DNA from: Psammoneis japonica | Lineage: Eukaryota | Assembly: GCA_008632985.1 (NCBI GenBank) | Contig: QPGO01000001.1 | Span: forward strand, 714,404-778,403 | Direction of reading: 5' to 3' | DNA length: 64,000 bases | Shown here: in pieces, positions 1 through 64,000 of the stretch | Position numbering within the stretch: position 1 is the first letter of the stretch | Layout of the letters: each line of letters opens with the position of its first letter | Notes under the pieces: model-generated | Told to the model about the DNA's origin: nothing | The model's database searches: none | What the model saw: the letters and a program-made list of their open reading frames with translations, nothing else | Translations under genes and position numbers: made by a program

Positions 1-1976
1 TTGCAAGGAGCTGTGACAACGGTGCCAAGCTGTGGAAAAATGATGTGGGGCAATTTTGTGCTTTTCTCATGGAGTGCAAAATGGAAAAGGATGGCAAGCA
101 GAAAGGCACCCACTGGAAGCCCAGATTGCAGGCTCAGTGCCACTCTGGTGTTTGCACGGTTCTCAAACAACGCAAGTTTCCAGCAGGAGTGCTGTGCAAG
201 AAAAGCAAGCATGACGAGCTCAACAAATCATTGAAAATGTGGGCCAGAATGGCTGCAATTGAGCATGGGGACTCTCCAGAGGATTCTACCGTGGGCCTGC
301 ATTGAGACCTTTTGGAAGCTGTCAATCACATCCTCATGAAGGAGGGTCGCTGCTGTGACCGTGCCATCACCACCACGGTTTGTCATGCCGTTGGACAAAC
401 AGCTGAAGCAGGCACGTGGGTGTGGGAGGTGACAAAATGGAACCCACAGCAAGAGCAACTGGAAAGCAACTGGCGAGAAACAAAGACATCAAAGAATGCA
501 TTCATGACTTGGCACATCGATGCAAACAATTTCTTGGTTTGCCTGTGCCACGCTCTTGCAGCATGCATTGTCACAGTCAGTGGGAAGCTAGAAACGACCC
601 CAGCAGATGATGACAGCACGGCAAACTTTGTGTTTCCCGAAATCAAAGACTTGGCCAGTGGTGGCACCGCTGCAAAGGTTTCACGCATCCTTGAAAGTGC
701 ACAGGACAAGGTCAGTGGATTGATGAAGGAGCACACGAGCCACAGCTTTTGGGTGGGCTCTGCGGACGACATGGTTTTCCATGGTTTTTTAAATGCAGTG
801 GCCTCTGTTGCTGGAGGCAACTGGGATTTCAAGGGGGACTCAGCTGTCTTTGGCTGCTGCACAATGAAACTTGTTGCAGCAATGGCGGGAAAAAGTTTGA
901 GCCAATGGGCTGACCCAGGACAAGACGTCTACGTTCCCAAGCCAAACGCCATTCTCACTCCCAAGAACTCTGATCTGACAAACAATTGGATGTTCTCCCT
1001 GTTCTCAACTGTTGGGATTCGTGCCCTTTCACCAAGTGGTCACTTGAATGACTTTCGTCCAGCGATGCTTGCGATGTTGCTCATGCACCACGAGGAAGTT
1101 GCAGAGACATGTGGATGCCAGGACCAGCTTGTTCCTCAACTGATGGACTCTGCAAAGGTGCTGCACGTCGACAGCAACAAGCTTGTAGAGTGGGGAAAGA
1201 AGATCAAGGAGGATTTTGTTGCAAACAATGCTGGCAACTTCTGAAAGAGCACGTGCACCTCTGTGGAAGAGAGACAACAAATCCAGATTGACACATGGAC
1301 CAAGGGACTCAGGGACGTCAAGGAGATGCAGAGGAACACACTCAGCAAGGTGAAGAGTCTTAAAACCACCATCAGACATCTCACAGACTACATCATGTCT
1401 CTCAACCTTGCTCAATTGTTGTCACCATCGTCGCCCAAGAAGAGACAGCGAATGAATTCAGATGACTCTGCAGATGACAGTGAAATGCAGGCTGAGGTTC
1501 AAGCAGCCACCGTGAGTGCAAATGAGTTGTTGATGCACACTCAGAGGACTCAACCAGTGCAGGCATTCTCAAGCAACAAGCATCTTTGAGAAACATCCCT
1601 GCACATTTTGCTGAAGACAACAGTTGAGTGCAGGACTGCATGGCAATTGACGTCTGTGCACAACCCATTTGGTGCTGCCATTGAGATTGCCAGCTCAAAG
1701 GGAATGTCGTGAAGGTGCTGGACGACATCCAATCAAGAAGAGCGTGCATGTCTGGATGGAACTGACTGCCCCAATGACAAGAGTGGCAAAAATTACACCG
1801 CATGGCCAGGATGCGCATGTGATGTTTTGAAGTCTGTGGTGCTCAAGTGCATTTTCCATTTGGTGGAAGAGTGCAATGAGATGGTGCCACAGTGCAACAA
1901 ACTTGTCAAGCCAAAGAAACAAAATGCTGCTTGAAGCTTTGCAGGTGGTGCAAAAGACAATCAATGGGTGATCCAA
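1..1976 (+). mobile_element. Decayed tyrosine-recombinase (Crypton-like) element, 5' part outside window
   Basis: ORF 312-1244 contains HTSHSFWVGSA (HxxR box with CGG->TGG at 750-752), then GNWDFKGDSAVFGCC, where the W...Y motif would sit with Tyr replaced by Cys. Broken reading frames continue to ~1976. The region is TpA-depleted. Confidence 0.45.
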
Positions 1977-4539
1977 GGAAAGTCAAAGGCAGACAACAGA
2001 GTGGGAGCCATTTGCTCCATCTGGGAGAAGCTCAGCAGCAGCAACAACAACGACAATGACAACCTTGAATGAATGATGATGTTCAAGGCACAGCCAACAA
2101 CAACTGCAATGTTTGCAGCAACAGCAAAAAAACAACAGCACCCGCAACAGGGGCAGCAGCAATGCCCCAGCAGAACCACTCACCCCCAACGGTGCCGCCA
2201 TCAGCAGCCTTGCCCTCTAACAGTCCACCACTGGTGGCACCATGGCACTGCCCCCAACAGCACCGTGACCATCGGCACCGCCAACAGCACTGCCCGCCCC
2301 TGACTGTGCTGCCACTGGCAGCCCAGCAGTCTGCCACTGGTGGCACTGCAGCACTGCCCCCAATGACAGCACCACCATCGGCACCGCTGACAGCAACACT
2401 GACCCCAGTGCTGCTTGTGCCACTGTTCATTGTCGCACAGCATGATTTTGTTGACTCGTCATGCCCATGCTTTCTGAAGGCGACTCAATCAAAAGAATGT
2501 TCACAGTGGCAACAGTCACAGCAGTGGCAGCAGCAGCAGACTCAACAAGAGTCAATCATCACAGCAGAACAAACAAACTTGCAAACAAGTGATGAGACTT
2601 GGGAGGTCATCGGCATTCTGACCACTCCTTCAAAGAAGATGGTCAGGCACCCCCGCATTGGAGGTGCCCAATCACCACCCACCCCCCAGGATGCACAATC
2701 CCTTTGCTCTCATCAAACAATTCATGCAGAAGGTGGGATTGCCGAGGAGCCACAGCTGCAGGTGGCATCCTCGGCAGACACTCAAGCCATTTGGAGATGT
2801 GAGCATCCTCGTCTGCCCATGTTTTGGGACTTTTCCAAAAGCAGCAGATTGCAGAGTGCAACAAAGAACACTCCTTCTCATTGAGCCGCCCAGCATGACA
2901 TTGGTGCTGCACCTGCTGAAGCCGGCCCCCCGCATGTGACATGTGATTTAGCATCACATGTCATCCCACTCATTGCCAATGCTCATCAGGCACTCTGCAC
3001 TCGACAACCCTGACACCCACCAATTCCATCAATCTCTTGGCATCACAAAGCATCTCAATTTTCTGCAAGAGAGCAAACAAAGTTTAAAGCAAAACAAAAG
3101 ATTGAGAAAATGAATGCTGGCCATTGAACAGATCACACCGGCATCATGCCGGCATCATTTTTGCATGCACCCATTGATTGTTCCGGCAAATTCAACAAGA
3201 TGGTGTGGAAAATGAAGCAGTGTGAGGACACACATTGCGACAGAGAATGCCTTGATTTGCTTTTTTGACACAAATTGGGGTGCGACAGCAGCAACGCCAA
3301 TCGCGTCAACACAAACAAAACAACACTCATTTTTTTTTCCGGAGCCTGTGGTCCACCGACTCGAACGTTTTTCTTGGAACACACCTGCACAGCCCTGTCA
3401 AAATGTGGATTGAGACCACATGAAGTCATCCACAGAACACAGTGTCATGGCTCTGTGCATGTTGCGGTTGTTCAGACACACAGCACCGGTGACATGTGAT
3501 GTCATGTCTCATTGTGCAGCAGCCGCACAGCACACGCATTGGAAGCGTTGGTGGTTGGTGCATGTGAGGTGATTGTTGTGGTGTCGTGTCCCTCAGTTTT
3601 GAATGTGTCGTCCTTCGGTGTTTGTGTGTCTGTGTGTGGCAGTTGTGCACTTGTCATGTCCCTCTGACATTGGGTGTGCTGCCCCTCTGATTCGACACAT
3701 TGCAGAAATGATCTCACGCGCGTGGTTGTTGGACTGTGTGGGCGTGTGTGCATGTGTGAGGTGCAAGCAGAACATGCGTAGAATCACCACTGAGTGAGTT
3801 GACAGGCGGTGGATTTTTGCCGGCACACAATCTACAGGCTCTGCAGGGAAGATAAATTCAGGTTGGTTCCTGAGGCTTTTAAATGTCATTGAATTTTCTC
3901 ATGCCTTTAATTTGTGCACACACACCAATTCAAAAGTCTGACAGAACACCCCGAAAGAACTCTGGAATCTGTGTGAAAAAAATTCCATTTGACGGTCTGA
4001 ACAGGGTTGTCACGAAGTGCTTCTCAAAATGTCTTCCAATTGAACACAGCAAAATGTCTGCCATTGGCAAAACAGAGTCACTGTGAGCAAAAAAGGTCCC
4101 TGTCCTTCGCGCACAATGACAGCGGAATGATGATGCACAACAACGCCATGGCAAGCAACGCGAACCCGTTCACTTGTCTGCGCACTTCCTCTGGTGAGCG
4201 ACAATTTTCCATGGTGAAACCAATGGGAATCTTTTGAAAATGACCCATGACGTGCAACCCATAAATCAGTTGAGGACGCCTGTGGAATCTGCACGTTTCT
4301 GCACTGAAACTGTCATGTTCACACAATTTGTGCAAAAACAGACTTGACTTTTGTCGGGTCAGGCGCATTTTTGCAAATGTGTTGAAGAAAAATGCACCTG
4401 ATTAGAAAACAGTCAAATCCATTTTTCGCGAAGTTAAAATTCACTGAGGACAGACAGACAGACTTGTCTTTGTGATGTCCCACACGATTTCCACGCAATG
4501 ACTCTGCAGCGCGTGTGATGCAGCACCGCTTCTGCACGC

Positions 4540-5990
4540 AAGCAGTCTCGGCAGGAAAAGCATCCACTGCCCACAACCCAACATCGTCAACCATCAAAAC
4601 ACATTCCAACATGGAACCGCTGCCGCCGCAGCAACGATGAGACATGTCGCTTGTGCCGTCAACTGCAACTTCGTGTGCGACGACACTGTGTCATGGACCC
4701 TCCTCCACCACATCCAAGTGTCCACTCAATTGGTGCATTGGTGCAGGTGGCGCCGGAACACCGCACGGGATGACCCGACAGTGAAGGTGGAATCGGCCAC
4801 GTCACGGAATTCAATGCTGCCAATGGCCGAGAGCATGTGTGGTGTGCAATCAACAGCAGTCTCAGTTTTGATTTTGTTCCAGGGACACTCACCCCGGCTT
4901 CATTGGCTGCAAGTGCTCGTTGGAGATCACCAAATGAAACTCGACGGCCATTGACATTGACAACAGAACAACAATTTTCAGAGAGGTGGCCGCACAAGGT
5001 CGATTGTGCTTGTGCCGGTGGAAAGGTGAAGGCAAAGAAGGACTCGCATTGCCGTGCACACAGAGCTGATGAAATGTTCCATTGTCCAAAGGTTGCAGAG
5101 GACTTGTTGCGTCGTAAAGGCAAGGAGTGTTTTCAGAATTGGGAGGTTGCTGGATCGAATTTGGGGACAGAACGAAATCTGAAATTTGCACAGTTGGATT
5201 GCTTCCGCAACATTCTGTTGGCAAAGTTGGGAGCAGTTGCTCAGAGGGCAGAAGAAAACGGCATGGAAAAACGAGCACATCTTTGGTGCCAGTGGGACAA
5301 CACAACACCACACATTGACAAGGTTCTCGTGGCCGGCATTGATCGTGAATTCTCTTGACGCTGTTGGGAGCTTGCACCACAACCTCCAAACTCCCCACTC
5401 ACCAACGTTGAGGATGTGCGCTTCTTTCCGGCAATGGCCAAGAGGGTCACTGAAGACCAAGGCCTTGAAAATGGCGGTCGATGTTTGCAGGGGGGGCAAC
5501 TGTGGGCATCCGTTTGTCGCGTTTATGATCGCTGTCCCAAGGGAACAATCGCCCGGTCGTTTGTGCACCACAGTCAAGTGGTGAACGCTGTTTTTCAGTG
5601 TGATGGGAGGGATGATTTTGCAAAGGATTTGCGGTTGCTTCACTGTGGAATTCGGAACTTTTTTCAGTGTGTTTGTGACTCAGAAGAGACGCAGAATCCC
5701 ACCGGAGTGGAGGTGATTGAGCACCTTAATCCGGTGGAACAGAATCTGCGGCACCCGACGCCGGATGTCATTGGGGACGGGTGCAATCCGGCAGACTTCT
5801 TGAGTGAGAACGAGCTTTCAATGTTGGTGAACAATGCAGACCACTCATGTGAGGATGCTGAAGTGCATCTCATGGCGGAGCTAGAACAGAATCGGGAGCT
5901 GTTCGATGCCGAGGCGCACCTGGAGCAGCGCTGTTTTTTGGAAGGTGCTGTCTCTAGAGAGTTGACAGCGTGCACTTGGAACCAGCACTG
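4540..5990 (+). mobile_element. Decayed Tc1/mariner (DD39D-like) transposase
   Basis: QWDNTTPH (~5290-5313) and QPPNSPLTNVEDVRFFPAM (~5379-5437) match the Q.DNA.PH...QPPNSPDLNVLDLGFF signature of plant/stramenopile mariner-like transposases. Frameshifted; TIRs not identified. Confidence 0.7.
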
Positions 5991-6566
5991 GAGTGTCTGT
6001 GTCATCCTGCTGTTGTGTCAAATTGGTGTTTTATTCCGTAGTCTGGCCAAAAGGAGCAATTCAATGGCAAACTCTAGAAAGTTTTGGTGGTGGCGCGAAA
6101 GGTGGCGCGAAACGGCGCGTGAACAAAAAACATGTGGAAGCAGTGCCACGAGGTGTTTCCTCGTGGACAATTGTCGCTTGCCGGAGGAAGTGCCAGCTGG
6201 TGTATTTCCAGATAAGATCAAAGCCATTGGACAACATTTATGTGCTACATTCCTGGGTCAAGTTGGGTTTCTTCTCGTTGCTTGTTGCCGTGTCACTTTA
6301 CAACGTCTTGACCCACGCCGTGTTTTTTGCTTTGGCTGCTTCTCTGCTCGATCCGTCCGCGCCGCACCACGCCGAACAGCTTTTCCTGCAGGGTATGGCT
6401 AGTTGCTCATCACATCGAAACCAAACGTGCGCGACCAACTAGCCCTACCGCTCACACGCCACACCCGAAGATATAATATTTTTTGTTGCAATCAATCAGC
6501 GTAAGCTTATACAGTAAACAGTATATTGCTTTCATAACCACAGTCGGTACGAACGGCGCAACAACA

Positions 6567-7784
6567 ATGGCGAACAATGATGAAAGGGCACTCCTCAATT
6601 ATGTGCGCCAAAGAGACTGGACGAGAGCCATTGAATTGGTTGATGCAACAGGCTCCCAGGAAGAGCTTCGGAGACTCGCAACGGCAAGCGACCCTCAGAC
6701 CGGATGCGCACCAATTGACTTTGGCTGCGTCAACGTATCCCCAAGGGCGGAGCGTTTCGTTGCTGCTCTGTTGAGCAGAATGCCGTCCATCGCAAGCGTT
6801 CGCAATGCGAATGCTGAGATTCCGTTGATTCATGCGATTCGTAGAAGCTCGGTGGCTGTTGTTCGAATGTTGCTGGAAGCAATGCTCCAGTCCGGTTTGC
6901 AGACTGAGAATGGGCCAGATGCAACAAAGCTTGTTACGTGCAGATCTATTAACCCACACACCGGCGCGGCCTCCAAATGCAAGTTGAATGCTTTGGCACT
7001 GTTGTGCTCGTGCACTCAAAATCGCAAGAAAATGAGACAAGCATGCCGTCGCATCGAAACTGGGGAAAGTACTCTTGCAAGCATTGCAGCAAATGCCCTC
7101 GGTGATGAGAGTCGCGACTTGAACAATGATTTTTTCGAGAGGCTGACGCTTGTGCTAAAAGCGTTTTACCACAGGTCGATTGCAGACACTTTTTTGTCTG
7201 ACGGAAAGGCATTCAGACTGTTGCACGCGTGTTGTGGGATCGAACACTGTCCACCAAGTCTACTACAACTTGCAATTGTAGGAAATCGTGATCAAATGAA
7301 AGAGATGGACGAGGATGGCAACATGCCCATCCATGTTGCTGCATCTGCTTCTTTCGTCAAGCACACTTGTGAAAGTCCTTTGTGTTGTTGTTCCACTTTT
7401 AAGATGAATGACGCGGCCCTTGCAACAAGGGCGGCACTGCGATGTGGTACTCTGAAAGCAACGATGCAGACACTAGTGAGAGTAAAGCCTGATGTTGCTA
7501 AGGAATCAAACCGAGATGGCAAGCTGCCTTTGCACTTAGCAATCGAAAGCGGCCGAGAATGGGATGAGGGCGTTGACACTCTGGTCAACGCTCATCCGGC
7601 TTTGCTTACAGTCCAAGACCAGAACGGACTCTTTCCATTCATGCTTGCCGCTACTGAAAATACGTCACCCTTGACGGTTGTATACAAGCTCTTCCGCATG
7701 AACCCTGAACCCAAAATCTATGACACTAGCGTCGCCACAGTGAAAGAAGGCGTTGCTCCTCCACCTCTCAAACGGTTAAAATGA
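6567..7784 (+). CDS. Ankyrin-repeat-like protein
   Basis: Open 405-codon frame from ATG 6567. Motifs DEDGNMPIHVAA, NRDGKLPLHLAIESG, DQNGLFPFMLAA and LTVVYKLFRMNP; basic C-terminus PPPLKRLK. Normal dinucleotide content. Confidence 0.85.
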   Translation: MANNDERALLNYVRQRDWTRAIELVDATGSQEELRRLATASDPQTGCAPIDFGCVNVSPRAERFVAALLSRMPSIASVRNANAEIPLIHAIRRSSVAVVRMLLEAMLQSGLQTENGPDATKLVTCRSINPHTGAASKCKLNALALLCSCTQNRKKMRQACRRIETGESTLASIAANALGDESRDLNNDFFERLTLVLKAFYHRSIADTFLSDGKAFRLLHACCGIEHCPPSLLQLAIVGNRDQMKEMDEDGNMPIHVAASASFVKHTCESPLCCCSTFKMNDAALATRAALRCGTLKATMQTLVRVKPDVAKESNRDGKLPLHLAIESGREWDEGVDTLVNAHPALLTVQDQNGLFPFMLAATENTSPLTVVYKLFRMNPEPKIYDTSVATVKEGVAPPPLKRLK

Positions 7785-8702
7785 CACAGTCCTTGATTTC
7801 GACGGTTGTCGTGAAGGTCTCATTGCAGTGTCCGTACAATTGCAGGGCAAATCTCACGATACTATTGTGTGCCTGGTGACTGTTTTGGATTAGAATAGTT
7901 TGGATGTCGATGAGATCTGGGACATCTGTTGAATACGCTCTCAGGGTTGTACCTGCTCTCTCTTTTAGTCAGTATGACATTGCCTTGGCTGCTGCTTCTT
8001 CTGCGGACAGGGACAAATGATAGTCGCAAACGCAACATATTCCTTGAGTATATGGATATCTAAGGATTGGGTTGGCAATCGTATTTTGAGTTTCCTCTTC
8101 ATGAATTCGTCATGGCTCATATTTGTAACTGTCCATTTTGGAGTGCGGTAGTTGTATTCTGGTTTCAGCTTGCAGCCCATCATTATCTATCCTTGTCATG
8201 GTAGCCACAATCTTTCTTCTCGGCCCGTGCTGGTTCAACTACTTTACCTACCGAGTTTGCCAAGTAATCGGCTTCGTTCCTTCGAGTGGCATACAATATA
8301 AGCCCACTGTAATTTGAGGAGTCTTCATTGGTGTTTACATTTCACAAGGAAAATGAGATGAAAGAGCCATCAACGGTCGTTTTGAGCTCGCTGCATGTTC
8401 CTACAATATCCACGTCCCGGGTACTATGACAAACCTGGATGAAGTCTCCCTTTCGTTCTTTCTTTTTTTTTTTTGCACTCAAGTAGTGAGCGACGTGAAA
8501 CCAGAACAAGTAGCTATTGACTGTATCAATGAACTTTTCCGCGCAAATTAAGGAGCCCAAAGCCTGCAACACTGGCTCTGTTCCTTTCGAAATGGATTGA
8601 GTTTGAATGTCTAAAATGATTTGAGATAATTTATATCTATACACAGAGCGTATTGAGTGAGAAGAGGGTCCTCGTATATACTCTACAACTTCACAATCTT
8701 CT

Positions 8703-8745
8703 GTAGCTACTCTCTACTCTAGCTACTAGAGAGTAGAGTAGCTAC
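8703..8745. repeat. Imperfect palindrome built from CTA/TAG units
   Basis: GTAGCTACTCTCTACTCTAG-CTA-CTAGAGAGTAGAGTAGCTAC; the arms are near reverse complements. Lies ~20 bp upstream of ATG 8767. Confidence 0.6.
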
Positions 8746-8909
8746 CGGTAGAGTAGAGAGAGGGCAATGGCTGTAAGGCGGGTCGTCGCATTTCCACCAT
8801 CACCCACGACTGACGCCGCGCTTTACAACCTCCTCGTAGAGAAAGCAAATACTGCATTGACAATCTGCATAGAAAAGTGAACTACTTTTACTACCGCGAC
8901 ACTTTTACA

Positions 8910-9782
8910 GAATTGAACAAAATAGAGAAAGCAAAATTGGCAACCATGATTGCAGCGGAAAAGCATGTCTTGGAGCAACCGGACCAGGACAAAGTCAGAA
9001 TACTCGTAATTTGAATGGGAGATCCGAAAGCACAAGCAGCCCTGTTTGAAGGGATACGACAACGGTATGGACGGTTCGAGAGAGTCGAATCAACTTCAGC
9101 CTCTATTACCAAATATAGGTACTTGTACATGATTGATGGCGTTGAGCTTGAGTTTCTCGACGTGTCTCGTTTGTGTGCAAGTCAATCGAACGGCGACTGG
9201 ACCAAGTATCTAGCAAACAGGGACGCGGCCTTGTTCATTGCAGACTTAGCCGACTATCATGAATATTGTGATTCCTGCAAAGAGTGCAATGATAAAAAGC
9301 CAGCAAAAAAGAATCGAACGGGGCGCGCCTTGGAGAGTTGGGCGAGACTGTGCAATTCAACAGAAGCAAAAGGGATTTCCAAAATCCTCATACTGAATCA
9401 AAAGGAGGCGTTTGCGGAAAAGATACTGTCGACTGACATTCAAGATCAGGGACCATTCAGGGACTTTGCAGGGAAACCAAAAAACTTTGAACAGGGAGTC
9501 CGGTACTTCGTCAAAAAGTTCAAAGACTGATGTGAAGACTGCCAACGTTCCAACTTGTTCATTCGTGTGACTTCTCCGCACGACAGCGCCAACTCGGAAT
9601 TCATACTTGAATGTATCGGAGCCATCATCATTATTGAAAATTTACAAAGATCTGGGTTGCTGGATGGTTCAGCAGACACTGCGTCTGTTGCGCTCAGAGT
9701 CAAGAACTGGCTTCGAAAGGCTGAACATCGAATGATGCATCGAGCTTTCGTCACGCGTTCTTTTCCTTCAGTAGCGCGATAG
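8910..9782 (+). pseudogene. Divergent heterotrimeric G-protein alpha-like sequence with two in-frame TGA stops
   Basis: KVRILVI*MG, LEFLDV..W..Y, ALFIADLADYHE, KNR..AL, SKILILNQKEAFAEKI, VRYFVKKF and LFIRVTSPHDSANSEFILECIGAIIIIENLQRSG occur in the G-alpha motif order. Stops at 9012-9014 and 9528-9530. No helical domain. Confidence 0.7.
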
Positions 9783-10679
9783 TTTATACTTCTACCAACA
9801 AAATACATTTCGATACCCGAGCCAACGCAGAAGTTTCCTGAAAAGACAACAGGATGGAAGAAATAATGTGAGAGAAAGGACTTTGCTGTTCTGGTGCACC
9901 GGTTGATCAACAAAAGATGTTTCCACCCATCAGAGAGAAAGTATGTTCTTTTCATCGTAATCCACCAAGTCCAAAAACTTGTACCACGTATCCAACTCCC
10001 TGTGCAAAGGTTTTTGTCTTCGTCATGTGGGCTGGTGCGTCAGTACAACTCGCGAGAACAACGACTATACGCACAACTTACAAAGTGATTTCATGATCTC
10101 CCTGTATGGTACACTCGCAGGGAGAACAAAACCTTTAGCGATGAGATGAAAGGATATGACAAGCAACTGGTGAACCTCACTGTATCTTGTCTATCCGTTC
10201 AGCGTAAAATACCTCCTTAGGTATCCATCAAACGCGTACCTATATCTCGAAGTTTCTCCTGGAACATGGGTAGCGCCCGCACGGACGCCCCTCAAGCCTC
10301 TCGTGTCTTTCAGCAGAGCGGTTCGATTGCCTTTTCGGACCCACAAATCACCGTCATGTCTGACTGCGTTGGCAGCAGCAGAAAGAAGCCCAGCCATCCA
10401 TCTGCTGCGGCAGTTGGCGCCGCCATGGTTTAGTTTTTCAGAATGAGATGCGGCATGAAACAGGTGGAAATCAAAAGATTCCTGATTCCACCTGCTCCGT
10501 TCGCCCGACCCATGACTGGATGATCGCGGGTGACAAACAAAAACAAGAATCAATCATCTCAAAGCAAGGATCGTAGCGCGAACCCCAACCCAACCTGGCA
10601 GCAAGAAGAAAAAGTGTTGCACACAGTGTAGCAAACGTGAACTTCATCACCGACGTAATGCAACATTTTATGAAAATGA

Positions 10680-10790
10680 CACAATGGGAGAGAAAGCATT
10701 TTTTGTTGGCAACCAAGATTGCACCTGTGCCGGATGAGCATGTCTTGGAGCGACCAAACCTGGGCAAAGTCAGAGTTGCGCCAGCCAGCC
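10680..10790 (+). repeat. Diverged partial duplicate of 8920-9005
   Basis: gagaaagca...ttggcaaccaagattgca...gcatgtcttggagcgacc...caaagtcaga aligns with gagaaagcaaaattggcaaccatgattgca...gcatgtcttggagcaacc...caaagtcaga. Confidence 0.6.
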
Positions 10791-11139
10791 CTGCAGTGCT
10801 CTCTTTGGACACCAGCCTGACTCTTTCTCTGGTGGGTTCATGTTGCAGTAGTTGCATCCTCCCATCACGATGTTTTTCATTTTTTTCGAATGGCAGATGC
10901 ACAGATGCCGAATGGCATGTCCCTTCCGGGTGCAGAGACAGTCGCTTGAGCTCTGCATGCAACAACTGAGTTGGTGACTGCTGTGTTGTGGCAGCACTGT
11001 GCTGTGTGTTCTTGTGACTGACAATTTGCAAGTTTGTTCTTGTGACTAACATTTTGCAAGTTTGACAGTGCCAAGCTGGTCCCGCGCCAATGTGGTCGTC
11101 TGTCAAGTCAATGAGAGCCATGCAAGCCACTTGAGAATT

Positions 11140-12775
11140 TTGTGGAAGCTGTCATTTTGCTCCACTGTGGTTGTTGCTTCTGCTTTAAGATTGACTTTTC
11201 ATGTGAGGCAAATTTTTTTGCTCTTGCCATTGCTGCTGCTTTTGCTCACCAACCAAACACCTTTTTTTTGTGCTTGGTGCATGGTGCATGCGGGCTCTGG
11301 CAAAACTGCACACATGGAAAATGTGGTGGGTGTTGCTGGGGCAATGAGAGCACTGCATTCTGCCATTTCTCTCTTTCTGCTTGCAGTGCAAAAGCAGTGC
11401 AAGTTTTTGTTCTTCTTGCACTGCATCAGTCCATTTTTCCCAACAACTTTGAAGACAGCACCCCGCTCAAGGAGAGCCAACAAGGCTCAGTTTCACCCAG
11501 GGAAGTGGGCAACCTGCTGCCACTGTGGCAAACACCCAAAGCAATCAAAAAAAGATGCACAAATGACACAGAAACATCAGCTCCAGTTGAAATGCCAGTT
11601 GTGCTGTGAGTGCCCCCCCCCCCNNNNNNNNNNNNNNNNNNNNNNNNNNNNNNNNNNNNNNNNNNNNNNNNNNNNNNNNNNNNNNNNNNNNNNNNNNNNN
11701 TGTTTTTTTCTTTTGAGCCAGCCCCAAACCCATCAGGAGCAACAAGACTTCCAGGAAACTTTTGCAGGTTTATGTCAGAGTGAAGTCAGCTTGTCAGGGA
11801 ACAAAGCAAGAGCCGCCGTCCTCACAGCACAAAAAAGAAGACAAAAGTGTGGCAAAAAACATGAGCATCAGCAAGTCAGCCATTTTGGAGCGGCCACAAG
11901 TGTGGCCTGCAGACACAGCTGTCCTTTCAAAACAGGCCACAATTTTTGTGCATGATTTCTTTTGGAGTCAAATGCTCAGCAACACACAGGCTTCAAGAAG
12001 CTTTGCCAATGCTCTTTGTCTGGGTCAAATTGTTGCGTGCAAAGCAAGAGCTGCCGCGCACCACTTGTTGGTGAAGCGCGATGCACCACACCACACATGC
12101 CCCAGCATGCACGGCAACACACAATTGCATCTGCTCCCTGGTGCCATTTTTTAGAGAGTGGGCATTTGTTTGGAGTTGCGCAGCACGTGGGTGAGCAAGT
12201 GCTGTTGTTGGTGCAACAACACAATGGGCATGCGTGACAAGGGTACGGGTGACGGACGGACTGCCCGATTGCCTCAGAGGTGAGAGTGCGCCCGCCTGAC
12301 ATCGACACGAAAGCATCACCGCAGCAGCACCATGACACGACACAAACAATGCCACAGCAATAGAATGCAACCTCCAACAAGAGGCAGAGCAATGGACTCA
12401 CTTTGTTGCTGACATGCTGGTGGACCTGTGATGACCTTGAGTGACAAGAGGCCATCCGAACCCTCGTGTCAGTGCTGACGTCAATGCCATTCTCATCGCT
12501 CACACCTTTGTGTCACGCACACACCACCATGCACGATCAGAAACATGCCAGAGTCTGTGTAGATTCTACGACGGAGTGACTGTGTGAAAGAGAGAGGTGT
12601 CACTTTGGCCATGAGAACCCCACTTCCCGCCATTCATTTCTTACGAGAGCTGTCACAAATGTTCTACAAGGCGTCACGGCATGACTGAGCATCGCGAAAA
12701 CAGCCAAATCAACTTTCATCCTTCGCATGTCATTTCTGCTTTTGCAAAAGAACAACAACAGCATTCATTGTCACC
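11140..12775 (+). repeat. Duplicated upstream block of the propeller gene family (copy A; paralogous to ~24100-25380 and, reverse-complemented, ~49940-50410)
   Basis: Shared strings include aacctcc(a/g)caagaggcagagcaatgg, atccgaaccctcgtgtcagtgctgacgtcaat, ggagcaacaagactt and cagcacacaggcttcaag. Confidence 0.85.
11624..11700. other. Assembly gap (N run) after a poly-C tract
   Basis: 77 Ns. The flanks align to the paralogous block at ~24465-24580. Confidence 0.99.
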
Positions 12776-12829
12776 ATGAACCGTTCCAACAAGAAAGTGA
12801 CCCCCAGCAAGCACAGTGACTGCGACACA

Positions 12830-14620
12830 CCCCCCATGCCCCTGCTGCACTGCCACACAACATCGCCCGTGCAGCGCAACGAGCAATGCAACCTCCCGCC
12901 GCGACGCTGTGGATCACGCCATTGTTGTCCTTGTTGGCCGCTCCTCACTCACGCAGAAACCCTGCCACAACCTGCGTGCCGACACACATCACACCCACCA
13001 TCACACCCATCACACGCAGAAATCCCACCACGTTCTACGCTCCCGACACCACCATCATGATGACCGAAAACGCCCACCATGACGCAACTGGACGCGTTCC
13101 AGCCCCAGGTGGGACTCCGTGTGACATTGGGCCCGTAGAATTCTACGTGCGAGCTCCGTAGTGCAAGAATTTAACCAATGGACACATTCATCTTCAACAT
13201 CAAATAAACTGCCAAGTTTGTGGTGCAATCATGCCTCTTGCCACTCGACGTTTTTGCAAATGCACCTGCCCCACGCGATTCTTAAGACATTGTAGAATCG
13301 CGCTGTGACAAAAAATGTCAAAAGTTTTTGGACGGATCGCTCAATGAGTGCACCGTAAAATGACACAAAATGTCAAAAAATCACGTAGAATTCTACGTGC
13401 GCAACATGCGACGAGATTCAAAAAACCATCGATGTCACAGTTCAGCAGTGCGAGGTCCCACCTAGACCTGGAACGCGTCACCGCGTCCTCCCTCGACGCA
13501 TTTACCCTCCTCAACGACAACTCCTGCACCGACTCCGACTCTGACCCCGAAACTAATGAGTCAATCTTCGACACTGCGGACACCACCGACGCAGCATCCG
13601 CTCCCCACTCCCATCCGATCACGACATGCCTTGGGCCGACACCTCCATTGCTGCACCCCTCAACCCTGCAGACGACACCAAGCATGAATCCATCGACTGC
13701 CGCCGAGTCTCCTCCATCAAAATCAAGGACATTGCCCCGCCAGACGCGCCCCACCCCCAACCCGGATTTTGACGAATCTCAGTGCAGAAGCCGTCACGTC
13801 GTCACTCAGCATCAGCTTCTCACAGTGCTGCGCAAGCAGGCCACTGAACACCACCACACAGCCTTCCAGGACCTCCGCACCCGCATTGACACCCTGCAAG
13901 CCCAAATCCAAGCACAACACCCAACCGCATGTCTTGTTGGCAACCTCGCACCCGGCATCCTACCCCCACGAGCGATGCCTGGCACCTGCACGCACGCTCT
14001 TCCCTTTGCCGCCTCTCACCAACTGCGCCTCTCCTCCTCTTCCCTGTTTTCACAGGCCTGACAATTGGTGGGCACTGGTCCACACTAACTCGCCTCCGCC
14101 CCCTGCCCAACGGCGCGGTGCGATCACAACCCTCTTCCATTTTGTTGCACTTGCCCCTGCCACTGCCCGGCGCACGCGACAGGCAACGCGCCGGGTGGCA
14201 ATTTGTTGGAACCCTCACTGTCCCTCGGACCTGGCCAGACATGTGACCAACAATGTGGCAGGGATCAGCAGTGCCAGGGGACACGGACATCGCGCCTTCG
14301 GCGCGATGCGCCAGAAAACCTGGGGGGCCTCGCTGTGCAATGCAGCCCCAGGTTCCCTGCCATTCTTGAGACGACAGGGCGGGGTGACATTTGAGGAGCC
14401 CGTCCTGGGCACAACGTCCCGGGGACCTTTTCTGGACCTCAGCGGGCGCCCTTGACCATGCGCATCAAGGGCGCTGACTGCCTGCAGGAGACCAGGTTTT
14501 GGCCACATGGTGGCCCTCTGGAGGTGACACATGCTTTCGTGGTTGCTGGGGCCCCTGGCATGAACCAGGGAGAGCACAAAGGATGCTGCCGCCTCAGCCT
14601 GCTTAAAATAGATCCCACAC
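12830..14620. mobile_element. Unclassified insertion interrupting propeller copy 1
   Basis: Sequence absent from paralogous copy 2 between the matching flanks. Bounded by CA-rich runs; contains a nested MITE and a GC-rich hairpin. Confidence 0.6.
13091..13479 (+). mobile_element. MITE, GACGCGTT-TIR family
   Basis: TIRs GACGCGTTCCAGCCCCAGGTGGGA / TCCCACCTAGACCTGGAACGCGTC; flanks ACTG/ACCG (4-bp TSD with one CpG transition). Confidence 0.85.
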
Positions 14621-15264
14621 ACACACACACCTGTTGTGGTGACGAGGAAGCCGCGTGCGGTGTGGACAAGGCTTTGACTCCCCGCCATGTTGCTCATCGC
14701 CGCCAACAACAACGAGAGGAAGCATTGGAGACGGCTCCAAGTGCCGGTGCAGTCGCTGGAGCTTTTGCTGTTGGTCTCGGAGGACAGGAAGTTCAGCGTG
14801 GACGGGATGCTGACAATGTCACCCCAATGACAGCACCCGAAACAACACCGCCGATGCCTCAACCACTGCAGCCTCCCACTGCCAATGAGCCTCCCACACT
14901 CGCTGAAGCGCACTTGGCCGAACCGACAGAAGATGTGGAGGATTTGCAAGCACAAATGAATCAGATGCGACAACAAATCGCGCGTCTTGAAAAATCGGCT
15001 CCCGCCGCACAACAGGCAGAGGTTGCTCAGGTGGTTTTAACAGTTCCCAATGATGAGGAGCAGAATGCAGAGTCCGCAGGTGACGACAATGAAACACCCA
15101 TTGACAACAACGACAACCACGAAGAGATGGACAACAAGCGTCGTCGTCGTTGCAAATGCTTGGTTGTCATGGGAGCGGCAGTGTTGGTGGTTGCGGCGAT
15201 TGTTGGAGCTGTCGTTGCTGTGCTGTCAGGAGGTGGGGGGGGAGAAAGCGCCACTCGACCTGCC

Positions 15265-15483
15265 ACAGTTGCTCCCGCCACCCCATCTCCTACAGTGGCC
15301 CCCGCCACTCCGGCTGCTGCAGTTGCTCCCGCCACCCCATCTCCTGCAGTTGCTCCCGCCACTCCGCCTGCTACAGTTGCTCCCACCACTCCGGCTGCTG
15401 CAGTGGCTCCCACCACTCCGGCTGCTGCAGTGGCTCCCGCCACTCCGGCTGCTACAGTTGCTCCTGCCACTCCATCTCCCTCT
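15265..15483 (+). repeat. 27-bp coding tandem repeat, 8 units ((T/A)VAPATPxx stalk)
   Basis: TVAPATPSP TVAPATPAA AVAPATPSP AVAPATPPA TVAPTTPAA AVAPTTPAA AVAPATPAA TVAPATPSP; copy 2 has a single unit. Confidence 0.9.
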
Positions 15484-18219
15484 CCAATCATTGCACTTCC
15501 AAACGGTCCGTGGAATCCTGTCGACCAAGTCTTGCATGGCAAAGCTACAAGTGATCGTTTGGGCAATTCCGCACCCTTGTCTCGTGATGGCAGTGCCATG
15601 GCTGTTGGAGCAAATCAACGGTTATCTTCTTCCACTCTCCCCGGCTGTGTTGTTGTGCAATGATGCAACCCAAGCACCCAACAATGGGAACAAATTGGCC
15701 AAGAATTGATTGGACAAACGGACGGCGACCTTTTAGGAGATTCTGTTTCATTGGATGGCGACGGCACAATTCTTGTGGTTGGAGATCCATGGAATGACCA
15801 TGGCGGAACAAATGCCGGTCGTGTTCATGTGTTTGAATGCAACTCGGCATCGGATCTTTGGGGCCAACTCGGCAGCGACATTCTTGGACAGGACGCTGGT
15901 GGTTGGTTTGGTGCTTCTGTGTCGCTCTCGGACGTGGGAGACATTCTTGCCGCGGGAGCGCATCAGGATGACACGGAAAATGGCGTGAATTCTGGATCGG
16001 TTCGATTGTTTCAATTCGACCACGGATCCTCATCCTGGAACCAACTCGGACAAACACTCATCGGCCAAGCCTTCAATGATTGTTTTGGGTTTTCCGTCAC
16101 CTTGAATGCGCAGGGAACCATTGTCGGTGCTGGAGTGCATTTAAATGATTTGGGTGGAGACAATGTGGGTCAAGTGTCGGCACATGAACACAGTTCTGCC
16201 TCATCAACATGGAATCTGTTGGGTGATCCAATCAATGGACAAGTCAAATGTGGTTATCTTGGATTTTCTGTTTCTCTTGATGACAGCAGTTTGACAGCAG
16301 CCGTGGGGGCACCTCGAGAAGACAAGAGGGTTTTGCTTTATTCACATGACCACTCGACTTTGACATGGAATCAACGTGGCCAAACTCTCATGACACAACA
16401 GTCTGGTGATGATTTTAGATGGTCAGTGCCATTGAGTGGCAATGGAAACATCTTGGCAGTCGGAAGTCGGTTGCATGACATCAATGGATTGGATGAAGCA
16501 GGTCAAGTTCGAATCTTTCAGCACAACAGCAATGCAGGCAAATGGAAGCAAGTTGGAGATGCCACAAATGGCAAGGCTGATGGTGATCATTTTGGATGTT
16601 CCGTGTCCTTGTCGGCCGACGGAAGCGTCGTTGGAGTTGGCGCGAGTTGGGCTGATGTCAATGGTGGCAATTCGGGATCTGCACACGCATTCACAGCAAA
16701 TGACAAGCAGAAATGTATTTTGCATTTCATCCTCTTGTGTCACTCTCCATCGTGAGTCTGTGCGTCGACCGTTCTTCGTGCGCGCTCGCACGCACACGAA
16801 GGTCTCCTCATAGACTCTCATGGAAGTCAGACGGACAGTTTGTTACGATGCCTCCGGAATCCCCGCATGTTTCTGCATGTGCAAAAAACTTTTCTATGGA
16901 GAATTCTACACGAAACATGCCAGGAGGGCACGGCAACAAATTGCCTGCATGCGACCCTGGTGCATCATCCGTCTTGCTTCCGCGAGAGTCCATGAGGAGA
17001 CTTCGGGTGTGCGCGCACACGACAATGGTTGATGCACAGACTCACGATGGAGAGTGCTCTTGTGCCGCATCAATCACACTGTGTTTTTCTGGTTCTTGTG
17101 CATCGTGTCATCGTGTGCTTCCACCGCTCATTGAAAAAAAAAACAGGTCTGTCTGTCTCTCCACTTTTTGAGTCGTGCCATCCAAACACGAATCATCATC
17201 GCCTCTCGTTGAATTTCCATGATGGCAAAAACAAAAATCGCAACAACAACAAACAACATCAATGACAATGGCAACAATGACCACTGCATTTGAAGGACTG
17301 TTGCCTCGTGAGTGCACTCTGTCATTGTTGTGTTTGTTGTTGTGGACATTCTGCGATTGACTTTTGCACTGTTTTTCATGAGTCAAAGTCAATGCCGACT
17401 GACCGTGAAAATCATTGACACACTGCTGCTGCCATGTGCACCATGTCATTGTTGCAGACACACACATGCTCATGCTCACTCTCTCTTTCCCGCCACTGAC
17501 AACAGCGAAAAGGAAGGACAGTGTGTTGGAGGTTGGAGGTGGAAATGTCAACTGAGCAGCGCGGGAAAGCTCAGCTGCTGCCACCACTGCTGCTGTTGCA
17601 AACAGCAACAACAACAAAAGCTGCAATGATCTTGGAGGATGTTGATGTAAGAAGGGTTTGTTGAGCTGAATCAAAAAAGTCTGTCTGTCTTCCAACCCCT
17701 CCTGAATTGTCATCATTGCCTCTTGTTGAAAACAGCAAACAACCGCGCTGCTTGCATGACAACAATGGTGACCTCTTTGGCCTCCCACCCCCCATGACAA
17801 CACCACATGCGCATTCAGGCCTGGCCTTCCCACCCACCGCCAGCCCCCACCATGCCATGCTCCATTTTGTGCACCTTTTGGCCACCCTGTCCACCGCTGT
17901 TGGTGTCATCATCAAAAGTCTTTGCCCACTCCCACCATCACTGCCTCTCCCCCATCCTCAATCCTCACCTGTTGCCAACTGCAATTTCCACCCCATTTGC
18001 CACAACTGGAACAACTGCCCCATCTGTGCCACCTGCTGTCCTGCCTTTCTTTGCAAGGTCAAACAAGATGAAAACTTCAGCGACAAAGTGCAATGGCTCC
18101 CTCTCATGTCTGACACAATCACCAGCACCACATGTCAGAATGAACAGGGTGTGCAACACTGCACTCTTCCCTTCCATGACTTGAATCCTGAGAATCATGA
18201 GAGATTCAAAAATTCATGT

Positions 18220-21200
18220 TTCAGCTCAGTTTCCATGAGAGGAGCACAAGGGAAACCCAGGTGTTGGGGAGAAAACCCTCAACCTCAAATCTGACATGAT
18301 GGCATGGGCACCAAATGCCAATGCGTTCCACAACATGAGGTGCACATTGAACTTCAATGGTGCCGTTGGTGTGTGCACTTGAACAATGGGGTGGGAACCA
18401 CAAGCTGATGCTGGTTTGAGCTTGGTTGGATCAATCATTTTGAGAAGCACTTTTGTCCGCCAACCTGAAAGTCACAGGGTTGGCATTTGGCATTTGCACT
18501 GCACAGGTTTGCATTGACAAGAGCTTGGCAATGTTCTTGACCAGCGCCAGAAGATCTGGCTTCACATTGCATTGAGCGCCATTTTGCTCCAGGTGGCATC
18601 TTGAGAGCACGGGATGCCGCACATCACATGGCATGCACAGATGTGGCCAGAGTGGAGGGCGTGCATGAAGCAAAGTGCACAAGACATTGCCAACAATTTT
18701 TTGGTGCATGCATTTGCACGCTGCATTGGACTGTGCATTCCATGAGGTGCCAGGTGCATCATCAACTCCCGCTCTTTGTAGAAGCAATTGAAACTACTCT
18801 CCTGTAAATTTTTCACCACCATTGTCATGGATGCAACAGTCAGGTTGAAGACAACAACACAAGCAACAATTTTCAAATTGTCAAGCAACATGAGGTGAAG
18901 TTTTGTTTTCATTTCAGCAACATTTGACACCATGTCAACACAGGTCAACACATTGAGTTCAATCTCTTGGCCTTGGGTGTCAATCTTTCAACAAGATCAA
19001 CCGCTGCTTCAGACCAAGGCAGTGAAGATGCTGCACTTTCAGGCAAGTTTCCATGTCCAGGGCCCAAAGTTTTCAAACATTGACAATCAGCACAATGAGG
19101 TTCTTCACACACATGGCACAGTGCAGGATGATGAAAATGTGCGCCAACAGTGGAATGCATTTGATGCACCCCTGCATGTCCAAATCATGTTCAGCAATGC
19201 CATTGCATCATGTCAGGCAACAATGCAGCAGGAGTGCAGATTTTCCACAAAGTTGGAGGATCATTTGGCTGAGCCCGGTGACAAATCACAGGATGCTGAT
19301 TTACACATTCCACAACAAAATGATTCAGACTCTGTTGGCTGACACATGTTGTTCAACTCCATGTCAAAATTTGTGTTCCTGGATCTGTTGAACAGTGGCA
19401 GGATTTTGCATCTCGTCAAGGGATGGACAGTCCAGAAGCAAATCAAACAGCTCTGGATCATTCACAAAAGAAGAACAAAAGTGAGAAGGTTCTTCATGTT
19501 GACAGGCAAAATGACACACTGGACTTTGCTCGTCAGGCTCCTCTTCTTCTTCATGAGGTGGCATGGCAGCATCAATTGCCTCAAAATCTGTTAAATTGCT
19601 TTTGTTGGGAGCACACTTCCCTTTTGCAGGATTGTCCATGCAAGGCAATTGGGTGAAACAATCAGCCAGTGCATTTTCTTTGCCATCAATGTGCTCAAAT
19701 GCAGGTGCCAAAAAAATCCAAGAAGAGTTGCCACCTGAGTGCACATTGAGAATTGAGTGCGCAAAAGGCGAGGTTGTTGTGATTGGTGAAAACAGCACAA
19801 TTGCCTCCAAGCAGCATTGTGCAAAATTCCTTGAAGCACATCGCCACCACCAGAAGCTTTTTTCAATGGCAGAACAATTCTGCTGTGCCAAACTGAGTTT
19901 CTGCTGGGAGCAATGTGCAATTGGTTTTACTTTTTGGGCAATCACTGCACCCATTTGGCAGTCACAAGAGTCAGTGAAAATGTGGAAGGGTTTGTTGTGA
20001 TTGAGACAGGCCCAAAAAGTGTCATCCAAGAACGTTCCGGCATCCACGCCAATGTTCCCTTGCCTGTTGGCTTCATGAGAGGAGCGAGTGTGTGTGAGAG
20101 TGATGTGACCACAAAAGAGCACAGTTGCATCATGCTCCGCAGAGGTTGCACTCATGGCACAGCATCAACTTTTTATTCCATGGCTGAACTCCTCCTGTTG
20201 GTGCAAGCCAATGGCCCAGAAAATCAGTCTCTTGGACACACCACTTGTGGAGTTTGAGCAGATTGACCTTGAGATCATTCTCTTGTTCTAGTCTGATTGA
20301 CAACTTGTGTCAAGATGATGCATGTGTGCACAAAACAAATCATCAAATTGAACAATGTCATCAATGTGAGCCTCAACATCAAGGCCATTTGCCACTTTCT
20401 CAATGACAGCTTGAGCAATGTCTGGAGATGTTTTCAATCCCATCACAAGACAACAGCATCAAAATTTGCCCCAAGTGGGGTGACAACAGTGCAGGGGTCC
20501 TTGGGCTCTTTGTTTGAGCTTGACATGGCAGCAGAACATGGGTGAGGTCCAATTTGGTCCAATGTTTGCATCTTGAGCGGCAATGAATCATGTCTTGAAC
20601 AGCAGGCAGAGGACAAAATCTTGTGTTTGAGGAGTTTGTTCAACTGACCATCCTTTTTGGGTGCAACAAAGGCTCCAACTGCCCATTCTGTTGGACAACC
20701 CACTGGTTTCAATGCTGACGGGCTCCAGTCCTGGGTGGGACTCTGTGTGACATTGGGCTCACAGAGTTCTTCGTGCAAGCTCTGTGGCCAAGAACTCAAT
20801 TGATGGACATTTTAATCTTCAGCAACATGAAATGAACTGCCAATTTTGCAGTGCATTTGCACCTGTCCACACTCAATGTGTTTGAAAATCTGCCTGCCTT
20901 GTGCCATTCTTAACTCCAATTGCATCAGATGCCCTGTTTGAGGCCCACATGTGGGCCATAAAAACATGTGGCCCACACATGGGCCACAATTTTTTCAAAT
21001 CTTCTTCAACAACAGAGATGATCAATGAAAAGACCCCACAGTCAAATTCTCCACACCTGAAAACACAGGTGTTGACACTTCAGCTGTTGAAAAAGTCCCA
21101 CTGTTTGTTGTCATGGCCTCTAAAATGTGCTTGCTTTGTGTGCAATTTTTTGCTGATTTCTCCCTCCACCATGGCGGACCCTGCGGCTGGCCCCACTGGT

Positions 21201-23520
21201 GAAGGACATTCACTCCAGCAATCTCGGATGCCTGACAACATCATCAGGAAAATGTCAGATGTGTCAGAATTGCTTGCAGCAGGAACAGACATGCCTTTTT
21301 TGCCTGTTCAAGACATGCCTCAAAACCCGGAATTGCACTCTGCTGCCAAAGCACCCTCTGTTCCCATGCATGCCACCCATCCAAGTCTTCCTGTGGAACC
21401 ACCAGTGGCCAAGAGAGCTCAGGTGCAATTCAGCTTTGCCAAACACAAAGTTCACTGTGTTTCTGACATGAATGGCCAGTGCTTGCATCCTCAATGCCAG
21501 CTGCTGCACTCCACTGTGGAAAGCATCGCTGGCATCAACAAGGGTGGAGTCAGCTGTCTGTCTCATTTTTGGTGCACAAGGCAGTGCAACAAAGACAGGC
21601 CAGACAAATTCCAAGTGGGCTTCATTGTGCTGGGTGCTGGTAGATGCCCTTCAGCATTTTGTTCTCTGTGTGGTCAACTGTTGCATCCATTTTAGAGCAT
21701 CAGGCTGAGAACAGACACACGGATGAATTTTTGTTCTGTCAGTGCAAATGGGGTGCAAAGAGATGCACTGTTGAGTTGCTTTGCTGGGAGAGCAAGGCAA
21801 GTCCAATTTTAAGTGAAACAAGCACACAAAGATGGGGCACACTTTTAGCAGCCTCAGTGTGCATGCAGCACAAGCACATGTCACCTTCTGACAATCATTT
21901 GCACAGTGCAGGAGGTCCAGCAACTGTTCTCACAGTGTCAAGAACCACTCCATTTCAGACTTGGCAACAAAAGATCTGAGAACTTTTTTCACATTTCCTC
22001 TGCACCTGTTTGTGCTTCTTGTCCCATTGGCCCACTCATTTGATGTCTGCCCAAAATGTGCAAATGCAAGTGACAAACCAACTGAGCACCATCCAAGCCA
22101 TTGTTGTTGACAATGAGCTTTGGGAGTTGCTGCCACCTGTTTGTCTTCAGTGGCTTTCACATTCATCTCTTTGTGTTCTTCTTCCTCATCCTCTGCACCT
22201 TCATGTGCTGTCGTTTCTTCCTTGGCCACTTTGGGCTTGTCACCCTCTTCTTGCTCATGGCTCGTGGCTGCTGCTCAAGTCATTGCCAGCTGCTGCATGT
22301 TTGTCCTCAATGTTGCTTTCATCAGCTGAGCCAATTGTCTTGTCTGGAACAAACGCACATTGTTGGACATTGTGTCATCCTCTTCTGAAGAGCTCATTGC
22401 TCAAAACAGACACAACATTGATGTTTCCCATCAAAATGGCAAAAAGATGACCTTTGTTTTAAGAATTGTGGCCAATTTGTGCCCCACACGTGGGTCACAA
22501 AAATTTGCAATCAGAATTTTGCAGCACAGATGCGGGCCACAAAATTGCACTTCAGGCGTCTGATGCAATTGGTGTCAAGACATTTGTGAATGGCATGGCA
22601 CAGAAGAAAAAAATGTAAAAGTTTCACTGCACAATGATGCAAAATTTGACCAAAGTCAGGCAGATGTGTGCATGTGCAACATGTGGTGAGATCCAAAAAA
22701 ACCCATTGATGTCACAGTTCAGTGGCATGAGGTCCCACCCAGAGCTGGAACACATCTGCTTTGACATTGCAAAGATGCTTCACTTTTTTCTTGAACAATG
22801 CTTCATCATTCTTTGACACTTCACAGGCTCAAGAGTGGAAGGGAAAAGCATTGGGATCAACTTCCAACTTCCAAATGAACAGCTTCATGCAGACATTTTG
22901 CTGAATGTGCCATCAAAAAGAGGTTCATGCCTTTCAAGCATTGCTTGCAGTTTGTTGCTCTGCTCAGGGGCTGGATGAGTTTGAGCTTGTGCTGCCCTTT
23001 CTGTCGAAACTTTTTTGCACTTGGTGTCCAACATGCAGCTCTTGCCCAACAGCTCTTCTTCAAATTTGTTGCTGTCCTCATGGTCGTCAAGCACATCCAA
23101 CCAACTCTGCACTCAATTCCAATGATCAGACTGGTGCTTCATTGGGATCAACACATCAAACCACTTGTTGATGACTCCAAATCAAGAACAGAGTGCCTTT
23201 CCTGCTGTCGCCAAAAAATCTTGACCTAAAATCACATCAAGTTTTTGGACTTGCAGTGTGCTGAGGGGGGGAAATGGCACTCAGCGCTTGCAAAGTGGAC
23301 AAAAAGAGCAAAAAATGATCAAATTTTGTGTGCTGTGCATTGCATTTGACTGTCACAAAAAGCTTGCTTGTGGCATGCAAAGGAGGTTTCTCCAGTGTTG
23401 ACATTGTGCCACCACATCAAAAAATCTTTCTTGAGCCACCAACTCATCAAAAAAATGTTCTTTGCTGCTGTGAGCACAGTGCTCTGACCAGAGCCAGTGC
23501 AGCTCTCTCCAAAAAGCTTT
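18220..23520 (-). mobile_element. Decayed Ty3/Gypsy pol (RT, RNase H, integrase)
   Basis: LERHEPLFDGT; TEWAVGAFVAPKKDG; RNase H KPFHIFTDSCDCQMGAVIAQKVKPIAHCSQQKLSLAQQNCSAIEK and HIDGKENALADCFTQLP; integrase NAQSNAACKCMHQKIVGNVLCTLL and HTNGTIEVQ...VVERIGI. Domain order RT-RH-IN. Confidence 0.9.
20717..22756 (+). mobile_element. 2-kb old copy of the GACGCGTT-TIR DNA transposon nested in the Gypsy RT
   Basis: Left end GACGGGCTCCAGTCCTGGGTGGGACTCTGTGTGACATTGGG and right end GGTCCCACCCAGAGCTGGAACACATC align with the 13091 MITE; exact 4-bp TSD TGCT (20713-16, 22757-60). Confidence 0.85.
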
Positions 23521-24099
23521 GAATGGAGTCATGGTCTCTCACACAGCTCCTTGCCCAACTGCTTCTGTGATGGCATTGTCGGCAACATTGTGCCATGTGA
23601 AGCAATGATGGTGCTGCAATGAAAACAACTTGGCCCACCCTCATTCTGACCCCCAGCAACCTCTTGCAATCAAAGGTGCGTTGAGATGGGCTCATCTCAT
23701 CCTGCTGTGCTCAACAGAGCAAGTGTGAGAGCTTCCACCCTCTGTCATTCAGTCATGTCAGTCATGACCCCAAGCATGGCATTGAGGAGGGTTGGGCAGG
23801 ACATTTTTGTTGTCTCCACTTCCTCCCACATCATGACAAGAACACTGGTTGACTTGGATTCCAGAGTGTTGGCAGAGCTCCAGTTGAAAAGTCATTTTGT
23901 CTCTGTCTCAAGCACAATTGAAGAGAAATCTTCTAGACATCATCCAGTGTGAAAGCAGCCATGCTGAGGGGTTGGGAGTTGGGCATGCCAGCACTGCTTT
24001 GAGGGTCACTTGGTCACAAGTTTTACCTTCACATGATGCAATGGTGGGTGCTGCCAGCCAGTGCATCAGGGGCAGCACCAATGCCCTTGCATGGGCTCA

Positions 24100-25380
24100 G
24101 GAATGGCCAGTTGTTGCCTTCACTTCTGCTGTGATTGCAGCTTTTGCTTTGAGAATGTTTTCTCATTTGAGGCAAACTTCTTTTGCTCTGGCCATTGCCA
24201 CTGCTTTTGCTGCCTGTCCTCACACACATTTTTTCTTCACGCATCAAGAGAAAAACACCCCAGACATTGTGCGGGCTCTGACAACTGCCCATTGTGGCTG
24301 GTCATCACACAAAAGAGCAAATCAAAATTGCTCTTCTTGTGATGCAACAGCTCATTTTTCTCAACAACTTAATGACAACAAAAGTGACAACCCCCACTGC
24401 CATGGTGTGGCAAACGCCCCCCCAAGCAACCAAAAAATGGCAAATTTTGAATCAACATGAGCTGCTCCAGTTGAAGTGCTGGTTGTGCTTCAAGCAGGTT
24501 CCGAAAGCTGCCAAGGCTGAAAATCAAGTCGACACACACTCCCCAGTCCCAAACCCAACAGGAGCAACAAGACTTCTTCCAGGAAACTGCTGCAGGTTTG
24601 TGGCAGAGTGCATCTGTGAAAACAGCTCATCAGGGAACAGAGCAAGCACGGCAGCTCATGCAAGGAGAGACATCAGGCAACAACAAACACACAAGTTTGT
24701 TTTGTTGGATCAGCTGCGATGGGCCACAATTGTGGCCTGCAGACACCGCTCTCTCCCACTCTCAAAACAGCCACAACTTGCGCGCACATTTTTTTGATCC
24801 AAACACTCAGCAGCACACAGGCTTCAAGCTTCACCAACAAACCCTTTGTCCTCTGGGTCAAATTGCATGAGAAGCAAGCACACACTTCTTTTTTAAGAGA
24901 GTGGAGTGCGTTTGTTTGGAGTTGCGCAACAAGCATGTGGGTGAGTTGGGGCGCGATTGCCACTGAGAAAGTTCGCCCGCCTGACATCGACTCGCGTGCA
25001 GCGCCGCAGCAAGCAGCAACACCATGATGGATGATCATGACACAGGCAATCAAAACAACAACTCACTCTCACGCCACAACGACAGAACGCAACCTCCAGC
25101 AAGAGGCAGAGCAATGGGCTCACATCATTGCTGACATGCTAGACCTGTGACGACTTTGACGGCCGGCTATCCGAACCCTCGTGTCAGTGCTGACGTCAAT
25201 CCCGTTCTCATCGCTCACTCGTGTCACACACCACCATCAATGCACGATGAGAAACATGGCAGAGTCTGTGCAGTACAAGAGCTGTCGTAGATTATATGGT
25301 GCCAACTGCAGGGATCGTGCAAAAGGGTGAATCGACTTCTCATAGTTCTCTCATACTTTTCAGCAACATTCATCATCATT
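24100..25380 (+). repeat. Duplicated upstream block of the propeller family (copy B)
   Basis: Colinear with 11140-12775. Confidence 0.85.
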
Positions 25381-27393
25381 TTGAACCTTTCTAACAACAA
25401 CAAAAAGATTCCTTACAAGTTCAGCGACGACGACGACATGTGCGACAGAGGTGGTGCTAGTCGTGGTAACTTGATGAATGATCGAGACGAAGAAATAAAA
25501 CAAGAGATTGAAGAATTACGCGAATCTACACCTGCACTATCGACGAGGAAGCTGCGTGCAGCACGGAGAAGAGTTTGACTCACCACCATTTTGCTCATCA
25601 CCTTCAACATCAGCAACAACAAGAGGAAGCATTGGAGATGGTTCCAAAAGCTTCTGCAGTCGCTGGAGCTTTTGTCGTCGGTCAAGGAGGACAGGAAGAT
25701 CAACGAGGACGGGATGCTGACAACAGTGCCCTCATGACGGCACCTGAAACGGTACCACCAATACCTCAACAACAGCAGCCTGCCACTGCTGATGGCCCTC
25801 CTGTGCTTGCTGAAGCGCATTTGGACGAACCAAGAGAAGGCATGGAGGATTTTCAGGCACATGTGACTCAAATGCAGCAACAAATCGTGCATCTTCCACA
25901 ATCGGTTCCCACAACACAACAACTAGAGGTCGGTCAGTCTGTGTTAACGGTTTTCAATGGGGAGGAGCACAATGCAGAGTCTGCAGGCGACAACGACGAC
26001 AGCAACGAAGAGATCGGCAGCAAGCGTGGTCGTTGCAAACTTTTGGTTGTTTTGGGGGCTGGAGTGTTGATTGTTGCTGCGATCGTTGGAGCTGTTGTTG
26101 GAGTGACATCAGGAGGCAGTGGAGGAGGAAGTGGCACTCAATCTGCTACAGTGGCTCCCGCTACTCCAGCTCCTTCTCCAATCATTGTGCCTCTAAACGG
26201 ACCATGGAATCCCGTTGGTCAAGTCTTGCACGGCAAAGCGGAAGGTGATAATTTTGGCAGTTCGGTGTCCTTGTCTCGTGATGGCAGTGTCATGGCTGTT
26301 GGAGCAGGTCAATTTCCTCGCAATCCCGGCTATGTTGTTGTGCAGCGATACGATCCAAATACCCAACAATGGAAACAAATCGGCCAAGAATTGGTTGGGC
26401 AAGCCGCCGGTGACAATTTTGGAGGGTCTGTTTCGTTAAATGGCGGCGGCACAGTTCTTGCTGTTGGAGCTGTTCATAATGACAGTGGGGGGGGGGGGGG
26501 GAGATGCTGGTCACGTTCGGGTGTTTGCGTATGACTCTGTATCGGATCGTTGGGTTCAACTCGGTAGTGACATTCTTGGAAACAGATTTGATCAATTCGG
26601 TATTTCTGTGTCGCTCTCGGACGCGGGAGACATTCTTGCAGCAGGCGAACACGGTGACTTTGCTAATTCGGTTCGATTGTTCCAATACAACCATGACACT
26701 TCATCCTGGAAGCAACTCGGTCAGACTCTGACTGGTGAAGCTGCATATGATGGTTTTGGCTATTCCGTTTCCTTGAGTCAATTGGGAACCATTGTTGGCA
26801 TTGGAGCATACAGCAGTTCTCACTCGGGATATTCGGGTGGAAACTATGATGGCCAAGTGTCGGTGTATGAATACAGTTCTGCATTGTCAACATGGGAGCT
26901 GCTGGGTTTTCCAATCAATGGGCAAATTGTTGGTGGTCACTTTGGATGGTCTGTTTCTCTTGATGACAGTGGTTTGATCTTGGCCGTGGGTGCTTATCAA
27001 AGCGAGAGAGCTTTGGTTTATGCATACGATCGTTCTACGTTGAAATGGAATCAACGTGGCCAAACTCTACTCACGCAACAGCTCCATGATGATTTTGGTT
27101 GGTCAGTGTCGTTGAGCGGCAATGGAAACGTCTTGGCTGTTGGAAGTCCTCGTTTGCATGCCGTTAATGGATTGAACAATGCCGGTCAAGTTCTAATCTT
27201 TCAATATGACACCACCACGTCCAAATGGAATCAAGTCGGAGATTCTTTAAACGGTGAGGCTCAAGATGACAAATTCGGAGATTCCGTGTCCTTGTCATCG
27301 GATGGAAGCGTTGTTGGAGTTGGTGCTAGGCAGACCGACGACAATGGCGAGGATTCAGGATCCGCATATGCATTCGCGGTAAAAAACAATTAG
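25381..27393 (+). pseudogene. FG-GAP-like beta-propeller membrane protein, copy 2 (normal composition; frameshifted as assembled)
   Basis: Same architecture as copy 1 with Tyr codons intact; stop TAG at 27391. Frameshift in a G15 run (26487-26501) and a further apparent frameshift near 25535. Could be intact from the ATG at ~25638 if the G run is a sequencing error. Confidence 0.8.
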
Positions 27394-27789
27394 ATCTGCA
27401 GTTCTATATTTCATCCTTTTGCATCAATCATACTGCATTTCAAGCCACTCACAGCGACAAAATGGGACGATTGCAGATGTATTCGTTATCTCCAGAGGTG
27501 TCATGGTTAGGAGCAGTTGTAGATGCTGACGTCTTTTTGGTATTATTGGATGAGGAAGCTTGGTCCATATAAGCTCGACTCGCCATTCATTTCAGGGAAG
27601 AGCCATTGTCTGGAAGCCACTGGAGGACTAGCCTTCTGTGCAAGGCGGCTGCATCAACGGCGCGTCAGCTTGACATTGCCTTCCTCGATCGATTGCGTTC
27701 TCCTCTGGGAATGAATTTTTGTGGCTGTCGTATGTCCTTAGCATGACGTGAATGGAATAACCACCACGAGTAAAATTCAAACCATTCAA

Positions 27790-27920
27790 TGTACCCCATC
27801 GACCAAATGGAATCAAGTTTCCGTGTGAGCTGATGGGACTTACGTTGGCTTTTATTCTTGATCCATGTATTACTTCATGGTAAACAACAATTATAAATGT
27901 ATTTTGTATTTCATCCATTT
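27790..27920 (+). pseudogene. Deleted relic of another propeller gene 3' end and UTR
   Basis: aaatggaatcaagt...tccgtg...ggcttttattcttgatccatgtattacttcatggtaaacaacaattataaatgtattttgtatttcatcc matches the last codons and 3' UTR of copy 3. Confidence 0.65.
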
Positions 27921-28073
27921 CGTGTGTCGTTTGTGCCGATTTGTAACATGTATTCAAATATATCCCATTTGTTGCAGCAGCGGCAACGAGCACAAGGGTT
28001 GGGAGTAAATACAACTCCTAGAGTAGTGTCCAAAGAACTCACATTCACATTAGTTATACAGTATCAACACAGT

Positions 28074-29045
28074 TCACCACTTTCCATTTGGTTTCCAATC
28101 CTTATGAAGAAAGACTGTTTCAACCTGTCCAAAACGTTTGTACGTAACGGGCTCCAGACTAATGAGACGAAATCCAGCGTCTTCAAGTTTGGTGAAAATA
28201 GCGTCCATTGCCTTGGCATTGAGGGTCCCTTTTGCTTTTCCCGGGTGTAGCTCCATGAGTATCTGTCCTACCTTGATAGTGCTCCAGTCGACTGTTTTCA
28301 AAAAGTCCCATTCGTAGCCCTCGACATCCACCTTCAAATAATCGACGTATTGGTGTCCGAGTTCCTTCATGATTGTTGCAAGAGACTTTATTGGAAACTT
28401 GCCCGAGTTTGGATCGTCTTGGCCACCAAATCCGTAATCACCATGATATGCTTCATAAATTCCCTTGCCTTTGCCAGTCTCTCCAATGGTGGGATCAAAG
28501 GTGTGAATCTCACACCCCGGTCCAAGAGTCTGAACGCGCTTCTCGAAGGAAAAATCATTGTTGGATCCCATGGAATACACGATACACGGCTTGTCATAAT
28601 ATGCTTTTCCAACTCCATAATTCACTCTTGCTTTACCACGTTGCTGATGTACCTCTCGTAATCCACACAACCACTTGCCACCATCGTGCTTGATAGCCGC
28701 CGAGGGTTCCTTTTCAAAGTCCCACAAACAAGGCAAAGTGGGAACAAACATGTACCACATGGATTCATCCTTGAGTGCTCCGAATTGTTCATGCTCGGAA
28801 TGCTTTTTTGAGAGCCATGCACGGCGTTCGGCAATTTTCTTGTCGGCGTTTTCCAACAAGGTCGTAATGAGTCCCGAGTCGTCGTCAACGGTAGCGCTTC
28901 TCAAATTTGTGTCGTTTCTTTCATGATTACGGGGCGGCGCAAGCACATTGTATACCACAATCAAAGCAAGCAGAATCCAAAACGCATTCCGTCGAGCACC
29001 CTGTTGGAGCCTGTGGCTGTTTCTGTTTCGTGGCCTGAACGTCAT
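28074..29045 (-). CDS. Methyltransf_22 / METTL24-like SAM-dependent methyltransferase with N-terminal membrane anchor
   Basis: DGGKWLCG, PCIVYSMGSNNDFSFE, CEIHTFDP, LATIMKELGH.YVDYLKVDVEGYEW, GQILMELH; hydrophobic segment AFWILLALIVVYNVLA; intact 323 aa. Confidence 0.92.
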   Translation of the reverse strand: MTFRPRNRNSHRLQQGARRNAFWILLALIVVYNVLAPPRNHERNDTNLRSATVDDDSGLITTLLENADKKIAERRAWLSKKHSEHEQFGALKDESMWYMFVPTLPCLWDFEKEPSAAIKHDGGKWLCGLREVHQQRGKARVNYGVGKAYYDKPCIVYSMGSNNDFSFEKRVQTLGPGCEIHTFDPTIGETGKGKGIYEAYHGDYGFGGQDDPNSGKFPIKSLATIMKELGHQYVDYLKVDVEGYEWDFLKTVDWSTIKVGQILMELHPGKAKGTLNAKAMDAIFTKLEDAGFRLISLEPVTYKRFGQVETVFLHKDWKPNGKW

Positions 29046-31312
29046 GGTGCTTTTGATTCAGAGTTACTTGCAACGCATCAAACAACAATGCGTTGGACGT
29101 TGATGGCGCAAAATCCAAAATGGCGAAACCGTGAATCGCCAAATGAGTCCAAGGTTAAGTTATGGTCGATGGTCGCGCTTTTCAGTCACGCGGTGTACTA
29201 TTTCGTTGAAAAAGCAAGAAGTCCACCGAGCGAAAAACTCTCAACTCAATTGCAGACACAACGTTTTTTGTCAAAGAGCTCGAAATCCACTGCTTCTTAT
29301 TTCTGTCTATGGCACGCCAGAACTCACACTGATTCCATGTGGAATGGATGTCAAGTGGCACAATTGTTTGTGGCACAATCACGCAGAACTTGCACACCAC
29401 TCCAACCACACCTGAAAGCAAAAGTTTCGAGACGTGAGAGCACACGCAAGCTGAACATCACACAACACTCTGCCCCAACCTCTTGCCATTGCACACACTT
29501 TCTGTCAGCATTTGCCATGAGGATGAAGAGCTGCCATGATGGAAGACTCATCCCAGCAGACGAGATGCAAGACTGTGCTCTCTCTTGCTGTCTTTTCTTT
29601 CGCACCTTGCCAGAAACTGGTGCCGGCATGTTCCAGCTCCAGATGATGCACTGAGGCACATGATCCATCATTTGGCCATTCTTGCATTTGGCACAATGAA
29701 GTCTGCTTCAAAATTGATTTTCTCCCAAATCGAAGGGCAAGAAGTGTGCGCGAAACTTGCATTTTTTTGTGCGCACTTGTTGCCTTTCGATTTTCGAAAG
29801 GATCAGATTTGAAGGAGTTTCTTGTGCTGAATGCAATTTTTGGCTTTTTTCATTTTTGGAGCTCACATTTTTGGTCTGCTTCAACTCAACTGACATCTGA
29901 ACATTCCCTGTTTTTCTGCAGACACCAGACAGTCAGTTTCAATGAGCACGCCACAAAATGATGTCCCCTCAAATTCTCATCCGTCTCATCCACCATCCCT
30001 CTCAGTGTGCATTTTTCACTTGAGTCTCCAATGCATCATGGAAAAGAAGAGAAAGCAAACTGGAGTTAGCTGTTGATGCAAGAAGACAGGAACTGGCAAC
30101 AGCAAAAACAAAAAGTGTCATCGTGAGGGATTGGCTGTGGTGACAACATTCACAAGTGCTCTTGCAACAACAAGAAGAAGAACAACTCAAAGAGCAGCTT
30201 TCAGCCTGAGATGAAGTTCTGCTTTTTGTTGCTGAACAGCAACCCTTGCAATGCGACACATGAGGATGTCAAGAAGAAGCAAGATCATCCAGCTCACACA
30301 GAAAGAATGGACTGCAAGGCATGCATTTGGTGAGATCTCCAAAGACATGAAACACAAGGACTTGAGATCCAAGAGACCTGCCTCAGGCATGTCCACAACA
30401 GCTGCACCCTCAATCTTCAAAGCAACAGGCAGTCAAACCAAACTGGCAGCAAGAAAAACAGACAAAGAGCTGGAGCACCAGCACAAAAAGGAGCTGCACA
30501 AGTGTGATGAGGACAAAGTGAGGCAGGGCTCAAAGAAACAAGAGACCTCACTTGCCAAGATCTCAGACAATGCAGATCTCAGACAGTGCAGAGAGTCCAC
30601 CAGGGCAACCTCAGCTGGAGCTTTGCTTTTTTCCCACCTGATCTTTGTGTCTTTGGGTTTGGATGTGGTGAGCATGTCCCTTGCAACACACACAGAAACC
30701 TTCCTTGACCAACTTCAGAGGTGCACTTGTCAGCATGTTCTTGTCTGGTTGCAGCCACTCCAAACAAGCCTGTTCCACCAGCCACTTGGACACTGCATCC
30801 AACTGGTGTCATCATGGGTCATGCCAAAGTGCTGTTGGATTGAGACCTTGTGCACACCCACAAGTGAAGATGTTTTCCCCAAGTGCATTTCCACCAAGGC
30901 TGACGCAGGTGGTTAAACAGACAATTTGAAAAGGACACATTCATGCAAGACACCACTGATGTTGTGCATTGTTGAGGGTGGCATCTTCCAAGTCCTTGCT
31001 TTGCTTGGAACCGAATTTTTGTTTTAGTCAGGGGGAGCTCAGAAACATCTGCATGGCCACAGAGGCTCAAAAATTGGCATGGAGACACATGCAGGTGGAC
31101 ATGTCTTAGAGTGTTCTGACAGTTTGGTTTGCTCTGCCTGCAACTCAACTTCAAGTTCCATGGTTTCACATGCTTGAGCAGCACTGCCTTCTCTCATTGA
31201 AGCTTTGGCGCATGAATTTTTGCCAGTTCCTCCTTCAGCAGATTTTTGCTCAACATGATGGCCAATGTTTTTAAAAATGACTTGATGCCATTTTTAATTC
31301 TGCAGAGTGCAC

Positions 31313-31356
31313 AAGAGAGAGAGAGAGAAGAAAGAGAGAGAAAAAGAGAGAAAGAG

Positions 31357-31390
<34 letters not shown>

Positions 31391-31419
31391 CACGTGCCAC
31401 ACAACAACAACAACAACAA
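31313..31419. repeat. Compound microsatellite (GA)n/(GAAA)n/(CAA)n
   Basis: Directly visible. Confidence 0.95.
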
Positions 31420-33405
31420 CTTGCACAGGCATCACAGCATCGCATCAATTTTTTTCACACAAGCAGTGCTGCTGCTGTGCCTGTCTCAACTCATGCAAAA
31501 AAAAAACAATCGATGACACATTGCGCTGGCATGGTGTCAGTTTCTTGGCAGAAAATCCTCCAAAAACATGGTTGTTGTCATTGTTGCTGTTGACTCATGT
31601 CGTTGTTTTTGAATTTTTGTTGCTTTGTTGGATTGCAGTGTTTTGGGTCATGCATCGCATGTGCATTGTGCGTGCTGAGGCATGATTTTTTAGCATGCAC
31701 ACCTGAGGTGAACAAAGCACTCATGCCACCCAAGTGCTTTGCCCAAGTTTTGGGCATGGTTTGCAGACTCTGCCCCCCTCAAACACCAAAAGGTCACTCA
31801 TGATGGTGGTCACAACATTCATGGAGGACTCAACACTTCTGACGAGCACGAGGCTGATGGCAAACCAGTCCAAGAATTGCTCGCCAATGCATTTGGGCTT
31901 GATGTGGAGGCGGAGCAGCAATTTTGCAGTGAGTTGGAATGAAGCAAAAACAGTCATCTGATGGATGGTCCTCAGCACAAGCCGTGTGCCTCAACTGATG
32001 GCAAGATGCCAACGAGGCACCTGCACGAAGCTTTCTTGGAGTTCAACAAGCAGTTTGGAGAGGGAAACAAAAAGGAACACAAACAACGCCATTTAATGAC
32101 AAAGGCGTCAACTTGCCTTCTGTGCTTCTCATGGCTTCTGGTGCAAGCAAGGCCTGGTTGCCAGATGAGGGCATTGGAAATGTGTGGTTTGTGCTTTTTC
32201 CAGAGCTTTCTGCTGCTGGAGGGTCGCCGGTGCTGTTCCCAACATGCGTGCCTGGGCCAGAGCATGGGGCCGTCGATGGCATGTTTGCGGACACCTTTGG
32301 GGCATGGCGATGTCAATGTCCTGCATTGCAAACTTGTTTTTTGTCCGGGCAAAGCTCAGGTGGCTGTGGACATCATCAACTGGGCAAACGCCTGTTCCCA
32401 AGGAAACAGTTTAGAGACCGGCAAGGGCAAGATGTTGACAAAGGCAACAAGGGTCTTCCCTGCTCGCGTTTCCACTGGGAGGTGGAACACAAGAGTGGGG
32501 ACCCCATTGAGCTTTGTCAACGTGGAATGGCATGCATGAACTGCAATCACACATGCTTGTTTCTTGGGGCCAAAGCACATGCACCGGAGGAAAGTGGAGA
32601 ATTCAAATCGGCAAAATTGTGCTCTGGGGGAAGGTTGCACATGACAGCAACAAAGTGACAGTGGTCAAAGCTGTCAGTTTTGGAACCAAAGATCTCTCTG
32701 ATGATCACAAGAATGAGTTCTCTGTTCACCACCGTGATGGACTTGTCGGGGTTCAGCCTGATCAATGGCGCTGCCTGCCGGTGGAGGGGGATCCCCCCAA
32801 AAGGTCCCAGCAACAACTCCCACCGAGTGGATGCTCATGACTCCATTTCAAGGATTTCTGTGCAAGGTCACCACCAAGAAGCAAAACGATGGAACATGCC
32901 CACACCTTGCCAACGCACTGGAGGAGGGTGAGGTGGGGGATCTGATGGATCAACCTTCGAACAATGTTGTTGCAATTTGCAGGGACACTCTTTGCTGATG
33001 ATGATGATTGAAAGACAGGGTTGAATCATGTGCGGAGTGCATCCACTCCTGGTCTGTGTCTGTCAGCTAGACAACAATCATGGGACCAATGTCACTCTGG
33101 GTGACATCGTGTTCTTGGGAAGGATGACCCAGTTGCAAGGTTCCATGTGTGTCAGCAGTTTACATTGGGATCCATGTTGTTGAATCAGGAACTAAGAGGA
33201 AGAAGCACTTGACTGTCTCATGCTGGCTCCTGACTCCAGACTGCATGGAAAGCTTGGAATCATCCCTGGCAAACATCTTTGGTGCCTTGACAAACTCTGG
33301 AGCCTCTCCAATGTAGCCATCATCCACCTCCAATCTCTTTTTAGCTTCAAGGAACTGCCACACAGCATGTCAAAAGACAGCAAGATCATTGTACATGCCA
33401 CAAGG

Positions 33406-33681
33406 TGACAGGATTTGAACAGGATTTAGGTGCGCGCGAAATGTCGCGCGCTGTTTAGTTTGCCGCGCACAGTTTTGTGTGCTTTAGTTCTGCGCGTTCG
33501 CGCGCGATGTAGTTTGCTTTCGAGCCACAAGGCTCACAAGAACAATGACAGCAGCCCGATTGTGCCAACTTACACGTCTTTCGGCTCCTGCAACGGTCTC
33601 TGAGCGGAGACTCATCTGCTGTTTAGACAGCAGCAAGGAGTTGTTGTTTGAATTCTTGCCATTTGCCTTCAACCTCTGTCA
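33406..33681 (+). repeat. 5' LTR (276 bp)
   Basis: Direct repeat of 36541-36822; TG...CA termini. Confidence 0.95.
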
Positions 33682-34635
33682 GATTGACAGTCTTGCTCAT
33701 TGTCAACCCATTGAGCAACCGCCATCGTCGTCGTTGATTTACCGATGACGCCACTTCAATTCTGCGTGGACCTCCGTACATGTTCTACATGCATCGGCAA
33801 GTCTGTGCGCGTTCAATGCCAGGCATCGGCAGAAATTTAACGTCGCCGTCAAGTCTCCTTGCCGCTGTGTGTCTGGATTGATTGTGCCACCTTTGATCGC
33901 TGAAGACACACATTCAACGGTCACACCCAAGTCCATCCTTGATCCTCATCCATTGACACACCCATTCATCGGTTGACGGTCAAGAACCCCATGTGTTCAA
34001 GGATCTTCGTCGCTGAAGACACATGTGCACACATGTCTTCACGGCCAAGAACTTGCACCCACTCTTCGGACTGCGGTTTTGCCACCACTCTGCAAGCACA
34101 CCGAGTCCATTGCACCTGATCTGCCCCGGACTGCTGGTGCTCTGCAGTTCTGCTAGGTCCACGAGGACGACTGTGAGAGCAAGCAGCCGTGATTGCAGCC
34201 TGCGTTGGGGCGAGGGTGTTTTCCCGCGTTTGTTCGTTTGTCCACAGCGCCTGACGCCTGCGTCAACTGGCCAGCCTGATCGGGAAATCCAACCGACATA
34301 AAACAAGAACGGTTCGGGGGTCTTGTCCACCTCTGGTCAGCTTGCCTGCAGGGGTTTACAACCCGCCACTCCGCTCGCAAGCAACCCAAAGCGCCGCCAG
34401 CTGCGGGTTCGGACGTGCCGGCACAACTCTACGGACCGGATGGGAAGTTTAGCACTTGACAACGAACGGGATGGCACAGCCCGGCGACTTCTGATTTTAA
34501 GACAGTCCAAGATTTCAAGTCAAGTCTGGCTCAAGTCAAGTCTTTTTCAAGCCAAGTTCCAAGTCAAAACTCTGAGTCAAGATCGCGCTCTAGATTGGTT
34601 CCTGTCTTTTGGTTTCTACTGCACCATCCTCCGTC

Positions 34636-36474
34636 ATGGTTCTCATGCGACAGCAACAAACCGAAAGCTTCAAACACGTTCTAGGCACTGTGCTCAATCA
34701 AGATGATGACAGCCCTCTTCGTTCTGCCCTGTCCATCAATGGGATTGAATCGTGCGAGGAATTGTTCACGTTCTTACCCACCCAAATTGACGCCCTCACT
34801 TACAGAGATGGCGCCAATGTAGTGCCTTTGCCACAGACCCACAGAAACCTCCTAGCAGCTTTGATCAGCTTCTACTTTGTCAAAGTTTGCAACGGTGATG
34901 ATGTGACCAATGAACCCCAGTTGCTCACACCCGAGGAATTTCGCAACTACCGCCTTGGTCCGGACCACTTGACCTCTCTAGCCACTGGCGCAGCACCCTC
35001 CACACCTGTGCCGAGTCCCTTGCCATCCAAACCAGGTGAACCCAGTGCCATTTTGACACCAGCCTTGCACTGTGCCGCCACTCAGGTGTCCCCCAGAAGT
35101 GGTGTCAGTCGCGCCCCGCATGTCTTGACCAACCCGCCTGCAAGCAACCTCGGCCCAGTGCAGGATTGCAGCCCTTGCACAGGCCCGCACTTCAAGACCA
35201 GTTGGGACACTCCACCCATGGCTTCCAAAGCTGCAGTCTTTGCACCCCGCAAACCACGTGCTGCCAACCTCCACGTGTCGACCGCTGTCACCCTTCACAG
35301 TCTTCGTTTGGGAAGTGATGGAGATGACAACTTGCTTCTCGTATCTCCTGATGGGGAGCCTCCTTTTCCCGTCATTGAATCTGTTCACAACAGCTTAACC
35401 AGTTCATCAGATGGGGAGTTCAGGACATCCAAGCAGCTTCGTTGTCTTCGGATCCTCCAAGCATCGCACCATGAGACCAGGCCTCCTGACCGGATGCTCC
35501 AAGTCTCGCACCTCGAGACCAGGCCTCCTGATTGGATGCCTCAAGTCTCGTACCTCGAGACCAGGCCTCCTGATTGGATGCCCCAAGTCTCGCACCTCGA
35601 GACCAGGTCTCCTGATTGGATGTCCCAAGTCTCGCACCTCGAGACCAGGCCTCCTGATTGGATGCCTCAAGTCTCGTGCCTCGAGACTGGGCCTCCTGAT
35701 TGGATGCCCCAAGTGTCGTACATCGAGACTGGGCCTCCTGATCGGATGCCCCAAGTCTCGTGCCTTGAGACCAGGCCTCCCAACTGGACTCTCCACGTCT
35801 CATGCCTCAAGACCGGGCCCCCCAATTGGATCCTCCACGTCTCATGCCTCAAGACTCGGCCTCCGGATTGGATCCCTCAAGTCTTGCGCCACGAGACTCG
35901 GCCTCCTGATTGGATCCCCCAAGTCTCGCACCTCAAGACTTGGCCTCCTGATTGGATCCCCGAAGACTCGTGTCACAAGACTGGCAAGTCCTTTTGGATC
36001 CCAGAAGTCTTGCAGCACGGGACTGGTTGCCCCAACCAGACATCTGCGGCCTTGCACCACAAGATGTCTTGCTCCAATCTGATCCCCGAAGGCTTGCACC
36101 TTGAGACTCGTTTCTCCAATTGGATCAATCTATCAGGAGATGCAGCTGAGCTTGCAATCGGATTGGTGGAACACAAGACCACCGCTTGTGCCTTTGAACT
36201 CATGCTTGCTCTGTTCCCCGAGTCGTGCAAACGCCATGCCGCCTGCAATGTTGCCCCGCTGTTCAACATTGTCAACCAGACCAAGCTTTACTCCTTCCAT
36301 TGCAAGTGCGGATGTGGAATCCCACAAGATCCCAAGTGTGCCTTGAGCTTTGAAAAGTGCAACGGCATCTGCAATTGGGGAGACGCAGCTCATCTCAAGA
36401 TGACCCACTTGGAGAATGCAACGTTGCTCTTGGATCTTGATCCTTTCTTGTCTCCTCATGTTTTGGTGCTTTGA
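34636..36474 (+). CDS. Internally deleted Copia gag/pol remnant fused through a 14-aa repeat
   Basis: FKHVLGTVLNQDDDSPLRSALSINGI...IDALTY resembles diatom Copia gag starts. CKCGCGIPQDPKCALSFEKCNG..WGDAAHLKM resembles the YKYG.EIP....A...D..NG...W.DA...EM motif preceding RT. No integrase or RT core. Confidence 0.65.
   Translation: MVLMRQQQTESFKHVLGTVLNQDDDSPLRSALSINGIESCEELFTFLPTQIDALTYRDGANVVPLPQTHRNLLAALISFYFVKVCNGDDVTNEPQLLTPEEFRNYRLGPDHLTSLATGAAPSTPVPSPLPSKPGEPSAILTPALHCAATQVSPRSGVSRAPHVLTNPPASNLGPVQDCSPCTGPHFKTSWDTPPMASKAAVFAPRKPRAANLHVSTAVTLHSLRLGSDGDDNLLLVSPDGEPPFPVIESVHNSLTSSSDGEFRTSKQLRCLRILQASHHETRPPDRMLQVSHLETRPPDWMPQVSYLETRPPDWMPQVSHLETRSPDWMSQVSHLETRPPDWMPQVSCLETGPPDWMPQVSYIETGPPDRMPQVSCLETRPPNWTLHVSCLKTGPPNWILHVSCLKTRPPDWIPQVLRHETRPPDWIPQVSHLKTWPPDWIPEDSCHKTGKSFWIPEVLQHGTGCPNQTSAALHHKMSCSNLIPEGLHLETRFSNWINLSGDAAELAIGLVEHKTTACAFELMLALFPESCKRHAACNVAPLFNIVNQTKLYSFHCKCGCGIPQDPKCALSFEKCNGICNWGDAAHLKMTHLENATLLLDLDPFLSPHVLVL
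35473..36125 (+). repeat. 42-bp minisatellite, ~12 good plus ~3-4 degenerate units (ETRPPDWMPQVSxL)
   Basis: Unit GAGACCAGGCCTCCTGATTGGATGCCTCAAGTCTCG(TAC/CAC/TGC)CTC, head-to-tail with no spacers. Confidence 0.95.
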
Positions 36475-36540
36475 CTCCAAAGTTCTTTGGTCAATCCGAA
36501 GTCGAATCTGTTTCTGTGACTCCTCAAGCAAACTGGGGAG

Positions 36541-36822
36541 TGACAGGATTTGAACAGGATTCAGGTGCGCGCGAAATGTCGCGCGCTGTTTAGTTTGCCG
36601 CGCACAGTTTTGTGTGCTTTAGTTCTGCGCGTTCGCACGCGATGTAGTTTGCTTTCGAGCCACAAGGCTCACAAGAATAATGACAGTAGCCCGATCACAC
36701 CGACTTGCACGTCTTTCTCTTTCGGCTCCTGCAATGGTCTCTGAGCGGAGACTCATCTGCTGTTTAGACAGCAGCAAGGAGTTGTTGTTTGAATTCTTGC
36801 CATTTGCCTTCAATTTCTGTCA
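36541..36822 (+). repeat. 3' LTR (282 bp)
   Basis: Direct repeat of 33406-33681, followed by TSD CAAGG. Confidence 0.95.
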
Positions 36823-37231
36823 CAAGGGAAGGGGCCCTCAATCCATGTGATGTCTCCATGCTTGATAAAAACAACAACAAGACAGCAGAAGCCAATGACA
36901 AATGAGCCATGTGCAGGGGTTGTGAGTCCCAAAAACAGGGTTTGAGTTGAAGCTCGCGTGTGTGCAAAGGCGCCGCAATTTGAAATTGACCGGCACTGGG
37001 GTCCAACATTCCACATTGAGGTGCAACAAGAATGTCATGTTCTTGTTCATGCCTGGCAAGTGTTGCATGATTAAGATTGATTGGAGTCAGTCTGTAAAGC
37101 CACACCACTTTGTCTCCGGTTGTCCTTCGTGGGATTGTCCTCTTTCTTCCAAGGATGCTGACACCTGCCTTGATTGAGCAGCAACGTCTTTGTGACAAAG
37201 CCTTGGCACCAACAAAGTGCTTGCATGTGAC

Positions 37232-38560
37232 TCACTGGTGTTCAACAACAGCAAACAACAGTGCAGAAACAGCGGTCATCATTGCCACAGCCTTGCAACA
37301 GCATGCAGCTGCACTGGTTGGCTCTGCCGTTGGCATGTTTGTCAACTCTGGCATTCCATCTTGATTTGATGGGGCTGGAGATGGCATGCTTGTGTCCACC
37401 ATGGTCAAAGAAGCATCGCTGCTTGTGCCATCACATCCACCAGTCAGCAGCAAATCTCCATCAGACAAAAAAGGTGGGTTCACCTGTTGGATCTGACATT
37501 CGATGATGGATTGGTTTGAAGATGGACAATGTCTCCTGCTGGAAGAAAAGTGGGAGGATTGCCAGCATTGTCTGTCAAAATGTTGTTGGACATCAAATTG
37601 TTGTTTGCAGATGCTTCTCCAGTGATTGGTGGTTCTTCATCACAGTCTGGAAGAGGGGACAGAGAGACACCAGTGCAGTGACCAGCAACCACAATGCCAG
37701 CAGCACTGTTGTTTCAAACTTCATTGTTGTGAATGACATGGTCACTGACTCCAACCAAAAAGACTCCAAAGCCTGGAATGAGGCCTGCTTGAAAGGTTCC
37801 AGCTGGTGCCAAATTGACCATGTCATTGTTGCAGACAGCATTGCCCTCAACACAACATTCTTTCATGTCACCCTGGGGTGGATTTCCAGCCACATTTGCA
37901 TGATGCAATCCTGCTCCAACAGTGTTGTCATGGATGCTGTTGTTTTGACAACACACTTGATGAGAAATGGTTGTCTCTAAGACCGTTGGTGCCAGTGTGA
38001 GCTCATTGTTGACAACTGTCACATTTTCCGAACCAGCCACCTGCAAAGCTGAGTCAAGTGATCCACTGGAAAAGCTCAGTTCTGCTGTTCCATTTTTCAA
38101 AAATGTTGGATGCAGTCCATTGTTGAGATTGTCAATGGACGCACATGAAGAAATTATGAAACCATCCACCCATCTTGTTTGAGTGCCATTGCAAGGAAAG
38201 TTTTCTGCAGAAATGTTGACAACAGTGAAAGTCACCAAGTCTGCGGCAATGCACATTCACTGCAGGCATGGCCACAGCCCAGTGGAGTCATGCAGAGTCC
38301 AGTTTCTTGCTGTCCAATTGCAAGCAGACAAACACTGCCTTGTCCAATCAAGGTGAGATCATCCGCAGTGACAAAAAGACCACAAAGAGTGTTTGTTGAT
38401 TCTGGGCATGTTCCTTCCTTGACAAGAATTGTGTCACTAGAAGAGGCAGCATCCACAGCTGCCTGGATGGACTGACCATGAGATGCTCAAACTTCTTCTG
38501 CCATTGCAACAGAAAAAAGCCCAAAACCATGGCCCAAAATGCTGTCACTCTCATTGCTGT
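37232..38560 (-). pseudogene. Right-handed parallel beta-helix (pectin lyase-like) secreted protein, hypermutated
   Basis: GQSIQAAVDAASSSDTILVKEGTCPE (typically ...GTY.E), SENVTVVNNEL, NNSIHDNTVG, VEGNAVCNND; P/S/T stalk and hydrophobic C-terminus. Several frameshifts and TGA stops; no Tyr left. Confidence 0.75.
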
Positions 38561-39449
38561 GAACCAATCCACCAACAGCTGTGCCAAAAATGGAGTGGTT
38601 GTGCTTGACCAACTTTTTGTGGTTTGACCATGCTTCTGTGCTGTTGTGCATCAATTGCCAAATGCATCAAGAGACAAAACTGTGGTTGCACTTTTCAGTC
38701 ATGCAAACAGAGAAGGCAAACCAACGGCCTCCAATTCCCATTGGATCCGATGGCAACATTTTGCTCCAAGCTGACCCACTGTCACAGCAACAAGGCTGTG
38801 AAAGGCATTTCATTGCAAGACCAGAAGAGCAGAAGGTTGCTTCCTGGTGTTTTGCAAGTGCACTTTGACTTTGATGCCTGGGGTGATGAAAACATGGGTG
38901 AGGGACAGATTTCTCAGCCATGTCATCTTTGGATTGTCACAGCTTCCATTCTGCCAAACTTTGATGCTGCCCTTCAACCCCCCAACACCAACAAGCCTGC
39001 CCAAGCCTGTGACACTGAAAATGAGCTGGGAAGACAACCAAGTTCCCACTGCAAGAAACGCTTCCCAGCCAAAAGGACATTTAAACCTTGAGGTTGTTGT
39101 CACAGCTTCCTGAGTGTGCACCCCACATTTGAAAATGAGCACCAATGGCCCAACACTGCTCTTGATGGTGAGTGCACTTTTGACAATGCTGTCTCACACA
39201 GCCACTTTGTCAAAAACAACTGCCCTCAACTCTGTGGTGCCCAAATTGTGCTTGATGACAATCTGGGCACTCTTCTTCAAAGGACCAAAACAAAACCCAA
39301 AGTCCAATTTTAAGTGCTGCCATGCTTCCACCCTGCAACTCCGGCAACAAGCTAACCCACACTCCCAGTGCACTGGGTGCAGCAGGAGCATGTGTCAATT
39401 AGCCAAGATCGGCATCACCCTCAGGTGATGCTGCGCTGAAGTGACTTGC

Positions 39450-42400
39450 AATGTTTTGCTTGCCTCGAACTGCCAGACGTCGGGCTTTGCGGATGCTCGA
39501 CCCAAACATTGGCTTGACCATTGCCAACCAGTTCCGCATTCAGTGAGCAGAATGAGTGAGATGTTCCTTGACAGAATCCAACAATTGAGCTCGGTCATGA
39601 GCTGGGTGCTCATCCACCCTGGAGCAGATTTCTTTGACCTCCGCCTCTGCGTCTCTACACTGCAATGACTGTCCAGATTCGGAATCATGTCCATGCACTG
39701 CATCATTGTGATTGTCCCAGAGTTCCCACCATTGAGACCACACACAACTGCCAATTGTAGCCACCCAGTCCATTTGGCGGTCTTTGTCAGACAAGGATTG
39801 GCACAAGCCCAAGGAGAGCAAAAGAGATGTTTGGGCCTCGTTCCACAAAACAGAAAACTGTCCATTGAACATTTGTTGCCATCCAATCTCAAGCTGAGAT
39901 CTGAACACCTCCGTGACACTGTGATGGACTTTGTCAGAGCAAAGAATGTCTGCACAAAACCAACCCTCTAAAGTGCATGACAAGAGATCCCGAATTGATG
40001 GAGAGGTGTGAATGTCATCACACTTCTTCCGCAGGCCTTGAAGGAAAGTGCGCCGCCATGGTTCATTGTGCTCGCATTGCAAGATGTGGTCTCTGTCTTC
40101 AAGGGGATGTTGGCAGTGCATGCAACAGTCCGGGCATGTGGGATTGCATCTGTGGACAATTTCATTCGTTGGAAGCAAGTCTTGGACAAGTTTCACAGTG
40201 CCAACCTTGCGTCGGATGTTGCGGGCCATCAATTTGGAGTGAACTGCCCAGTTGATTGAGTTGTGCACCATGTCGGACCACTTGACTTGTTTTTCATGTG
40301 TGTGATGAGGGTGGGACTGGAAGCTTCATGTCGAAGAACAGACTTGAACTTGGAGGTCACTGACGACCCTTGAACTGTTAACACAGCAGAACAGTGAGGC
40401 ATGCGGGGGGCGAGCAAGGTGTCTCCAGCACATTTGCCCTGGAATGAGCCAGCCAACTTGTCGGCGCAGACATTCAACTTTGCTTGGAAGGTGAGGGACT
40501 CAAAAGGGCTGTTGTCATCTTGGCAACCTTCAATCCAATGCATGTCAACAAAGGTGCTTGTGGAGCATTCTGAAACCTGAGCATCCAAGCTCTGCAAGGA
40601 CTCAAAAATTTCATGCATGATGTCCCAATCCAGTGCCAATGCATTGGCAACATGGTGTCGACGGTGACAATCGCATTGTCTGTTGATGGTGTCTGCGTCA
40701 TCAGGAGGAGGTGGCACAGACTTGAAATTTGCAATGTTGCGGACCAGAGAAGAATTGTCACAAAACACTTCCGTGCCTTGGGCCAAGTTGCCATTGCAAA
40801 ATTCTGCCAGGCGAAGTAGAAACTGCAAGACAGACAAAAATCCACAGGCTTCAGCACGACATGACAAAGGGCAAAAACCAAATGCTGGACCTGCACACTT
40901 GACCAGTGTCACTTCATTGATCACCAACACCCATCTGAAGGTGCCCTGAAAATGCAACACCAAACCATCACTTCCCATTGTTGCCCAAAAGATCTCCAGG
41001 GATGCCGCCATTTCAAATGTCGAAGCATGCATGGCAAGCTCATGGAATGAAGCAGCCTCCCATTTTGGCAAAGACTGCAACCAGGCTCAAAAGTCACTGT
41101 GGATGGGAATGGTTGGTGGGACCTCAACCAAAGAAAACATCAACTGAAGCATCCATCGGCCGTCCCCAGTCACATCAACCAATGCAGGAGATGCCAGTGG
41201 AGAAATGTCCGGGACAGTTTCCAGCTGGTGCAAGGACACAGCACGATCATCCTGGACAGGAAAAACCTGAGATCCGGCATCCGATCGAACACAAAAAAAC
41301 TCTTCTGCAGGCTCATGGTGGGTGTTGTGGCACGTGTGCATCTCGGATGTGGGAACTGTCCACTGACCCAAAGGGTGGTGCAAGGTCAAAGCATTTTTGG
41401 TGCAAAGCAGGGCCACAGCACAACGCCACTGTTTCCAGGCATGGGCGGACGGGCAAGCTTGTTCCATGGGATTCAATGATGATGTGGAGCTCATCAGAGA
41501 TCGTTGTCCGTTCAACATAAATTCATGCAAGTGAATGCCATCGGGAAGGGTGACGTCCAAAACAGTGAGCACATGAAGGAACAGCCGGCAGCAATTCACC
41601 CACCGGATTTCTTTGTCACAAGAAAGCATTCGACTCCAACACCACGTCCACAGTGCATTGGTCATTGTCACATTGCACAGGTGGGACACCAGTGAAATCA
41701 AGCTCAAAGGATGAATTCACCCTGGCAAGGAAAGCTTGCATTGACACAAGCCATTTTGACTCTGAGTGTGGGAGTTTGGTGTGAGCATCCAACAAAAAGC
41801 ATGTGCCCGCACCGATCTGACATTGCACCCATGACACCGCAATCTGGGAAAGTGTGTGGGGTTGACCAGAACCTCGCCAATGGTGCAGAAACTGCAAACA
41901 TTGTGCTGCTCCTTGTTCAACGTCCAGCAACCAAAATCCTCCACCTCCTGAGGTGCGTGGTCCGCAGAGCACGTCTCGTTTCACATTCCGGTTGTAACCA
42001 CACTTGGCAAAGATGGTCCGCATTGCTTTTTGTTGCATCTGCAGCAACTCTTTGGGGAGAAAATGGGTGTTTGGAAGAATGTGCATCATCGAGAAAAGAT
42101 GGCATGCAAAACAGTGTGTCCATGGCTCGTGTCGATCTAACGGGCATGACCAAAGAAACAAGGAAATGTTGTCGCTCTTCATTTTAAGTGCTTTGCATTG
42201 AGTCCGCTGGGTTCCTGCAGGTGATTTGAAATGGCCCAAGGTCTCATGGGGAGAATGTGCAGAAAGTTGGGCACTGGACCAAGTGGCAGATCCATCAGCG
42301 GAATGCATTTCGATGTCGATGTCCTCGTTGTAGGCATGAAGGTGAGGCTCACCGTCTTCGGTGAACAGCCATTCAACAGCATGAAATGAACCCTCGGGAA

Positions 42401-42850
42401 GCTCCAGCTCGTGTCCTGCTGAGTTCAATGGATCACACCACAACTGGTCATCCTCCTGCATCCAAAGCACTGGTTCCATTGCGTCCGGTTGGGGATCGGC
42501 ACAGAAATCGTTGACTTGATTTGACGTGTCATCAATGTGCCCTCTTGTGAACATCCGCAGAGACACCGTACGATCAGGAGATTCAAAGCAAGCACCGTGA
42601 GCCTTGCTGTTGAACAGCCAAAACAAGCTGTTGCAAATCTGGCTCCAATCTTCTTCAAAAGACCAATGTGCTCATCATTGTTCAAAGGCTTTTCAATGTG
42701 CCCATGGCCCCTGTTCTTGTGCAATGATGAAGCAGATGTGCTGAAGCAGCGCTGCAAACACAGACATGCTGGATGGCATTGGCGCCTCTTGTTTGAAGTG
42801 GACAAAGTTGGGTGGATGAGTTGAAGTGGCTTCAAAGTGCAGCATGGCAG
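39450..42850 (-). mobile_element. 5'-truncated non-LTR retrotransposon with RT, RNase H and C-terminal zinc knuckle (Ambal-like)
   Basis: RT: GHIDD, W..PLNSAGHELELPEGSF, ETLGHFKSPAG. RNase H: SDG...GTFRW...GPAFG..PLSCRAEACG...FCDN...DWD...HWIEGCQD...KLNVCADKLA. Knuckle: CMHCQHPLEDRDHILQC. Confidence 0.85.
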
Positions 42851-44579
42851 CATTCCTGCATTGGCTCAAATGGCTCCTGTTAAATTTCTGTCATGATTGT
42901 AGAGAGCAAGCCATGTTTTGTTCCAGGCAATGAAGATGAGGGGAGGTCATTGCCAACCTTGCATTTCCAGACCTTTGCCAGTGCAGTGACAGTCAGGTGA
43001 CAAAACTTGTTGCTGAAATCTTTCATGACCTTGCACCTGGCAGTTGTCTGAAAAACCTTGCCAAGGCTCACTTGGCTAAACTGGGATGACATGGCTCCAT
43101 CTCACAGACCTCATGATGGCTCACCTTTCAAAACCCAGATCATGGGTGTTTGTCCTTGGTCAGGGTGCACCACACCCAGGTGCATTGCTGAACTCATGGG
43201 CTTTCTTCATTTTCTTGTTTGTAAAGAGACTTGGAGCTGCCAAGGCCCTTGTTGGTGCAACAAACTTGGCAAAAACATTGGGGCACCCCACCTTGTTGTG
43301 AAAGCCATGGAGCCCAAGTTTCCATGTGTGGGTGCTGCTGGGGATGCAAAAAATCTCTCAGATCAGGCTGGCTTTCTGAACAATGTGTTGCACCCAAACA
43401 GCCAACCCACCAAGAGCTCAAAGACCACAGTGCAGTGGTGGCAAAACTTTAACTGCCACCAGAAGGGCCAATGTTTCTGCTGATGCCTGCTTTCCTGACA
43501 TCAACCCAGAAGCTGCTCTTGATGGGTGGTTTGCCACAATGATGAGAGACTGCTGCAAATGCAACTGAGACATTGTCCAAGTTTCTCAAGACAGAGGGAA
43601 AGCCCAAGTGACAGCAACAGCTGGCTGACAGCAGAGAAGCTTGTTGGAGCTCAAGCAAGTGTGGCAGAAGCAGCATCAGCCACACCCACAACAACAAAAA
43701 CTCAAGGTGTGACTCAAAGCAAGCTCCAGCTTTTGAAAATGCCGCTGGGGGGCAGAGCATCACCAAGATGTGCATTCCAGAGAAACCAGTGGCCCAGAAA
43801 ACAGCGACAAGAGGCCAAGGCCAGAAGCACCTGTACTTGTGCCCCTGCTTTGCCAGCCCCAGCTGCAACAAGTGCACAAAGTTGCCTCTTCCCAGCCCCC
43901 CCCTGCATGCTGGTGTGCAGCTCACCAGCAAAGGCTGTGGCTGAGAAAAAGGACAACAAGACTGTGTGTGGCAGTGTCAAATGCAGAGAAAGATTTGCAA
44001 AAAGATGGCTCTGCAACAACTCAGGGACATTCTGCAAGGAGAAAATGAGGAACTTTCCTGCCCAAAACTTTTCATTTGTGCTTGTTCACACATGGGGTGA
44101 TTTGATGCATTGAGAGTGAAAGACAAAAATGGTTTGTGACTTGTGCAAAACAGCTTTGGGTCTTTGGCATTTTTTGTTGTCTTTCTTTCTTAACATGTGC
44201 ATCATTGCCAAAAACACTGCAAATGATCAAGTGTTGGTTGTTGCCATTGTTGTCATTTGGAAATGTCAACCATTGTTTCCTGAGTGGCACTCTTTTGCAC
44301 AAGCTCCCACTGGCAACCTCCTGCGTGTGTTTCTACACAAGTTCTCGCACTGATGTCGCCCTTCTCAGGCGGTGTTGATTTGGCTCCAACAAGCCCATTC
44401 TGCCCACGTTCACCAATGGCACATCCTTGTTGCAGCATGATGAGCAAAGTTCATCAGTGGAAAATGACGAGTGTCCTGGCCTTTTGGTTTGTAAGCTGGT
44501 TGCCATTTCTCATCATTTTTGGTTGTCTCAGAAAATTTTCTACACAGGTTCTGGTGCAAATTCTGCATGGATCTGCAGA

Positions 44580-45062
44580 TGCTGCTGACGATCTACATGT
44601 CACTTCCCCGGCCTGCTTTTGTCCTTGCGAATCGGTTCTCAACCCTGCTTCTTTTCCTTGCCGTGCAATCAAGTCCTTCACTCTTTGTGGTGCTGGTGCT
44701 GCTTCTGTTGCGGCCCTTTTCAGCAAGAATGTTGGTTGTCCTTCGGAGTCATTTGATTGTCATTGATTTGCCACTCCCATCGGTCTTTCTGCGCAAGATC
44801 TGGCATTGTTTCTGCGTGTCACCTCTGACTGTCTACGTGTCACTTCTCCAGACTACCTTCATCCCTGCCAATCAGTCTTCAACATCTCTTCTTTTCTCTG
44901 CCGTGCAATCAAGTGCTGCACTCTTTGTGGTGAATGTGCTGCTTCTTTTGCGGCCCTTTTCAGCAAGAACACAAGTTGTCCTGTTGTGCCATTTGATGGT
45001 CTTCGGTTTGCTGCTCTCAGCAGCTTTTCCATGCAAGACTCAGAGTTGTTTCTACATGTCAA
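44580..45062. repeat. Diverged tandem duplication, 240-bp period
   Basis: ccgtgcaatcaagt...ctctttgtggtg...gtgctgcttct..tgcggcccttttcagcaagaa occurs at 44661 and 44901. Confidence 0.85.
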
Positions 45063-47430
45063 GGAACACTTTCTCCGATGACCTGCTTGTCTTGCCTTCA
45101 AGGCTCCCTTTGTGAACCATTTTAAAAACCTGTCTGAATGCAATTGTCCATTGCAGTTGTGGTGTGCCTTCTGTGGCTGTCATCAACAAACGTGCAACAA
45201 ATTCCTCGTGTGAATCATTCCTTTTGAGTTGTCTTGGTGGGGTGTCATCTTCTGGTGATGCCCATTCCGGCTGATCCCGCGCAAGCTCCTGCCGCACTTG
45301 ACTGTGTGCTGGGAGTGTGGGCCAGCCGGTGCTGGCCTGGCTGGCAAAGGAGTGACAGCACTTAAAAAAAAAACAGATCTGTTTTTTTTCTGTTTCCTGA
45401 GTGGCAATGAATGGCAACACTTTGCATTTGATTTCAAGCACTCTTTTGCTCAAATCATTTCATCATGTTTCAAACATGGTTGAACGTGATGTGATCCTTC
45501 AAATTTTGATTTCTTGTTGAAAACTGTCCAGTTGATGCCAGATCCAAAGGTGCAATCAGGGAAAAAAGTTTTGCATGAACCAGCATGAACCAGGGAATGC
45601 AGAAATGTAAATGGTGAGATTTTAAGATGCTGTTGTTTTGCATTAGAGTCACCTTCAGTTGGCAGACATTGTGCATCACTCATCTGACCATCACAAGTTC
45701 TTTTTGTGGGGGGGTTGGATTTGTCCTTGCAAGAATGCAGCAGCTTCTTCATTGCTGTGTGGAAAGTCTTGAGCTCTTCATGACCCATCTTGTTGATGGC
45801 AATCACCTCAAGCCTTCTTGGACCACCAACATGGTGTGGCATGTTGATCTTTTCTTCTTTGCAGTTGCCCATCTGATTTGCATTCTTTGATGTCTTCAAT
45901 GCACTTGGGGTGATCCAAACAAGAGAAAGTTGGTGATTTTTTGGACAGACAACAGCCAGGCAGTTGCCCAGCGGGTGCAGCATGTGCTTGTGCTCAAAGA
46001 TCAAAACTCCACCATCAGCATGTGTGAAGCTTTGGCCAGGTGAGCCAAAGCTGGCACATTGAACAACAACATCATTGCACAAGTGACCATGGCTTGAAGC
46101 ACAGATGGCTCATCCACTTTTGTGCATCTCTTGTCTTTTGTCTTGCAGAGCTTTGGGTTGTGTCTTTGTTTCTGTTGGGAGTCACAACAGGTTCAAGAAC
46201 AGGGGTGCCACCATCAACAGCTCTCTTGCATCTTTGCTCTGCTGGGATTGATTGTGAGTTGAGGGATTGACAAGTGCAGCAGCATTGAGCATGTGAACAA
46301 AACACCATTTTGCTGATGACTTTCACATGGGAACTCTCAGAGTGCCATTGCTGCTGTTGCTGGCTTTCTTGCTGCACTGTCATTCTGCCAGGATTGCTGA
46401 GTTGAGAGATCATCAAGCAGCATTGTGTGTGCCCCTTGGAAGGTGCTGAAAGTGCAAAGGTGTCCATGGAAATGTGGGGCATTGTTTCTTCCATTGCTGG
46501 CTCTCCTGCAGCATGCAACATCATTCTGCCTGGATTGGTGAGTTGAGGGGCTGGCAAGCATCAGTGTGGTGCATGTGCTTTGGCAGGTGTTCTTGAGAGC
46601 ATGAAAGAAAAATCTTTTCCCCAAGTGCAAAGTGCAACAGTGTCACTTGGGAATGTGGAGCATCATTGATTCCATTGCTGGCTCTGTTGCATCATCATTC
46701 CACCAGCATTGGCAAGTTGAGGGGTTGGCAAGCAGCACTGTGCACATGCTTTGTCAGGCATTGAGATGCTGCCACCCAAGACAACACCAATGTTGTTCAG
46801 GCAGCACCATCAAAGTGCATCGGACAGGTGCCGTGATGGGTGTGTTGGGCACACTTTCTGATTGAGCCACACTTGACCTCCACTGCACATGTTGCACAGT
46901 TTGTCATTCCCCTCCCAGACACACCTCTGCCAAGGCTGCTGCCGGGAATTCAGTGGACAACTTGGAAGCAATGCAGTCCTCACCCAAAACACTGCCAATG
47001 TCATTCAAGGTGGCATCTTCAAAGCACTTGCCACACTTGAAATGAAGTTGATTTTTGATCAGGGCAGCCAGGAGCTCTGCAATGCCGGCACAGTCACGTG
47101 CCCTCTCACCAAACTGGAGTGGAAACAGGAGTGGAATTACACGATGCCACCAAATGTTGTGGGAAACACCTGGAGCACTCCAACAACCCAGTTCTCTGGG
47201 CCAAGTGCCTCACACTCAAGTTGGGAAATTTTGCGTGATTGAATGGCATCATCTTCTCGAGTCATCAGAGCTTCCGCGTGTTGTGTGCAATGTTGGATGT
47301 TTCATCGATTCGATGGCTCATGACAAGATTTGCTGAAAAACACACAATGACGTGATTCACGGTCTACAATGAAGTGTACTACAAAAATGCAGTGTGATTG
47401 ATGCAAGAGGATGAAATTCAAAATGCATTT

Positions 47431-49788
47431 CTAATTGTCATTTACAGTGAAGGCATACACGGATCCAGAATTAAAGCCATTGACGTCAGCGCCAGCCGCA
47501 CCAACTCCAACGACGCTTCCGTCAGCCGACAAGGACACGGAATTCCCAAAACGATCGTGTTCAGACTCGCCATTGAAAGGATCTCCGACTTGCTTCCAGT
47601 CGTCTGCATTGCTGTCGTACTGAAAGATTCGAACTTGACCCGCATCGTTCAATCCATTGACGTCATGAATGTCACTTCCAACCGCCAAGATGTTTCCATT
47701 TCCACTCAACGACACTGACCATCCAAAATCATCACCAGACTGTTGTGTCATGAGAGTTTGGCCACGTTGATTCCATGTCAAAGTCGAGTGGTCGTACGAA
47801 TAAACCAGAACCCTCTCGCTGTCTCCAGGTGCGCCCACGGCCACGATCAAGCCACTTTCGTCGAGAGAAACTGACCGTCCAAACCAACCATCAATGACTA
47901 GTCCATCGATTGGACTGCCCAACGGATTCCATGTCGACGATACAGAGTTGTATTCATACACTGACACTTGGCCCGCATCATTTCCACCTGAATCATTGTA
48001 AGGTGCTCCAACGCCAACAATGGTCCCCTGCGCATTCAAGGAAACGGAAATGCCAAAATAATCATCAATAGCTTGGCCAATGAGCGTTTGTCCAACCTGG
48101 TTCCAGGAGGATTCATAACGGTTGTATTGAAACAATCGAACTGATCCAGGAGAGTCATTTTCCTCTTCTTGCCAATGCCAAGCAGCTCCCACGGCAAACA
48201 TGTCTCCCGCGTTTGAGAGTGACACGGAATCACCAAATGCCTCAATAGAGTATTGTCCAAGAACATCACTTCCGAGTTGGATCCAACGATCAGATAAAGA
48301 GTTGTGTTCGAACACTCGGACGCGACCAGGGAAAAAACCATATCCGCCATCGTTGTCAAAATATGATCCAACAGCAAGAATTGTTCCGTCGCCATTCATC
48401 GAAACAGACCCGCCAAAAACGTCGTCGATGGCTTCTCGAGTCAATTCTTGGCCAATTTGTGTCCATTGTTGGGTAGTGGAATTGTATCGTTGCACAACAA
48501 AATAGCCGGCATAGTAATCATATTGATCCGCTTCGACAGCCATGACACTCCCATCGCGTGACAAGGAGACGGAGTCGCCAAAATGATCACCTTCAGCTCT
48601 GCCGTGCAAGACTTGCCCAATCAACGTGAATGGACCAGTTGAATAAGGAGTTGGCCGGCGCATTTCTGAACGGATTTCGTCTTCACTTAGCGCCACATTG
48701 TACAGGCTGACAGAATCCACGCGTCCCTTAAAATAACGGCTTCTTTCCTCCTCGTTTTCGTCAAAATGACAGCCAATGTGAAAGGGTGTCTTATTGACAC
48801 AATACGGTCCATGCTTTGGGGGGCTTTCCTCTCCCGACAATTCTCCATTTACGTAGATTCTCAATGTATTTCCGTCGTAGGTCATGGCGGTGTGCGTCCA
48901 AGTCTTGGTAGGAACAGGATTGTCGGTCTCGATTCGAAATTTGCTGTCACTATTGCAACCACCAAAATAGCCACCTGCCCGTACCTTACCGGTTTCTCGA
49001 TGAATGACGAGCCACGTCGCAAATGGTTTCTCAACAATTACCAAAAACCGGTCGTCAGTAGCAACGTAGCGTACCCATGCCATCATGGTGTAGGATTTCA
49101 TGTTGAGGCTGGTAGATTGAGGGACAACAACACATTCATTCCTTCCATTCAACCAGATTGCATTCTTGTAAACGCCGGCAGAGTCACGGGACGGTGTGCC
49201 ATGCCTTTCTCCATTCCATCCCATCTTTCCCGTATCCTTGAGAAGTCCATTAAATCCATCAAAGGTATACTCCACGAGTGGACCAATGCATGGCTTCAAG
49301 CTTGGTAGACTGACCGACATTGGAAATAGCTCGCGATTCTTCCCAACGTAAAGAGGGATGTGTTCAGGCGAACTGATCTTAAGACAGGCTTCTTGTCCTT
49401 GCTTCATGAAGAAATTGAAACCGTCCACGTCACCTTTATCCAGCTCAAACTTGAAATCCGTACCGCTCGTCGAATCCGTACCTTTTTCAAGGAGCTTGAA
49501 ATCAGTCGCCATCTTGATGATGTCGTCGTCGTCGCTGTTTGGAACCAACGTACCGCTGACCAATGCTTCTTGTCCGCCGGCAACCGCACGTAGATACCAC
49601 GCGTTGGAGGAACACTTGTTCCATACAAAGATGCCACGGTCCTTGTTCTTGTTGAACGGCGGAGCACCACATGCGGCTGATGGTTTTTCGTCGGCAGCAG
49701 CTTGATGGGATCCAATCAAAAGCAATGGCGTAGTAGCGACGAGGAGTAAGAGACGAAGATGAGAGCGAATGTAAACCGGGGTTTTCAT
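47431..49788 (-). CDS. Secreted protein: signal peptide + N-terminal beta domain + LamG-like jellyroll + FG-GAP-like beta-propeller (copy 3, intact)
   Basis: MKTPVYIRSHLRLLLLVATTPLLLIGSHQAAA; LamG motifs SYTMMAWVR, WTHTAMTYDGNTLRIYVNG and YFKGRVDSVSLYNVALS; repeated FG.SVSL..DG..LAVG; stop TAG; uninterrupted. Confidence 0.93.
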   Translation of the reverse strand: MKTPVYIRSHLRLLLLVATTPLLLIGSHQAAADEKPSAACGAPPFNKNKDRGIFVWNKCSSNAWYLRAVAGGQEALVSGTLVPNSDDDDIIKMATDFKLLEKGTDSTSGTDFKFELDKGDVDGFNFFMKQGQEACLKISSPEHIPLYVGKNRELFPMSVSLPSLKPCIGPLVEYTFDGFNGLLKDTGKMGWNGERHGTPSRDSAGVYKNAIWLNGRNECVVVPQSTSLNMKSYTMMAWVRYVATDDRFLVIVEKPFATWLVIHRETGKVRAGGYFGGCNSDSKFRIETDNPVPTKTWTHTAMTYDGNTLRIYVNGELSGEESPPKHGPYCVNKTPFHIGCHFDENEEERSRYFKGRVDSVSLYNVALSEDEIRSEMRRPTPYSTGPFTLIGQVLHGRAEGDHFGDSVSLSRDGSVMAVEADQYDYYAGYFVVQRYNSTTQQWTQIGQELTREAIDDVFGGSVSMNGDGTILAVGSYFDNDGGYGFFPGRVRVFEHNSLSDRWIQLGSDVLGQYSIEAFGDSVSLSNAGDMFAVGAAWHWQEEENDSPGSVRLFQYNRYESSWNQVGQTLIGQAIDDYFGISVSLNAQGTIVGVGAPYNDSGGNDAGQVSVYEYNSVSSTWNPLGSPIDGLVIDGWFGRSVSLDESGLIVAVGAPGDSERVLVYSYDHSTLTWNQRGQTLMTQQSGDDFGWSVSLSGNGNILAVGSDIHDVNGLNDAGQVRIFQYDSNADDWKQVGDPFNGESEHDRFGNSVSLSADGSVVGVGAAGADVNGFNSGSVYAFTVNDN

Positions 49789-49939
49789 CTTTGTTCTTTG
49801 AGCTTGGTGGCGGAATAAGGAGAGAAACAATCTCGTTCTTGATAATAATGCGTGGGTACGATCGAAATAGGGTTGGCCAAGTGAAGAAACAAGAAGCGCC
49901 TGAAATCTTGATGTATACAGGGAATACAAAGACTGGTTG

Positions 49940-50410
49940 TTATTGCTGTGTTGTTGTTGTTGTTGTTGTTTTGCGAAAGTGGAAAAATTATGACAAGGAT
50001 GAGAAGTCGATTCAGGTGTTTTCGTGATGCTCAGTCATGCCGTGACACCTCGTATGTAGATCATTTATCACAGCTCTCGTAGGAAAAAAATGGCGGGAAG
50101 TAGGGTTCTCATCGCCCAAGTGACACCCATCGTGTTTGCCATACGGTCGATCTGTCGTAGAATCTACACAGAGTCTGGTATGTTTCTCATCGTGAATGAA
50201 GAAGAGGTGCTGTGACACACGAGTGCGATGAGAATGGCACTGACGGGTAGGTTCGGATAGCCTCTTGTCGTTCAAAGGCGTCATGGCATCAGCAATGAAG
50301 TGAGTCCATTGCTCTGCCTCTTGTTGGAGGTTGCGTTCTCGCTGTGGAGTGAGAGTTGTTGTGATTGTCATGGTGTTGATGCGCTGCAAACATGTTGTGG
50401 TGTTGGGCGG
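49940..50410 (-). promoter_or_regulatory. Conserved upstream/promoter block of the propeller family (copy C)
   Basis: Reverse complement aligns with ~12300-12760 and ~25040-25345 and lies directly upstream of the intact copy 3. Promoter function is inferred from position only. Confidence 0.6.
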
Positions 50411-50479
50411 GCGCACTTGCTGGCTCTATCTTATCTGGCTGGCTGCGCTCATCGGTTCGGTCTGTCCATCACCTGCGAT

Positions 50480-52640
50480 CCTGTACAAAAACCTCACCTC
50501 CCTCGCTCTCGTGCTAAAAAGATTTCTCCCACACTCGCTCCCTCCACCCCACCAATCCACCAATGCAACACAGCACAACTCAACGCACTTGTGCCATCCC
50601 ATGTATTTCTCTTCCTTGAACTAAAATCAACTTCTTCAACGAACGCTCTCGAGACACATGTGTGTCGACAGCAAGCAGCAGCCAGTGCCTCCTGAGAGAC
50701 GACTCCCCAGAGCTCCACCACCTCCCACCAATTTTTGATCTTCTCTGTGGTGCATCCAACATGTGTTGACACTGTGGCTCAAGCAGTGCCTGGTGCTCCT
50801 TCCTTTAACCTGAAGGCTTCTGTGCCAAGGGTGCCCTGCATTGTCGCGTGCCCCCGTCCCCACCAGCGTCGTTCTCAAACAACGCTGCATCATGCCGCCG
50901 AACTCCAATGGTGCCTCTCTTCATCCAACATCACATCCACTGCCTCTTTCATCAATGACACCAGTGCATGGCTTCCACACACAAGCTGTCATGGTTTCAT
51001 GAAGAGTGTGCTGTGTGCCTCACCAGCGTGGTGTCTGTCTGAGCCGCGACAAAACTGCCTTCCTCACACCCACCACTGGCACATCTCCTCTTCCCAATCT
51101 CCCTCCAGCCAGTGCCATGTCCCTGTGTGCCATGCCATCTCCTTCCTTGGCCGCTCTGACAACCCAGTTTTCTCACCCAAAATCTCCACTGGCCACTGAG
51201 TTGTTCAGCCTGTTGGCAGCATTGACTTTGCGCGAACCTTCCTTGAGAAGAAAGCCCCCACCCTCCACACCAACCTTGACTGCCTGCACAATGTCCAAAC
51301 CAAAAGCTCCCTGTGCTGTGCCTGTGTCAGACCTGTGCAACATCTTCTGCACTGCATCTTCTTTTGTCTCTGACATCCATGGCAATTTTGACCCCCTCTC
51401 ACAACCCAGCTCCTGCCACTGCCTGGACCTCACCCTTTTCTGACAAGGCACCCAAAGTTGCTGTCATGCATTTCCCCACCACCTTGCCACCTGCTCTCAA
51501 CCCCCTCCACATCCACACCACTCCCGTTTCTTGTTGCCCAGCTCACCCACTCCCATTGCCACACAACACATGTTGTTGTCTCCTCTTCCAGCAATGCTTT
51601 TCTGCTTTTGACCTTCCATGCCAGACCCCCGCTCACCTGGGCCACCTGACAGCAATCCCTGCAGCCACACCAAGCACCCTGAAACTGTGGCACCACTCTT
51701 CTGTCCTGGCTTGACCCGCCAGCCCCCCCTCCCTTGCTGCCCCAGCATGGAATCTTTTCCTTGCAAGAGCCCATCACATGCACTTTGCTGCACTTGCCAT
51801 TTCAAACAACAACAGCTCTGCTGCCTCTGCCTTCTCACCGGCCATCACAAATTGCTGCTGTCATCTTGTCAATTTCATCTTCTTTTGCCAGGCTCCCACT
51901 CCACTCACTGGCCCACTCCATCCTCAGCCAGTGCCTCCCTCCCATCTTTAGATTGATGCTCCAGCACAAAAACTCCACACTCCAATGTCCGCTGACCAAG
52001 CAGTGTCAATCTCCTGTCCTTCTTGCACCTGTGCTGCTGGTCACTGTGGCAACCACCATGCCTTTTGTTGCCGCTCCCTGGGACACCAGACTGCCTCATC
52101 TCCAACACAATGCAAGATGGCCTCATCTCACCATTCTGCAAACAACATGCCCTCTTTGTGGCCTTTGCACTGACTCCTCTGCAATTCACTGTGAACCAAC
52201 CAACTTTCTGCTGTGCCCCATTGACCACTCAAATGCCCTGCCAATGTGGGGGTCAAACTCACTCCTGCCTCCTCCTCCTCCACCACCCCTTTCTCACAAC
52301 TGCCTTGGCACTGGCATCGCTGTTCTCAAAACCTCCTCTGCTTCCAGCTCCTGGCTTGCATGCCCCTGCACAAGACCCCACAACCAAGGCACGACACATG
52401 ACACCAAATCAGGCAGACACATCTTGGGATGTTTCAACAATTTGATGTGTTCCACCAACAACTTCCATTCGAGTTGCACAACAATTCCATGTGCCTGAAT
52501 GGCATTGTCCTCTGTTGTGAGAGCTTCAAATTTTTGCAAGTTCCCTCCTCGGGTGGATCTTTGCTCAACATTGCTGCAACCACACACATTTGCTGTTTGG
52601 CAACAGCCTTTTATTGGAGGCAATTTGAAAATGACTAGAT
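50480..52640 (+). mobile_element. Strongly decayed non-LTR retrotransposon (possibly RLE/CRE-like)
   Basis: PIFDLLCG...W.SF...EGF, then FINDT (YxDD-like) and a CPSC...HHAFCC zinc-finger-like segment. Many frameshifts; TpA-depleted. Confidence 0.4.
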
Positions 52641-52804
52641 GACATTTGCAACTCTGTAGAGCAGAGCATGAGAAAGAGCATGTGTGACAACAACAGCATG
52701 CGTGGCAGCAGCAGTCGCAGCGTACAATGAAATATTAGACTCACAAGACGGATAATAATCTAAACACAGCAGCCATTGTTGTTGTTGTTGTTGTGTTGGA
52801 TTTT

Positions 52805-54120
52805 TCAGCGAGGCGATGCTAATTCGTGATTGGAAGACTCAAAAAGGAGAGATCGACAGACTTTTTTGATTTTCGGACGAAAGCGACAAGAACCCCATGA
52901 CAATGCATACGCGGATCCGCACTCGTCGCCATAGTCTTTGCCCCGGCACGCGCCAACTCCAACGACGCTTCCGTCGGCCGACAAGGACACGGAACTTCCA
53001 AAAAGATCATATTCATCCTCGCCGTTCAAAGGATCTCCAACTTGCTTCCATTCATCTGCATTGCTGTCGTGCAGATAGATTCGAACTTGACCCACATTGT
53101 ACTCACAACTTCCAACCGCCAAGACTTTTCCATTTCCACTCAACGACACTGAGTTTCCAAAATCATGACGCGACTGTTGCGTCAAGAGAGTTTGGCCACG
53201 TTGCTTCCATGTCATAGTCGAGTGGTCATACGAATACACCAAAACCCTCTCGTTTCTACCTGCACCAGTGGCCACGATCAAACCGCTGTCGTCAAGAGAA
53301 ACATAAGTCCCAAAGCGTCCACTCTTAACTTGACCATTGATTGGATTGCCCAACAGATTCCATTTTGACGAGGCTGAATTGTATTCATGCACCGACACTT
53401 GACCCGCATTGCTTCCACCCAAATCATTTAAATTTGCTCCAATGCCAACAATGGTTCCCTGCACATTCAAGGAAATAGAAACACCAAAGTGATCATCATT
53501 AGCTTGGCCAATGAGTGTTTGTCCGAGTTGGTTCCAGGATGAGGTGCCGCGGTCGTACTGAAACAATCGAACTGATCCAGAATGCTTGCCGTTTTCCGTA
53601 TTATCCCAATAAGCTCCCACGGCAAGAATGTCTCCCGCATCCGAGAGCGACACGGAATGACCAAATAAATCACCAGCGTTTCGTCCAAGAATGTTGCTGC
53701 CGAGTTGGACCCAACGATCCGACACTGAGTTGTATTCAAACACACCAACGTGACCAGCATCCGATCCGCCACTGTCATTCGCATCCGCTCCAACTGCAAG
53801 AATCGTACCGTCGCCATTTAACGAAACAGACTCTCCAAAACCGCCGCCGCCGGCTTGTCCAATCAATTCTTGGCCAATCTGCATCCATTGTTGGGCAGCG
53901 GGATTGTAACGTTGCACAACGACATAGCCGGGATTGTAAGGTTGCGGTGCTCCAATAGCCATGACACTGCCATCACGAGATAAGGAGACGGATTCGCCAA
54001 AATTATCATTTTCCGCTTCACCATGCAATGCTTGACCAATGTCATTCCACATTTCGTTTCACGGTAAACTACCACCAGAGTGGGATTGGGTGTTGGAGGT
54101 TGGAGCTGGTGATGGAGTGG
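52805..54120 (-). pseudogene. FG-GAP-like beta-propeller copy 4, truncated at both ends
   Basis: Propeller ORF 52805-54052 is open. In-frame TGA at 54059-61 separates it from a TPSPAPT stalk that is cut at ~54120. The family ending SAYAFTVND* is replaced after SAYA by unrelated sequence. No signal or TM segment. Confidence 0.75.
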
Positions 54121-56212
54121 GACGCGTTTAGGTATGGATGGAGTGTCGGTCGACGGTGGCGACGCGGATCTTTTATGATCTATGATCTCTGCGGGCGGTG
54201 TGACGGCGTTGGGGGACGTCTTCGGAAGTGAGACTGTCGAAGAAAGTTACGTAGAATTTGTACCAGAACAGTCTGTCAATCAGTGCGATTGGGTATTTGG
54301 GACCTCTGGACAGATCCTACGTGTTTTCTTTTGCGTACAAGTTGTGCTGGGAAAACCCCCAAACGCACTGGCGATTAGACTGCCTTCGACGATCTCACTT
54401 CCAAAGACGCCCCCCGCCCCCCAGCGTTGGAGACGCTTTTGGTTGATGATTCAAGCCATCTCAAAATGCTTTTCCCAAAAAGGTCGAAAAATTAGCAAAA
54501 TTCGCACTTCGCCTGCCTGCCTGCACGCACACACTGTGCGAGGTTGATGTCATGCTGATGCAACAGCACAAGCCAAAAAACTTGCACAAACAAACAACAA
54601 CGAGCAAAGGCAGGAGTGAGCACCATGACACACTTTTAAATGAGATGATCCTCAATGTCTTTGAAGGTGTTTGCTGCATCCAACAAGTCTCCTGAATGCT
54701 GCTTCTCCATCTCAAGCTGTGCAAACCCACAAAAGACGCTGCATGCCGCAGCGTCTTTCCTGAGACAACGACAATTGCGGCACTGCTCTTTTTGTTTGAT
54801 GACTTCCATGCTTGGTGCAGGCACTGCATCTCTTGGAAACAAAATCCATTTGATGACATTTGTTTCCCCTGCATCATTGTTGAGATGTGGCCACAATGGA
54901 GTGGCGCACTTTCAAAAATTCGGTGTGCACACCTGATCTGCACAAAATGTGCGTGCGTAAAAATGTGCTGCAAAATTCGTAGAGATGTTTATTTGAATTC
55001 ACTTCACACACAAACATCACGGCAACAACGCCGCGACATCGGCAATGGACGCACACAACAACGACAGCGGACTGGGAGGTTGTGATGCACCGAGACAACA
55101 ACTGACATGACAAGAAATGAGATGTCAATGTCAAATGACAATGATCGAGTTGTTTTGGGAGCTGGTTGAGCCATTGGTGATGAAGGGTTTTTGGCACGCA
55201 CAACTTGGTGCTGAAATCACGCAGAGGTTTTGGCCGCGGTGGGACTGTTGTTTTTCACTTTTTTTGGGGTGTGTTTTGTGTTTTCTCGGTCGATCGCATT
55301 GATGAAGCACTGAAGTGAGCACGCGACAACAGATTTTGACGAAAAGTTGGATTTTCATTCATTGTGGAGGATTGGCACGGGGTTTTTAACACGGTGAAGC
55401 ACGGGGGGATGATTTTTTCACCAGATTTGCAAGATCCTGCATCCCATCCAATTCGCGTGCGCAACATTGGTGGATTGATGCATTTTTTACACGCAAGAAG
55501 CGCAATGACGTCGACATGCCCGACATGACAGACTTCCCATGCTGTTGTTGCAATGAAGTGAAATCTTGTTGTGTTCGGTGCGCAGAGTCCAGTGCCATTG
55601 CATTTGTCCGCATGTAGACGAGTGCTGCGCACCGCAATTTTGGAAAGCACGCCACTCCATGGCCTTGGCTCTTTGCCAGCCCCCAGCCACAGATGGCAGC
55701 TTGACTTGCGAGATCCACAAAAGGGCGCCAAGAGAGGGCAGGTGAGGTGGGACAACTCTCATCACAAATGCATTCCATGGCATGTTCTTCCACAGTTCAG
55801 AAACATCAAGATGCTCAAAATGGAGCACGTGCCTTGCTGGTGAAGGGGCATCTTGGACAACTCCTGCTTGAGACAGTCCACAGCAGTCTTGTCCTTGTCA
55901 GAGACACATGTGTGTGTGAACCTGACACACATCTTGACAGCAGCATCTGGTCCCCATGCCATGACAAGAAGTGCACTCCATTCTTGCATGATTGTGGGTG
56001 CAATCTTTGAGACATTGGTGAATGAACACACTGTCCAAGAAACAAAATGCAGCTGGCTGTTGTCCAATGCCAAACTTGTGCATGCTGTCATCCCAAACTG
56101 CTCTGCAGCAAACAATGTTGTGATGCACATGCTCAGCCACCTCAAAGTTGGCCACTTGTTGCATTCAAGCTGATGCCAACTGGCCACAGCACTGGCAACA
56201 ACCAAACATGTT

Positions 56213-56214
56213 GG

Positions 56215-56255
<41 letters not shown>

Positions 56256-56256
56256 G
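56213..56256. repeat. (GTT)n microsatellite
   Basis: Directly visible. Confidence 0.95.
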
Positions 56257-57738
56257 ATTCATGTTTTTGCCACATTGTGTGTTGTGTCTGTCTGTGTGTC
56301 CCCCCCCCCTGCCCTGACCCCGACCGGACCAGAGACAGATGTGCAAGACAAAGTCGGGGTTTGGGGTTGACCATTTTCAAATGTCCAAATTTGCCAATGG
56401 TCTTTGGGTGCAAAACAGCATCCAATGACTTTTGAAAGCTTCACAAACACCACAAAACATGCCAAATTTTTGGTGCCTTGGTCATTGTTTGGTTGGGATG
56501 CCATTTGCCCCTGGCCAATTGATTGGTTCTTTTTTTTCATTGCCAGTTGCTTTTGTTTTTTCATTGTTCACCCAAAATCATTTTCCATTGAGATGATGCC
56601 TTTTGGGGGTTTGTGTGATTTTTGCACTCATGGTTGCATTCAAAACGGGTGGGATCACATGCAAATAACTCACCCCCTTGTTTCTAAGACCAACAAGGAA
56701 AATGACACTCACAATTCAAGCCCAGATTGTTGTCATGTTGTTAAAAATTAATGTCTGATGATTGCCCCATCTTCAGCTGCAATGCCTTGCACAGTCATTT
56801 GCAGCAGGAGCCTGAGCAAGCCTTTTTGGAGGAGCCCTCTTGTGTGCCTGAAGCAACCAGCCATGGAAGAGACATGCCCTTCATTTTCCTGCCATCAAGC
56901 TTCTTCCTAAGATGAAGTCCCTTTCTCTTGTTGTCTCTGTGTTTAAAGTTGTTGACAACCAGGAGACTCTGAGCTGTCCTCCCCTGGAGCTTGTGCACAC
57001 ACTGTCACACAAAACTGGGAACTGAATCATCTGCATCCTTTGGCTGATTTTTGGAGTTCTCTTGTCAGTGAAACCCATCAGAGGAGCAAGAAAGTTGACA
57101 ACACATGTCTCTGTCCTTTGAGCCACATGAAACAGACCCCACCGCCTTTTCCTCAAGACAATGGACTCAAATTGTGAAACTGTGATGGTGACTGCCGCAT
57201 GCTTGTTTTTGGGATGTTGTCCAAAATACAGCTGCATGGTTGCCATGGTTTGGAGATGACTCAATGACACCCTCTTCTCATTGCTGGCACTCTCATGTGC
57301 ATGGCGTTGCCCCTGGTGTGTGTGTGGCCTTGGGAATGGCACTAGAAGAGATGCAGGAAGAAGAAGATGTTGGAAAGGATGACAGGAAAAAGGCAGAAGA
57401 CTTGGTCAAGAGTTTGGGGTAATCAAAGCACTGGTCACAAGCATGTGGTGTCGACAAAGTGAGCTTGAAACTTGCAATGAATAGACTGCGAGAGGCGTCG
57501 GGGACGCTAACTGAATCAGCCTAATGAGCTTAACCCATTGAAAAGAAGTATCACCATGAGACCTTTAGTAATTCAACACCACATGTCTAACACTAGACCG
57601 GAAATAGATCATCGGGAGCTTATTGGCTTGGTTTCAAATTGCTGTCTGCTACGCTATGTGCTTTCACTACTGTACCAAATCGTTTATCTCTACTAGTCGG
57701 CAATACCCCGTTGCCCTCCCCACGTCCTCTTTGCCCTC

Positions 57739-59109
57739 TTACTCATTGGATCCTTCTTCGTTGCCTTGGTCCACCGCGTCAGCTATTCCCGCATCTTGAG
57801 ATTCACCATCAGCTACATCCTCCACATCACTGTCCGACTCGGTGTCGTCCCAAAAATGGTCATCATCACTTGAATAAATCGCCGCCAAGCATTCAGGACA
57901 CTCTTCGCCGTCGCTATACCAAACGTAACCAGATGCAATCCACTCGATGGGCGTCCATTCCTCCACTACCTCCAAATGCTTACGCAGTTTCTTGAGCGTG
58001 CAGAATCCAAATGCTTGGGGGCAAAGGCGAAGCCTCTGGAGTTTGGAACGCGTGTTATGCGAATGGCTTTGAGAAACAAACCGCCGGATTTATCCGCGTA
58101 CATATTTGTTCATTCTGCAACAGGCCTTTCTGTCGCCTCGATTCTGAAACATCAACAAGGATTCCACAGAAGTATTCAAGGAAAAAGCGTAGGCCAATGC
58201 TTTGACACCACGTTCTCCATAGTGCTGGTTGCCATAACGACCAATGAAGTTGGAAAGATCCAACGTCTTGTATTTGGTGCACTTTTCGTGGGCAAGGCCA
58301 TACGCAAGAACCACGAGAAAGTCATCCAAGGGGATTACCTTTCCGGGATAGTCATCAAACTTGGCTTCTTGGCCGCTGTCCTTGAGTTTCTCTCTCCAAA
58401 GGTAGCGGTCATTGATGTAGAGAAACGTGAGAAAGGTCTCACCCGCGGCTCCACTCTCGAGTAAACATCCCTCACCGGACCAAAGATGATCCATGAGAAC
58501 ATCCTTGAGGAGACGTGGAGCTACCTTTTTGTACTCTTCTTGCTTGAAATATCCTTGTTGTAAGTAGTGCTCAAAGCACAATTGGCAAAATATATTGGAA
58601 CGTCCTGGTTCAAACGTCTCGAACCATTCGAGTTTTTCGATACGTTCGTAATAGAATTCCGTGTGAATCGGCAATCCACAACAATCGCCTTCTCCACAAT
58701 TGCAGCCACAACGACCACATTCTATCATGCCGTACCGATTCAAATGGCGGGGTGTTTGCCATTCCTCCTTGGCAATCACACGCTGCACCTCGAGCGTTAG
58801 CCAGTTTCGTGGAAAGTTGATACCAAACAATCCACGAAAAGTAGATGAGAGGTAATTCTCGCCGTCACCAACAAACTCGTCAATGCTGGTTTCAGGCCAC
58901 GTACGACGAGCCATCAACGCCCACGACTCTTCTAGGACCCATTCACGGGACGACGAGAGCTGGCTAAGTATCCCCAATTCAGCAACACCAAGCCACTCGT
59001 TTGCCACTAGCAGCGGGAGAATTTTGTTTGCCAACAAGTCTTGGTGCTCTCGAGCGTTCAGCGTGGTAGACATGCGGCGGCGCTTGTTGGTATGAACGGT
59101 ATAAGACAT
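57739..59109 (-). CDS. F-box-like / RNI-type LRR-like protein with Cys-rich segment and acidic tail; one in-frame TAA or a short intron
   Basis: N-terminal LLANKILPLL...ELGILSQLS...W; CGRCGCNC...FCQLCF; YGERGVKALAYAFSLNTSVESLLM. The frame continues past TAA (58090-92) into ORF 57739-57975. Normal composition. Confidence 0.6.
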
Positions 59110-59346
59110 GATGTCGAGGGGTAGACTCTAGTGTGATTGCTGATGTCGGTGTTGTGAGTTGCTTTATGGCTTCTGTGCGCTGTCATTGCCGAGATTTGTT
59201 GCTGGATGCTGGATCGATGATGGGTGATGGGCTGACGAGCTCTGTGCAGTCGTGAGTCCCGGGATCACTCGGGACTCACTGTGTTTTTTCATTTTGGGCG
59301 CGTGTCCTTCAATTTTGCTTCACTGTGCATGCTCTCTACTTACTTG

Positions 59347-59374
59347 CTCTCTCTCTCTCTCTCTCTCTCTCTCT
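59347..59374. repeat. (CT)n microsatellite
   Basis: Directly visible. Confidence 0.95.
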
Positions 59375-60024
59375 AGCAAGAGGAACCTACAGTTAGTTAG
59401 CACAGTGTGTGCTTTGCGCAGAATTTGCGTGGCCCAGACATCTGACATGTTTCCACAACAAAATGCCGGTCTTTGTCTGCTGCACAGTGAGGATCTGACA
59501 CCATCTCATCACAAACTCTCAAAGAGCCCACCCTTTGTTTTGAGAGCTTGTCTCAAGATGCCACCAGTGCATCAACAGCTCTCAAATCATTGGCCATGTC
59601 ACAATTTCTCCAAGTTGAAAATGTGATCCACCAACATGCTGCAAAACCAAGCAAAGCCCTTTGGTCAAGAAGGTTGACATCATCTCAAATGATGGCAACT
59701 GCACTCCTGAAATCAACACAGTTGAGAGTGGGCTTCTGGCGCAGAAGCTCATTTGTTGCACTTTGCAACTTTCCCTTCACTGAAGATGTGCACACCGTTG
59801 CTGCTCTCTGACACATGTTGTCTCGTTTTCACCATTTTTGCACACTTCTCTCACCTTGTTGTTTGTTTGTGACACTCCTTTTGTCATGAAAGAACATGAG
59901 ATCTGTGACAGTCATCACAAATGGGGTGGGACTGTGGCCTGCATGTCTCAGCTTGTGGGCTGCTTGCACCCAAGTGTCACCCCAAGAACCTGGTGCTCAA
60001 GTGCTTGCCAGCCACTGAGATGAC

Positions 60025-61341
60025 GATGTGTTTTCATCCCAGGTGAGAAACTTTTGGACACATCACGAGGTTTTCTATGTGTTTCTACATGAGACGTACA
60101 TTTAGTGCCAAAAATCTCAGTAAAAAACGAGCTCCATGACAGCAAAAATGTGTTTTTCCATGTCTCGAACCACAAACCACAATTCGCGCAAACCGAAAAT
60201 GGCGCCATGCCGTCGCCATGAACTCGTCCATTCTTGCGCCAACGGATGTTGTGACTGAGAAGGCAAGAATGCCGAGACAGGTCAACAAAACAACGCTCAA
60301 TGCGATGATGTGGTTGAAAATTTGATCTTTGTTTTTTGTTGTGCCTCATGGATGGCCTTTTGACTCATGATGTTTTTGATGCCTCTTTCTCTCTTCCTCA
60401 GCTTGCGAAGTGGGATTCTCATCAACGCGCTGCTCCATCCACTTGACACCGGATGCTGACAACGAAGAATGTTTCTATGACACGTTGCTGTGATTCTCGT
60501 GATGCATCGTCCGCACTTTGAGTCGTCATGGACGACGCTTTTGGGTCGTGCGACAACATCAGATTTCGCTGCCGACAAGAGAATCGTTGTGTGTTCGGTT
60601 TTGAGGGTGTGTGAGGATAAAGAATCTCAGATGCAAGTGTGACAGTTTCATTGTTGTAAAGTAGAACAACACCACTGGCAACATCTCAGTGTTGCAGCCA
60701 TTTTATTTTATTCTAAGATAGAACCAGTCATTTTGAGCGGTGAAATTTTGTCAATGTTTCATCTTTAACTCTGCTTGGGCATGTCAAATCACACAACAAC
60801 TGGACACACATTGAACTTTGACGCCACCATTTCAATCCCATTGTTTTGTTCACTCAAGCACCCCACACAGGTCAACAAATCAGTCGATCTTTGAAATGGC
60901 CGATCGTGCAAAAAAATCACATGCGAAGTCAGTTCCCCCGATTTTTCTTGTGCAAATGACAGAGTTAGAACGCCATTCTTTTTTGGCATGAGCTCTTCAT
61001 GCAATGAACAATGCGTGCATTCTTTCAAAGCAGTCAGATTCAGTGAAAGAAACAGTAGAACAGTCTCTCAAATGCACCAGAGTGACAACAACAAGCAGAC
61101 AGCTGTCAGCTTCACTCCAAAAAATGCCGCTTTCGAGACAGCGCTTTTCTTGTGCGCACCCTTCAACCAATGAGAATGACGGCTGGCTTTTCAAAATGAA
61201 CATGTCTGTGGAAAGAAGAAATGAAAAATCGGGGGAAAGTCCAGTCAGATTTGCTCGCACAAAAAGCACGGCGACGGAAAAGGGACAGACAAAATGCCTC
61301 ACCTCCACACGCGCGTTTCTCACCTGGGATGAAAACACATC
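60025..61341. mobile_element. Non-autonomous TIR DNA transposon, 1.3 kb
   Basis: Perfect 27-bp TIR GATGTGTTTTCATCCCAGGTGAGAAAC; 4-bp TSD TGAC (60021-24, 61342-45). Confidence 0.9.
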
Positions 61342-61529
61342 TGACATGGAGCTTGTGCTGCTGTTGTTTTGTTGTGCTGTGCAGGGACCAATCACCCAAG
61401 CTGGTGAAATCTTGATCCCCCCAACAACAACATGCAAACAGATGCTCTTGAGACAGTCTTGGGCTGACCCTTCTCAATGATTGCAGGAAAAGTCTCTGGC
61501 ATCTTGCAAGCTCACTCAGCAGTTCTTGG

Positions 61530-61925
61530 GACGCGTTCCAGCCCTAGGTGGGAGCTCGTAGTACTGACGTGTGACACAAATAATTTTTATCATCCGTCGT
61601 ATGTTTTGCACGTAGATTTCTACGTGTGATATTTAAAAAGAATTGTCCAGACTCGCTGTTTTGCGAAGCCCCAGACGTTTTATATAACGAGTTTATAGAA
61701 ACAATAATGCGCCAGTTACATTCTTCAATGTCTGAAGAATGTAACTGGCTAAGTAAAAAATGATGTACTTCAATCATGGGCGAGTTTGTGCGTTCGCAAA
61801 ATTGCCTCATTTTCTGTTGGCGATCATTGACATTTTAATTACCGTATAATTTTACTACGGAGCTCGCACGTAGAAGTCTACGGGCCCAATGTCACACGGA
61901 TTCCCACCTACGTCTGGAACGCGTC
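61530..61925 (-). mobile_element. Young MITE, GACGCGTT-TIR family
   Basis: TIRs GACGCGTTCCAG(CCC/ACG)TAGGTGGGA; 4-bp TSD TTGG; right end is the reverse complement of the 13091 MITE left end; TpA- and CpG-rich interior. Confidence 0.92.
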
Positions 61926-63049
61926 TTGGGTTGTGCAGGCCTTGTGTGCAATTGAGGCAGCATGAAGCATCACCAGCTGTCATGTGCTGCCATCCACAAA
62001 TTCTTTTCAGCTTGCAGAAATGCAATGGTTGCTGAGCTGGGTTGTGGGCTGGCATTGGTGGCAGCTGGGGCAGCTGCACCCCCTGCATTTTGAGTGTGCA
62101 AAAAGCAAGCAGCATGTCTTCCTGTTGCTTTTTCATGATCACATTGTGTGCGCGCCATTGACATTTCACAAGGTTTCAGTTTTCATTGCACACATGCATT
62201 GTCCACATGACCCAATGTGACATGACAAGCACTGTCATGGTCAGTGCTGACATGGGGTGCATGATCTCTTTGTGCTGCACAGTTGTTCACAAACGGCTCC
62301 CTTGTTCACAAGATGCACCTGTTTGCCCCAATGGTGTGAGGATCAAAATGGCCATGTGATGCAATCATTTAAATGCCTGAACAATGATGTTTGCACTCAG
62401 TGATTTCAAAATTGCTTGAGCACTGGCACCTCCAAGTCAACTTTGACATGGAAATGGCACCCCCCAGGTGCATTTTTTCTTGTGCTCCATTTCAGCGACA
62501 AATGCCAAGGAACACATCAGAGCAGCCAACACTGAAAAAATTGCAAATGAGTGAGCATCAAACTCAAGCTGACTCCAGCAGAAGCAGCTTGCCACTCATT
62601 GAGCTCAGGCATGATCTGTGCTCAAAGATGTTTGCTGGTCATCACTTGCTTGTGGTGGAGCACGGCATTGCAACCTGCTCAAAAATCGAAAGGAGCAATG
62701 TGGCAGTTGCCATGCTCTCATGTCATGCCACAACACAGCTCTGGCAAAATGGGTGAAATGCCCTGCAGCCACATGCACTGGAACAAAAGAAGCAAAATCA
62801 TGGCATCATGGTGCTGCTGCTTTCAAGAAGTGAGCTTGGGATGCGCACGGCACTGACTCACAGCACGTCGCCAAAATCAAAGCACATCACCCCGAAGTCG
62901 ATTCTGCACATTCTGCTCGGTAAATTATCTAAACGAAAAAAAGAACAAGCCGTGACACAATGCACGCAACGCACGGTCTCAATGAAATGAAAATGAACTG
63001 CAAGAATGCAGTGTGATAGATGCAAAAGGATGAAATGAAAAATAAATTT

Positions 63050-64000
63050 CTACTTGTCGTTTACCGTGAATGCATACGCGGATCCGGACTCGTCGCCATT
63101 GACATCAGCAGCAGCCGCACCAACTCCAACGACGCTTCCATCGGCCGACAAGGACACGGAATGTCCAAAATGATCATCTTCAGCCTTGCCATTCAAAGGA
63201 TCTCCGACTTGCTTCCATTCGTCTGCATTGCTGTCATGCTGAAGGATTCGAACTTGACCCGCTTGATCCAATCCACTGACGTCGTGATCATCACTTCCGA
63301 CCGCCAAGACGTTTCCATTGCCACTCAGCGACACTGACCTACCAAACCAATCGCCAGGCTGTTGTGTCACGAGACTTTGGCCACGTTGATTCCACGTCAA
63401 AGTCAGTCGGTTGTACGAATAAATCAATGCCCCATCGTTGCTTCCAGGTGCACCCACGGCCAAAATCAAACCGCTGTCGTCAAGAGAAACAGAAAATCCA
63501 AACCTGCCATCATCGAATTGGCCATTGATTGGACCACCCAACAGGTCCCATCTTGACGAGGCAGAATTGTGTTCAAAAACCGAAACTTGACCCGCGTTGT
63601 TTCCACCCGAATCATTCCATTGCGCTCCAACGCCAACAATGGTTCCCTGTGCATTCAAGGAAACAGAATATCCAAAATAATCATAGGCAGCTTGGCCAAT
63701 GAGTGTTTGTCCGAGTTGGTTCCAGGATGAAGAGACGCGGTCGTATTGAAACACTCGAACTGATCCAGAATTGGTGCCATTTTCCGTGTCATCCGAGTTG
63801 GCTGCCACTGCAAGAATGTCTCCCGCGTCCGAGAGCGACACGGAAAACCCAAATTGATCACCAGCGTCTCGCCCAACATTGTCGCTCCCGAGTTGGATCC
63901 AACGATCCGATGGAGAGAAATCGTACTCAAATACACGAACGTGACCGGCCCTTTCGCCGCCACTATCATTATATGGAGCTCCAACCGCAAGAATCGTTCC
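63050..64000 (-). CDS. FG-GAP-like beta-propeller copy 5 (3' part; continues beyond window)
   Basis: Frame open from the window edge (GTILAVGAPYNDSGG) to SAYAFTVNDK-TAG; 3' UTR shared with copy 3. Confidence 0.9.
   Translation of the reverse strand, partial: GTILAVGAPYNDSGGERAGHVRVFEYDFSPSDRWIQLGSDNVGRDAGDQFGFSVSLSDAGDILAVAANSDDTENGTNSGSVRVFQYDRVSSSWNQLGQTLIGQAAYDYFGYSVSLNAQGTIVGVGAQWNDSGGNNAGQVSVFEHNSASSRWDLLGGPINGQFDDGRFGFSVSLDDSGLILAVGAPGSNDGALIYSYNRLTLTWNQRGQSLVTQQPGDWFGRSVSLSGNGNVLAVGSDDHDVSGLDQAGQVRILQHDSNADEWKQVGDPLNGKAEDDHFGHSVSLSADGSVVGVGAAAADVNGDESGSAYAFTVNDK

Follow-up and report, generated by a model that had tools for sequence, protein, structure and literature searches.

Probable TpA-specific A:T to G:C hypermutation in sharply bounded, presumably silent domains of a diatom genome

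Most of a 64-kb stretch of the Psammoneis japonica genome (hereafter the window) is nearly devoid of TpA, and the sequences that replace it suggest that silent domains of this diatom probably underwent TpA-specific A:T to G:C hypermutation of the same kind as in Bigelowiella natans (Mettrop et al., 10.64898/2026.01.13.699255). As the preliminary description of this DNA had supposed, literature searches found no report of TpA hypermutation in diatoms; however, that 2026 preprint shows the process in a chlorarachniophyte, the one unrelated alga for which repeat-disabling mutation of this sort has so far been reported.

The window contains 812 TpA where base composition predicts 4169. Observed/expected ratios (o/e) for its entire length are 0.19 for TpA, 0.55 for CpG, 1.63 for TpG and 1.58 for CpA. 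A survey along the window, as suggested in the preliminary description, bore out the depletion: 39 of 64 1-kb bins have a TpA o/e of 0.15 or less. Segmentation yielded ten TpA-depleted blocks totalling 43.6 kb (about two thirds of the window, 68%) and holding 182 TpA. Pooled, these blocks have o/e values of 0.07 (TA), 0.39 (CG), 1.78 (TG) and 1.71 (CA), confirming that they are low in CpG and rich in TG/CA; individual blocks span TA values of 0.02-0.11. The other 20.4 kb, made up of gene islands, hold 630 TpA (TA 0.46, CG 0.92, TG 1.31, CA 1.29). Features of the window are as follows (o/e values; strand in brackets where assigned).

1..5850: depleted block 1; TA 0.06, CG 0.50, TG 1.79, CA 1.71; no Pfam family in ORFs
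5851..10650 (+): gene island, TpA 0.54; ankyrin-repeat ORF 6477-7781, G-alpha exon 9015-9527
10651..12950: depleted block 2; TA 0.10; includes a 77-N assembly gap, 11624-11700
13087..13479: high-copy MITE-like insertion; 25-nt terminal inverted repeats 13091-13115 and 13455-13479
13551..25050: depleted block 3; TA 0.06, CG 0.40; contains a degraded FG-GAP paralog and a Ty3/Gypsy-type element
14641..16760 (+): FG-GAP_2 paralog A; TA 0.11; one in-frame stop, 15661-15663
19367..20164 (-): RNase H domain ORF of Ty3/Gypsy-type retroelement; RT_RNaseH_2 1.4e-7, RT_RNaseH 4e-6
25051..29350: gene island, TA 0.44, CG 0.86; FG-GAP_2 paralog B 25512-27440 (+), Methyltransf_22 gene 28077-29057 (-)
29351..33150: depleted block 4, from segmentation; TA 0.04, CG 0.28
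33405..33681 (+): LTR-like direct repeat, left copy; 93% identical to its partner
36540..36822 (+): LTR-like direct repeat, right copy, partner of 33405-33681
35051..47250: depleted block 6; TA 0.07, CG 0.32; holds the TpA-free run 45644-47138
39543..42671 (-): possible LINE remnant within block 6; zf-RVT match only, E 0.009
47251..50650 (-): gene island; paralog C, an 867-aa FG-GAP_2 + Laminin_G_3 ORF, 47434-50034
50651..52550: depleted block 7, from segmentation; TA 0.02, CG 0.21
52551..54450 (-): gene island; FG-GAP_2 paralog D, 52808-54058
54451..57350: depleted block 8, from segmentation; TA 0.08, CG 0.40
59551..61450: depleted block 9, from segmentation; TA 0.11, CG 0.62
62051..62850: depleted block 10, from segmentation; TA 0.02, CG 0.17
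63005..64000 (-): FG-GAP_2 paralog E; TpA kept; extends past the window end

The depletion is real and far above chance. The first TpA of the window is at base 287, in keeping with the initial remark that bases 1-120 have none; the longest TpA-free stretch measures 1494 bp, and at gene-island TpA density even 1 kb without TpA has a probability of about 4e-14. TATA occurs 31 times in normal DNA and never in depleted DNA, while AA, TT and AT steps are not depleted in the blocks. In six-frame translation, Tyr amounts to 0.12% in depleted versus 1.8% in normal DNA, Cys to 6.1% versus 3.9% and His to 5.1% versus 3.7%. The domains are sharply bounded, with borders falling within approximately 100-200 bp; besides dead retroelements they hold a copy of a MITE and an embedded copy of a host gene. 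That they are silent is presumed. The TpA content of neighbouring genes, first described as ordinary, is so only relative to the blocks, because the o/e of the gene islands lies below most comparison DNA (0.5-0.95).

Between gene islands and depleted blocks, the gain in TG+CA (+0.89 o/e units) roughly equals the loss of TA+CG (-0.92), and over 1-kb bins TA correlates negatively with TG/CA (Spearman -0.88). TpA loss and CpG loss also co-vary (Spearman 0.81); nonetheless, CpG decay is a separate process running alongside in the same domains. Deamination of 5mC is present in the same blocks and shares the TpG/CpA sink, but it cannot remove TpA. At 4001-6000 TA o/e falls to 0.05-0.09 while CG o/e is still 0.73-0.78, and the reverse is found in a relative (L012), with CpG at 0.08-0.4 and TA at about 0.5. 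The earlier statement that 5mC deamination explains the CpG loss only is upheld. These same two cases weigh against a second proposal, favoured by the co-variation, in which methylated or deaminated CpG sets off Pol eta-like error-prone repair whose product is A>G at WA, in the manner of somatic hypermutation (phase 2). Pol eta does leave this signature, but WA covers AA, and AA/TT steps stand at 1.23/1.24 in depleted and 1.18/1.15 in gene-island DNA; moreover, the mutated FG-GAP copy A keeps ancestral AA at 47 of 53 sites, as its sister copies do. We consider this candidate highly improbable.

The FG-GAP paralogs allow changes to be polarised. Copy A keeps just one of ten TpA conserved in the family (the remainder being five CA, three TG and one TT), whereas in its sisters B-E 16 of 18 survive (Fisher p 7e-5). 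On the branch of copy A, transitions affect 12 of 32 A:T bases inside TpA versus 43 of 467 elsewhere; the corresponding figures for B-E are 6 of 73 and 122 of 1805. Judging from these and the RNase H data below, which are small samples (10 TpA sites for FG-GAP, 7 Tyr columns for RNase H and 4 strand-informative events), TpA is the ancestral state at depleted sites, as opposed to CpG or CpA/TpG. Copy A is the one degraded host-type copy identified, where two Tyr-losing host-type pseudogenes had been reported earlier.

The notion that mutation is repeat-targeted was not supported. Copies B-E are 72-80% identical to copy A yet spared, and in B. natans the main target is single-copy, which favours residence in a silent domain over duplication as the trigger. 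This sets the process apart from fungal RIP (Neurospora and others), which is triggered by duplication. RIP resembles it in outcome, with dinucleotide-specific transitions, missense-riddled mobile elements, a strong skew and co-occurrence with cytosine methylation. The direction is opposite, however: RIP is premeiotic, uses cytosine-methyltransferase-like enzymes and, by converting CpA to TpA, creates TpA and stops, whereas the present process eliminates TpA, and TAA/TAG stops disappear.

The RNase H ORF (266 aa) has no Tyr. At the seven columns where the consensus has Tyr it carries, in order, C, F, C, H, C, C and H, so that Tyr is kept at none; the described conversion to Cys (four) or His (two) holds, with one Phe in addition. 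The motifs TDSCDC, IAHCS and QQNCS (19871-19975, minus strand) correspond to consensus-Tyr columns of 150 homologs. Nearly Tyr-less sequences make up 18 of these 150 public homologs and were drawn from four sources (NCBI, ENA, Logan and JGI); no fixed C/H pattern is shared among the copies, which points to independent conversions. Among the relatives of the element in metagenomes, 77 of 79 reach a TA o/e of at least 0.4 (mostly 0.5-0.95), so the depletion is not intrinsic to it. The strings CKCGC (36301-36315, plus strand) and SCRAEACG (40841-40864, minus strand), previously ascribed to Copia and LINE remnants, are present, but the sole support found for the Copia, LINE and recombinase labels was a weak zf-RVT match (E 0.009, 39543-40325, minus strand).

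One could argue that the depleted DNA was always TpA-poor, as a foreign-DNA signature, or that selection removed TpA; after all, TpA is mildly under-represented in most genomes and the gene islands themselves are low. Against this stand the polarised tests, the TpA content of the element's relatives, a depletion that is alike in all reading frames and in non-coding DNA, and the fact that dead elements are not subject to such selection. The probability of this explanation is practically negligible.

Systematic miscalling or faulty polishing of a modified base is very unlikely as well, and so is an assembly error. Eight k-mer contigs from a run of about 60x cover 14 kb (16996-31302) with 0-2 other letters each; the reads, in three runs, come from one sample, probably the assembly's own, with no library type on record and no independent platform. 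Two metagenome assemblies filed separately (L064 and L065, 98.8% identical) also carry a depleted block of this kind, Tyr-less homologs are spread over all four sources named above, and former TA sites carry a mixture of TG and CA that one miscall rule would not yield.

TG and CA are equally represented and randomly interspersed, adjacent sites being of the same type in a share of 0.502 versus 0.501 expected, which implies single-site events on both strands. Together with the polarised tests and the B. natans precedent, this bears out the claim that A:T>G:C change occurs at TpA on both strands, at the DNA level. ADAR hyper-editing and APOBEC3/AID editing of retroelements likewise use deaminases to restrict mobile or viral nucleic acid by mutation, but both leave strand-coordinated clusters, none of which is found here; APOBEC/AID act on C (C>T at TC/WRC), and ADARs act on RNA and are, to our knowledge, known from animals only. 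ADAR-like A-to-I editing of double-stranded element RNA, fixed through reverse transcription and re-integration, would suit the probable retroelement derivation of most of the affected DNA and the ADAR preference for U before the edited A (10.64898/2026.01.13.699255, discussion). Besides the random interspersion of both strands' products, what is affected makes this a most improbable route: a host gene paralog, flanking non-coding DNA and a copy of a MITE, an element of DNA type. In addition, members of the LTR-like pair diverged at TpA after insertion: their 13 substitution differences comprise four TA vs CA/TG, four as a TGTG vs CACA block, three CG vs CA/TG and two others. The MITE-like insertion, whose read-word depth is 1e4-1e5 and which is bypassed by a read joint (13086>13480), retains TpA but has CA/TG at four sites (13189, 13272, 13408 and 13427) where most genomic copies have TA, the majority letter being drawn from thousands of copies.

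Retention varies with the flanking bases, from 0.00 for ATAT to 0.91 for TTAA. In a limited number of polarised sites, ATAT, ATAC and GTAC are lost first and TTAA is spared. TTAA makes up 43 of 182 residual TpA in depleted versus 22 of 630 in normal DNA (p 3e-15), and the L065 block shows the same tetranucleotide order. After the target A, T is at least as favoured as C, followed by G and, far behind, A; the edited A preceded a pyrimidine in all four informative polarised events. From these few sites the target looks like 5'-TAY>TGY on the edited strand (RTA>RCA on the other), although in some contexts, such as ATAC and CTAA, the balance of tetranucleotide products relative to the gene islands is not consistent.

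TpA reads the same on both strands, which makes A>G on one indistinguishable from T>C on the other, and every result equally fits a thymine chemistry with the same genetics. A TET/JBP-type or other enzyme would modify T at TpA in silent chromatin, and the resulting 5-hydroxymethyluracil or base-J-like base would mispair with G or be mis-repaired, so that T>C arises on either strand (RTA>RCA). In trypanosome telomere repeats base J does occupy the T of TpA on each strand, and 5-hydroxymethyluracil in dinoflagellate DNA is enriched before A. However, we know of no thymine modification that yields near-exclusive T>C so efficiently, no TET/JBP gene was seen among the ORFs of the 64-kb window, the present results give no preference for it over adenine deamination, and the TadA-type habit of UA before the target readily explains the motif. 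We regard thymine modification as unlikely, if worth keeping in mind, and adenine deamination as the most likely chemistry.

In the most probable reading, each TpA was converted independently to TpG or CpA (A:T>G:C, either strand) until almost none was left, with ordinary CpG>TpG/CpA decay proceeding separately in the same domains. The process would be triggered by the domain's chromatin or silencing state and not by sequence duplication. Most likely a TadA/ADAT-fold or other DNA-acting deaminase, natively preferring U/T before the target A, would deaminate adenine hydrolytically, and the resulting hypoxanthine would be paired with C when the DNA is next copied. The effect would be a RIP-like inactivation of mobile or foreign DNA, with Tyr changed to Cys/His and Ile ATA to Met/Thr. 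In eukaryotic ADAT2/3 substrates A34 is followed by G, A or C, which does not agree with the order observed here; nor does the TadA/ADAT parallel account for T doing at least as well as C after the A, or for the editing of duplex chromatin. There are also likenesses to TadA/ADAT: A>I is read as G, the native A34 follows U33, and the off-target RNA edits of TadA/ABE centre on UACGA, which resembles 5'-TAY (PMC8052359). The natural substrate is tRNA; action on DNA is a product of engineering, apart from reports on the ADAT2 of amphioxus and trypanosomes (cited in 10.64898/2026.01.13.699255).

The closest known parallel is B. natans, whose authors propose ADAT2-like adenine deamination (10.64898/2026.01.13.699255). 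Two regions gathered 231 mutations in its mutation-accumulation lines; 230 were A>G/T>C, every one of them at TpA, and the hypermutated regions are silent integrated viruses. Near-exclusive A>G/T>C restricted to TpA, production of both TpG and CpA, a long-term trace of TpA loss with CpA+TpG gain, and discrete silent domains of foreign DNA (silence being presumed here) are common to both systems. One is a rhizarian and the other a stramenopile, and the mutation rate was measured there, whereas the present case is read from sequence. Homology likewise places the window with diatoms, through 58% identity to a Fragilaria protein and through Atlas taxa. The available text mentions no TAY or TTAA-sparing rule and has no occurrence of "context" or "trinucleotide". 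The process in B. natans forms only 124 clusters of at least three 1-kb windows (callable 85 Mb, 90% of the genome), and TpA loss with CpA+TpG gain extends to reverse-transcriptase and DDE-transposase genes. The P. japonica window differs further in being coupled to strong CpG decay, in including a host gene copy and a MITE, and in its saturation: TA o/e is 0.02-0.11 over 68% of 64 kb, as against 0.45 in the B. natans NCLDV region.

Base composition across the window predicts 4169 TpA dinucleotides, of which 812 are found (observed/expected ratio, o/e, 0.19; CpG 0.55, TpG 1.63, CpA 1.58), and 39 of the 64 1-kb bins have a TpA o/e of 0.15 or less. Segmentation in 400-bp windows with a TpA threshold of 0.2 delimited ten depleted blocks totalling 43.6 kb and retaining 182 TpA (o/e 0.07; CpG 0.39, TpG 1.78, CpA 1.71); the interspersed gene islands amount to 20.4 kb (TpA 0.46, CpG 0.92, TpG 1.31, CpA 1.29). 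Thus, the TpA-poor, TG/CA-rich blocks beside genes reported in the preliminary description are confirmed, as is the lack of TpA in bases 1-120, the first one lying at base 287. The longest stretch without TpA spans 1494 bp (45644-47138); were TpA as dense as in the gene islands, a TpA-free kilobase would have a probability of about 4e-14. The sequence TATA does not occur in depleted DNA, versus 31 times in normal DNA. Block borders, for example those at 29308, 47138/47365 and 59398, are sharp, to within about 100-200 bp, and leave the gene islands spared. Relative to these islands, the blocks lose 0.92 o/e units of TA+CG, balanced by a gain of 0.89 units of TG+CA. From bin to bin, the loss of TpA rises and falls with that of CpG (Spearman 0.81), a pattern that would fit a methylated, silent chromatin state.

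The gene islands themselves (5851-10650, 25051-29350, 47251-50650 and others) show a TpA o/e of only 0.46, below most comparison loci (0.5-0.95), and TG/CA values near 1.3. Either the same mutator acting weakly across the whole genome or an ordinary bias of coding sequence could account for this. A scaffold gap of 77 N (11624-11700) lies within a depleted block.

Pfam scans covered 60 ORFs of at least 150 aa and, from the depleted blocks, 150 of 239 shorter ORFs (75-149 aa), with 16 ORFs at E<=1. In the gene islands they identified an ankyrin-repeat ORF, a G-alpha exon, four FG-GAP_2 genes (one with Laminin_G_3) and a Methyltransf_22 gene. The features used below are as follows.

Features of the window
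13087-13479: MITE-like element, 393 bp, with 25-nt terminal inverted repeats
14641-16760 (+): FG-GAP_2 copy A, the fifth copy, in a depleted block (Pfam)
19367-20164 (-): Ty3/Gypsy-type RNase H, the sole clear TE domain in the ORFs scanned (Pfam)
25512-27440, 47385-50034, 52808-54058 and 63005-64000: FG-GAP_2 copies B-E, in gene islands; the five dispersed paralogs share 72-80% identity within 64 kb
33405-33681 and 36540-36822: direct-repeat pair, 93% identical, with 13 substitution differences

In the depleted DNA, what is positively identified as mobile comes down to one retroelement domain, the MITE and a weak zf-RVT match (E 0.009, among the 16 ORFs at E<=1). Since the scans returned a single clear TE domain, RT_RNaseH, besides this weak match, the Copia, LINE and recombinase labels given earlier to other ORFs were not borne out. 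Comparison of the two "LINE" ORFs with PDB sequences gave no meaningful match, the homolog search with 40232-41086 (-) returned nothing, and no Rfam family matched at gathering thresholds. Proteins from the window match a protein collection at up to 65% identity, the best named match (58%) being from Fragilaria crotonensis, and their Atlas neighbours are mostly Bacillariophyta; by these matches the window appears diatom-like and not Bigelowiella. The degraded copy A contains 8.3 copies of a 27-bp unit in tandem (15249-15473). A 42-bp tandem repeat (35450-35970, 12.4 copies) lies inside a 626-aa ORF of unassigned family (34594-36471), which has one of the LTR-like direct repeats on either side.

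Four independent polarised comparisons give TpA as the ancestral state, and not the other ancestry that the preliminary description had named as incompatible with its proposal. For the FG-GAP paralogs, a TpA was scored as conserved when TA was present in at least three of the other four copies. Copy A keeps 1 of 10 such sites (five became CA, three TG and one TT), versus 16 of 18 in copies B-E (Fisher p 7e-5). On the copy A branch, A:T transitions affect 12 of 32 positions within TpA and 43 of 467 elsewhere; on the branches of copies B-E, the values are 6/73 and 122/1805. Nearly all changes at TpA sites in copy A are A:T-pair transitions (12, with two transversions). CpG transitions are also raised in this copy (27/121 versus 8-19 per 88-123 in the others).

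The RNase H ORF contains no Tyr in 266 residues. When it was aligned with the best 150 of 181 public homologs, the seven consensus-Tyr columns were found to hold C, F, C, H, C, C and H, and three consensus Arg had become Gln, the trace of CpG decay. Among the same best 150 of 181 homologs, 18 retain no more than one Tyr in the seven columns, and 12 lack Tyr throughout the matched stretch. The Cys/His patterns of the Tyr-poor homologs all differ (e.g., CECHCHH, FHCCCCH, HECHCCC, CCHHWCH), so the conversions took place independently in each copy. The 13 differences in the direct-repeat pair comprise four of TA versus CA/TG, four making up one TGTG versus CACA block, three of CG versus CA/TG and two others.

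At positions 13189, 13272, 13408 and 13427 the MITE copy of the window has CA/TG, while other copies have TA in 57-93% of the depth. Word depth of the MITE in sequencing run X1 is 1e4-1e5, whereas single-copy DNA has about 60, pointing to a copy number in the hundreds to thousands. A contig links 13086 to 13480, a joint that could be an empty MITE site if nothing intervenes. Altogether, the polarised tests support the core of the initial proposal, a domain-restricted mutator acting A:T to G:C at TpA.

The products of this process, TpG (1.78) and CpA (1.71), are equally common and randomly interspersed: neighbouring TG/CA sites are of the same type with a share of 0.502 (0.501 expected), and over-dispersion in 200-bp bins is no greater than in genes. 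The changes are thus single-site events on either strand. That both strands are hit, as previously proposed, is further borne out by the replacement of Tyr by both Cys and His within one ORF. The equal and interspersed TG and CA exclude one-strand RNA editing of the ADAR type followed by reverse transcription, a route also disfavoured by mutation of a DNA-type MITE and of a host paralog. Strand-coordinated TG/CA clusters are lacking, which excludes APOBEC/AID-type processive deamination of single strands.

Restriction of the changes to TpA is apparent both from the copy A ratios (12/32 versus 43/467) and from the fact that AA, TT and AT are not depleted in the blocks. With AA and TT untouched (o/e 1.23/1.24; ancestral AA kept in 47 of 53 cases), Pol eta mutagenesis at WA, one of the two candidates put forward earlier, is excluded. 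Deamination of 5mC as the sole cause fails to explain a TA deficit exceeding the CpG deficit, both of which are needed to balance the TG+CA gain, and is further countered by the polarised TA to TG/CA changes. UV photoproducts at TA, biased gene conversion and 6mA-linked routes were set aside by reasoning alone, since none predicts exclusive transitions, strict TpA specificity or sharp borders. Because TpA is palindromic, a thymine-directed chemistry would fit these data as well as adenine deamination does. One element of the earlier proposal, its repeat targeting, is not supported: four of the five FG-GAP paralogs are spared and only the copy inside a depleted block is mutated. Duplication therefore does not appear to be the trigger; what matters seems to be position within a bounded domain.

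The residual TpA differ widely according to their flanking bases.

TpA retention in depleted blocks relative to gene islands, by tetranucleotide
ATAT: 0.00
ATAC/GTAT: 0.01
ATAG/CTAT: 0.06
GTAC: 0.07
ATAA/TTAT: 0.11
CTAG: 0.11
GTAA/TTAC: 0.13
CTAC/GTAG: 0.16
CTAA/TTAG: 0.35
TTAA: 0.91

TTAA accounts for 43 of 182 residual TpA in the blocks versus 22 of 630 in the gene islands (p 3e-15). The retention values fit an additive per-strand rate set by one flanking base; written as A>G changes with the base following the edited A, the order is T >= C > G >> A, retention alone being silent on which flank is read. Where copy A offered TAY on one strand and TAR on the other, the TAY strand was edited in 4 of 4 events. 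Three more cases from the repeat pair agree with TAY if TA is ancestral, and one purine-versus-purine case runs against the ranking. Bulk tetranucleotide gains relative to gene islands are inconsistent (ATAA, ATAG and GTAA fit, in contrast to ATAC and CTAA), so that the argument for TAY draws on the retention values and a few polarised events. We consider a 5'-TAY rule probable, not proven. TadA-type deaminases favour UAC(GA) (PMC8052359); this preference is a plausible root of a T-A-pyrimidine target.

Public metagenome contigs were pattern-scanned with a three-sequence alignment, yielding 79 loci that belong to the RT/RNase H lineage of the retroelement. TpA o/e is at least 0.4 in 77 of them, mostly 0.6-0.95, so low TpA is not intrinsic to the retroelement. 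One locus, L065, contains a 5.5-kb block with TpA at 0.03-0.26 and TG/CA at 1.5-1.95; the DNA flanking it is normal and includes an MsrA-like gene. The nearest Atlas clusters of this gene are mostly Bacillariophyta (score 0.86), a lead, and only a lead, to a possible origin of L065 in this group. The depleted block of L065 follows the same context order as the window: ATAT, ATAC, GTAT and GTAC make up 0 of 65 residual TpA versus 72 of 275 in the flanks.

A 98.8%-identical copy of L065 was found in a separate assembly (L064), both possibly from the same species as the window. Their 55 differences include eight of TA versus TG/CA, two more pairs of TG versus CA and 15 of CG versus TG/CA; those of the TpA type occur although TpA is now rare there. 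In another relative (L012, 1-5414) CpG is strongly depleted (0.08-0.4) and TpA is ordinary (about 0.5), so CpG decay and TpA loss are separable and this locus serves as a natural control. A further one (L024, 1-3250) has TpA at 0.32-0.50, CpG at about 1.0 and TG (1.4-1.5) well above CA (1.1-1.3); it could have been caught early in the same process, or at a stage biased to one strand.

Eight contigs from the run with a word depth of about 60x cover 16996-31302, each showing 0-2 other letters. All three runs come from a single sample, with no entry for their library; they therefore speak to reproducibility and are not independent confirmation. The search for runs turned up none recorded as RNA. 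Run X2, whose library kind is not on record, covers 12 of 30 bins, mostly in gene islands. The Tyr-less proteins, which come from four sources, and the L064/L065 pair make an artefact of the sequencing platform unlikely. The variant of a single contig of the 60x run is the only letter read at five listed positions (18545, 23475, 24833, 24951, 25763). Two of these are single-copy TA versus CA/TG differences between contig and window (23475, CA versus TA; 25763, TA versus TG), and could represent alleles or TpA changes that arose recently in that sample.

Fungal repeat-induced point mutation (RIP) was, to our knowledge, long the sole example in which a cell was known to introduce mutations into its own repeats deliberately. 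RIP converts C to T at CpA and so creates TpA; the window shows the opposite, the loss of ancestral TpA. RIP is also triggered by duplication, whereas four paralogs of 72-80% identity are spared here, a weak test since such identity lies close to the RIP threshold or under it. Judged on its sequence, the window seems to lack the defining features of the RIP, Pol eta and ADAR routes.

The closest parallel, and the one TpA-specific A:T>G:C counterpart of RIP reported so far, is in the alga Bigelowiella natans, a chlorarachniophyte. According to a 2026 preprint (10.64898/2026.01.13.699255), two integrated viral regions in mutation-accumulation lines mutate about 1000-fold faster than the remaining genome, 230 of 231 changes being A>G/T>C and all 230 falling at TpA to give TpG or CpA. 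That text also describes an enrichment of reverse-transcriptase and DDE domains in TpA-poor genes and proposes an ADAT2-like DNA adenine deaminase; diatoms and wider sequence context are absent from it. Both systems involve A:T-pair transitions, at TpA only, with TpG and CpA as products, in discrete domains beside host genes, and the window shares every feature of the B. natans kind that is testable on sequence. It differs from B. natans in belonging to a new supergroup, in the saturation of the signal and in adding a testable motif rule. In the literature searched, with subscription journals outside its scope, no report of a TpA-loss signature in diatoms was found. What is new is thus a second case of a system described once, with a motif rule.

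We tentatively advance, as a possibility we do not hold to be the likelier outcome, that diatoms may run a natural adenine-editing defence on duplex DNA, which would read silent chromatin and, working on either strand, turn 5'-TAY into TGY to the point of erasing mobile elements. On this reading, the recurrence of the rule (RTAY first, TTAA spared) in an environmental contig suggests a conserved enzyme. If so, diatoms would be a second, ecologically dominant supergroup lineage with such a defence, and comparing genomes with and without the signature might reveal the first natural defence DNA adenine deaminase. The TAY/TTAA-sparing motif would provide a biochemical fingerprint for this comparative-genomic search, and the enzyme responsible could prove to edit adenine in DNA naturally. 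A case of the process run to saturation in a diatom-like genome would show that it is no curiosity of a single alga and that TpA hypermutation can shape most non-genic DNA of a major phytoplankton group.

There are practical consequences for annotation. Mutated elements largely escape standard profile searches. TGA makes up 89% of stop triplets in the depleted blocks (2084/2341), and ORFs of at least 150 aa number 13.7 per 10 kb in depleted DNA versus 8.4; the loss of TAA and TAG stops thus inflates ORFs in dead DNA. Such DNA evidently yields protein predictions in gene calling, since Tyr-less RNase H "proteins" are present in the public collection, from NCBI, ENA, Logan and JGI sources.

Follow-up and report, generated by a model that had tools for sequence, protein, structure and literature searches.

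Near all-or-none loss of TpA in young MITE copies of Psammoneis japonica and a putative locus-gated A-to-G mutator

The question raised by this locus is why three related transposon copies within one stretch of 64,000 nucleotides of the diatom Psammoneis japonica (the window; contig QPGO01000001.1, positions 714,404 to 778,403) differ so strongly in TpA content, with TA o/e ratios of 0.91 for the copy at 61530, 0.41 for the copy at 13091 and 0.07 for the copy at 20717. A preliminary description, whose quoted letters were recovered for all three copies (including TATATAACGAG.. of the 61530 copy, at 61681), had interpreted them as one family caught at three stages of a gradual, joint erosion of TpA and CpG. 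The three elements (13091-13479, 20717-22756 and 61530-61925) indeed have common termini and 4-bp TSDs, but the first and the last belong to separate subfamilies (A and C), the consensuses of which align with 278 identities, 90 mismatches and 50 gaps; a letter-by-letter comparison of these two is therefore not a comparison of before and after.

The 61530 copy (61530..61925, minus strand, opposite in orientation to the other two; 396 bp, subfamily C; TSD TTGG at 61526-61529 and 61926-61929) is a young, nearly unconverted MITE that has lost 1 of 31 TA and 1 of 27 CG with respect to its consensus, and has 39 other copies of 97-99% identity among the matches listed. It is TpA-rich inside TpA-poor flanks, as had been described (30 TA in 396 bp versus 2 in 1000 bp; Fisher p=5e-15), and these flanks (61030..62425) are poor in both dinucleotides (TA o/e 0.03 and 0.03; CG o/e 0.46 and 0.11). 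The 13091 copy (13091..13479, plus strand; 389 bp, subfamily A; 39 other copies of 94-95% identity among the matches listed) is a heavily converted young MITE, in which 19 of 30 consensus TA and just 3 of 29 CG were lost to CA/TG, so that the partial conversion reported earlier is real but consists nearly entirely of TpA loss. Its flanks (12591..13979) are TA-poor but CG-retaining (TA o/e 0.12 and 0.15; CG o/e 0.90 and 0.97). Its left TSD reads ACTG (13087..13090) and its right TSD ACCG (13480-13483), and since the empty paralogous site (L186) reads ACCG, the left one represents a CG>TG change after insertion; in the surroundings shared with this paralog, the window accounts for 12 TA losses and L186 for 4. 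A heterozygous insertion was considered, as a run X1 contig passes directly from 13086 to 13480, but the empty-site paralog, which is 89-94% identical, may be the source of that contig, so that polymorphism is no more than a possibility.

The third copy is an old A-like MITE (plus strand; left part 20717..20913, right part 22575..22756; TSD TGCT at 20713-20716 and 22757-22760) that is split at TTAA by a nested repeat of ~1.66 kb with terminal inverted repeats (20914..22574, plus strand), itself TA- and CG-erased. The TSD of the nested element is TTAA at 20910-20913 and TCAA at 22575-22578, by which a TA-duplicating (mariner-like) identity was rejected; we presume it to be piggyBac-like from the TTAA duplication alone. 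The MITE ends have lost 20 of 26 TA and 20 of 27 CG to CA/TG and differ from the consensus at 60 of 260 other sites: the almost full conversion described before holds, at a locus that turned out to contain a nested element. The 13091 copy cannot be placed as older than the 61530 copy, since they differ from their consensuses at 4 and 2 other sites and carry 0 and 2 private changes, respectively. A single age series was therefore rejected: the subfamilies differ, neutral divergence is equal in the 13091 and 61530 copies and loss is not graded by age.

To place these copies we used the whole MITE family, which has 571 left ends in the assembly and the following characteristics: a length of ~390 bp (366-402 bp in 65 of 69 two-ended elements), imperfect TIRs of ~24 bp, GAC..GTC ends and a 4-bp TSD of loose composition (perfect in 62 of 69 two-ended elements of a first sample and in 74 of 78 of a second). 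It resembles other MITEs (non-autonomous cut-and-paste elements) in size, non-coding nature, TIRs, TSD, uniform length and hundreds of copies. Among the first 100 left ends the only long TSD-bounded element was one of 652 bp and no autonomous partner was found, and the TIR pattern had no match in metagenome contigs. The first sample comprised 68 young copies, taken in contig order with a pattern tolerant to TA and CG changes; the second was chosen by similarity to three queries, for which reason only its flank test is independent. Excluded from the young-copy statistics were subfamily D (23 of 100 left ends), because its TA-poor consensus is saturated, and nine A/C copies, because they diverge by more than 4.5% at other sites; each of these nine older A/C copies is missing 44% or more of its TA. 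The consensuses of A and C are both TA-rich (30 and 31 TA).

Among the 68 young copies the loss of TA to TG/CA is bimodal, with 25 heavily and 43 lightly converted copies (24, 14, 4, 1, 1, 2, 8, 8, 6 and 0 copies per 0.1 bin of TA loss; heterogeneity chi2 896 on 67 df) and a fitted dose that is ~90-fold apart between the two modes. The sites changed were 531/756 TA, 119/719 CG and 42/6840 other in the heavy copies, and 119/1304 TA, 43/1234 CG and 38/11726 other in the light ones. The rate at TA in heavy copies thus is at least 100-200-fold that at other sites (70% versus 0.3-0.6% per site), which is a lower bound as TA saturates and private counts contain inherited variants. TA loss hardly followed neutral divergence (rho 0.06, p=0.63), contrary to the age-graded erosion that had been proposed: a light and a heavy copy no more than 2 neutral differences apart are separated by ~20 TA sites, whereas two light copies that are 8 or more neutral differences apart are separated by just 4.5-5.4. 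One heavy copy (L121; 26 of 30 TA lost, 0 CG) is identical at all other sites to two light copies (L138 and L150). As source lineages at least 8 neutral changes apart kept almost all TA, there are copies that evaded the process over a period much longer than a conversion needs.

The conversions occurred after insertion and independently between copies, as the TA-rich consensuses, a direction concordance at shared converted sites of only 0.62-0.63 (maximum pair 0.87) and two heavy copies with a TSD converted on one side only (TGAG/TAAG and CAAG/TAAG) show, so that post-insertion acquisition of the low-TpA state, as put forward in the preliminary description, is upheld. Per copy, the loss is nearly all-or-none. 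The supposed joint erosion was not borne out: TpA loss comes first and much faster, and CpG loss trails it (70% versus 17% in heavy young copies, an about four times larger loss); in the same copies the two are coupled (rho 0.59). Private transversions and non-CpG C>T changes numbered 34/15361 in heavy versus 41/24968 in light copies (ratio 1.35, 0.83-2.18; 147 pooled copies), whereas the heavy ones carried more private changes of all kinds (ratio 1.66, 1.10-2.51; Mann-Whitney p=0.03) and more private A>G outside TA (16 versus 8, ratio 3.25, p=0.0055).

The surroundings of the copies were associated with their state. Where the flanks had a CG o/e under 0.45, 2 of 19 copies were heavy versus 23 of 49 elsewhere (p=0.005), a threshold chosen after the first sample was seen, with an effect that was stable from 0.35 to 0.6; in the second sample the numbers were 3 of 22 and 27 of 56 (p=0.005), and TA loss correlated with flank CpG state at a rho of 0.46 in both samples. 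Young copies in old, CpG-exhausted DNA are thus mostly spared, and CG-retaining flanks still host many light copies (13/32 and 18/36). The TA content of the flanks did not predict conversion (p=0.31 and p=0.16, first and second sample), nor did the distance from the closest TA-rich block (p=0.19 for the 49 copies that had long flanks). Protection beside TA-rich genes, which the first sample had shown (4 of 19 heavy), was dropped as it did not replicate (10 of 22 in the second). The flanks of the 61530 copy belong to the class where young copies are mostly spared and those of the 13091 copy to the class where they are often converted; of the two possibilities raised for the former, that it post-dates or escaped the process, escape fits better, whereas age could account for any single copy.

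The mutator has a preference beyond the dinucleotide. TA changed more often when followed by C or T (0.49 and 0.46) than by G or A (0.23 and 0.20), and survival of TA in 675 eroded versus 202 intact blocks ranged from 0.001 (ATAT) up to 0.256 (TTAA), which shows that a pyrimidine after the A is favoured (3' T>C>G>A), on both strands and with weak off-target A>G outside TA. Same-strand clustering was weak (adjacent sites p=0.021 overall, 0.064 in heavy and 0.088 in light copies; all pairs p=0.29). Very probably, these observations reflect a locus-gated mutator that changes A to G in TpA (TA>TG / TA>CA) of inserted and duplicated DNA. Whether its chemistry would be adenine deamination by a TadA/ADAT-type DNA deaminase is, judged from sequence, evenly balanced, and the combination of a locus-gated A>G mutator with probably such a deaminase is the best explanation as a whole, which we narrowly believe. 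A locus would switch into a targeted chromatin state that requires CpG-bearing, probably methylatable, surroundings; adenine in transiently single-stranded DNA would be deaminated and the hypoxanthine copied as G; TA would be erased over many cell divisions, faster than one neutral change per copy; CpG would decay more slowly through ordinary 5-methylcytosine deamination; a CpG-exhausted domain would cease to recruit the mutator; and copies still 'off' would keep their termini and stay a source of new copies.

The assembly encodes candidates for such activities. Nine matches to the PF00383 deaminase domain were found at ~7 loci, presumably including: dCMP deaminase, TadA, ADAT2-like, RibD, guanine-deaminase-like and a deaminase-dioxygenase fusion. 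A special deaminase was sought among them, but the matches resemble housekeeping types; L191 and L194 are TadA/ADAT2-like genes and as such candidates, and two genes with an editase domain showed no other Pfam domains in the pieces scanned. There are 27 C5-methyltransferase matches, with intact C5-methyltransferase and TadA/ADAT-type genes present, and the single-domain C5-methyltransferases are nearest to DNMT1 among solved structures. CG methylation in diatoms is reported to be DNMT5-dependent, and diatoms to encode a RID-related DNMT4 of unknown function (PMC9998398). Another source ascribes a TAC preference to TadA-derived editors and their parent, and reports that for ABE7.10 the effect of the 3' base is smaller than that of the 5' base and that TA is discriminated from other contexts ~3-fold (PMC8065034). 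That discrimination is far below the one found here, which counts against deaminase chemistry, as does the weakness of the strand clustering that a processive single-strand enzyme is expected to produce.

The strongest alternative, improbable but far from negligible, is that the same locus-gated process works through another chemistry: damaged or excised thymine (oxidised T, a T:G-type glycosylase or a very-short-patch repair bias at TpA), or an error-prone polymerase that puts G opposite T during repair synthesis of methylated DNA. As far as sequence goes, attack on A and attack on T would fit equally, since TA>TG plus TA>CA equally constitute T>C at R-T-A; the context data fit both, the weak strand clustering is in favour, and the coupling of CG and TA loss is as predicted by repair of deaminated methyl-C. 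Human TDG can excise T opposite damaged adenine in a TpG context, but the effect described concerns TpG/CpA, which is gained here and not lost (PMC4041421). CpG repair cannot be a required trigger, as L121 and a second copy (L139-2994) lost 26 and 23 TA with 0 and 1 CG changed. Against a polymerase, A>G changes outside TA are hundreds of times rarer than the TA change, whereas the preference of polymerase eta for TA over AA is just a few-fold.

That age only separates the copies, through a clock or one genome-wide pulse with heavy copies older than the last episode and light ones inserted later, is unlikely. It would agree with the conversion of all nine older A/C copies, with the somewhat more numerous private changes and the five times larger CG loss in heavy copies, and with the episodic activity in Bigelowiella natans (bioRxiv 10.64898/2026.01.13.699255), and at a ~1000-fold rate the neutral clock alone leaves room for an age difference; it is opposed by the long escape of the source lineages and by the replicated flank association, which it does not predict, as old junk DNA should, if anything, be enriched in older insertions. 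Descent of converted copies from converted masters, or overwriting by them through gene conversion, is very improbable and already largely refuted: a few TA changes are common to many light copies and haplotype-linked (e.g. site 316, changed in 21 of the 44 light copies of subfamily C), labels of nearest neighbours tend to agree in subfamily A (p=0.067) and the D consensus is TA-poor, but heavy copies agree little in direction, heavy and light copies share haplotypes (subfamily C, p=0.61) and TSDs were converted on one side. TpA content following lineage instead of age, which by the preliminary description would refute the age reading of the three copies, was examined and not found. A sequencing or assembly artefact from miscalls at modified bases can practically be dismissed: one sample is on record, with no library type given, which leaves it some room, but independently assembled contigs of run X1 show 0 letter differences from 20737-21184 and 22315-22759, only 3 single-letter differences were listed over the 11.5 kb compared (12000-23500), and older copies show ordinary divergence and nesting.

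The preferred locus-gated A>G mutator resembles RIP of ascomycete fungi in the dinucleotide-specific hypermutation of repeats and gene duplicates, the heavy per-copy loads and the spill to adjoining bases. RIP, however, changes C to T at CpA and creates TpA from CA/TG, with the changes of one round on one strand, and is premeiotic, homology-triggered and RID-dependent; here the direction is reversed (polarised by consensus and TSD pairs), both strands are mixed per copy with weak clustering, and in a 500-copy family numerous members remain unaffected. CpG decay of methylated transposons would account for the slower CG>TG/CA part, but cannot yield the TA loss that precedes it. TadA/ADAT2-type deaminases and base editors share A>G with a 5' T and the TAC preference (PMC8065034), but act on tRNA or are engineered, and the TA selectivity is far sharper here.

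The closest likeness is the hypermutation, restricted to TpA, that integrated NCLDV and virophage DNA undergoes in B. natans (Mettrop et al., bioRxiv 10.64898/2026.01.13.699255), where a ~1000-fold rate, active in some lines only, was measured de novo in mutation-accumulation lines for two viral regions, one of them single-copy, an ADAT2-like deaminase was proposed, and the claim was extended to TEs; TE-like domains occur among TpA-depleted coding sequences. Both systems show local and nearly exclusive TA>TG/CA; the rate here has a lower bound of 100-200-fold over other sites, the activity in some lines only has an analogue here in the bimodality between loci, and viral DNA in a rhizarian stands against MITEs, their TSDs and gene duplicates in a stramenopile. 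The main text of that paper, to which our check was confined, contains neither 'diatom' nor 'CpG'. Features found here beyond that system are the per-copy on/off state, the flank-CpG dependence, the 3' pyrimidine preference and the trailing CpG loss; what this analysis adds is that the process behaves like a switch and obeys a flank rule, the TpA signature itself having been described already.

If true, TpA hypermutation would act on a large scale in a second supergroup of eukaryotes, beyond the viral inserts of one rhizarian, and would shape most non-genic DNA and silence gene duplicates, and a natural DNA adenine deaminase or equivalent activity would be indicated. We more tentatively suggest, as a possibility to which we lean less than not, that this lineage of diatoms defends itself through chromatin-gated editing of adenine in DNA, a chemical mirror of RIP, with a per-locus switch, a requirement for CpG-bearing surroundings, fast TA erasure in transposons and gene duplicates, burn-out with CpG decay and old eroded DNA as a refuge for intact mobile copies, and hence a natural A>G editor of a double-strand genome of very sharp T-A-Y selectivity. 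With several hundred MITE copies that are near-identical, one sequence is present at many loci in the on or the off state; this reporter panel opens the rule of targeting, be it methylation, histone marks, small RNA or transcription, to a direct test. Dating of transposons by raw divergence fails here, because equally young copies differ by ~20 TA changes.

In the window as a whole, 78 of 128 blocks are TA-erased; the islands that kept TA coincide with open reading frames, and MITEs and gene duplicates are erased. Downstream of the 13091 copy, a duplicate of an FG-GAP-repeat gene (15664..16752, plus strand) is TA-erased with its CG kept and encodes 2 Tyr versus 9-18 in four paralogues in the window, which indicates that gene duplicates are targeted too. 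As to other diatoms, four short metagenome loci (of 8 matches, the other 4 being weak) were free of TA-erased blocks, but their length is insufficient for a verdict. As a side observation, the tracing of individual Tyr codons in the FG-GAP duplicate was noisy, with 6 of 13 leading to His/Cys.

The three elements under study (A, 13091-13479; B, 20717-22756; C, 61530-61925) have GACGCGTTCCAG-type ends and 4-bp target duplications in common, and A and B share one orientation, opposite to that of C. The preliminary description had presented them as three copies of one family caught at three stages of erosion, and the shared ends and the quoted letters are indeed present; elements A and C, however, are MITEs of different subfamilies (A and C, respectively), each with at least 39 other close copies, and element B is an A-like MITE that carries a nested element. 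With respect to the own consensus, the loss of TA to CA or TG was 1/31 for C, 19/30 for A and 20/26 for the ends of B, that of CG was 1/27, 3/29 and 20/27, and the differences at other sites numbered 2, 4 and 60/260, respectively. The latter counts imply that A and C are both young and only B is old, and the three do not form one age series. In element C, 30 TA occur within 396 bp, vs 2 over 1000 bp of flanking sequence (p = 5e-15).

A search pattern that allowed for loss of TA and CG recovered 571 left ends in the assembly, the first 100 of which were extracted in contig order; the target duplication was a perfect 4 bp in 62 of the 69 elements for which both ends were located. The young sample comprised 68 A/C copies (≤ 4.5% other-site divergence, ≥ 365 aligned bases), leaving out 23 copies of subfamily D and nine diverged or partial A/C copies. 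TA loss among the young copies was bimodal (24, 14, 4, 1, 1, 2, 8, 8, 6 and 0 copies per 0.1 bin), with 25 heavy copies (at least 45% of TA lost) and 43 light ones, and the doses fitted to the two modes lie about 90-fold apart. The changed sites were 531/756 TA, 119/719 CG and 42/6840 other in heavy copies, and 119/1304, 43/1234 and 38/11726 in light copies. All nine older A/C copies had lost at least 44% of their TA, which makes conversion the usual end state. Subfamily D (e.g. loci L099, L106 and L117) is a third, older subfamily; it is 397 bp long, its majority consensus is TA-poor, and L106 is much less converted than its other copies.

TA loss increased with CpG o/e in the flanking 1-kb stretches (rho 0.46, p = 7e-5; seen in both subfamilies) and did not rise with flank TA content in the 68 young copies. 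Heavy copies made up 2/19 where flank CG was below 0.45 vs 23/49 elsewhere, a cut-off that was set post hoc on this first sample and gave a stable result from 0.35 to 0.6. The rule recurred in a second sample of 78 other young copies, chosen by similarity to three queries (3/22 vs 27/56, p = 0.005; pooled 6/42 vs 50/105), and the window agrees with it: element A lies in CG-retaining and element C in CG-poor flanks. The CG loss of light copies was no greater in CG-poor flanks (37/1008) than elsewhere (67/1572), which indicates that old CG-poor domains are now quiet for both TA and CG change. Protection next to TA-rich genes, apparent in the first sample, failed to replicate in the second.

Conversion per adenine in heavy copies depended on the next base (C 49%, T 46%, G 23%, A 20%), and TA survival in 675 eroded vs 202 intact blocks (ATAT 0.001, ATAC 0.006, GTAC 0.019, CTAA 0.20, TTAA 0.26) is consistent with a 3' order T>C>G>A. 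For ABE7.10 and TadA, a preference for TA and TAC has been reported (PMC8065034). Both strands were affected in each copy and neighbouring sites were clustered weakly, which points to conversion of a copy over many divisions. The observation is real and extends beyond the preliminary description, and a locus-gated mutator, as opposed to a graded clock, is its probable basis. The chemistry that we favour is deamination of adenine in DNA, carried out by a putative TadA/ADAT-type enzyme: a CpG-bearing silenced state would recruit the enzyme, the enzyme would deaminate adenine, and a slower methyl-CpG decay would come next and in the end exhaust the domain. Within this scheme the data themselves show the direction of change, its timing after insertion, its independence between copies, the bimodality, the association with the flanks, the sequence context and the off-target A>G, whereas the chromatin gate, the methylation, the burn-out and the enzyme are inferred. 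A thymine-centred or polymerase process would match the same sequence letters (aberrant T excision is described for TDG, PMC4041421); we consider it unlikely as a substitute for adenine deamination. The process works like the TpA hypermutation of B. natans, for which a preprint on two viral inserts reports TpA>TpG/CpA at a rate of ~6e-7 per site and generation, mutation of the larger insert in 11/15 lines, and ADAT2 as the proposed mutator (Mettrop et al., bioRxiv 10.64898/2026.01.13.699255). It also resembles repeat-induced point mutation in reverse, but is not that process. Diatom TEs are reported to be CG-methylated islands, and diatoms to encode the RID-related DNMT4, of unknown function (PMC9998398). 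Among the literature matches listed, with subscription journals mostly outside coverage, we found no description of such TA erasure in diatoms or MITEs.

Candidates exist in the assembly, several of them intact, and none stands out: nine PF00383 matches, two genes with an adenosine-deaminase (editase) domain (L228:935-2472 and L229:672-2385) and 27 C5-methyltransferase matches, an apparent expansion. One of the editase-domain genes presumably serves tRNA editing, which leaves the second without explanation. A CDA-family deaminase domain shares a single frame with a 2OG-Fe(II) dioxygenase (L193:313-1785, minus strand), and an identical 324-aa dCMP-deaminase frame on L189 (contig C41) and L190 (contig C317) is probably allelic or a duplicated assembly. 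The C5-methyltransferase matches (contigs C43, C10, C59, C78, C27, C301, C297, C34, C28 and others; loci L230-L236) include several genes that are intact and have a single domain, as well as several duplicates that are broken or TA-erased (L235).

Age alone is not sufficient to account for TA loss. The graded, clock-like erosion of the preliminary description, with low TpA gained progressively after insertion, is not supported: TA loss is bimodal and barely correlated with divergence from consensus (rho 0.06, p = 0.63, 68 copies); the second sample gave rho 0.22 (p = 0.052). When the young copies of both samples were pooled (147), the heavy-to-light ratio was 1.35 (0.83-2.18) for private transversions together with non-CpG C>T and 1.66 (1.10-2.51) for private changes of all kinds, the excess consisting of off-target A>G outside TA (3.25-fold, p = 0.0055). 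This neutral clock cannot alone decide against age if the TA rate is 1000-fold. The pairwise comparison is the stronger argument: light-light pairs with at least eight neutral differences differed at ~5 TA sites and light-heavy pairs with at most two at ~20 (pairs not independent). Since the sequence of a cut-and-paste element is present in the genome continuously, the source lineages escaped far longer than conversion takes, from which we infer that an on/off state is required. Nor is lineage, the pattern that the same description had named as speaking against its reading, the cause: the CA-or-TG direction agreed at 62-63% of the sites shared between heavy copies, heavy and light copies had haplotypes in common, and in each of two heavy copies one target duplication was converted. 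Copy L121 had lost 26/30 TA and no CG and was identical to two light copies at all other sites. The few TA changes common to several light copies are inherited and form a small lineage component.

An assembly artefact is disfavoured, as contigs of run X1, an independent contig assembly probably from the same sample, showed no differences at both ends of element B. This old MITE is interrupted at TTAA, its right duplication reading TCAA, by a 1.66-kb element (20914-22574) of a second repeat family with a TTAA duplication and CGCCAATCGCATCAG-type ends, to which ~30 loci (L062-L090) are related at 75-84% identity. The flank of element A has a paralog, L186, with an empty site reading ACCG, and over 1389 aligned bases the window has lost 12 TA sites, compared with 4 for L186. 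An empty-site joint in a run X1 contig may derive from this paralog and does not therefore imply insertion polymorphism. At the empty target site (L186:1490-1510; window 13080-13090 and 13480-13490), GACGC and GCGTC are separated by four bases and thus form a short inverted repeat, similar to the MITE's own ends.

Over the whole window (contig C2, 714404-778403) the o/e was 0.19 for TA, 0.55 for CG, 1.58 for CA and 1.63 for TG; TA o/e was below 0.15 in 78 of the 128 500-bp blocks, and the islands that kept their TA fell on open reading frames. One FG-GAP copy in the window has 2 Tyr left vs 9-18 in its paralogues, and this copy together with the TA-erased C5-methyltransferase copy outside the window (L235) indicates that gene duplicates are also targeted. 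The five FG-GAP-repeat paralogues (14395-16755, 25512-27440, 47385-50034, 52805-54058 and 62986-63997) differ in TA state (o/e 0.09-0.41) with CG kept, and provide a second reporter series for the TA-erasing process; one of them carries a fused laminin-G domain. The nearest named homologue of one window gene (58%) is from the diatom Fragilaria crotonensis, and on this basis the genome was taken to be diatom-like. A partly TA-kept region holds a 626-codon open frame (34594-36474) with a 42-bp tandem repeat (35449-36024) and no Pfam match. An eroded LTR-retrotransposon RNase H fragment (19364-20164, minus strand) adjoins element B, a scaffold gap of 77 N lies near 11.7 kb (approximately 11700-11776), and immediately left of element C a perfect 27-bp inverted pair (60025-60051 and 61315-61341), 1.3 kb apart, possibly marks another TIR element.

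Follow-up and report, generated by a model that had tools for sequence, protein, structure and literature searches.

Selective loss of TpA from one member of an FG-GAP_2 propeller family and from the DNA around it in Psammoneis japonica

The propeller family and its surroundings

The window analysed here is a stretch of 64,000 nucleotides (64 kb) and holds five copies of an FG-GAP_2 beta-propeller family of cell-surface proteins, with pairwise identities of 73-80% (Table 1). The FG-GAP_2 match of copy 1 in Pfam covers 15664-16752 (E=1.8e-29). Against a cut-off of 23, the PF14312 bit scores are 102 for the C-terminal part of copy 1, 95 for copy 3 and 105 for copy 4. The best matches of the propellers are at most 42% identical and are mostly proteins of Bacteroidota and of marine metagenomes. 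For a neighbouring methyltransferase gene the best named match is a diatom protein (58%), and other sequences reach up to 67% identity; a G-alpha fragment had no match among longer proteins. Rfam and tRNA scans of the 64-kb window were empty, and we did not find a viral hallmark among the 38 ORFs of the window that were scanned against Pfam. The retrotransposon remnant that shares a block with copy 1 has observed/expected ratios of 0.03 for TpA and 0.24 for CpG.

The preliminary description of this DNA set GGC TGT GTT GTT GTG CAA TGA TGC of copy 1 (15643-15666) against GGC TAT GTT GTT GTG CAG CGA TAC of copy 2 (26328-26351), and both stand at these positions. The protein alignment contains each of the replacements that it listed (VFEY to VFEC, DYFG to DCFG, VYEY to AHEH). 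Copy 1 has Tyr at just one of the 14 family Tyr columns, and its FG motifs are altered to LG twice and to FR once. At its end copy 1 reads AAT GAC AAG CAG, with TAG at the same alignment column in copies 2, 3 and 5, again as described. The proposed loss of this stop, with the next TGA 15 codons on, holds, but a TGA already lies in frame upstream. Copy 1 is thus a pseudogene and not a longer protein, and its 15-codon extension would go untranslated. Copies 3 and 5 have sequence in their 3′ flanks that aligns with this read-through. There are no frameshifts in copy 1 over about 2.1 kb and a branch length of 0.167, which fits decay via point transitions. By its frame, aromatic positions and FG positions, copy 1 does not qualify as a functional propeller member.

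Two sequencing runs of the same sample, X1 and X2, touch this part of the window. Contigs of X2 (no library on record) are identical to copy 2 over 25320-26239 and 26610-27380. For X2 the listing has no depth on 13602-15203, where the 5′ part of copy 1 lies, and next to none over the transposon block at 16806-24815; missing cover is no evidence.

Table 1. Members of the propeller family, codons of copy 1 that differ from the other copies, and neighbouring features (positions are those of the window)
Feature	Position	Strand	Remarks
TpA-erased block with copy 1	13751-25000		TpA observed/expected 0.05-0.08
Copy 1, FG-GAP_2 propeller pseudogene	14628-16755	+	Homology with copy 2 begins near 14628
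TGT (Cys) in copy 1	15646-15648	+	TAT (Tyr) in three other copies
In-frame TGA of copy 1	15661-15663	+	CGA in copies 2 and 3, CGT (Arg) in copy 4; CpG transition
TGC (Cys) in copy 1	15664-15666	+	TAC (Tyr) in three other copies
TGC (Cys), VFEC of copy 1	15838-15840	+	Tyr in copies 2, 4 and 5
TGT (Cys), DCFG of copy 1	16081-16083	+	TAT in copies 3 and 5
CAT GAA CAC (H-E-H) of copy 1	16183-16191	+	TAT GAA TAC (Y-E-Y) in copies 2 and 3
CAC (His), last blade of copy 1	16684-16686	+	TAT (Tyr) in 4/4 other copies
CAG of copy 1 at old stop	16708-16710	+	TAG stop in copies 2, 3 and 5
Next in-frame stop (TGA) of copy 1	16753-16755	+	15 codons past lost stop
Retrotransposon remnant (RT_RNaseH_2)	19367-20164	-	PF17919, E=1.4e-7; same block as copy 1
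Copy 2	about 25530-27393	+	Spared island; TAG stop; frame change at G run near 26487-26502
Copy 3	47431-49788	-	Intact 785-aa ORF, Laminin_G_3 + FG-GAP_2; spared island; TAG stop
Copy 4	52805-54052	-	415-aa ORF; spared island; 3′ end divergent; TGA stop
Copy 5	63050-64000	-	Cut by window end; spared island; TAG stop 63050-63052

TpA loss in copy 1 and across the window

Copy 1 has lost TpA specifically. The TpA observed/expected ratio of its propeller part is 0.09, and there are 7 TpAs in copy 1 against 27-32 in each of copies 2-4; copy 5, which is cut, has 15. We called a TpA position shared when at least two paralogues have TA there. Ancestral states were judged from counts per column over the five copies and from the residues of outgroups. 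Copy 1 keeps TpA at 1/22 of these positions; nine have become CpA, five TpG and seven something else. Thus, 14 of the 21 lost TpAs read CA or TG and 7/21 are not explained by a single transition. With the other copies put in the focal place in turn, the retained fractions are 10/14, 9/16, 8/18 and 7/13 (44-71%), or 34/61 pooled, which differs strongly from copy 1 (Fisher p=1.3e-5). In the N-terminal half, the seven TA of copy 2 read CA (4), TG (2) and TA (1) in copy 1, and no reciprocal TA losses in copy 2 were found there.

The preliminary description expected the copy-1-private changes to gather at TpA and CpG sites and not to be spread evenly over all dinucleotides. Our counts bear this out. 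Transitions at TpA and CpG make up 39/100 of the copy-1-private changes, against 59/350 in the remaining four copies (p=7.5e-6). TpA is lost at 21/22 shared positions, whereas the 14 dinucleotides other than TpA and CpG are retained at 61-82% in copy 1, within the range of the paralogues. The private changes of copy 1 comprise 69 transitions and 31 transversions, and the corresponding figures for the other copies are 59:56, 57:49, 38:46 and 22:23. GC-biased gene conversion was considered separately and is ruled out by the normal retention of AA, TT and AT.

The preliminary description had put CpG sites on a par with TpA in its proposed count, but CpG loss does not set copy 1 apart. CpG retention is 42% (33/78) in copy 1 and equal in copy 2 (43%, 30/70), with 57-71% in copies 3-5, and in the N-terminal half the loss is greater in copy 2 than in copy 1. 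In transposon-rich blocks the CpG observed/expected ratio is 0.2-0.35 and TpG/CpA are gained. Some stretches have near-normal CpG despite TpA erasure, e.g., 4322-5679, 12689-13057, 16426-17168 and 54696-55796. Thus, the two processes are separable.

The loss of TpA is regional. The observed/expected ratio is below 0.2 over 42,000 of the 64,000 bases (66%) of the window. In these erased blocks it is 0.07, and that of CpA is 1.72. The spared gene islands amount to 22 kb and have TpA ratios of about 0.26-0.54 (0.27-0.44 in the islands holding copies 2-5). The blocks are sharply bounded, with borders that run along the genes. The erased state is continuous through copy 1, its non-homologous upstream flank and kilobases on either side; the one exception in the block is a single 250-base bin, 15251-15500, inside copy 1's 27-base tandem repeat array. 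The earlier claim that a member of a protein-coding family has been struck, beyond TEs, agrees with this placement of copy 1 within a TpA-erased block by a retrotransposon remnant. In the intact copy 3, 36/69 TpAs lie outside Tyr and stop codons, and the stretch 8001-9000 has 64 TpAs (observed/expected 0.79) with a single ORF of at least 120 aa (8345-8713, without a Pfam match). Thus, the retention of TpA in islands is more than codon selection. Some young repeats of the window also retain TpA, such as an element at 13130-13450 and 290-base repeats at 33405 and 36540. In practical terms, the loss of TAA and TAG fills the erased DNA with long false ORFs, which can mislead gene prediction.

The residual TpAs indicate a flank motif. 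On the strand with the target A the order is TAY > TAG >> TAA; it is strand-symmetric and TTAA is untouched. With T_A flanks, TA/(TA+CA+TG) is 41/671 in erased blocks vs. 19/276 in islands, and with A_T flanks it is 0/505 vs. 39/187, where the island baseline is biased by codons. Reverse-complement flank pairs are concordant and the flanks are heterogeneous (chi-square p=1e-18). Under a one-flank motif model, residual CTAC (20/627) and GTAG (16/511) are about three-fold above prediction, and four of the residual CTAC sit in copy 1's own tandem repeat. Within copy 1 there is a purine at -1 in 9/9 CA outcomes and a pyrimidine at +1 in 4/5 TG outcomes, and a pyrimidine at -1 went with TG in 3/3 transitions. 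Tyr codons are TAY and therefore direct targets. The codon at 15646-15648 is preceded by C, and its TpG outcome matches the prediction of the TAY motif. At 16081-16083 the 5′ flank is T, so the susceptible motif is on the top strand only, and TpG resulted. At 16708-16710 the 5′ flank is G, which places TAC on the bottom strand. The sole shared TpA left in copy 1 (16339, TTAT) is retained although its top-strand motif is susceptible.

Possible origin of the pattern

We consider it quite probable, from the sequence features above, that copy 1 is a dead propeller gene in a regionally TpA-hypermutated block, with its paralogues in spared gene islands, and the interpretation given in the preliminary description is supported. 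A regional process at the DNA level would turn TpA into CpA or TpG (A:T to G:C transitions) and leave other dinucleotides alone. Its targets would be transposon-derived DNA, other intergenic DNA and one host gene copy, with gene islands spared, and both strands would be attacked equally. At a Tyr codon, an event on the coding strand would give Cys (TGY), and one on the opposite strand, for which a purine is needed before the codon, would give His (CAY). A bottom-strand event on AAG-TAG would give CAG and abolish the stop. Copy 1's in-frame TGA arose independently, by an ordinary CpG transition. The enzyme would probably be a DNA adenine deaminase; the chemistry may be the conversion of adenine to inosine by a TadA/ADAT2-like deaminase aimed at silent or foreign chromatin. 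Such a process could defend the genome, and copy 1 would then be collateral damage. The order TAY > TAG >> TAA with TTAA immune leads to a concrete expectation of how the enzyme should behave biochemically. If true, such a DNA adenine deaminase, natural and with a defined motif, would interest base-editor builders.

The same regional process could instead act on thymine, e.g., if the T of R-T-A were oxidised or otherwise modified and a mispairing or faulty repair then turned it into C. We think this unlikely. With R-T-A as the complementary motif, the resulting sequence pattern would be no different at all, and because that pattern is strand-symmetric, sequence alone does not separate a T target from an A target. 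The private transitions on the coding strand of copy 1 lean toward thymine, with 13 T>C before A and 3 A>G after T (binomial p=0.02); the other copies have 2-3 private T>C before A each. This skew is largely accounted for by the flanks, purines being common at -1. The sites of copy 1 that are susceptible on both strands split 7:2 (hand count), and TA to CA vs. TA to TG, at 9:5, is not significant (p=0.42). The sole measured precedent, in Bigelowiella natans (see below), is read in the main text of that preprint as adenine deamination, itself a hypothesis.

It is very improbable that copy 1 is an ordinary old pseudogene, shaped with no special process by the mutation bias usual in the genome and by the universal shortage of TpA. 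The spared islands are also TpA-low (0.27-0.54), and copies 4 and 5 have a few TA-to-CA changes too. Copy 1, with a branch of 0.167 compared with 0.13-0.24 for the others, has yet lost 95% of its shared TpAs, while the 14 other dinucleotides are kept and frameshifts are absent. The sparing of TTAA, the count of 0/505 for ATAT and the sharp block edges along genes argue against it as well.

We give equally little credence to a sequencing or assembly artefact, e.g., modified TpA and CpG bases that are systematically miscalled in silent DNA. The blocks do resemble silent, possibly modified DNA, and the library type of run X1 is not on record. However, X1 DNA contigs (31-mers, word depth about 55-70) have 0-2 differing letters against 14551-15408, 16996-20235 and 23040-26234, that is, over kilobases of erased DNA and the 5′ half of copy 1, which requires accurate reads, although X1 may be the source data of the window assembly and hence not independent. 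An alternative letter is not listed at 15647, 15661 or 16708, where a missing entry is not proof of identity.

The direction of change is from TpA to CpA and TpG. That copy 1 is the derived state was proposed in the preliminary description, and the paralogue majority and 23 distant homologue domains agree on it. The majority by itself would leave room for the reverse polarity, in which copy 1 is ancestral and TpA was acquired by the rest of the family, as happens in fungal repeat-induced point mutation (RIP, CpA to TpA): the five-taxon tree is unrooted, with weak inner support of 30 and 53, so that the root position is not fixed and could be on the branch of copy 1. In the distant homologues, Y, W or F is commonest at 8/14 columns that have Tyr in at least two paralogues. 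The residues of copy 1 at these eight columns are C, C, F, H, H, Y, H and H, and Cys is never among the five commonest residues of the 23 domains at the columns in question. Thus, copy 1 is derived. The reverse polarity is scarcely conceivable, given also that copy 1 has a stop in frame and disrupted FG motifs and that its non-coding flanks are equally TpA-free.

RNA A-to-I hyperediting followed by reverse transcription, with copy 1 and the transposons as retro-copies of edited transcripts, could draw on the retroelement remnant 2.6 kb downstream of copy 1 and on the preference of ADAR-type editing for U 5′ of the edited A that is mentioned in the B. natans preprint (bioRxiv 10.64898/2026.01.13.699255). 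It can be dismissed as extremely improbable, because the erased state is unbroken through copy 1, the non-homologous upstream flank and kilobases on both sides, is symmetric on both strands and leaves A in other contexts.

Comparison with known systems

RIP of ascomycete fungi changes CpA to TpA, so that TpA is enriched, and requires near-identical duplicates. The pattern in the window is like RIP in being a regional burst of transitions at one dinucleotide, in which transposons are degraded, nearby or duplicated host genes can be killed and a mosaic with spared genes is left. It is opposite in direction, with TpA erased and CpA/TpG enriched. It may also differ with regard to the trigger: the four spared paralogues are just 73-80% identical, though copy 1 may once have had a closer twin. 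CpG decay through deamination of 5-methylcytosine in silenced transposons may share the low CpG (observed/expected 0.21-0.33 in the transposon blocks) and the gain of TpG/CpA in the blocks, as well as the CGA-to-TGA change in copy 1, but leaves the TpA loss unexplained.

TadA/ADAT2-3 and ADAR are known mainly as RNA editors. In these enzymes, as here, the target A comes after U or T. ADAT acts on tRNA A34, after the invariant U33. The natural substrate of TadA is U-A-C, and for early adenine base editors the preferred context was Y-A-C. These U-A-C and Y-A-C contexts resemble the TAY motif found here. ADAR prefers G 3′ of the edited A, which is a mismatch to the pyrimidine preference of the present motif.

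A literature search for this signature, in diatoms or other organisms, gave only the preprint on B. natans, whose main text describes TpA hypermutation of integrated giant-virus and virophage DNA (Mettrop et al., 2026, bioRxiv 10.64898/2026.01.13.699255). The change of TpA to CpA/TpG was directly measured there at about 1000-fold over background, in certain regions only, and TadA/ADAT2-like adenine deamination is proposed by the authors as a hypothesis (bioRxiv 10.64898/2026.01.13.699255). As far as that text goes, both systems show A:T to G:C change at TpA giving CpA/TpG, nearly exclusive and confined to regions. The long-term signature of B. natans, a low TpA level alongside elevated CpA+TpG in clustered 1-kb windows, is likewise seen here, and the TpA-poor coding sequences of B. 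natans are reported to be enriched in reverse-transcriptase and DDE transposase domains.

The differences, by the same text, are of several kinds. The B. natans rate comes from mutation-accumulation lines and was elevated in some of them only, while here the end state alone is read from the sequence. The targets in B. natans are two viral insertions, compared with a retroelement remnant, intergenic DNA and a host multigene member in the window. There are 124 TpA-poor clusters in a callable genome of 85 Mb in B. natans, and 66% of 64 kb is erased here. The TpA observed/expected ratio is 0.45 in the B. natans viral region vs. about 0.07 in the erased DNA of the window. In part of its blocks the window has additionally lost CpG. 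The flank rule TAY > TAG >> TAA is derived here; the main text on B. natans gives no flank context, which its supplements may hold.

A mutational defence opposite to RIP has been reported once before, in that 2026 preprint, in one chlorarachniophyte and for two viral insertions. The same signature is present here in a probably different algal lineage and goes far deeper, with two thirds of the region affected. It has reached host genes, as Tyr codons and TAG stops are wiped from one family member, with its four sisters as internal controls. We tentatively suggest, as a possibility that we hold to be somewhat short of even, that a diatom-like alga has a programmed defence deaminating DNA adenine at 5′-TAY-3′, which would have erased TpA from most non-genic DNA and killed host copies in silent chromatin. 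Tyr codons and TAG stops would be its inherent targets. Together with the rhizarian B. natans, this could point to a widespread, possibly ancient counterpart of RIP in SAR.

Decay of one member of a five-copy gene family

The window is of eukaryotic origin and holds five paralogues of a beta-propeller surface protein family (copies 1-5; see the table). Their common C-terminal 400 residues match FG-GAP_2 in Pfam (PF14312; 95-105 bits, cut-off 23). Copy 3 has an additional Laminin_G_3 domain (Pfam), and the N-terminal part common to copies 1 and 2 contains a hydrophobic stretch and a stalk rich in Pro, Ala and Thr. Pairwise identity is 73-80% and the tree is star-like, with a branch of 0.167 for copy 1 and 0.13-0.24 for the others. 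The reading frame of copy 2 shifts where roughly 15 G follow one another (26487-26502), through either a true frameshift or a homopolymer length error of the assembly. At the 3′ end of copy 4 (52805-53000) the last blade lacks 18 bases, the C-terminal tail is an unrelated one, and the stop is TGA instead of the family TAG.

Coordinates of features in the window
Feature	Position	Strand	Content
Copy 1	14628-16755	+	Paralogue of the five-copy family
Copy 2	about 25530-27393	+	Paralogue; ORFs 25638-26534 and 26440-27393
Copy 3	47431-49788	-	Paralogue
Copy 4	52805-54052	-	Paralogue
Copy 5	63050-64000	-	Paralogue, truncated by window edge
Erased block	13751-25000		Contains copy 1
Island	5751-10500		Ankyrin ORF and G-alpha fragment
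Island	25001-29250		Copy 2 and Methyltransf_22 gene
Islands			One each for copies 3, 4 and 5
Island	57251-59500		A further ORF
G-alpha fragment	9015-9527		PF00503, partial-model match
Assembly gap	11624-11700		Run of 77 N
Short element	13130-13450		Edges formed by a repeated 17-base word
Stalk repeat array	15222-15491		27-base tandem repeat, at least 7 units
Direct repeats	33405-33690, 36540-36830		About 290 bases each
Open frame	34594-36471		626 codons
Repeat in open frame	35366-36121		42-base tandem repeat, 13 units

The preliminary description reported tyrosine loss and a TAG stop converted to CAG in copy 1, and all the strings it quoted are in place. TGT and TGC in copy 1 correspond to TAT and TAC in the others; between them lies a TGA (15661-15663), whose counterpart is CGA in copies 2 and 3 and CGT in copy 4. 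CAG at 16708-16710 occupies the TAG stop column of copies 2, 3 and 5, and the frame stays open for another 15 codons, up to a TGA (16753-16755), in a stretch alignable with the 3′ flank of copies 3 and 5. VFEC, DCFG and AHEH likewise stand where other copies have VFEY, DYFG and VYEY. The first TGA, left unstressed in that description, is an in-frame stop. FG motifs are altered to LG twice and FR once, and the private changes of copy 1 fall near-evenly across codon positions (28/32/40). Together with the lost stop, these features show that copy 1 is a pseudogene.

One DNA sequencing run (X1) contains 89% of sampled words from 13000-22999. Its contigs (word depth about 55-70) have no other letter over 14551-15408, 16996-18172 and 19067-20235; there is one each in 18150-19092, 23040-24013 and 25171-26234, and two in 23987-25198. 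Such agreement speaks for a single-copy locus that was read accurately, with the proviso that X1 may itself be the assembly's source.

Outgroups were used for the direction of change because a majority among paralogues is unable to root a five-taxon tree. Database proteins match the propeller at no more than 42% identity (120 distant homologues); 23 of these aligned, with a domain match over more than 300 family-profile positions, and the other 97 were dropped. At the 14 columns with Tyr in at least two paralogues, copy 1 has Tyr once, Cys four times, His five times, Phe twice, and Thr and Asn once each. The commonest residues of the 23 outgroup domains are Tyr, Trp or Phe at eight of these columns, where Cys is never among the five commonest residues and His is once. 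The outgroups thus show copy 1 to be derived, in line with the preliminary description.

TpA loss in copy 1 and its surroundings

In the retention test, each copy was focal in turn and was scored at sites where at least two other copies have a given dinucleotide. TpA is retained at 1/22 sites in copy 1 (CA 9, TG 5, other 7) and at 10/14, 9/16, 8/18 and 7/13 in copies 2-5 (copy 1 vs others, Fisher p = 1.3e-5). For the remaining 14 dinucleotides, CpG excluded, copy 1 retains 61-82%, like the other copies. The preliminary description had proposed counting changes at both TpA and CpG sites. TpA loss is specific to copy 1, but CpG retention is alike in copies 1 and 2 (33/78 and 30/70; 57-71% in copies 3-5), so CpG decay is present without being specific. 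The propeller holds 7 TpA in copy 1 (observed/expected 0.09), 27-32 in copies 2-4 and 15 in the shorter copy 5.

Private substitutions were defined as a base in no other copy, with at least three others aligned and agreeing with at most one dissent. Copy 1 has 100, with 69 transitions and 31 transversions, and the other four have 59:56, 57:49, 38:46 and 22:23. The count at TpA and CpG proposed in the preliminary description shows an enrichment: transitions at TpA (16) and CpG (23) make up 39/100 in copy 1 and 59/350 in the other four pooled (p = 7.5e-6). When all others must agree, the copy 1 ratio is 58:13. In the N-terminal half, where copy 2 is the sole comparator (638 aligned positions), the seven TpA of copy 2 read CA (4), TG (2) or TA (1) in copy 1, and no copy 1 TpA is absent from copy 2. 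CpG is opposite in direction there: at 20 sites copy 1 reads CG against CA or TG in copy 2, and at 11 the roles are exchanged.

Observed/expected ratios over the whole window are 0.195 for TpA, 1.58 for CpA, 1.63 for TpG and 0.55 for CpG. Erased blocks (TpA ratio < 0.2; mean 0.07) take up 42,000 of the 64,000 bases, and the remainder forms islands (0.26-0.54). Copy 1 lies in an erased block with an RT_RNaseH_2 remnant 2.6 kb away; a multigene family member has been struck as well as TEs, as first proposed. The other four copies lie in islands and therefore serve as its controls. TpA survival in islands is more than codon selection: 36/69 TpA in the intact copy 3 are outside Tyr and stop codons, and 8001-9000 has 64 TpA (ratio 0.79) with a sole ORF of at least 120 aa (8345-8713), which lacks a Pfam match. 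TpA erasure is separable from CpG loss, as TpA ratios of 0-0.18 occur with CpG ratios of 0.64-0.99 at 4322-5679, 12689-13057, 16426-17168 and 54696-55796.

Islands are TpA-low too (e.g., 25001-29250 and 47501-50750, 0.27-0.54), and copies 4 and 5 have themselves undergone four and three TA-to-CA changes, respectively; possibly the process also leaks weakly into active genes. The short element has normal TpA content inside the erased region. Its X1 word depth is about 159,000, vs about 60 in the flanks; it is therefore a very high-copy repeat, and probably a young one. The direct repeats around the open frame are 94-97% identical, and about 4 of their roughly 12 differences are TA vs CA or TG. 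Erased blocks are rich in long overlapping multi-frame ORFs without family match (e.g., 4322-5679, 17111-18291, 40232-42671) because TpA loss takes away TAA and TAG, and gene predictors could mistake these for genes. The assembly gap also lies within an erased block. The G-protein alpha subunit match (E = 8.8e-18) suggests part of an intron-containing gene; a protein search with this fragment among longer proteins found nothing.

Flanking sequence of the lost TpA

For each flank pair x_y in erased blocks we took the share xTAy/(xTAy+xCAy+xTGy). Residual TpA is heterogeneous across flanks (p = 1e-18). T_A (TTAA) keeps 41/671 (6.1%) in erased blocks and 19/276 (6.9%) in islands; the corresponding counts are 0/505 and 39/187 for A_T (ATAT), 2/544 and 52/222 for A_C, and 2/526 and 60/219 for G_T. 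Reverse-complement pairs are concordant (T_G 19/C_A 15; G_A 13/T_C 11; T_T 11/A_A 7; C_T 4/A_G 3), which makes the process strand-symmetric. Modelling hits on each strand by the base after A, in the order T ~ C > G >> A, reproduces 8/9 flank classes, with CTAC/GTAG about three-fold above prediction. The flank order is the same with erased blocks alone or relative to codon-biased islands. The motif is 5′-TAY-3′ > TAG >> TAA on the A-carrying strand (R-T-A on the opposite strand). In copy 1, 9/9 TA-to-CA changes have a purine before T (bottom strand TAY), including AAG TAG to AAG CAG; 4/5 TA-to-TG changes have a pyrimidine after A, and 3/3 changes with a pyrimidine before T gave TG. Tyrosine is the vanishing amino acid because its codons are TAY by definition.

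The stalk repeat array (Ala/Pro/Thr) is longer in copy 1 than in copy 2. It contains 3 of the 12 TpA left in copy 1, each in CTAC context, and a fourth CTAC is at 15546, just 3′ of the array.

Comparison with Bigelowiella natans

The initial observation is real and its direction right. The process is best described as an A:T to G:C hypermutation that is regional, TpA-specific and strand-symmetric and follows a TAY motif; it has swept the DNA surrounding copy 1 and destroyed that copy. In full-text literature searches, the sole account of a comparable process was that of Mettrop et al. (bioRxiv 10.64898/2026.01.13.699255). In B. natans mutation-accumulation lines, 231/302 nuclear point mutations fell within two integrated viral regions, at a rate about 1000-fold above background; 230 of the 231 were A>G or T>C, all on TpA, and hypermutation was seen in some lines only (bioRxiv 10.64898/2026.01.13.699255). 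Its authors put forward an ADAT2-like enzyme that deaminates adenine in DNA. By analogy, the chemistry here may be adenine deamination, silent or foreign chromatin could be the targeting signal, and the purpose might be defence.

The window differs from that system in four respects. It is not from B. natans, and the host lineage is another one; the methyltransferase next to copy 2 matches database proteins at no more than 67% identity, the best named being from Fragilaria crotonensis (58%), with other diatoms next. These matches hint at a diatom-like alga, short of identifying the host. The targets are transposon-derived DNA, other intergenic DNA and a host gene instead of viral insertions, and the depth of erasure differs. 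The flank rule was derived here, in the window; the main text on B. natans contains neither a flank context nor any mention of diatoms.

Follow-up and report, generated by a model that had tools for sequence, protein, structure and literature searches.

The long terminal repeats (LTRs) of one retrotransposon are identical at insertion. At 33406–36822 of the 64-kb stretch of DNA analysed here (the window), the two LTRs of an element differ almost wholly by transitions in TA and CG contexts, which raises the question of where these changes arose, in which direction they ran, and how far they distort the dating of the insertion.

Anatomy of the insertion

The element carries the hallmarks of an LTR retrotransposon (Table 1). 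A repeat search returns two direct-repeat matches (33405–33582 with 36540–36717, and 33577–33681 with 36718–36822); the LTRs lie in the same orientation, are 95.3% identical over aligned bases, have TG..CA termini with short inverted ends, and stand between copies of a 5-bp target duplication, within the usual range of 4–6 bp. The TG..CA ends and the intact CAAGG flanks point to a single insertion without later exchange between elements.

Table 1. Coordinates of the element, its parts and the substitutions between its LTRs
Feature	Position in window	Strand	Basis and remarks
Target-site duplication, left copy CAAGG	33401–33405	+	Read from sequence; equals 36823–36827
LTR retrotransposon, 3.4 kb, non-autonomous	33406–36822	+	Direct repeats, TG..CA ends, target-site duplication
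5' LTR, 276 nt, TGACAG...CTGTCA	33406–33681	+	Repeat search and pairwise alignment; TA o/e 0.37, CG o/e 1.13
Substitutions, 5'/3' LTR	33427 T/C, 33502 G/A, 33543 C/T, 33552 C/T, 33561–33564 TGTG/CACA		
Substitutions, 5'/3' LTR (continued)	33567 A/G, 33572 A/G, 33594 C/T, 33673–33674 CC/TT		
Difference cluster, 6/13 (TGTG/CACA, A/G, A/G)	33561–33572	+	LTR alignment
Internal region, 2.86 kb, without reverse transcriptase or integrase	33682–36540	+	Pfam, ORF scan; TA o/e 0.18
612-aa ORF	34636–36474	+	ORF list
Conserved N-terminal helical domain of the ORF, about aa 1–118	34636–34989	+	Relatives, alignment, structure model
Tandem array, period 42 nt (14 aa), 12.4 copies	35450–35970	+	Repeat search; weaker copies across 35366–36121
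Purine-rich tract, candidate polypurine tract, adjoining 3' LTR	36530–36540	+	Read from sequence
3' LTR, 282 nt, TGACAG...CTGTCA, private 6-bp duplication	36541–36822	+	Repeat search and alignment
Target-site duplication, right copy CAAGG	36823–36827	+	Read from sequence

No reverse transcriptase or integrase of an autonomous gag-pol was found: the sole long ORF of the element contains no Pfam family, and the element is therefore non-autonomous. The candidate polypurine tract also precedes the LTR in a public-run contig of another copy (loose end, 33405). On the 3' side of 33681 there is no TGG-type primer site, and hairpin folding yields a z of −2.1; Rfam and tRNA scans of the window returned no matches. 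Non-autonomous LTR retrotransposons include the TRIM and LARD types. The element resembles both types in its LTRs, its target duplication and its lack of a pol gene, but its length of 3.4 kb falls between the sizes of the two classes, and it differs further in bearing the 612-aa ORF, with an N-terminal domain whose relatives are unannotated, and the 14-aa tandem array. Further copies were found in the window neither by blastn nor in a purine/pyrimidine alphabet, where short matches reflect chance, and two LTR-derived IUPAC patterns gave no matches, the longer in metagenome and viral contigs and the shorter in metagenome and genome contigs. Public-run contigs show the family to be highly repeated: summed depth is 245k–657k over the LTR, compared with 52 for the flanking DNA.

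The ORF contains 1.0% Tyr, 4.7% His and 3.6% Cys, against 3.2, 2.5 and 1.4% in the Pfam-supported ORFs of the window. No near-length relative was found, and neither a PDB sequence search (nothing below E 0.29) nor a profile search produced a match. Its N-terminal domain matches 153 representative proteins at E ≤ 0.001, 25–40% identical and mostly aligned at their own N-termini, and is modelled with a pLDDT of 87.3; a PDB fold search with the model gave nothing significant, only weak SAM-domain-like entries at E > 1. The 35 genuine relatives of the ORF that were scanned contain no Pfam families, and one more, P0006, a repeat protein from bacteria that aligns over eight short stretches, is probably not a true relative.

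Differences between the LTRs

The LTR alignment comprises 276 aligned positions, 13 substitutions and one indel, the 6-bp unit TCTTTC being tandemly duplicated in the 3' LTR. All differences given in the preliminary description are present, the short indel and the CC/TT pair included, and its statement that nearly all are TA or CG transitions holds up: all 13 substitutions are transitions, and 11 of them fall in pyrimidine-purine (YR) steps, which hold 144 of the 276 LTR positions (52%). This excess has a binomial p of 0.017 (0.045 with the TGTG/CACA block taken as two events) and a Fisher p of 0.021. Divergence amounts to 7.6% at YR positions and 1.5% (2/132) elsewhere, 4.7% overall. By type, the YR-step differences are four TA↔CA/TG, three CG↔CA/TG and the one TGTG/CACA block. 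The remaining two differences, CC/TT, match neither a TpA nor a CpG process; judging from two loose-end contigs, each a single one, TT may have been there first. At the site of the 6-bp duplication, two of the run contigs listed (X2 record 10 and X4 record 26) cross without a gap, and no insertion is listed. Taken alone, the LTR pair is only moderately significant (p about 0.02–0.045), and the finding draws its strength from the family and the window.

Each LTR has six TpAs, four common to both and two private to each, in agreement with the earlier observation that each keeps TpAs the other lacks. Unpolarised TA↔CA/TG differences number four, or eight if the block was TATA. Changed opportunities in the LTR stand at 4/16 for TA (8/20 with the block) against 3/40 for CG, and TpA apparently decays faster than CpG there. 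With these rates from elsewhere in the LTR (4/16 and 3/40), a TATA ancestor of the block is about 120 times likelier than CGCG; we infer such an ancestor, in which both TA steps would be RTAY. CpG decay accounts for at least 3 of the 13 differences.

The preliminary description placed the changes after integration, and this stands as far as the locus allows a test, given the intact CAAGG duplication and the single insertion. Its argument against RNA editing before reverse transcription is likewise supported: differences lie on both strands in both LTRs, which speaks against an editor of RNA or of a single cDNA strand. Because the target duplication is intact, the pair reveals, without experiment, a process at work on the chromosome once the element had inserted. 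It had also been predicted that LTR dating would overestimate ages, and the K2P distance is indeed 0.0495 when all sites are counted and falls to 0.0154 outside YR steps, the latter value coming from two adjacent differences. Dating by LTR divergence in such DNA would be inflated about threefold unless YR steps were masked.

Compartments, flanking context and direction of change

Observed/expected ratios over the window are 0.195 for TA, 0.55 for CG, 1.58 for CA and 1.63 for TG, at a GC content near 48%; TpA makes up 1.3% of dinucleotides. The TpA ratio is about 0.05 in the non-genic DNA and 0.11 in the flanking non-element DNA, and 4-kb bins fall as low as 0.05 for TA and 0.12 for CG. Among the 64 1-kb segments, rho-TA is at most 0.43 in 55, and 40 lie within both thresholds of a preprint on Bigelowiella natans (rho-TA and CpA+TpG), forming five runs of at least three segments and up to 10 kb. 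Depletion of the two dinucleotides goes together (rho-TA against rho-CG over 1-kb segments, Spearman +0.81) and has sharp limits: near 10.5 kb, TA ratios of 0.44–0.91 (6001–10500) give way to 0.16, 0.06 and 0.04 in successive 500-nt bins. The G-alpha/ankyrin region of the window has near-normal composition. TAA and TAG occur at 0.2 of expectation over six frames, and the 64 kb contain 77 stop-to-stop frames of at least 150 aa; gene finders will face many spurious long ORFs in such DNA.

Depletion depends on the flanking bases. In the non-genic DNA, 4 of 2672 RTAY-context YR steps are TA, against 78 of 2566 in the YTAR context. TpAs lost from the element number 11 in RTAY, 9 in mixed and 1 in YTAR contexts, whereas those kept number 2, 13 and 12, respectively (Fisher p 2e-4). 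Within the LTR the order RTAY > mixed > YTAR has p 0.006 assuming a TATA ancestor of the block; otherwise the comparison is 3/8 against 1/8. Lost TpAs thus sit in RTAY and survivors in YTAR, alike in element and window, and this rule, fast at RTAY and slow at YTAR, is a constraint that any candidate enzyme must explain.

To read direction, the element was compared with 5,239 public-run contigs at least 80% alike; the four runs (X1–X4) all come from one sample, possibly the source of the window's assembly, and so are not independent of it. Transitions make up 126 of the 132 places at which the family varies. G accounts for 96% of family depth at 33567, which makes the change there CpG→CpA in the 5' LTR; this CpG change is the one LTR difference of 13 that is polarised directly. 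Among the 40 variant places listed of the 132, CA or TG here faces TA in the others at 24, with one of the reverse kind, and CA or TG here faces CG at 7, with two of the reverse. Runs X2–X4 have low coverage, of the repeat only. A 620-nt contig from them, covering an internal part, has TA at no fewer than 20 places where the element has CA (11) or TG (9); the opposite case, TA here and CA or TG there, is absent among the same 40 of 132 places. Its TA ratio is at least 0.71, against 0.18 in the element, and over X4 as a whole C or G here faces T or A there at 53 places, with 16 of the reverse.

This internal polarity assumes that the contig from the low-coverage runs represents a young or ancestral state of the family; at several of the 20 or more places TA makes up just 10–35% of X1 depth, and the difference counts per listed contig fit either polarity. 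The loss of TpA that the preliminary description read from the LTRs is supported, chiefly by strong indirect evidence: the internal places, the RTAY context and the depth of non-genic depletion favour it. The LTR sites themselves contribute one polarised change of 13, of the CpG→CpA kind. The TpA-type differences within the LTRs are most readily taken as losses of TpA. In DNA close to its equilibrium composition, a share of the TA/CA differences should be gains of TA, which makes a family consensus an unclean means of refutation at a handful of sites.

Other sequences of the window were also examined for polarity. Five FG-GAP paralogues showed no signal in a singleton test (TA→CA in 0 of 10 site-lineages), the sequences being too diverged and having too few TA sites. 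Within the 42-nt array, one dinucleotide of the unit is CA, TG, TA or CG depending on the unit, and majority polarisation is ambiguous since all four occur at the same step. At three columns that are Tyr-rich among the relatives of the 612-aa ORF, compared for Tyr against His or Cys here, the ORF has one Tyr kept, one Phe and one His, an underpowered comparison. The window also holds an RNase H remnant (19364–20164), too decayed for a polarity test.

Probable decay in genomic DNA and its alternatives

We consider it probable that the differences reflect TpA→CpA/TpG decay together with CpG decay in genomic DNA, following the single insertion of a non-autonomous LTR retrotransposon from a repeated family. 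Two transition processes, each tied to its sequence context and each ending in CpA/TpG, would have altered both LTRs where they sit in the chromosome. One would change A:T→G:C at TpA, giving CpA or TpG on either strand, fastest at R-TA-Y and slowest at Y-TA-R; the other would turn CpG into TpG/CpA, most simply by deamination of cytosine that is presumed to be methylated. Both would be confined to bounded compartments of repeats and other non-genic DNA and spare the neighbouring housekeeping-gene region. The sequences themselves show how the LTRs are built, which substitutions separate them, where the compartments lie and how flanking bases matter; they also show the direction of change at 33567 and, by comparison with the abundant variant of the family, in the internal region. 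For the CpG component, a CG ratio of 0.55 accompanies an excess of TpG and CpA, and CpG is ancestral at 33567. By analogy, the leading guess for the TpA enzyme would be a DNA adenine deaminase, as proposed for B. natans; a miscoding modification of thymine or adenine at RTAY may be an alternative.

Whichever two copies are compared, a transition difference may always stem from a C→T change in one or the other, and ordinary cytosine deamination (C→T/G→A) at CpG and CpA in heavily methylated repeats would turn the TA-type differences into gains of TpA, as in fungal RIP. The sole directly polarised site is a CpG→CpA change, and the window is CpG-depleted. We nevertheless regard this account as unlikely: with its low TA ratio, extreme in the non-genic part, and its balanced GC content, the window looks like the reverse of what RIP leaves behind; TA is more frequent in the abundant variant of the family than in the copy studied here (at least 20 places to none, among those listed); the TGTG/CACA block would need four CpG changes in four opportunities, against 3/40 in the rest of the LTR; and RIP creates stop codons, yet TAA and TAG are scarce here. 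Slightly less probable still is that ectopic gene conversion from other family copies brought in part of the differences, chiefly the cluster at 33561–33572, leaving the pair an unclean clock. A stretch of 12 nt holds six of the 13 differences and could be a conversion tract, and the many copies of the family vary at sites of this kind; but the cluster falls on hypermutable steps that follow one another (two RTAY steps, a CpG and another TpA), the target duplication has stayed intact, and any variants brought in would have arisen through these processes too.

That the element's RNA or its single-stranded cDNA was edited before integration is very improbable. Both LTRs are copied from one template during LTR synthesis, so RNA edits would be common to them, but the differences lie between the LTRs. 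Changes also fall on both strands in each LTR, the internal places listed divide into 11 CA and 9 TG, and flanking non-element DNA is equally depleted. In favour of such editing, ADAR-type enzymes prefer U before the edited A, according to the B. natans preprint (bioRxiv 10.64898/2026.01.13.699255), and APOBEC editing of LTR elements is known (PMC4866542). We give just as little credence to an artefact, whether mis-assembly of the repeat family or systematic base-calling errors at modified TpA. High repeat number could leave LTRs collapsed or chimeric, and the runs carry no recorded library type; against this, a depth-52 contig passes from unique flank into the 5' LTR (32400–33432) with no differences over 1,033 nt, the target duplications match, and the unique flanks are depleted too.

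The proposed decay of TpA has a close parallel. Removal of TpA by A:T→G:C runs counter to the usual GC→AT bias, and within the literature searched it appears in a single 2026 preprint (bioRxiv 10.64898/2026.01.13.699255), which describes TpA-targeted hypermutation (TpA→CpA/TpG, either strand) of viral DNA integrated in B. natans (Mettrop et al.), de novo mutations of this kind in mutation-accumulation lines, and an enrichment of reverse-transcriptase domains among TpA-poor coding sequences. TpA-poor clusters rich in CpA+TpG, and foreign or mobile DNA as the target, are common to both systems. The evidence in B. natans consists of de novo mutations, whereas ours is comparative; its targets are viral inserts, and its main text does without the words LTR and retrotransposon, whereas the recorder here is the LTR pair of a highly repeated retrotransposon. 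Hypermutable regions there show almost no GC→AT change, whereas CpG decay here co-varies with TpA loss (3/13, and a CpG ratio down to 0.12). The context described in its Results and Discussion is the TpA dinucleotide only, the main text lacking the word trinucleotide and using motif without a wider context, in contrast to the RTAY/YTAR rule. Depletion is also deeper here, TpA being 1.3% of dinucleotides against the 3.3% given for the B. natans giant-virus region.

Fungal RIP (PMC2621366 and PMC3318451) is alike in its transition-only, dinucleotide-specific decay of repeats and its compositional compartments, but opposite in outcome: it converts CpA to TpA and leaves AT-rich, stop-rich DNA, whereas here TpA disappears, few TAA and TAG triplets occur, and the GC content remains near 48%. 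Instead of TpA-rich, AT-rich repeats we find TA ratios of 0.195 in the window and 0.18–0.37 in the element. CpG decay in methylated transposons (PMC6407205) shows how hypermutable dinucleotides inflate LTR–LTR divergence, as here; that system concerns CpG, and here TpA is a second such dinucleotide, apparently faster still.

A more far-reaching proposal, which we advance only tentatively and think somewhat doubtful, is a compartment-targeted "reverse RIP", in which a DNA-level editor of the palindromic class R-T-A-Y would convert TpA to CpA/TpG wherever DNA is repeated or foreign, with CpG decay going on in parallel. In silenced DNA, both kinds of self-complementary YR step would end up as CA/TG, and the erasure of TAA and TAG stops would open long frames in all six phases of junk DNA. 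The LTR pairs of the family would serve as a clock for the rate, sequence rule and boundaries of the process, and the observation in B. natans would be one case of a wider eukaryotic defence.

Divergence of the two LTRs

The element at 33406–36822 is an LTR retrotransposon that represents a single insertion with an intact target-site duplication: the five bases CAAGG both precede the 5′ LTR and follow the 3′ LTR, and a repeat search recovers the pair as two direct repeat copies (33405–33582/36540–36717 and 33577–33681/36718–36822). Between the LTRs there are 13 aligned-base substitutions, all of them transitions, and the 3′ LTR additionally has a 6-bp tandem duplication. Every difference listed in the preliminary description was found in the alignment. 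Pyrimidine–purine (YR) steps—TA, CA, TG and CG—hold 11 of the 13 substitutions against 52% of LTR positions (binomial p = 0.017, or 0.045 if the TGTG/CACA block is counted as two events; Fisher p = 0.021); taken alone, the pair gives an only moderately significant YR-step signal. Six TpA dinucleotides are present in each LTR, four shared (TTAG three times, GTAG once) and two private, in agreement with the earlier statement that each LTR retains TpAs missing from the other.

Coordinates of the element, of the LTR differences and of other features in the window
Feature	Position	Length	Description
5′ LTR	33406–33681	276 nt	starts TGACAG, ends CTGTCA; base-by-base reading
3′ LTR	36541–36822	282 nt	starts TGACAG, ends CTGTCA; base-by-base reading
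LTR difference, TA vs CA or TG	33427, 33543, 33552, 33572		four substitutions
LTR difference, CG vs CA or TG	33502, 33567, 33594		three substitutions
LTR difference, TGTG/CACA block	33561–33564		four substitutions
LTR difference, CC/TT	33673–33674		two substitutions
Long ORF of the element	34636–36474	612 aa	
N-terminal domain of that ORF	34636–34989	~118 aa	
Old duplicates	13091–13285/20717–20913; 13351–13479/22625–22756; 31092–31256/52410–52571; 2167–2300/2281–2406		rich in CA-vs-TG doubles
FG-GAP_2-repeat gene paralogues (five)	15500–16760; 26180–27445; 47380–50034; 52800–54060; 63000–64000		73–80% identical; one also carries a Laminin_G_3 domain
Retroelement RNase H remnant	19364–20164 (−)		RT_RNaseH_2, E 1.4e-7
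ORF	28074–29057 (−)		Methyltransf_22/FkbM-type domains
Run of N	11624–11700	77 nt	

RNA editing ahead of reverse transcription would place the identical change in both LTRs, and editing of one cDNA strand would leave a one-strand bias. The differences observed here lie between the LTRs and occur on both strands in each of them, the internal losses comprise 11 CA and 9 TG, and the unique flank is itself depleted. These observations support the initial proposal that the changes arose in genomic DNA after integration and not by RNA editing. An intact target duplication is evidence against exchange between elements; ectopic conversion may have been the source of the 12-nt cluster at 33561–33572. 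The K2P distance between the LTRs is 0.0495 at all sites and 0.0154 at non-YR sites, in line with the expectation that LTR dating would overestimate age, here by an approximately threefold inflation in which the non-YR value derives from two adjacent differences. Inflation of LTR ages by CpG hypermutability has already been discussed (PMC6407205); its TpA component is new here.

Direction of change in the repeat family

Pattern scans of public contig collections found no further copies of the element. Family variation was read from contigs of four public sequencing runs of one sample (X1 and the small runs X2–X4), at least 80% alike and aligned to 32400–35350. The unique flank has a depth of 52, and a 1,739-nt contig matches 32400–33432 with 0 differences; the summed depth of the LTR, a measure that does not equal copy number, is 245,000–657,000, with 5,239 contigs aligned. 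The element family is clearly highly repeated. Depth over the final ~100 nt of the LTR (33588–33686) is about twice that of the remaining LTR, with several contigs beginning there after unrelated sequence, and other contigs omit 413–694 nt downstream of the 5′ LTR (33700–34396); these features are suggestive of variant but related LTRs and of family copies with internal deletions.

Transitions account for 126 of the 132 variant places in X1. Among the 40 places listed of these 132, 24 are TA in other copies (TA share 10–100%) where this copy carries CA or TG, and one has TA here and CA or TG in others; CA or TG here corresponds to CG elsewhere at seven places and the reverse holds at two, alongside three other transitions and three transversions. 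The three small runs cover the repeat only, with zero flank depth, so that their assembled contig represents the most abundant exact variant. Within 33687–34303 this contig carries TA at 20 listed places where this copy has CA (11) or TG (9), with none listed in the opposite direction, and two more dinucleotides differ as CA versus TG. The observed/expected ratio (o/e) of TA in the small-run variant is ~0.71 or more, as derived from the listed places, against 0.18 for this copy. Across all X4 contigs, 53 places have C or G here and T or A there, and 16 are the opposite.

We read these differences as pointing to a source lineage of normal TA content, the copies of which would lose TpA after insertion. 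The reverse process, a gain of TpA resembling repeat-induced point mutation (RIP), would make the most homogeneous and most abundant variant also the one carrying most mutations, and would be at odds with the TA-free old DNA around the element. Within the LTRs, the listed places allow polarity to be read directly at one difference only, the CpG site 33567, where G makes up 96% of the family's X1 depth and is present in every small-run contig, implying a CpG→CpA change in the 5′ LTR. The preliminary observation that LTR differences are nearly all TA or CG transitions is confirmed and its interpretation supported, with this one CpG site as the polarised LTR site. Position 33462 has TG in both LTRs against TA in 62% of family depth. 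Among the listed contigs, those spanning the 6-bp duplication (X2 record 10 and X4 record 26, ungapped) lack it and no insertion is listed there, so that it is derived in the 3′ LTR; at 33673–33674, TT occurs in two single loose-end contigs. In the most depleted DNA (CA+TG)/TA is 41–66, which near equilibrium would correspond to a per-TpA loss 41–66 times faster than the gain per CA or TG. Roughly nine in ten of the TA-type differences in a young LTR, and not all of them, would then be expected to be losses.

Retention of TpA depends on the flanking purine (R) or pyrimidine (Y). In three non-genic stretches (1–4000, 16801–24600 and 36901–47300, both strands pooled), TpA occupies 78 of 2,566 YR steps with Y..R flanks, TTAA alone contributing 44, and 4 of 2,672 with R..Y flanks, where ATAT, ATAC and GTAT are each at 0; CpG survival displays only about a twofold range across contexts. 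At 33406–35350 of the element, the TpAs lost by this copy are 11 RTAY, 9 mixed and 1 YTAR, and those retained are 2, 13 and 12 (RTAY against YTAR, Fisher p = 2e-4). As one rule governs both the within-family differences and the genome-wide absence of TpA, the direction of loss is supported. At the rates observed in the rest of the LTR, TATA is ~120 times likelier than CGCG as the ancestor of the TGTG/CACA block. A TATA origin would mean that the block held two RTAY steps, neither of which survives in either LTR. Conditional on this assumed ancestor, the LTR trend is 4/4, 3/8 and 1/8 (p = 0.006).

Depletion across the window and comparison with known systems

The window as a whole has o/e values of 0.195 for TA, 0.55 for CG, 1.58 for CA and 1.63 for TG, with minima among 4-kb bins of 0.05 for TA and 0.12 for CG. 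In 1-kb windows TA and CG depletion are correlated (Spearman +0.81), and each correlates negatively with CA/TG (−0.88 and −0.87). Depletion is compartmental, and composition changes sharply near 10.5 kb: region 6001–10500, bearing an ankyrin ORF and a G-alpha exon, has TA at 0.44–0.91 and CG at 0.8–1.0, including at 8001–9000, which is without a long ORF, and beyond 10501 TA falls from 0.16 to 0.06 to 0.04 and CG from 0.59 to 0.19 to 0.12 (1.5 kb). The element flank (32400–33405) has a TA o/e of 0.11. Depletion is milder in the LTRs, at TA 0.36 and CG 1.1, than in the interior, where TA is 0.18. Pfam-supported ORFs keep CG near 1 at every codon junction, with TA at 0.31–0.47. TAA and TAG occur at ~0.2 of expectation in the six frames of the window, and most of its 77 stop-to-stop frames of at least 150 aa have no Pfam family; long ORFs are therefore weak gene evidence here. 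The FG-GAP_2 paralogues display moderate TA depletion and no CpG depletion. DNA surrounding the RNase H remnant has a TA o/e of ~0.06, and no reverse-transcriptase match adjoins the remnant.

Self-comparison in a purine/pyrimidine alphabet exposes old duplicates unseen by ordinary blastn. Under a scoring scheme that favours transitions, transition:transversion counts are 35:14, 24:6, 44:9, 20:6, 98:54, 42:22, 24:4 and 126:67 in eight non-LTR pairs and 116:81 in a ninth. Old non-coding pairs contain frequent CA-versus-TG double differences (CA/CA 8, TG/TG 8 and CA/TG 10 in the pair 31092/52410), as predicted if a shared TA or CG decayed independently to one product or the other.

Among published systems, that of a 2026 Bigelowiella natans preprint (10.64898/2026.01.13.699255) comes closest, and beyond it our searches found no published description of TpA-directed A:T→G:C transposon decay. 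In its mutation-accumulation lines, two integrated viral regions acquired 231 mutations, of which 230 were A→G or T→C, all 230 on TpA; the preprint also describes 124 TpA-poor, CpA+TpG-rich clusters in the genome and proposes an ADAT2-like deaminase as the enzyme. The thresholds given there are reached by 40 of 64 1-kb windows here, in five runs of 3 to 10 windows. Compared with what the preprint describes, depletion here is deeper, the evidence is drawn from the two LTRs of one element and from a repeated retrotransposon family, TpA loss shares its compartments with CpG decay, and an RTAY/YTAR rule applies. A post-insertion proof of principle, the flanking-base rule and the coupling with CpG decay are thereby added to a recently described kind of process. 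Fungal RIP, the mirror image of the process here, is ruled out by composition.

Coding content of the element

The 2.86-kb interior contains no reverse transcriptase, and the element is therefore non-autonomous. Its one long ORF has no Pfam family, no near-length relative in a word-indexed search and no PDB sequence match. The N-terminal domain of this ORF (relatives match over its first ~130 residues) belongs to an unannotated protein family of 153 representative proteins, matched at E ≤ 0.001 and mostly at their own N-terminus. The domain and its relatives align well, and modelling predicts a helical structure with confidence (pLDDT 87), which has no significant PDB match and returns only weak SAM-domain-like folds (E > 1). 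None of 35 genuine relatives scanned contains a Pfam family; the match to one more scanned protein, the bacterial repeat protein P0006, is probably spurious. The ORF also includes a 42-nt (14-aa) tandem array, one codon of which varies among units as CAC, TAC, TGC or CGC, encoding His, Tyr, Cys or Arg (35366–36121)—a small-scale display of YR-step decay, which may have run in either direction.
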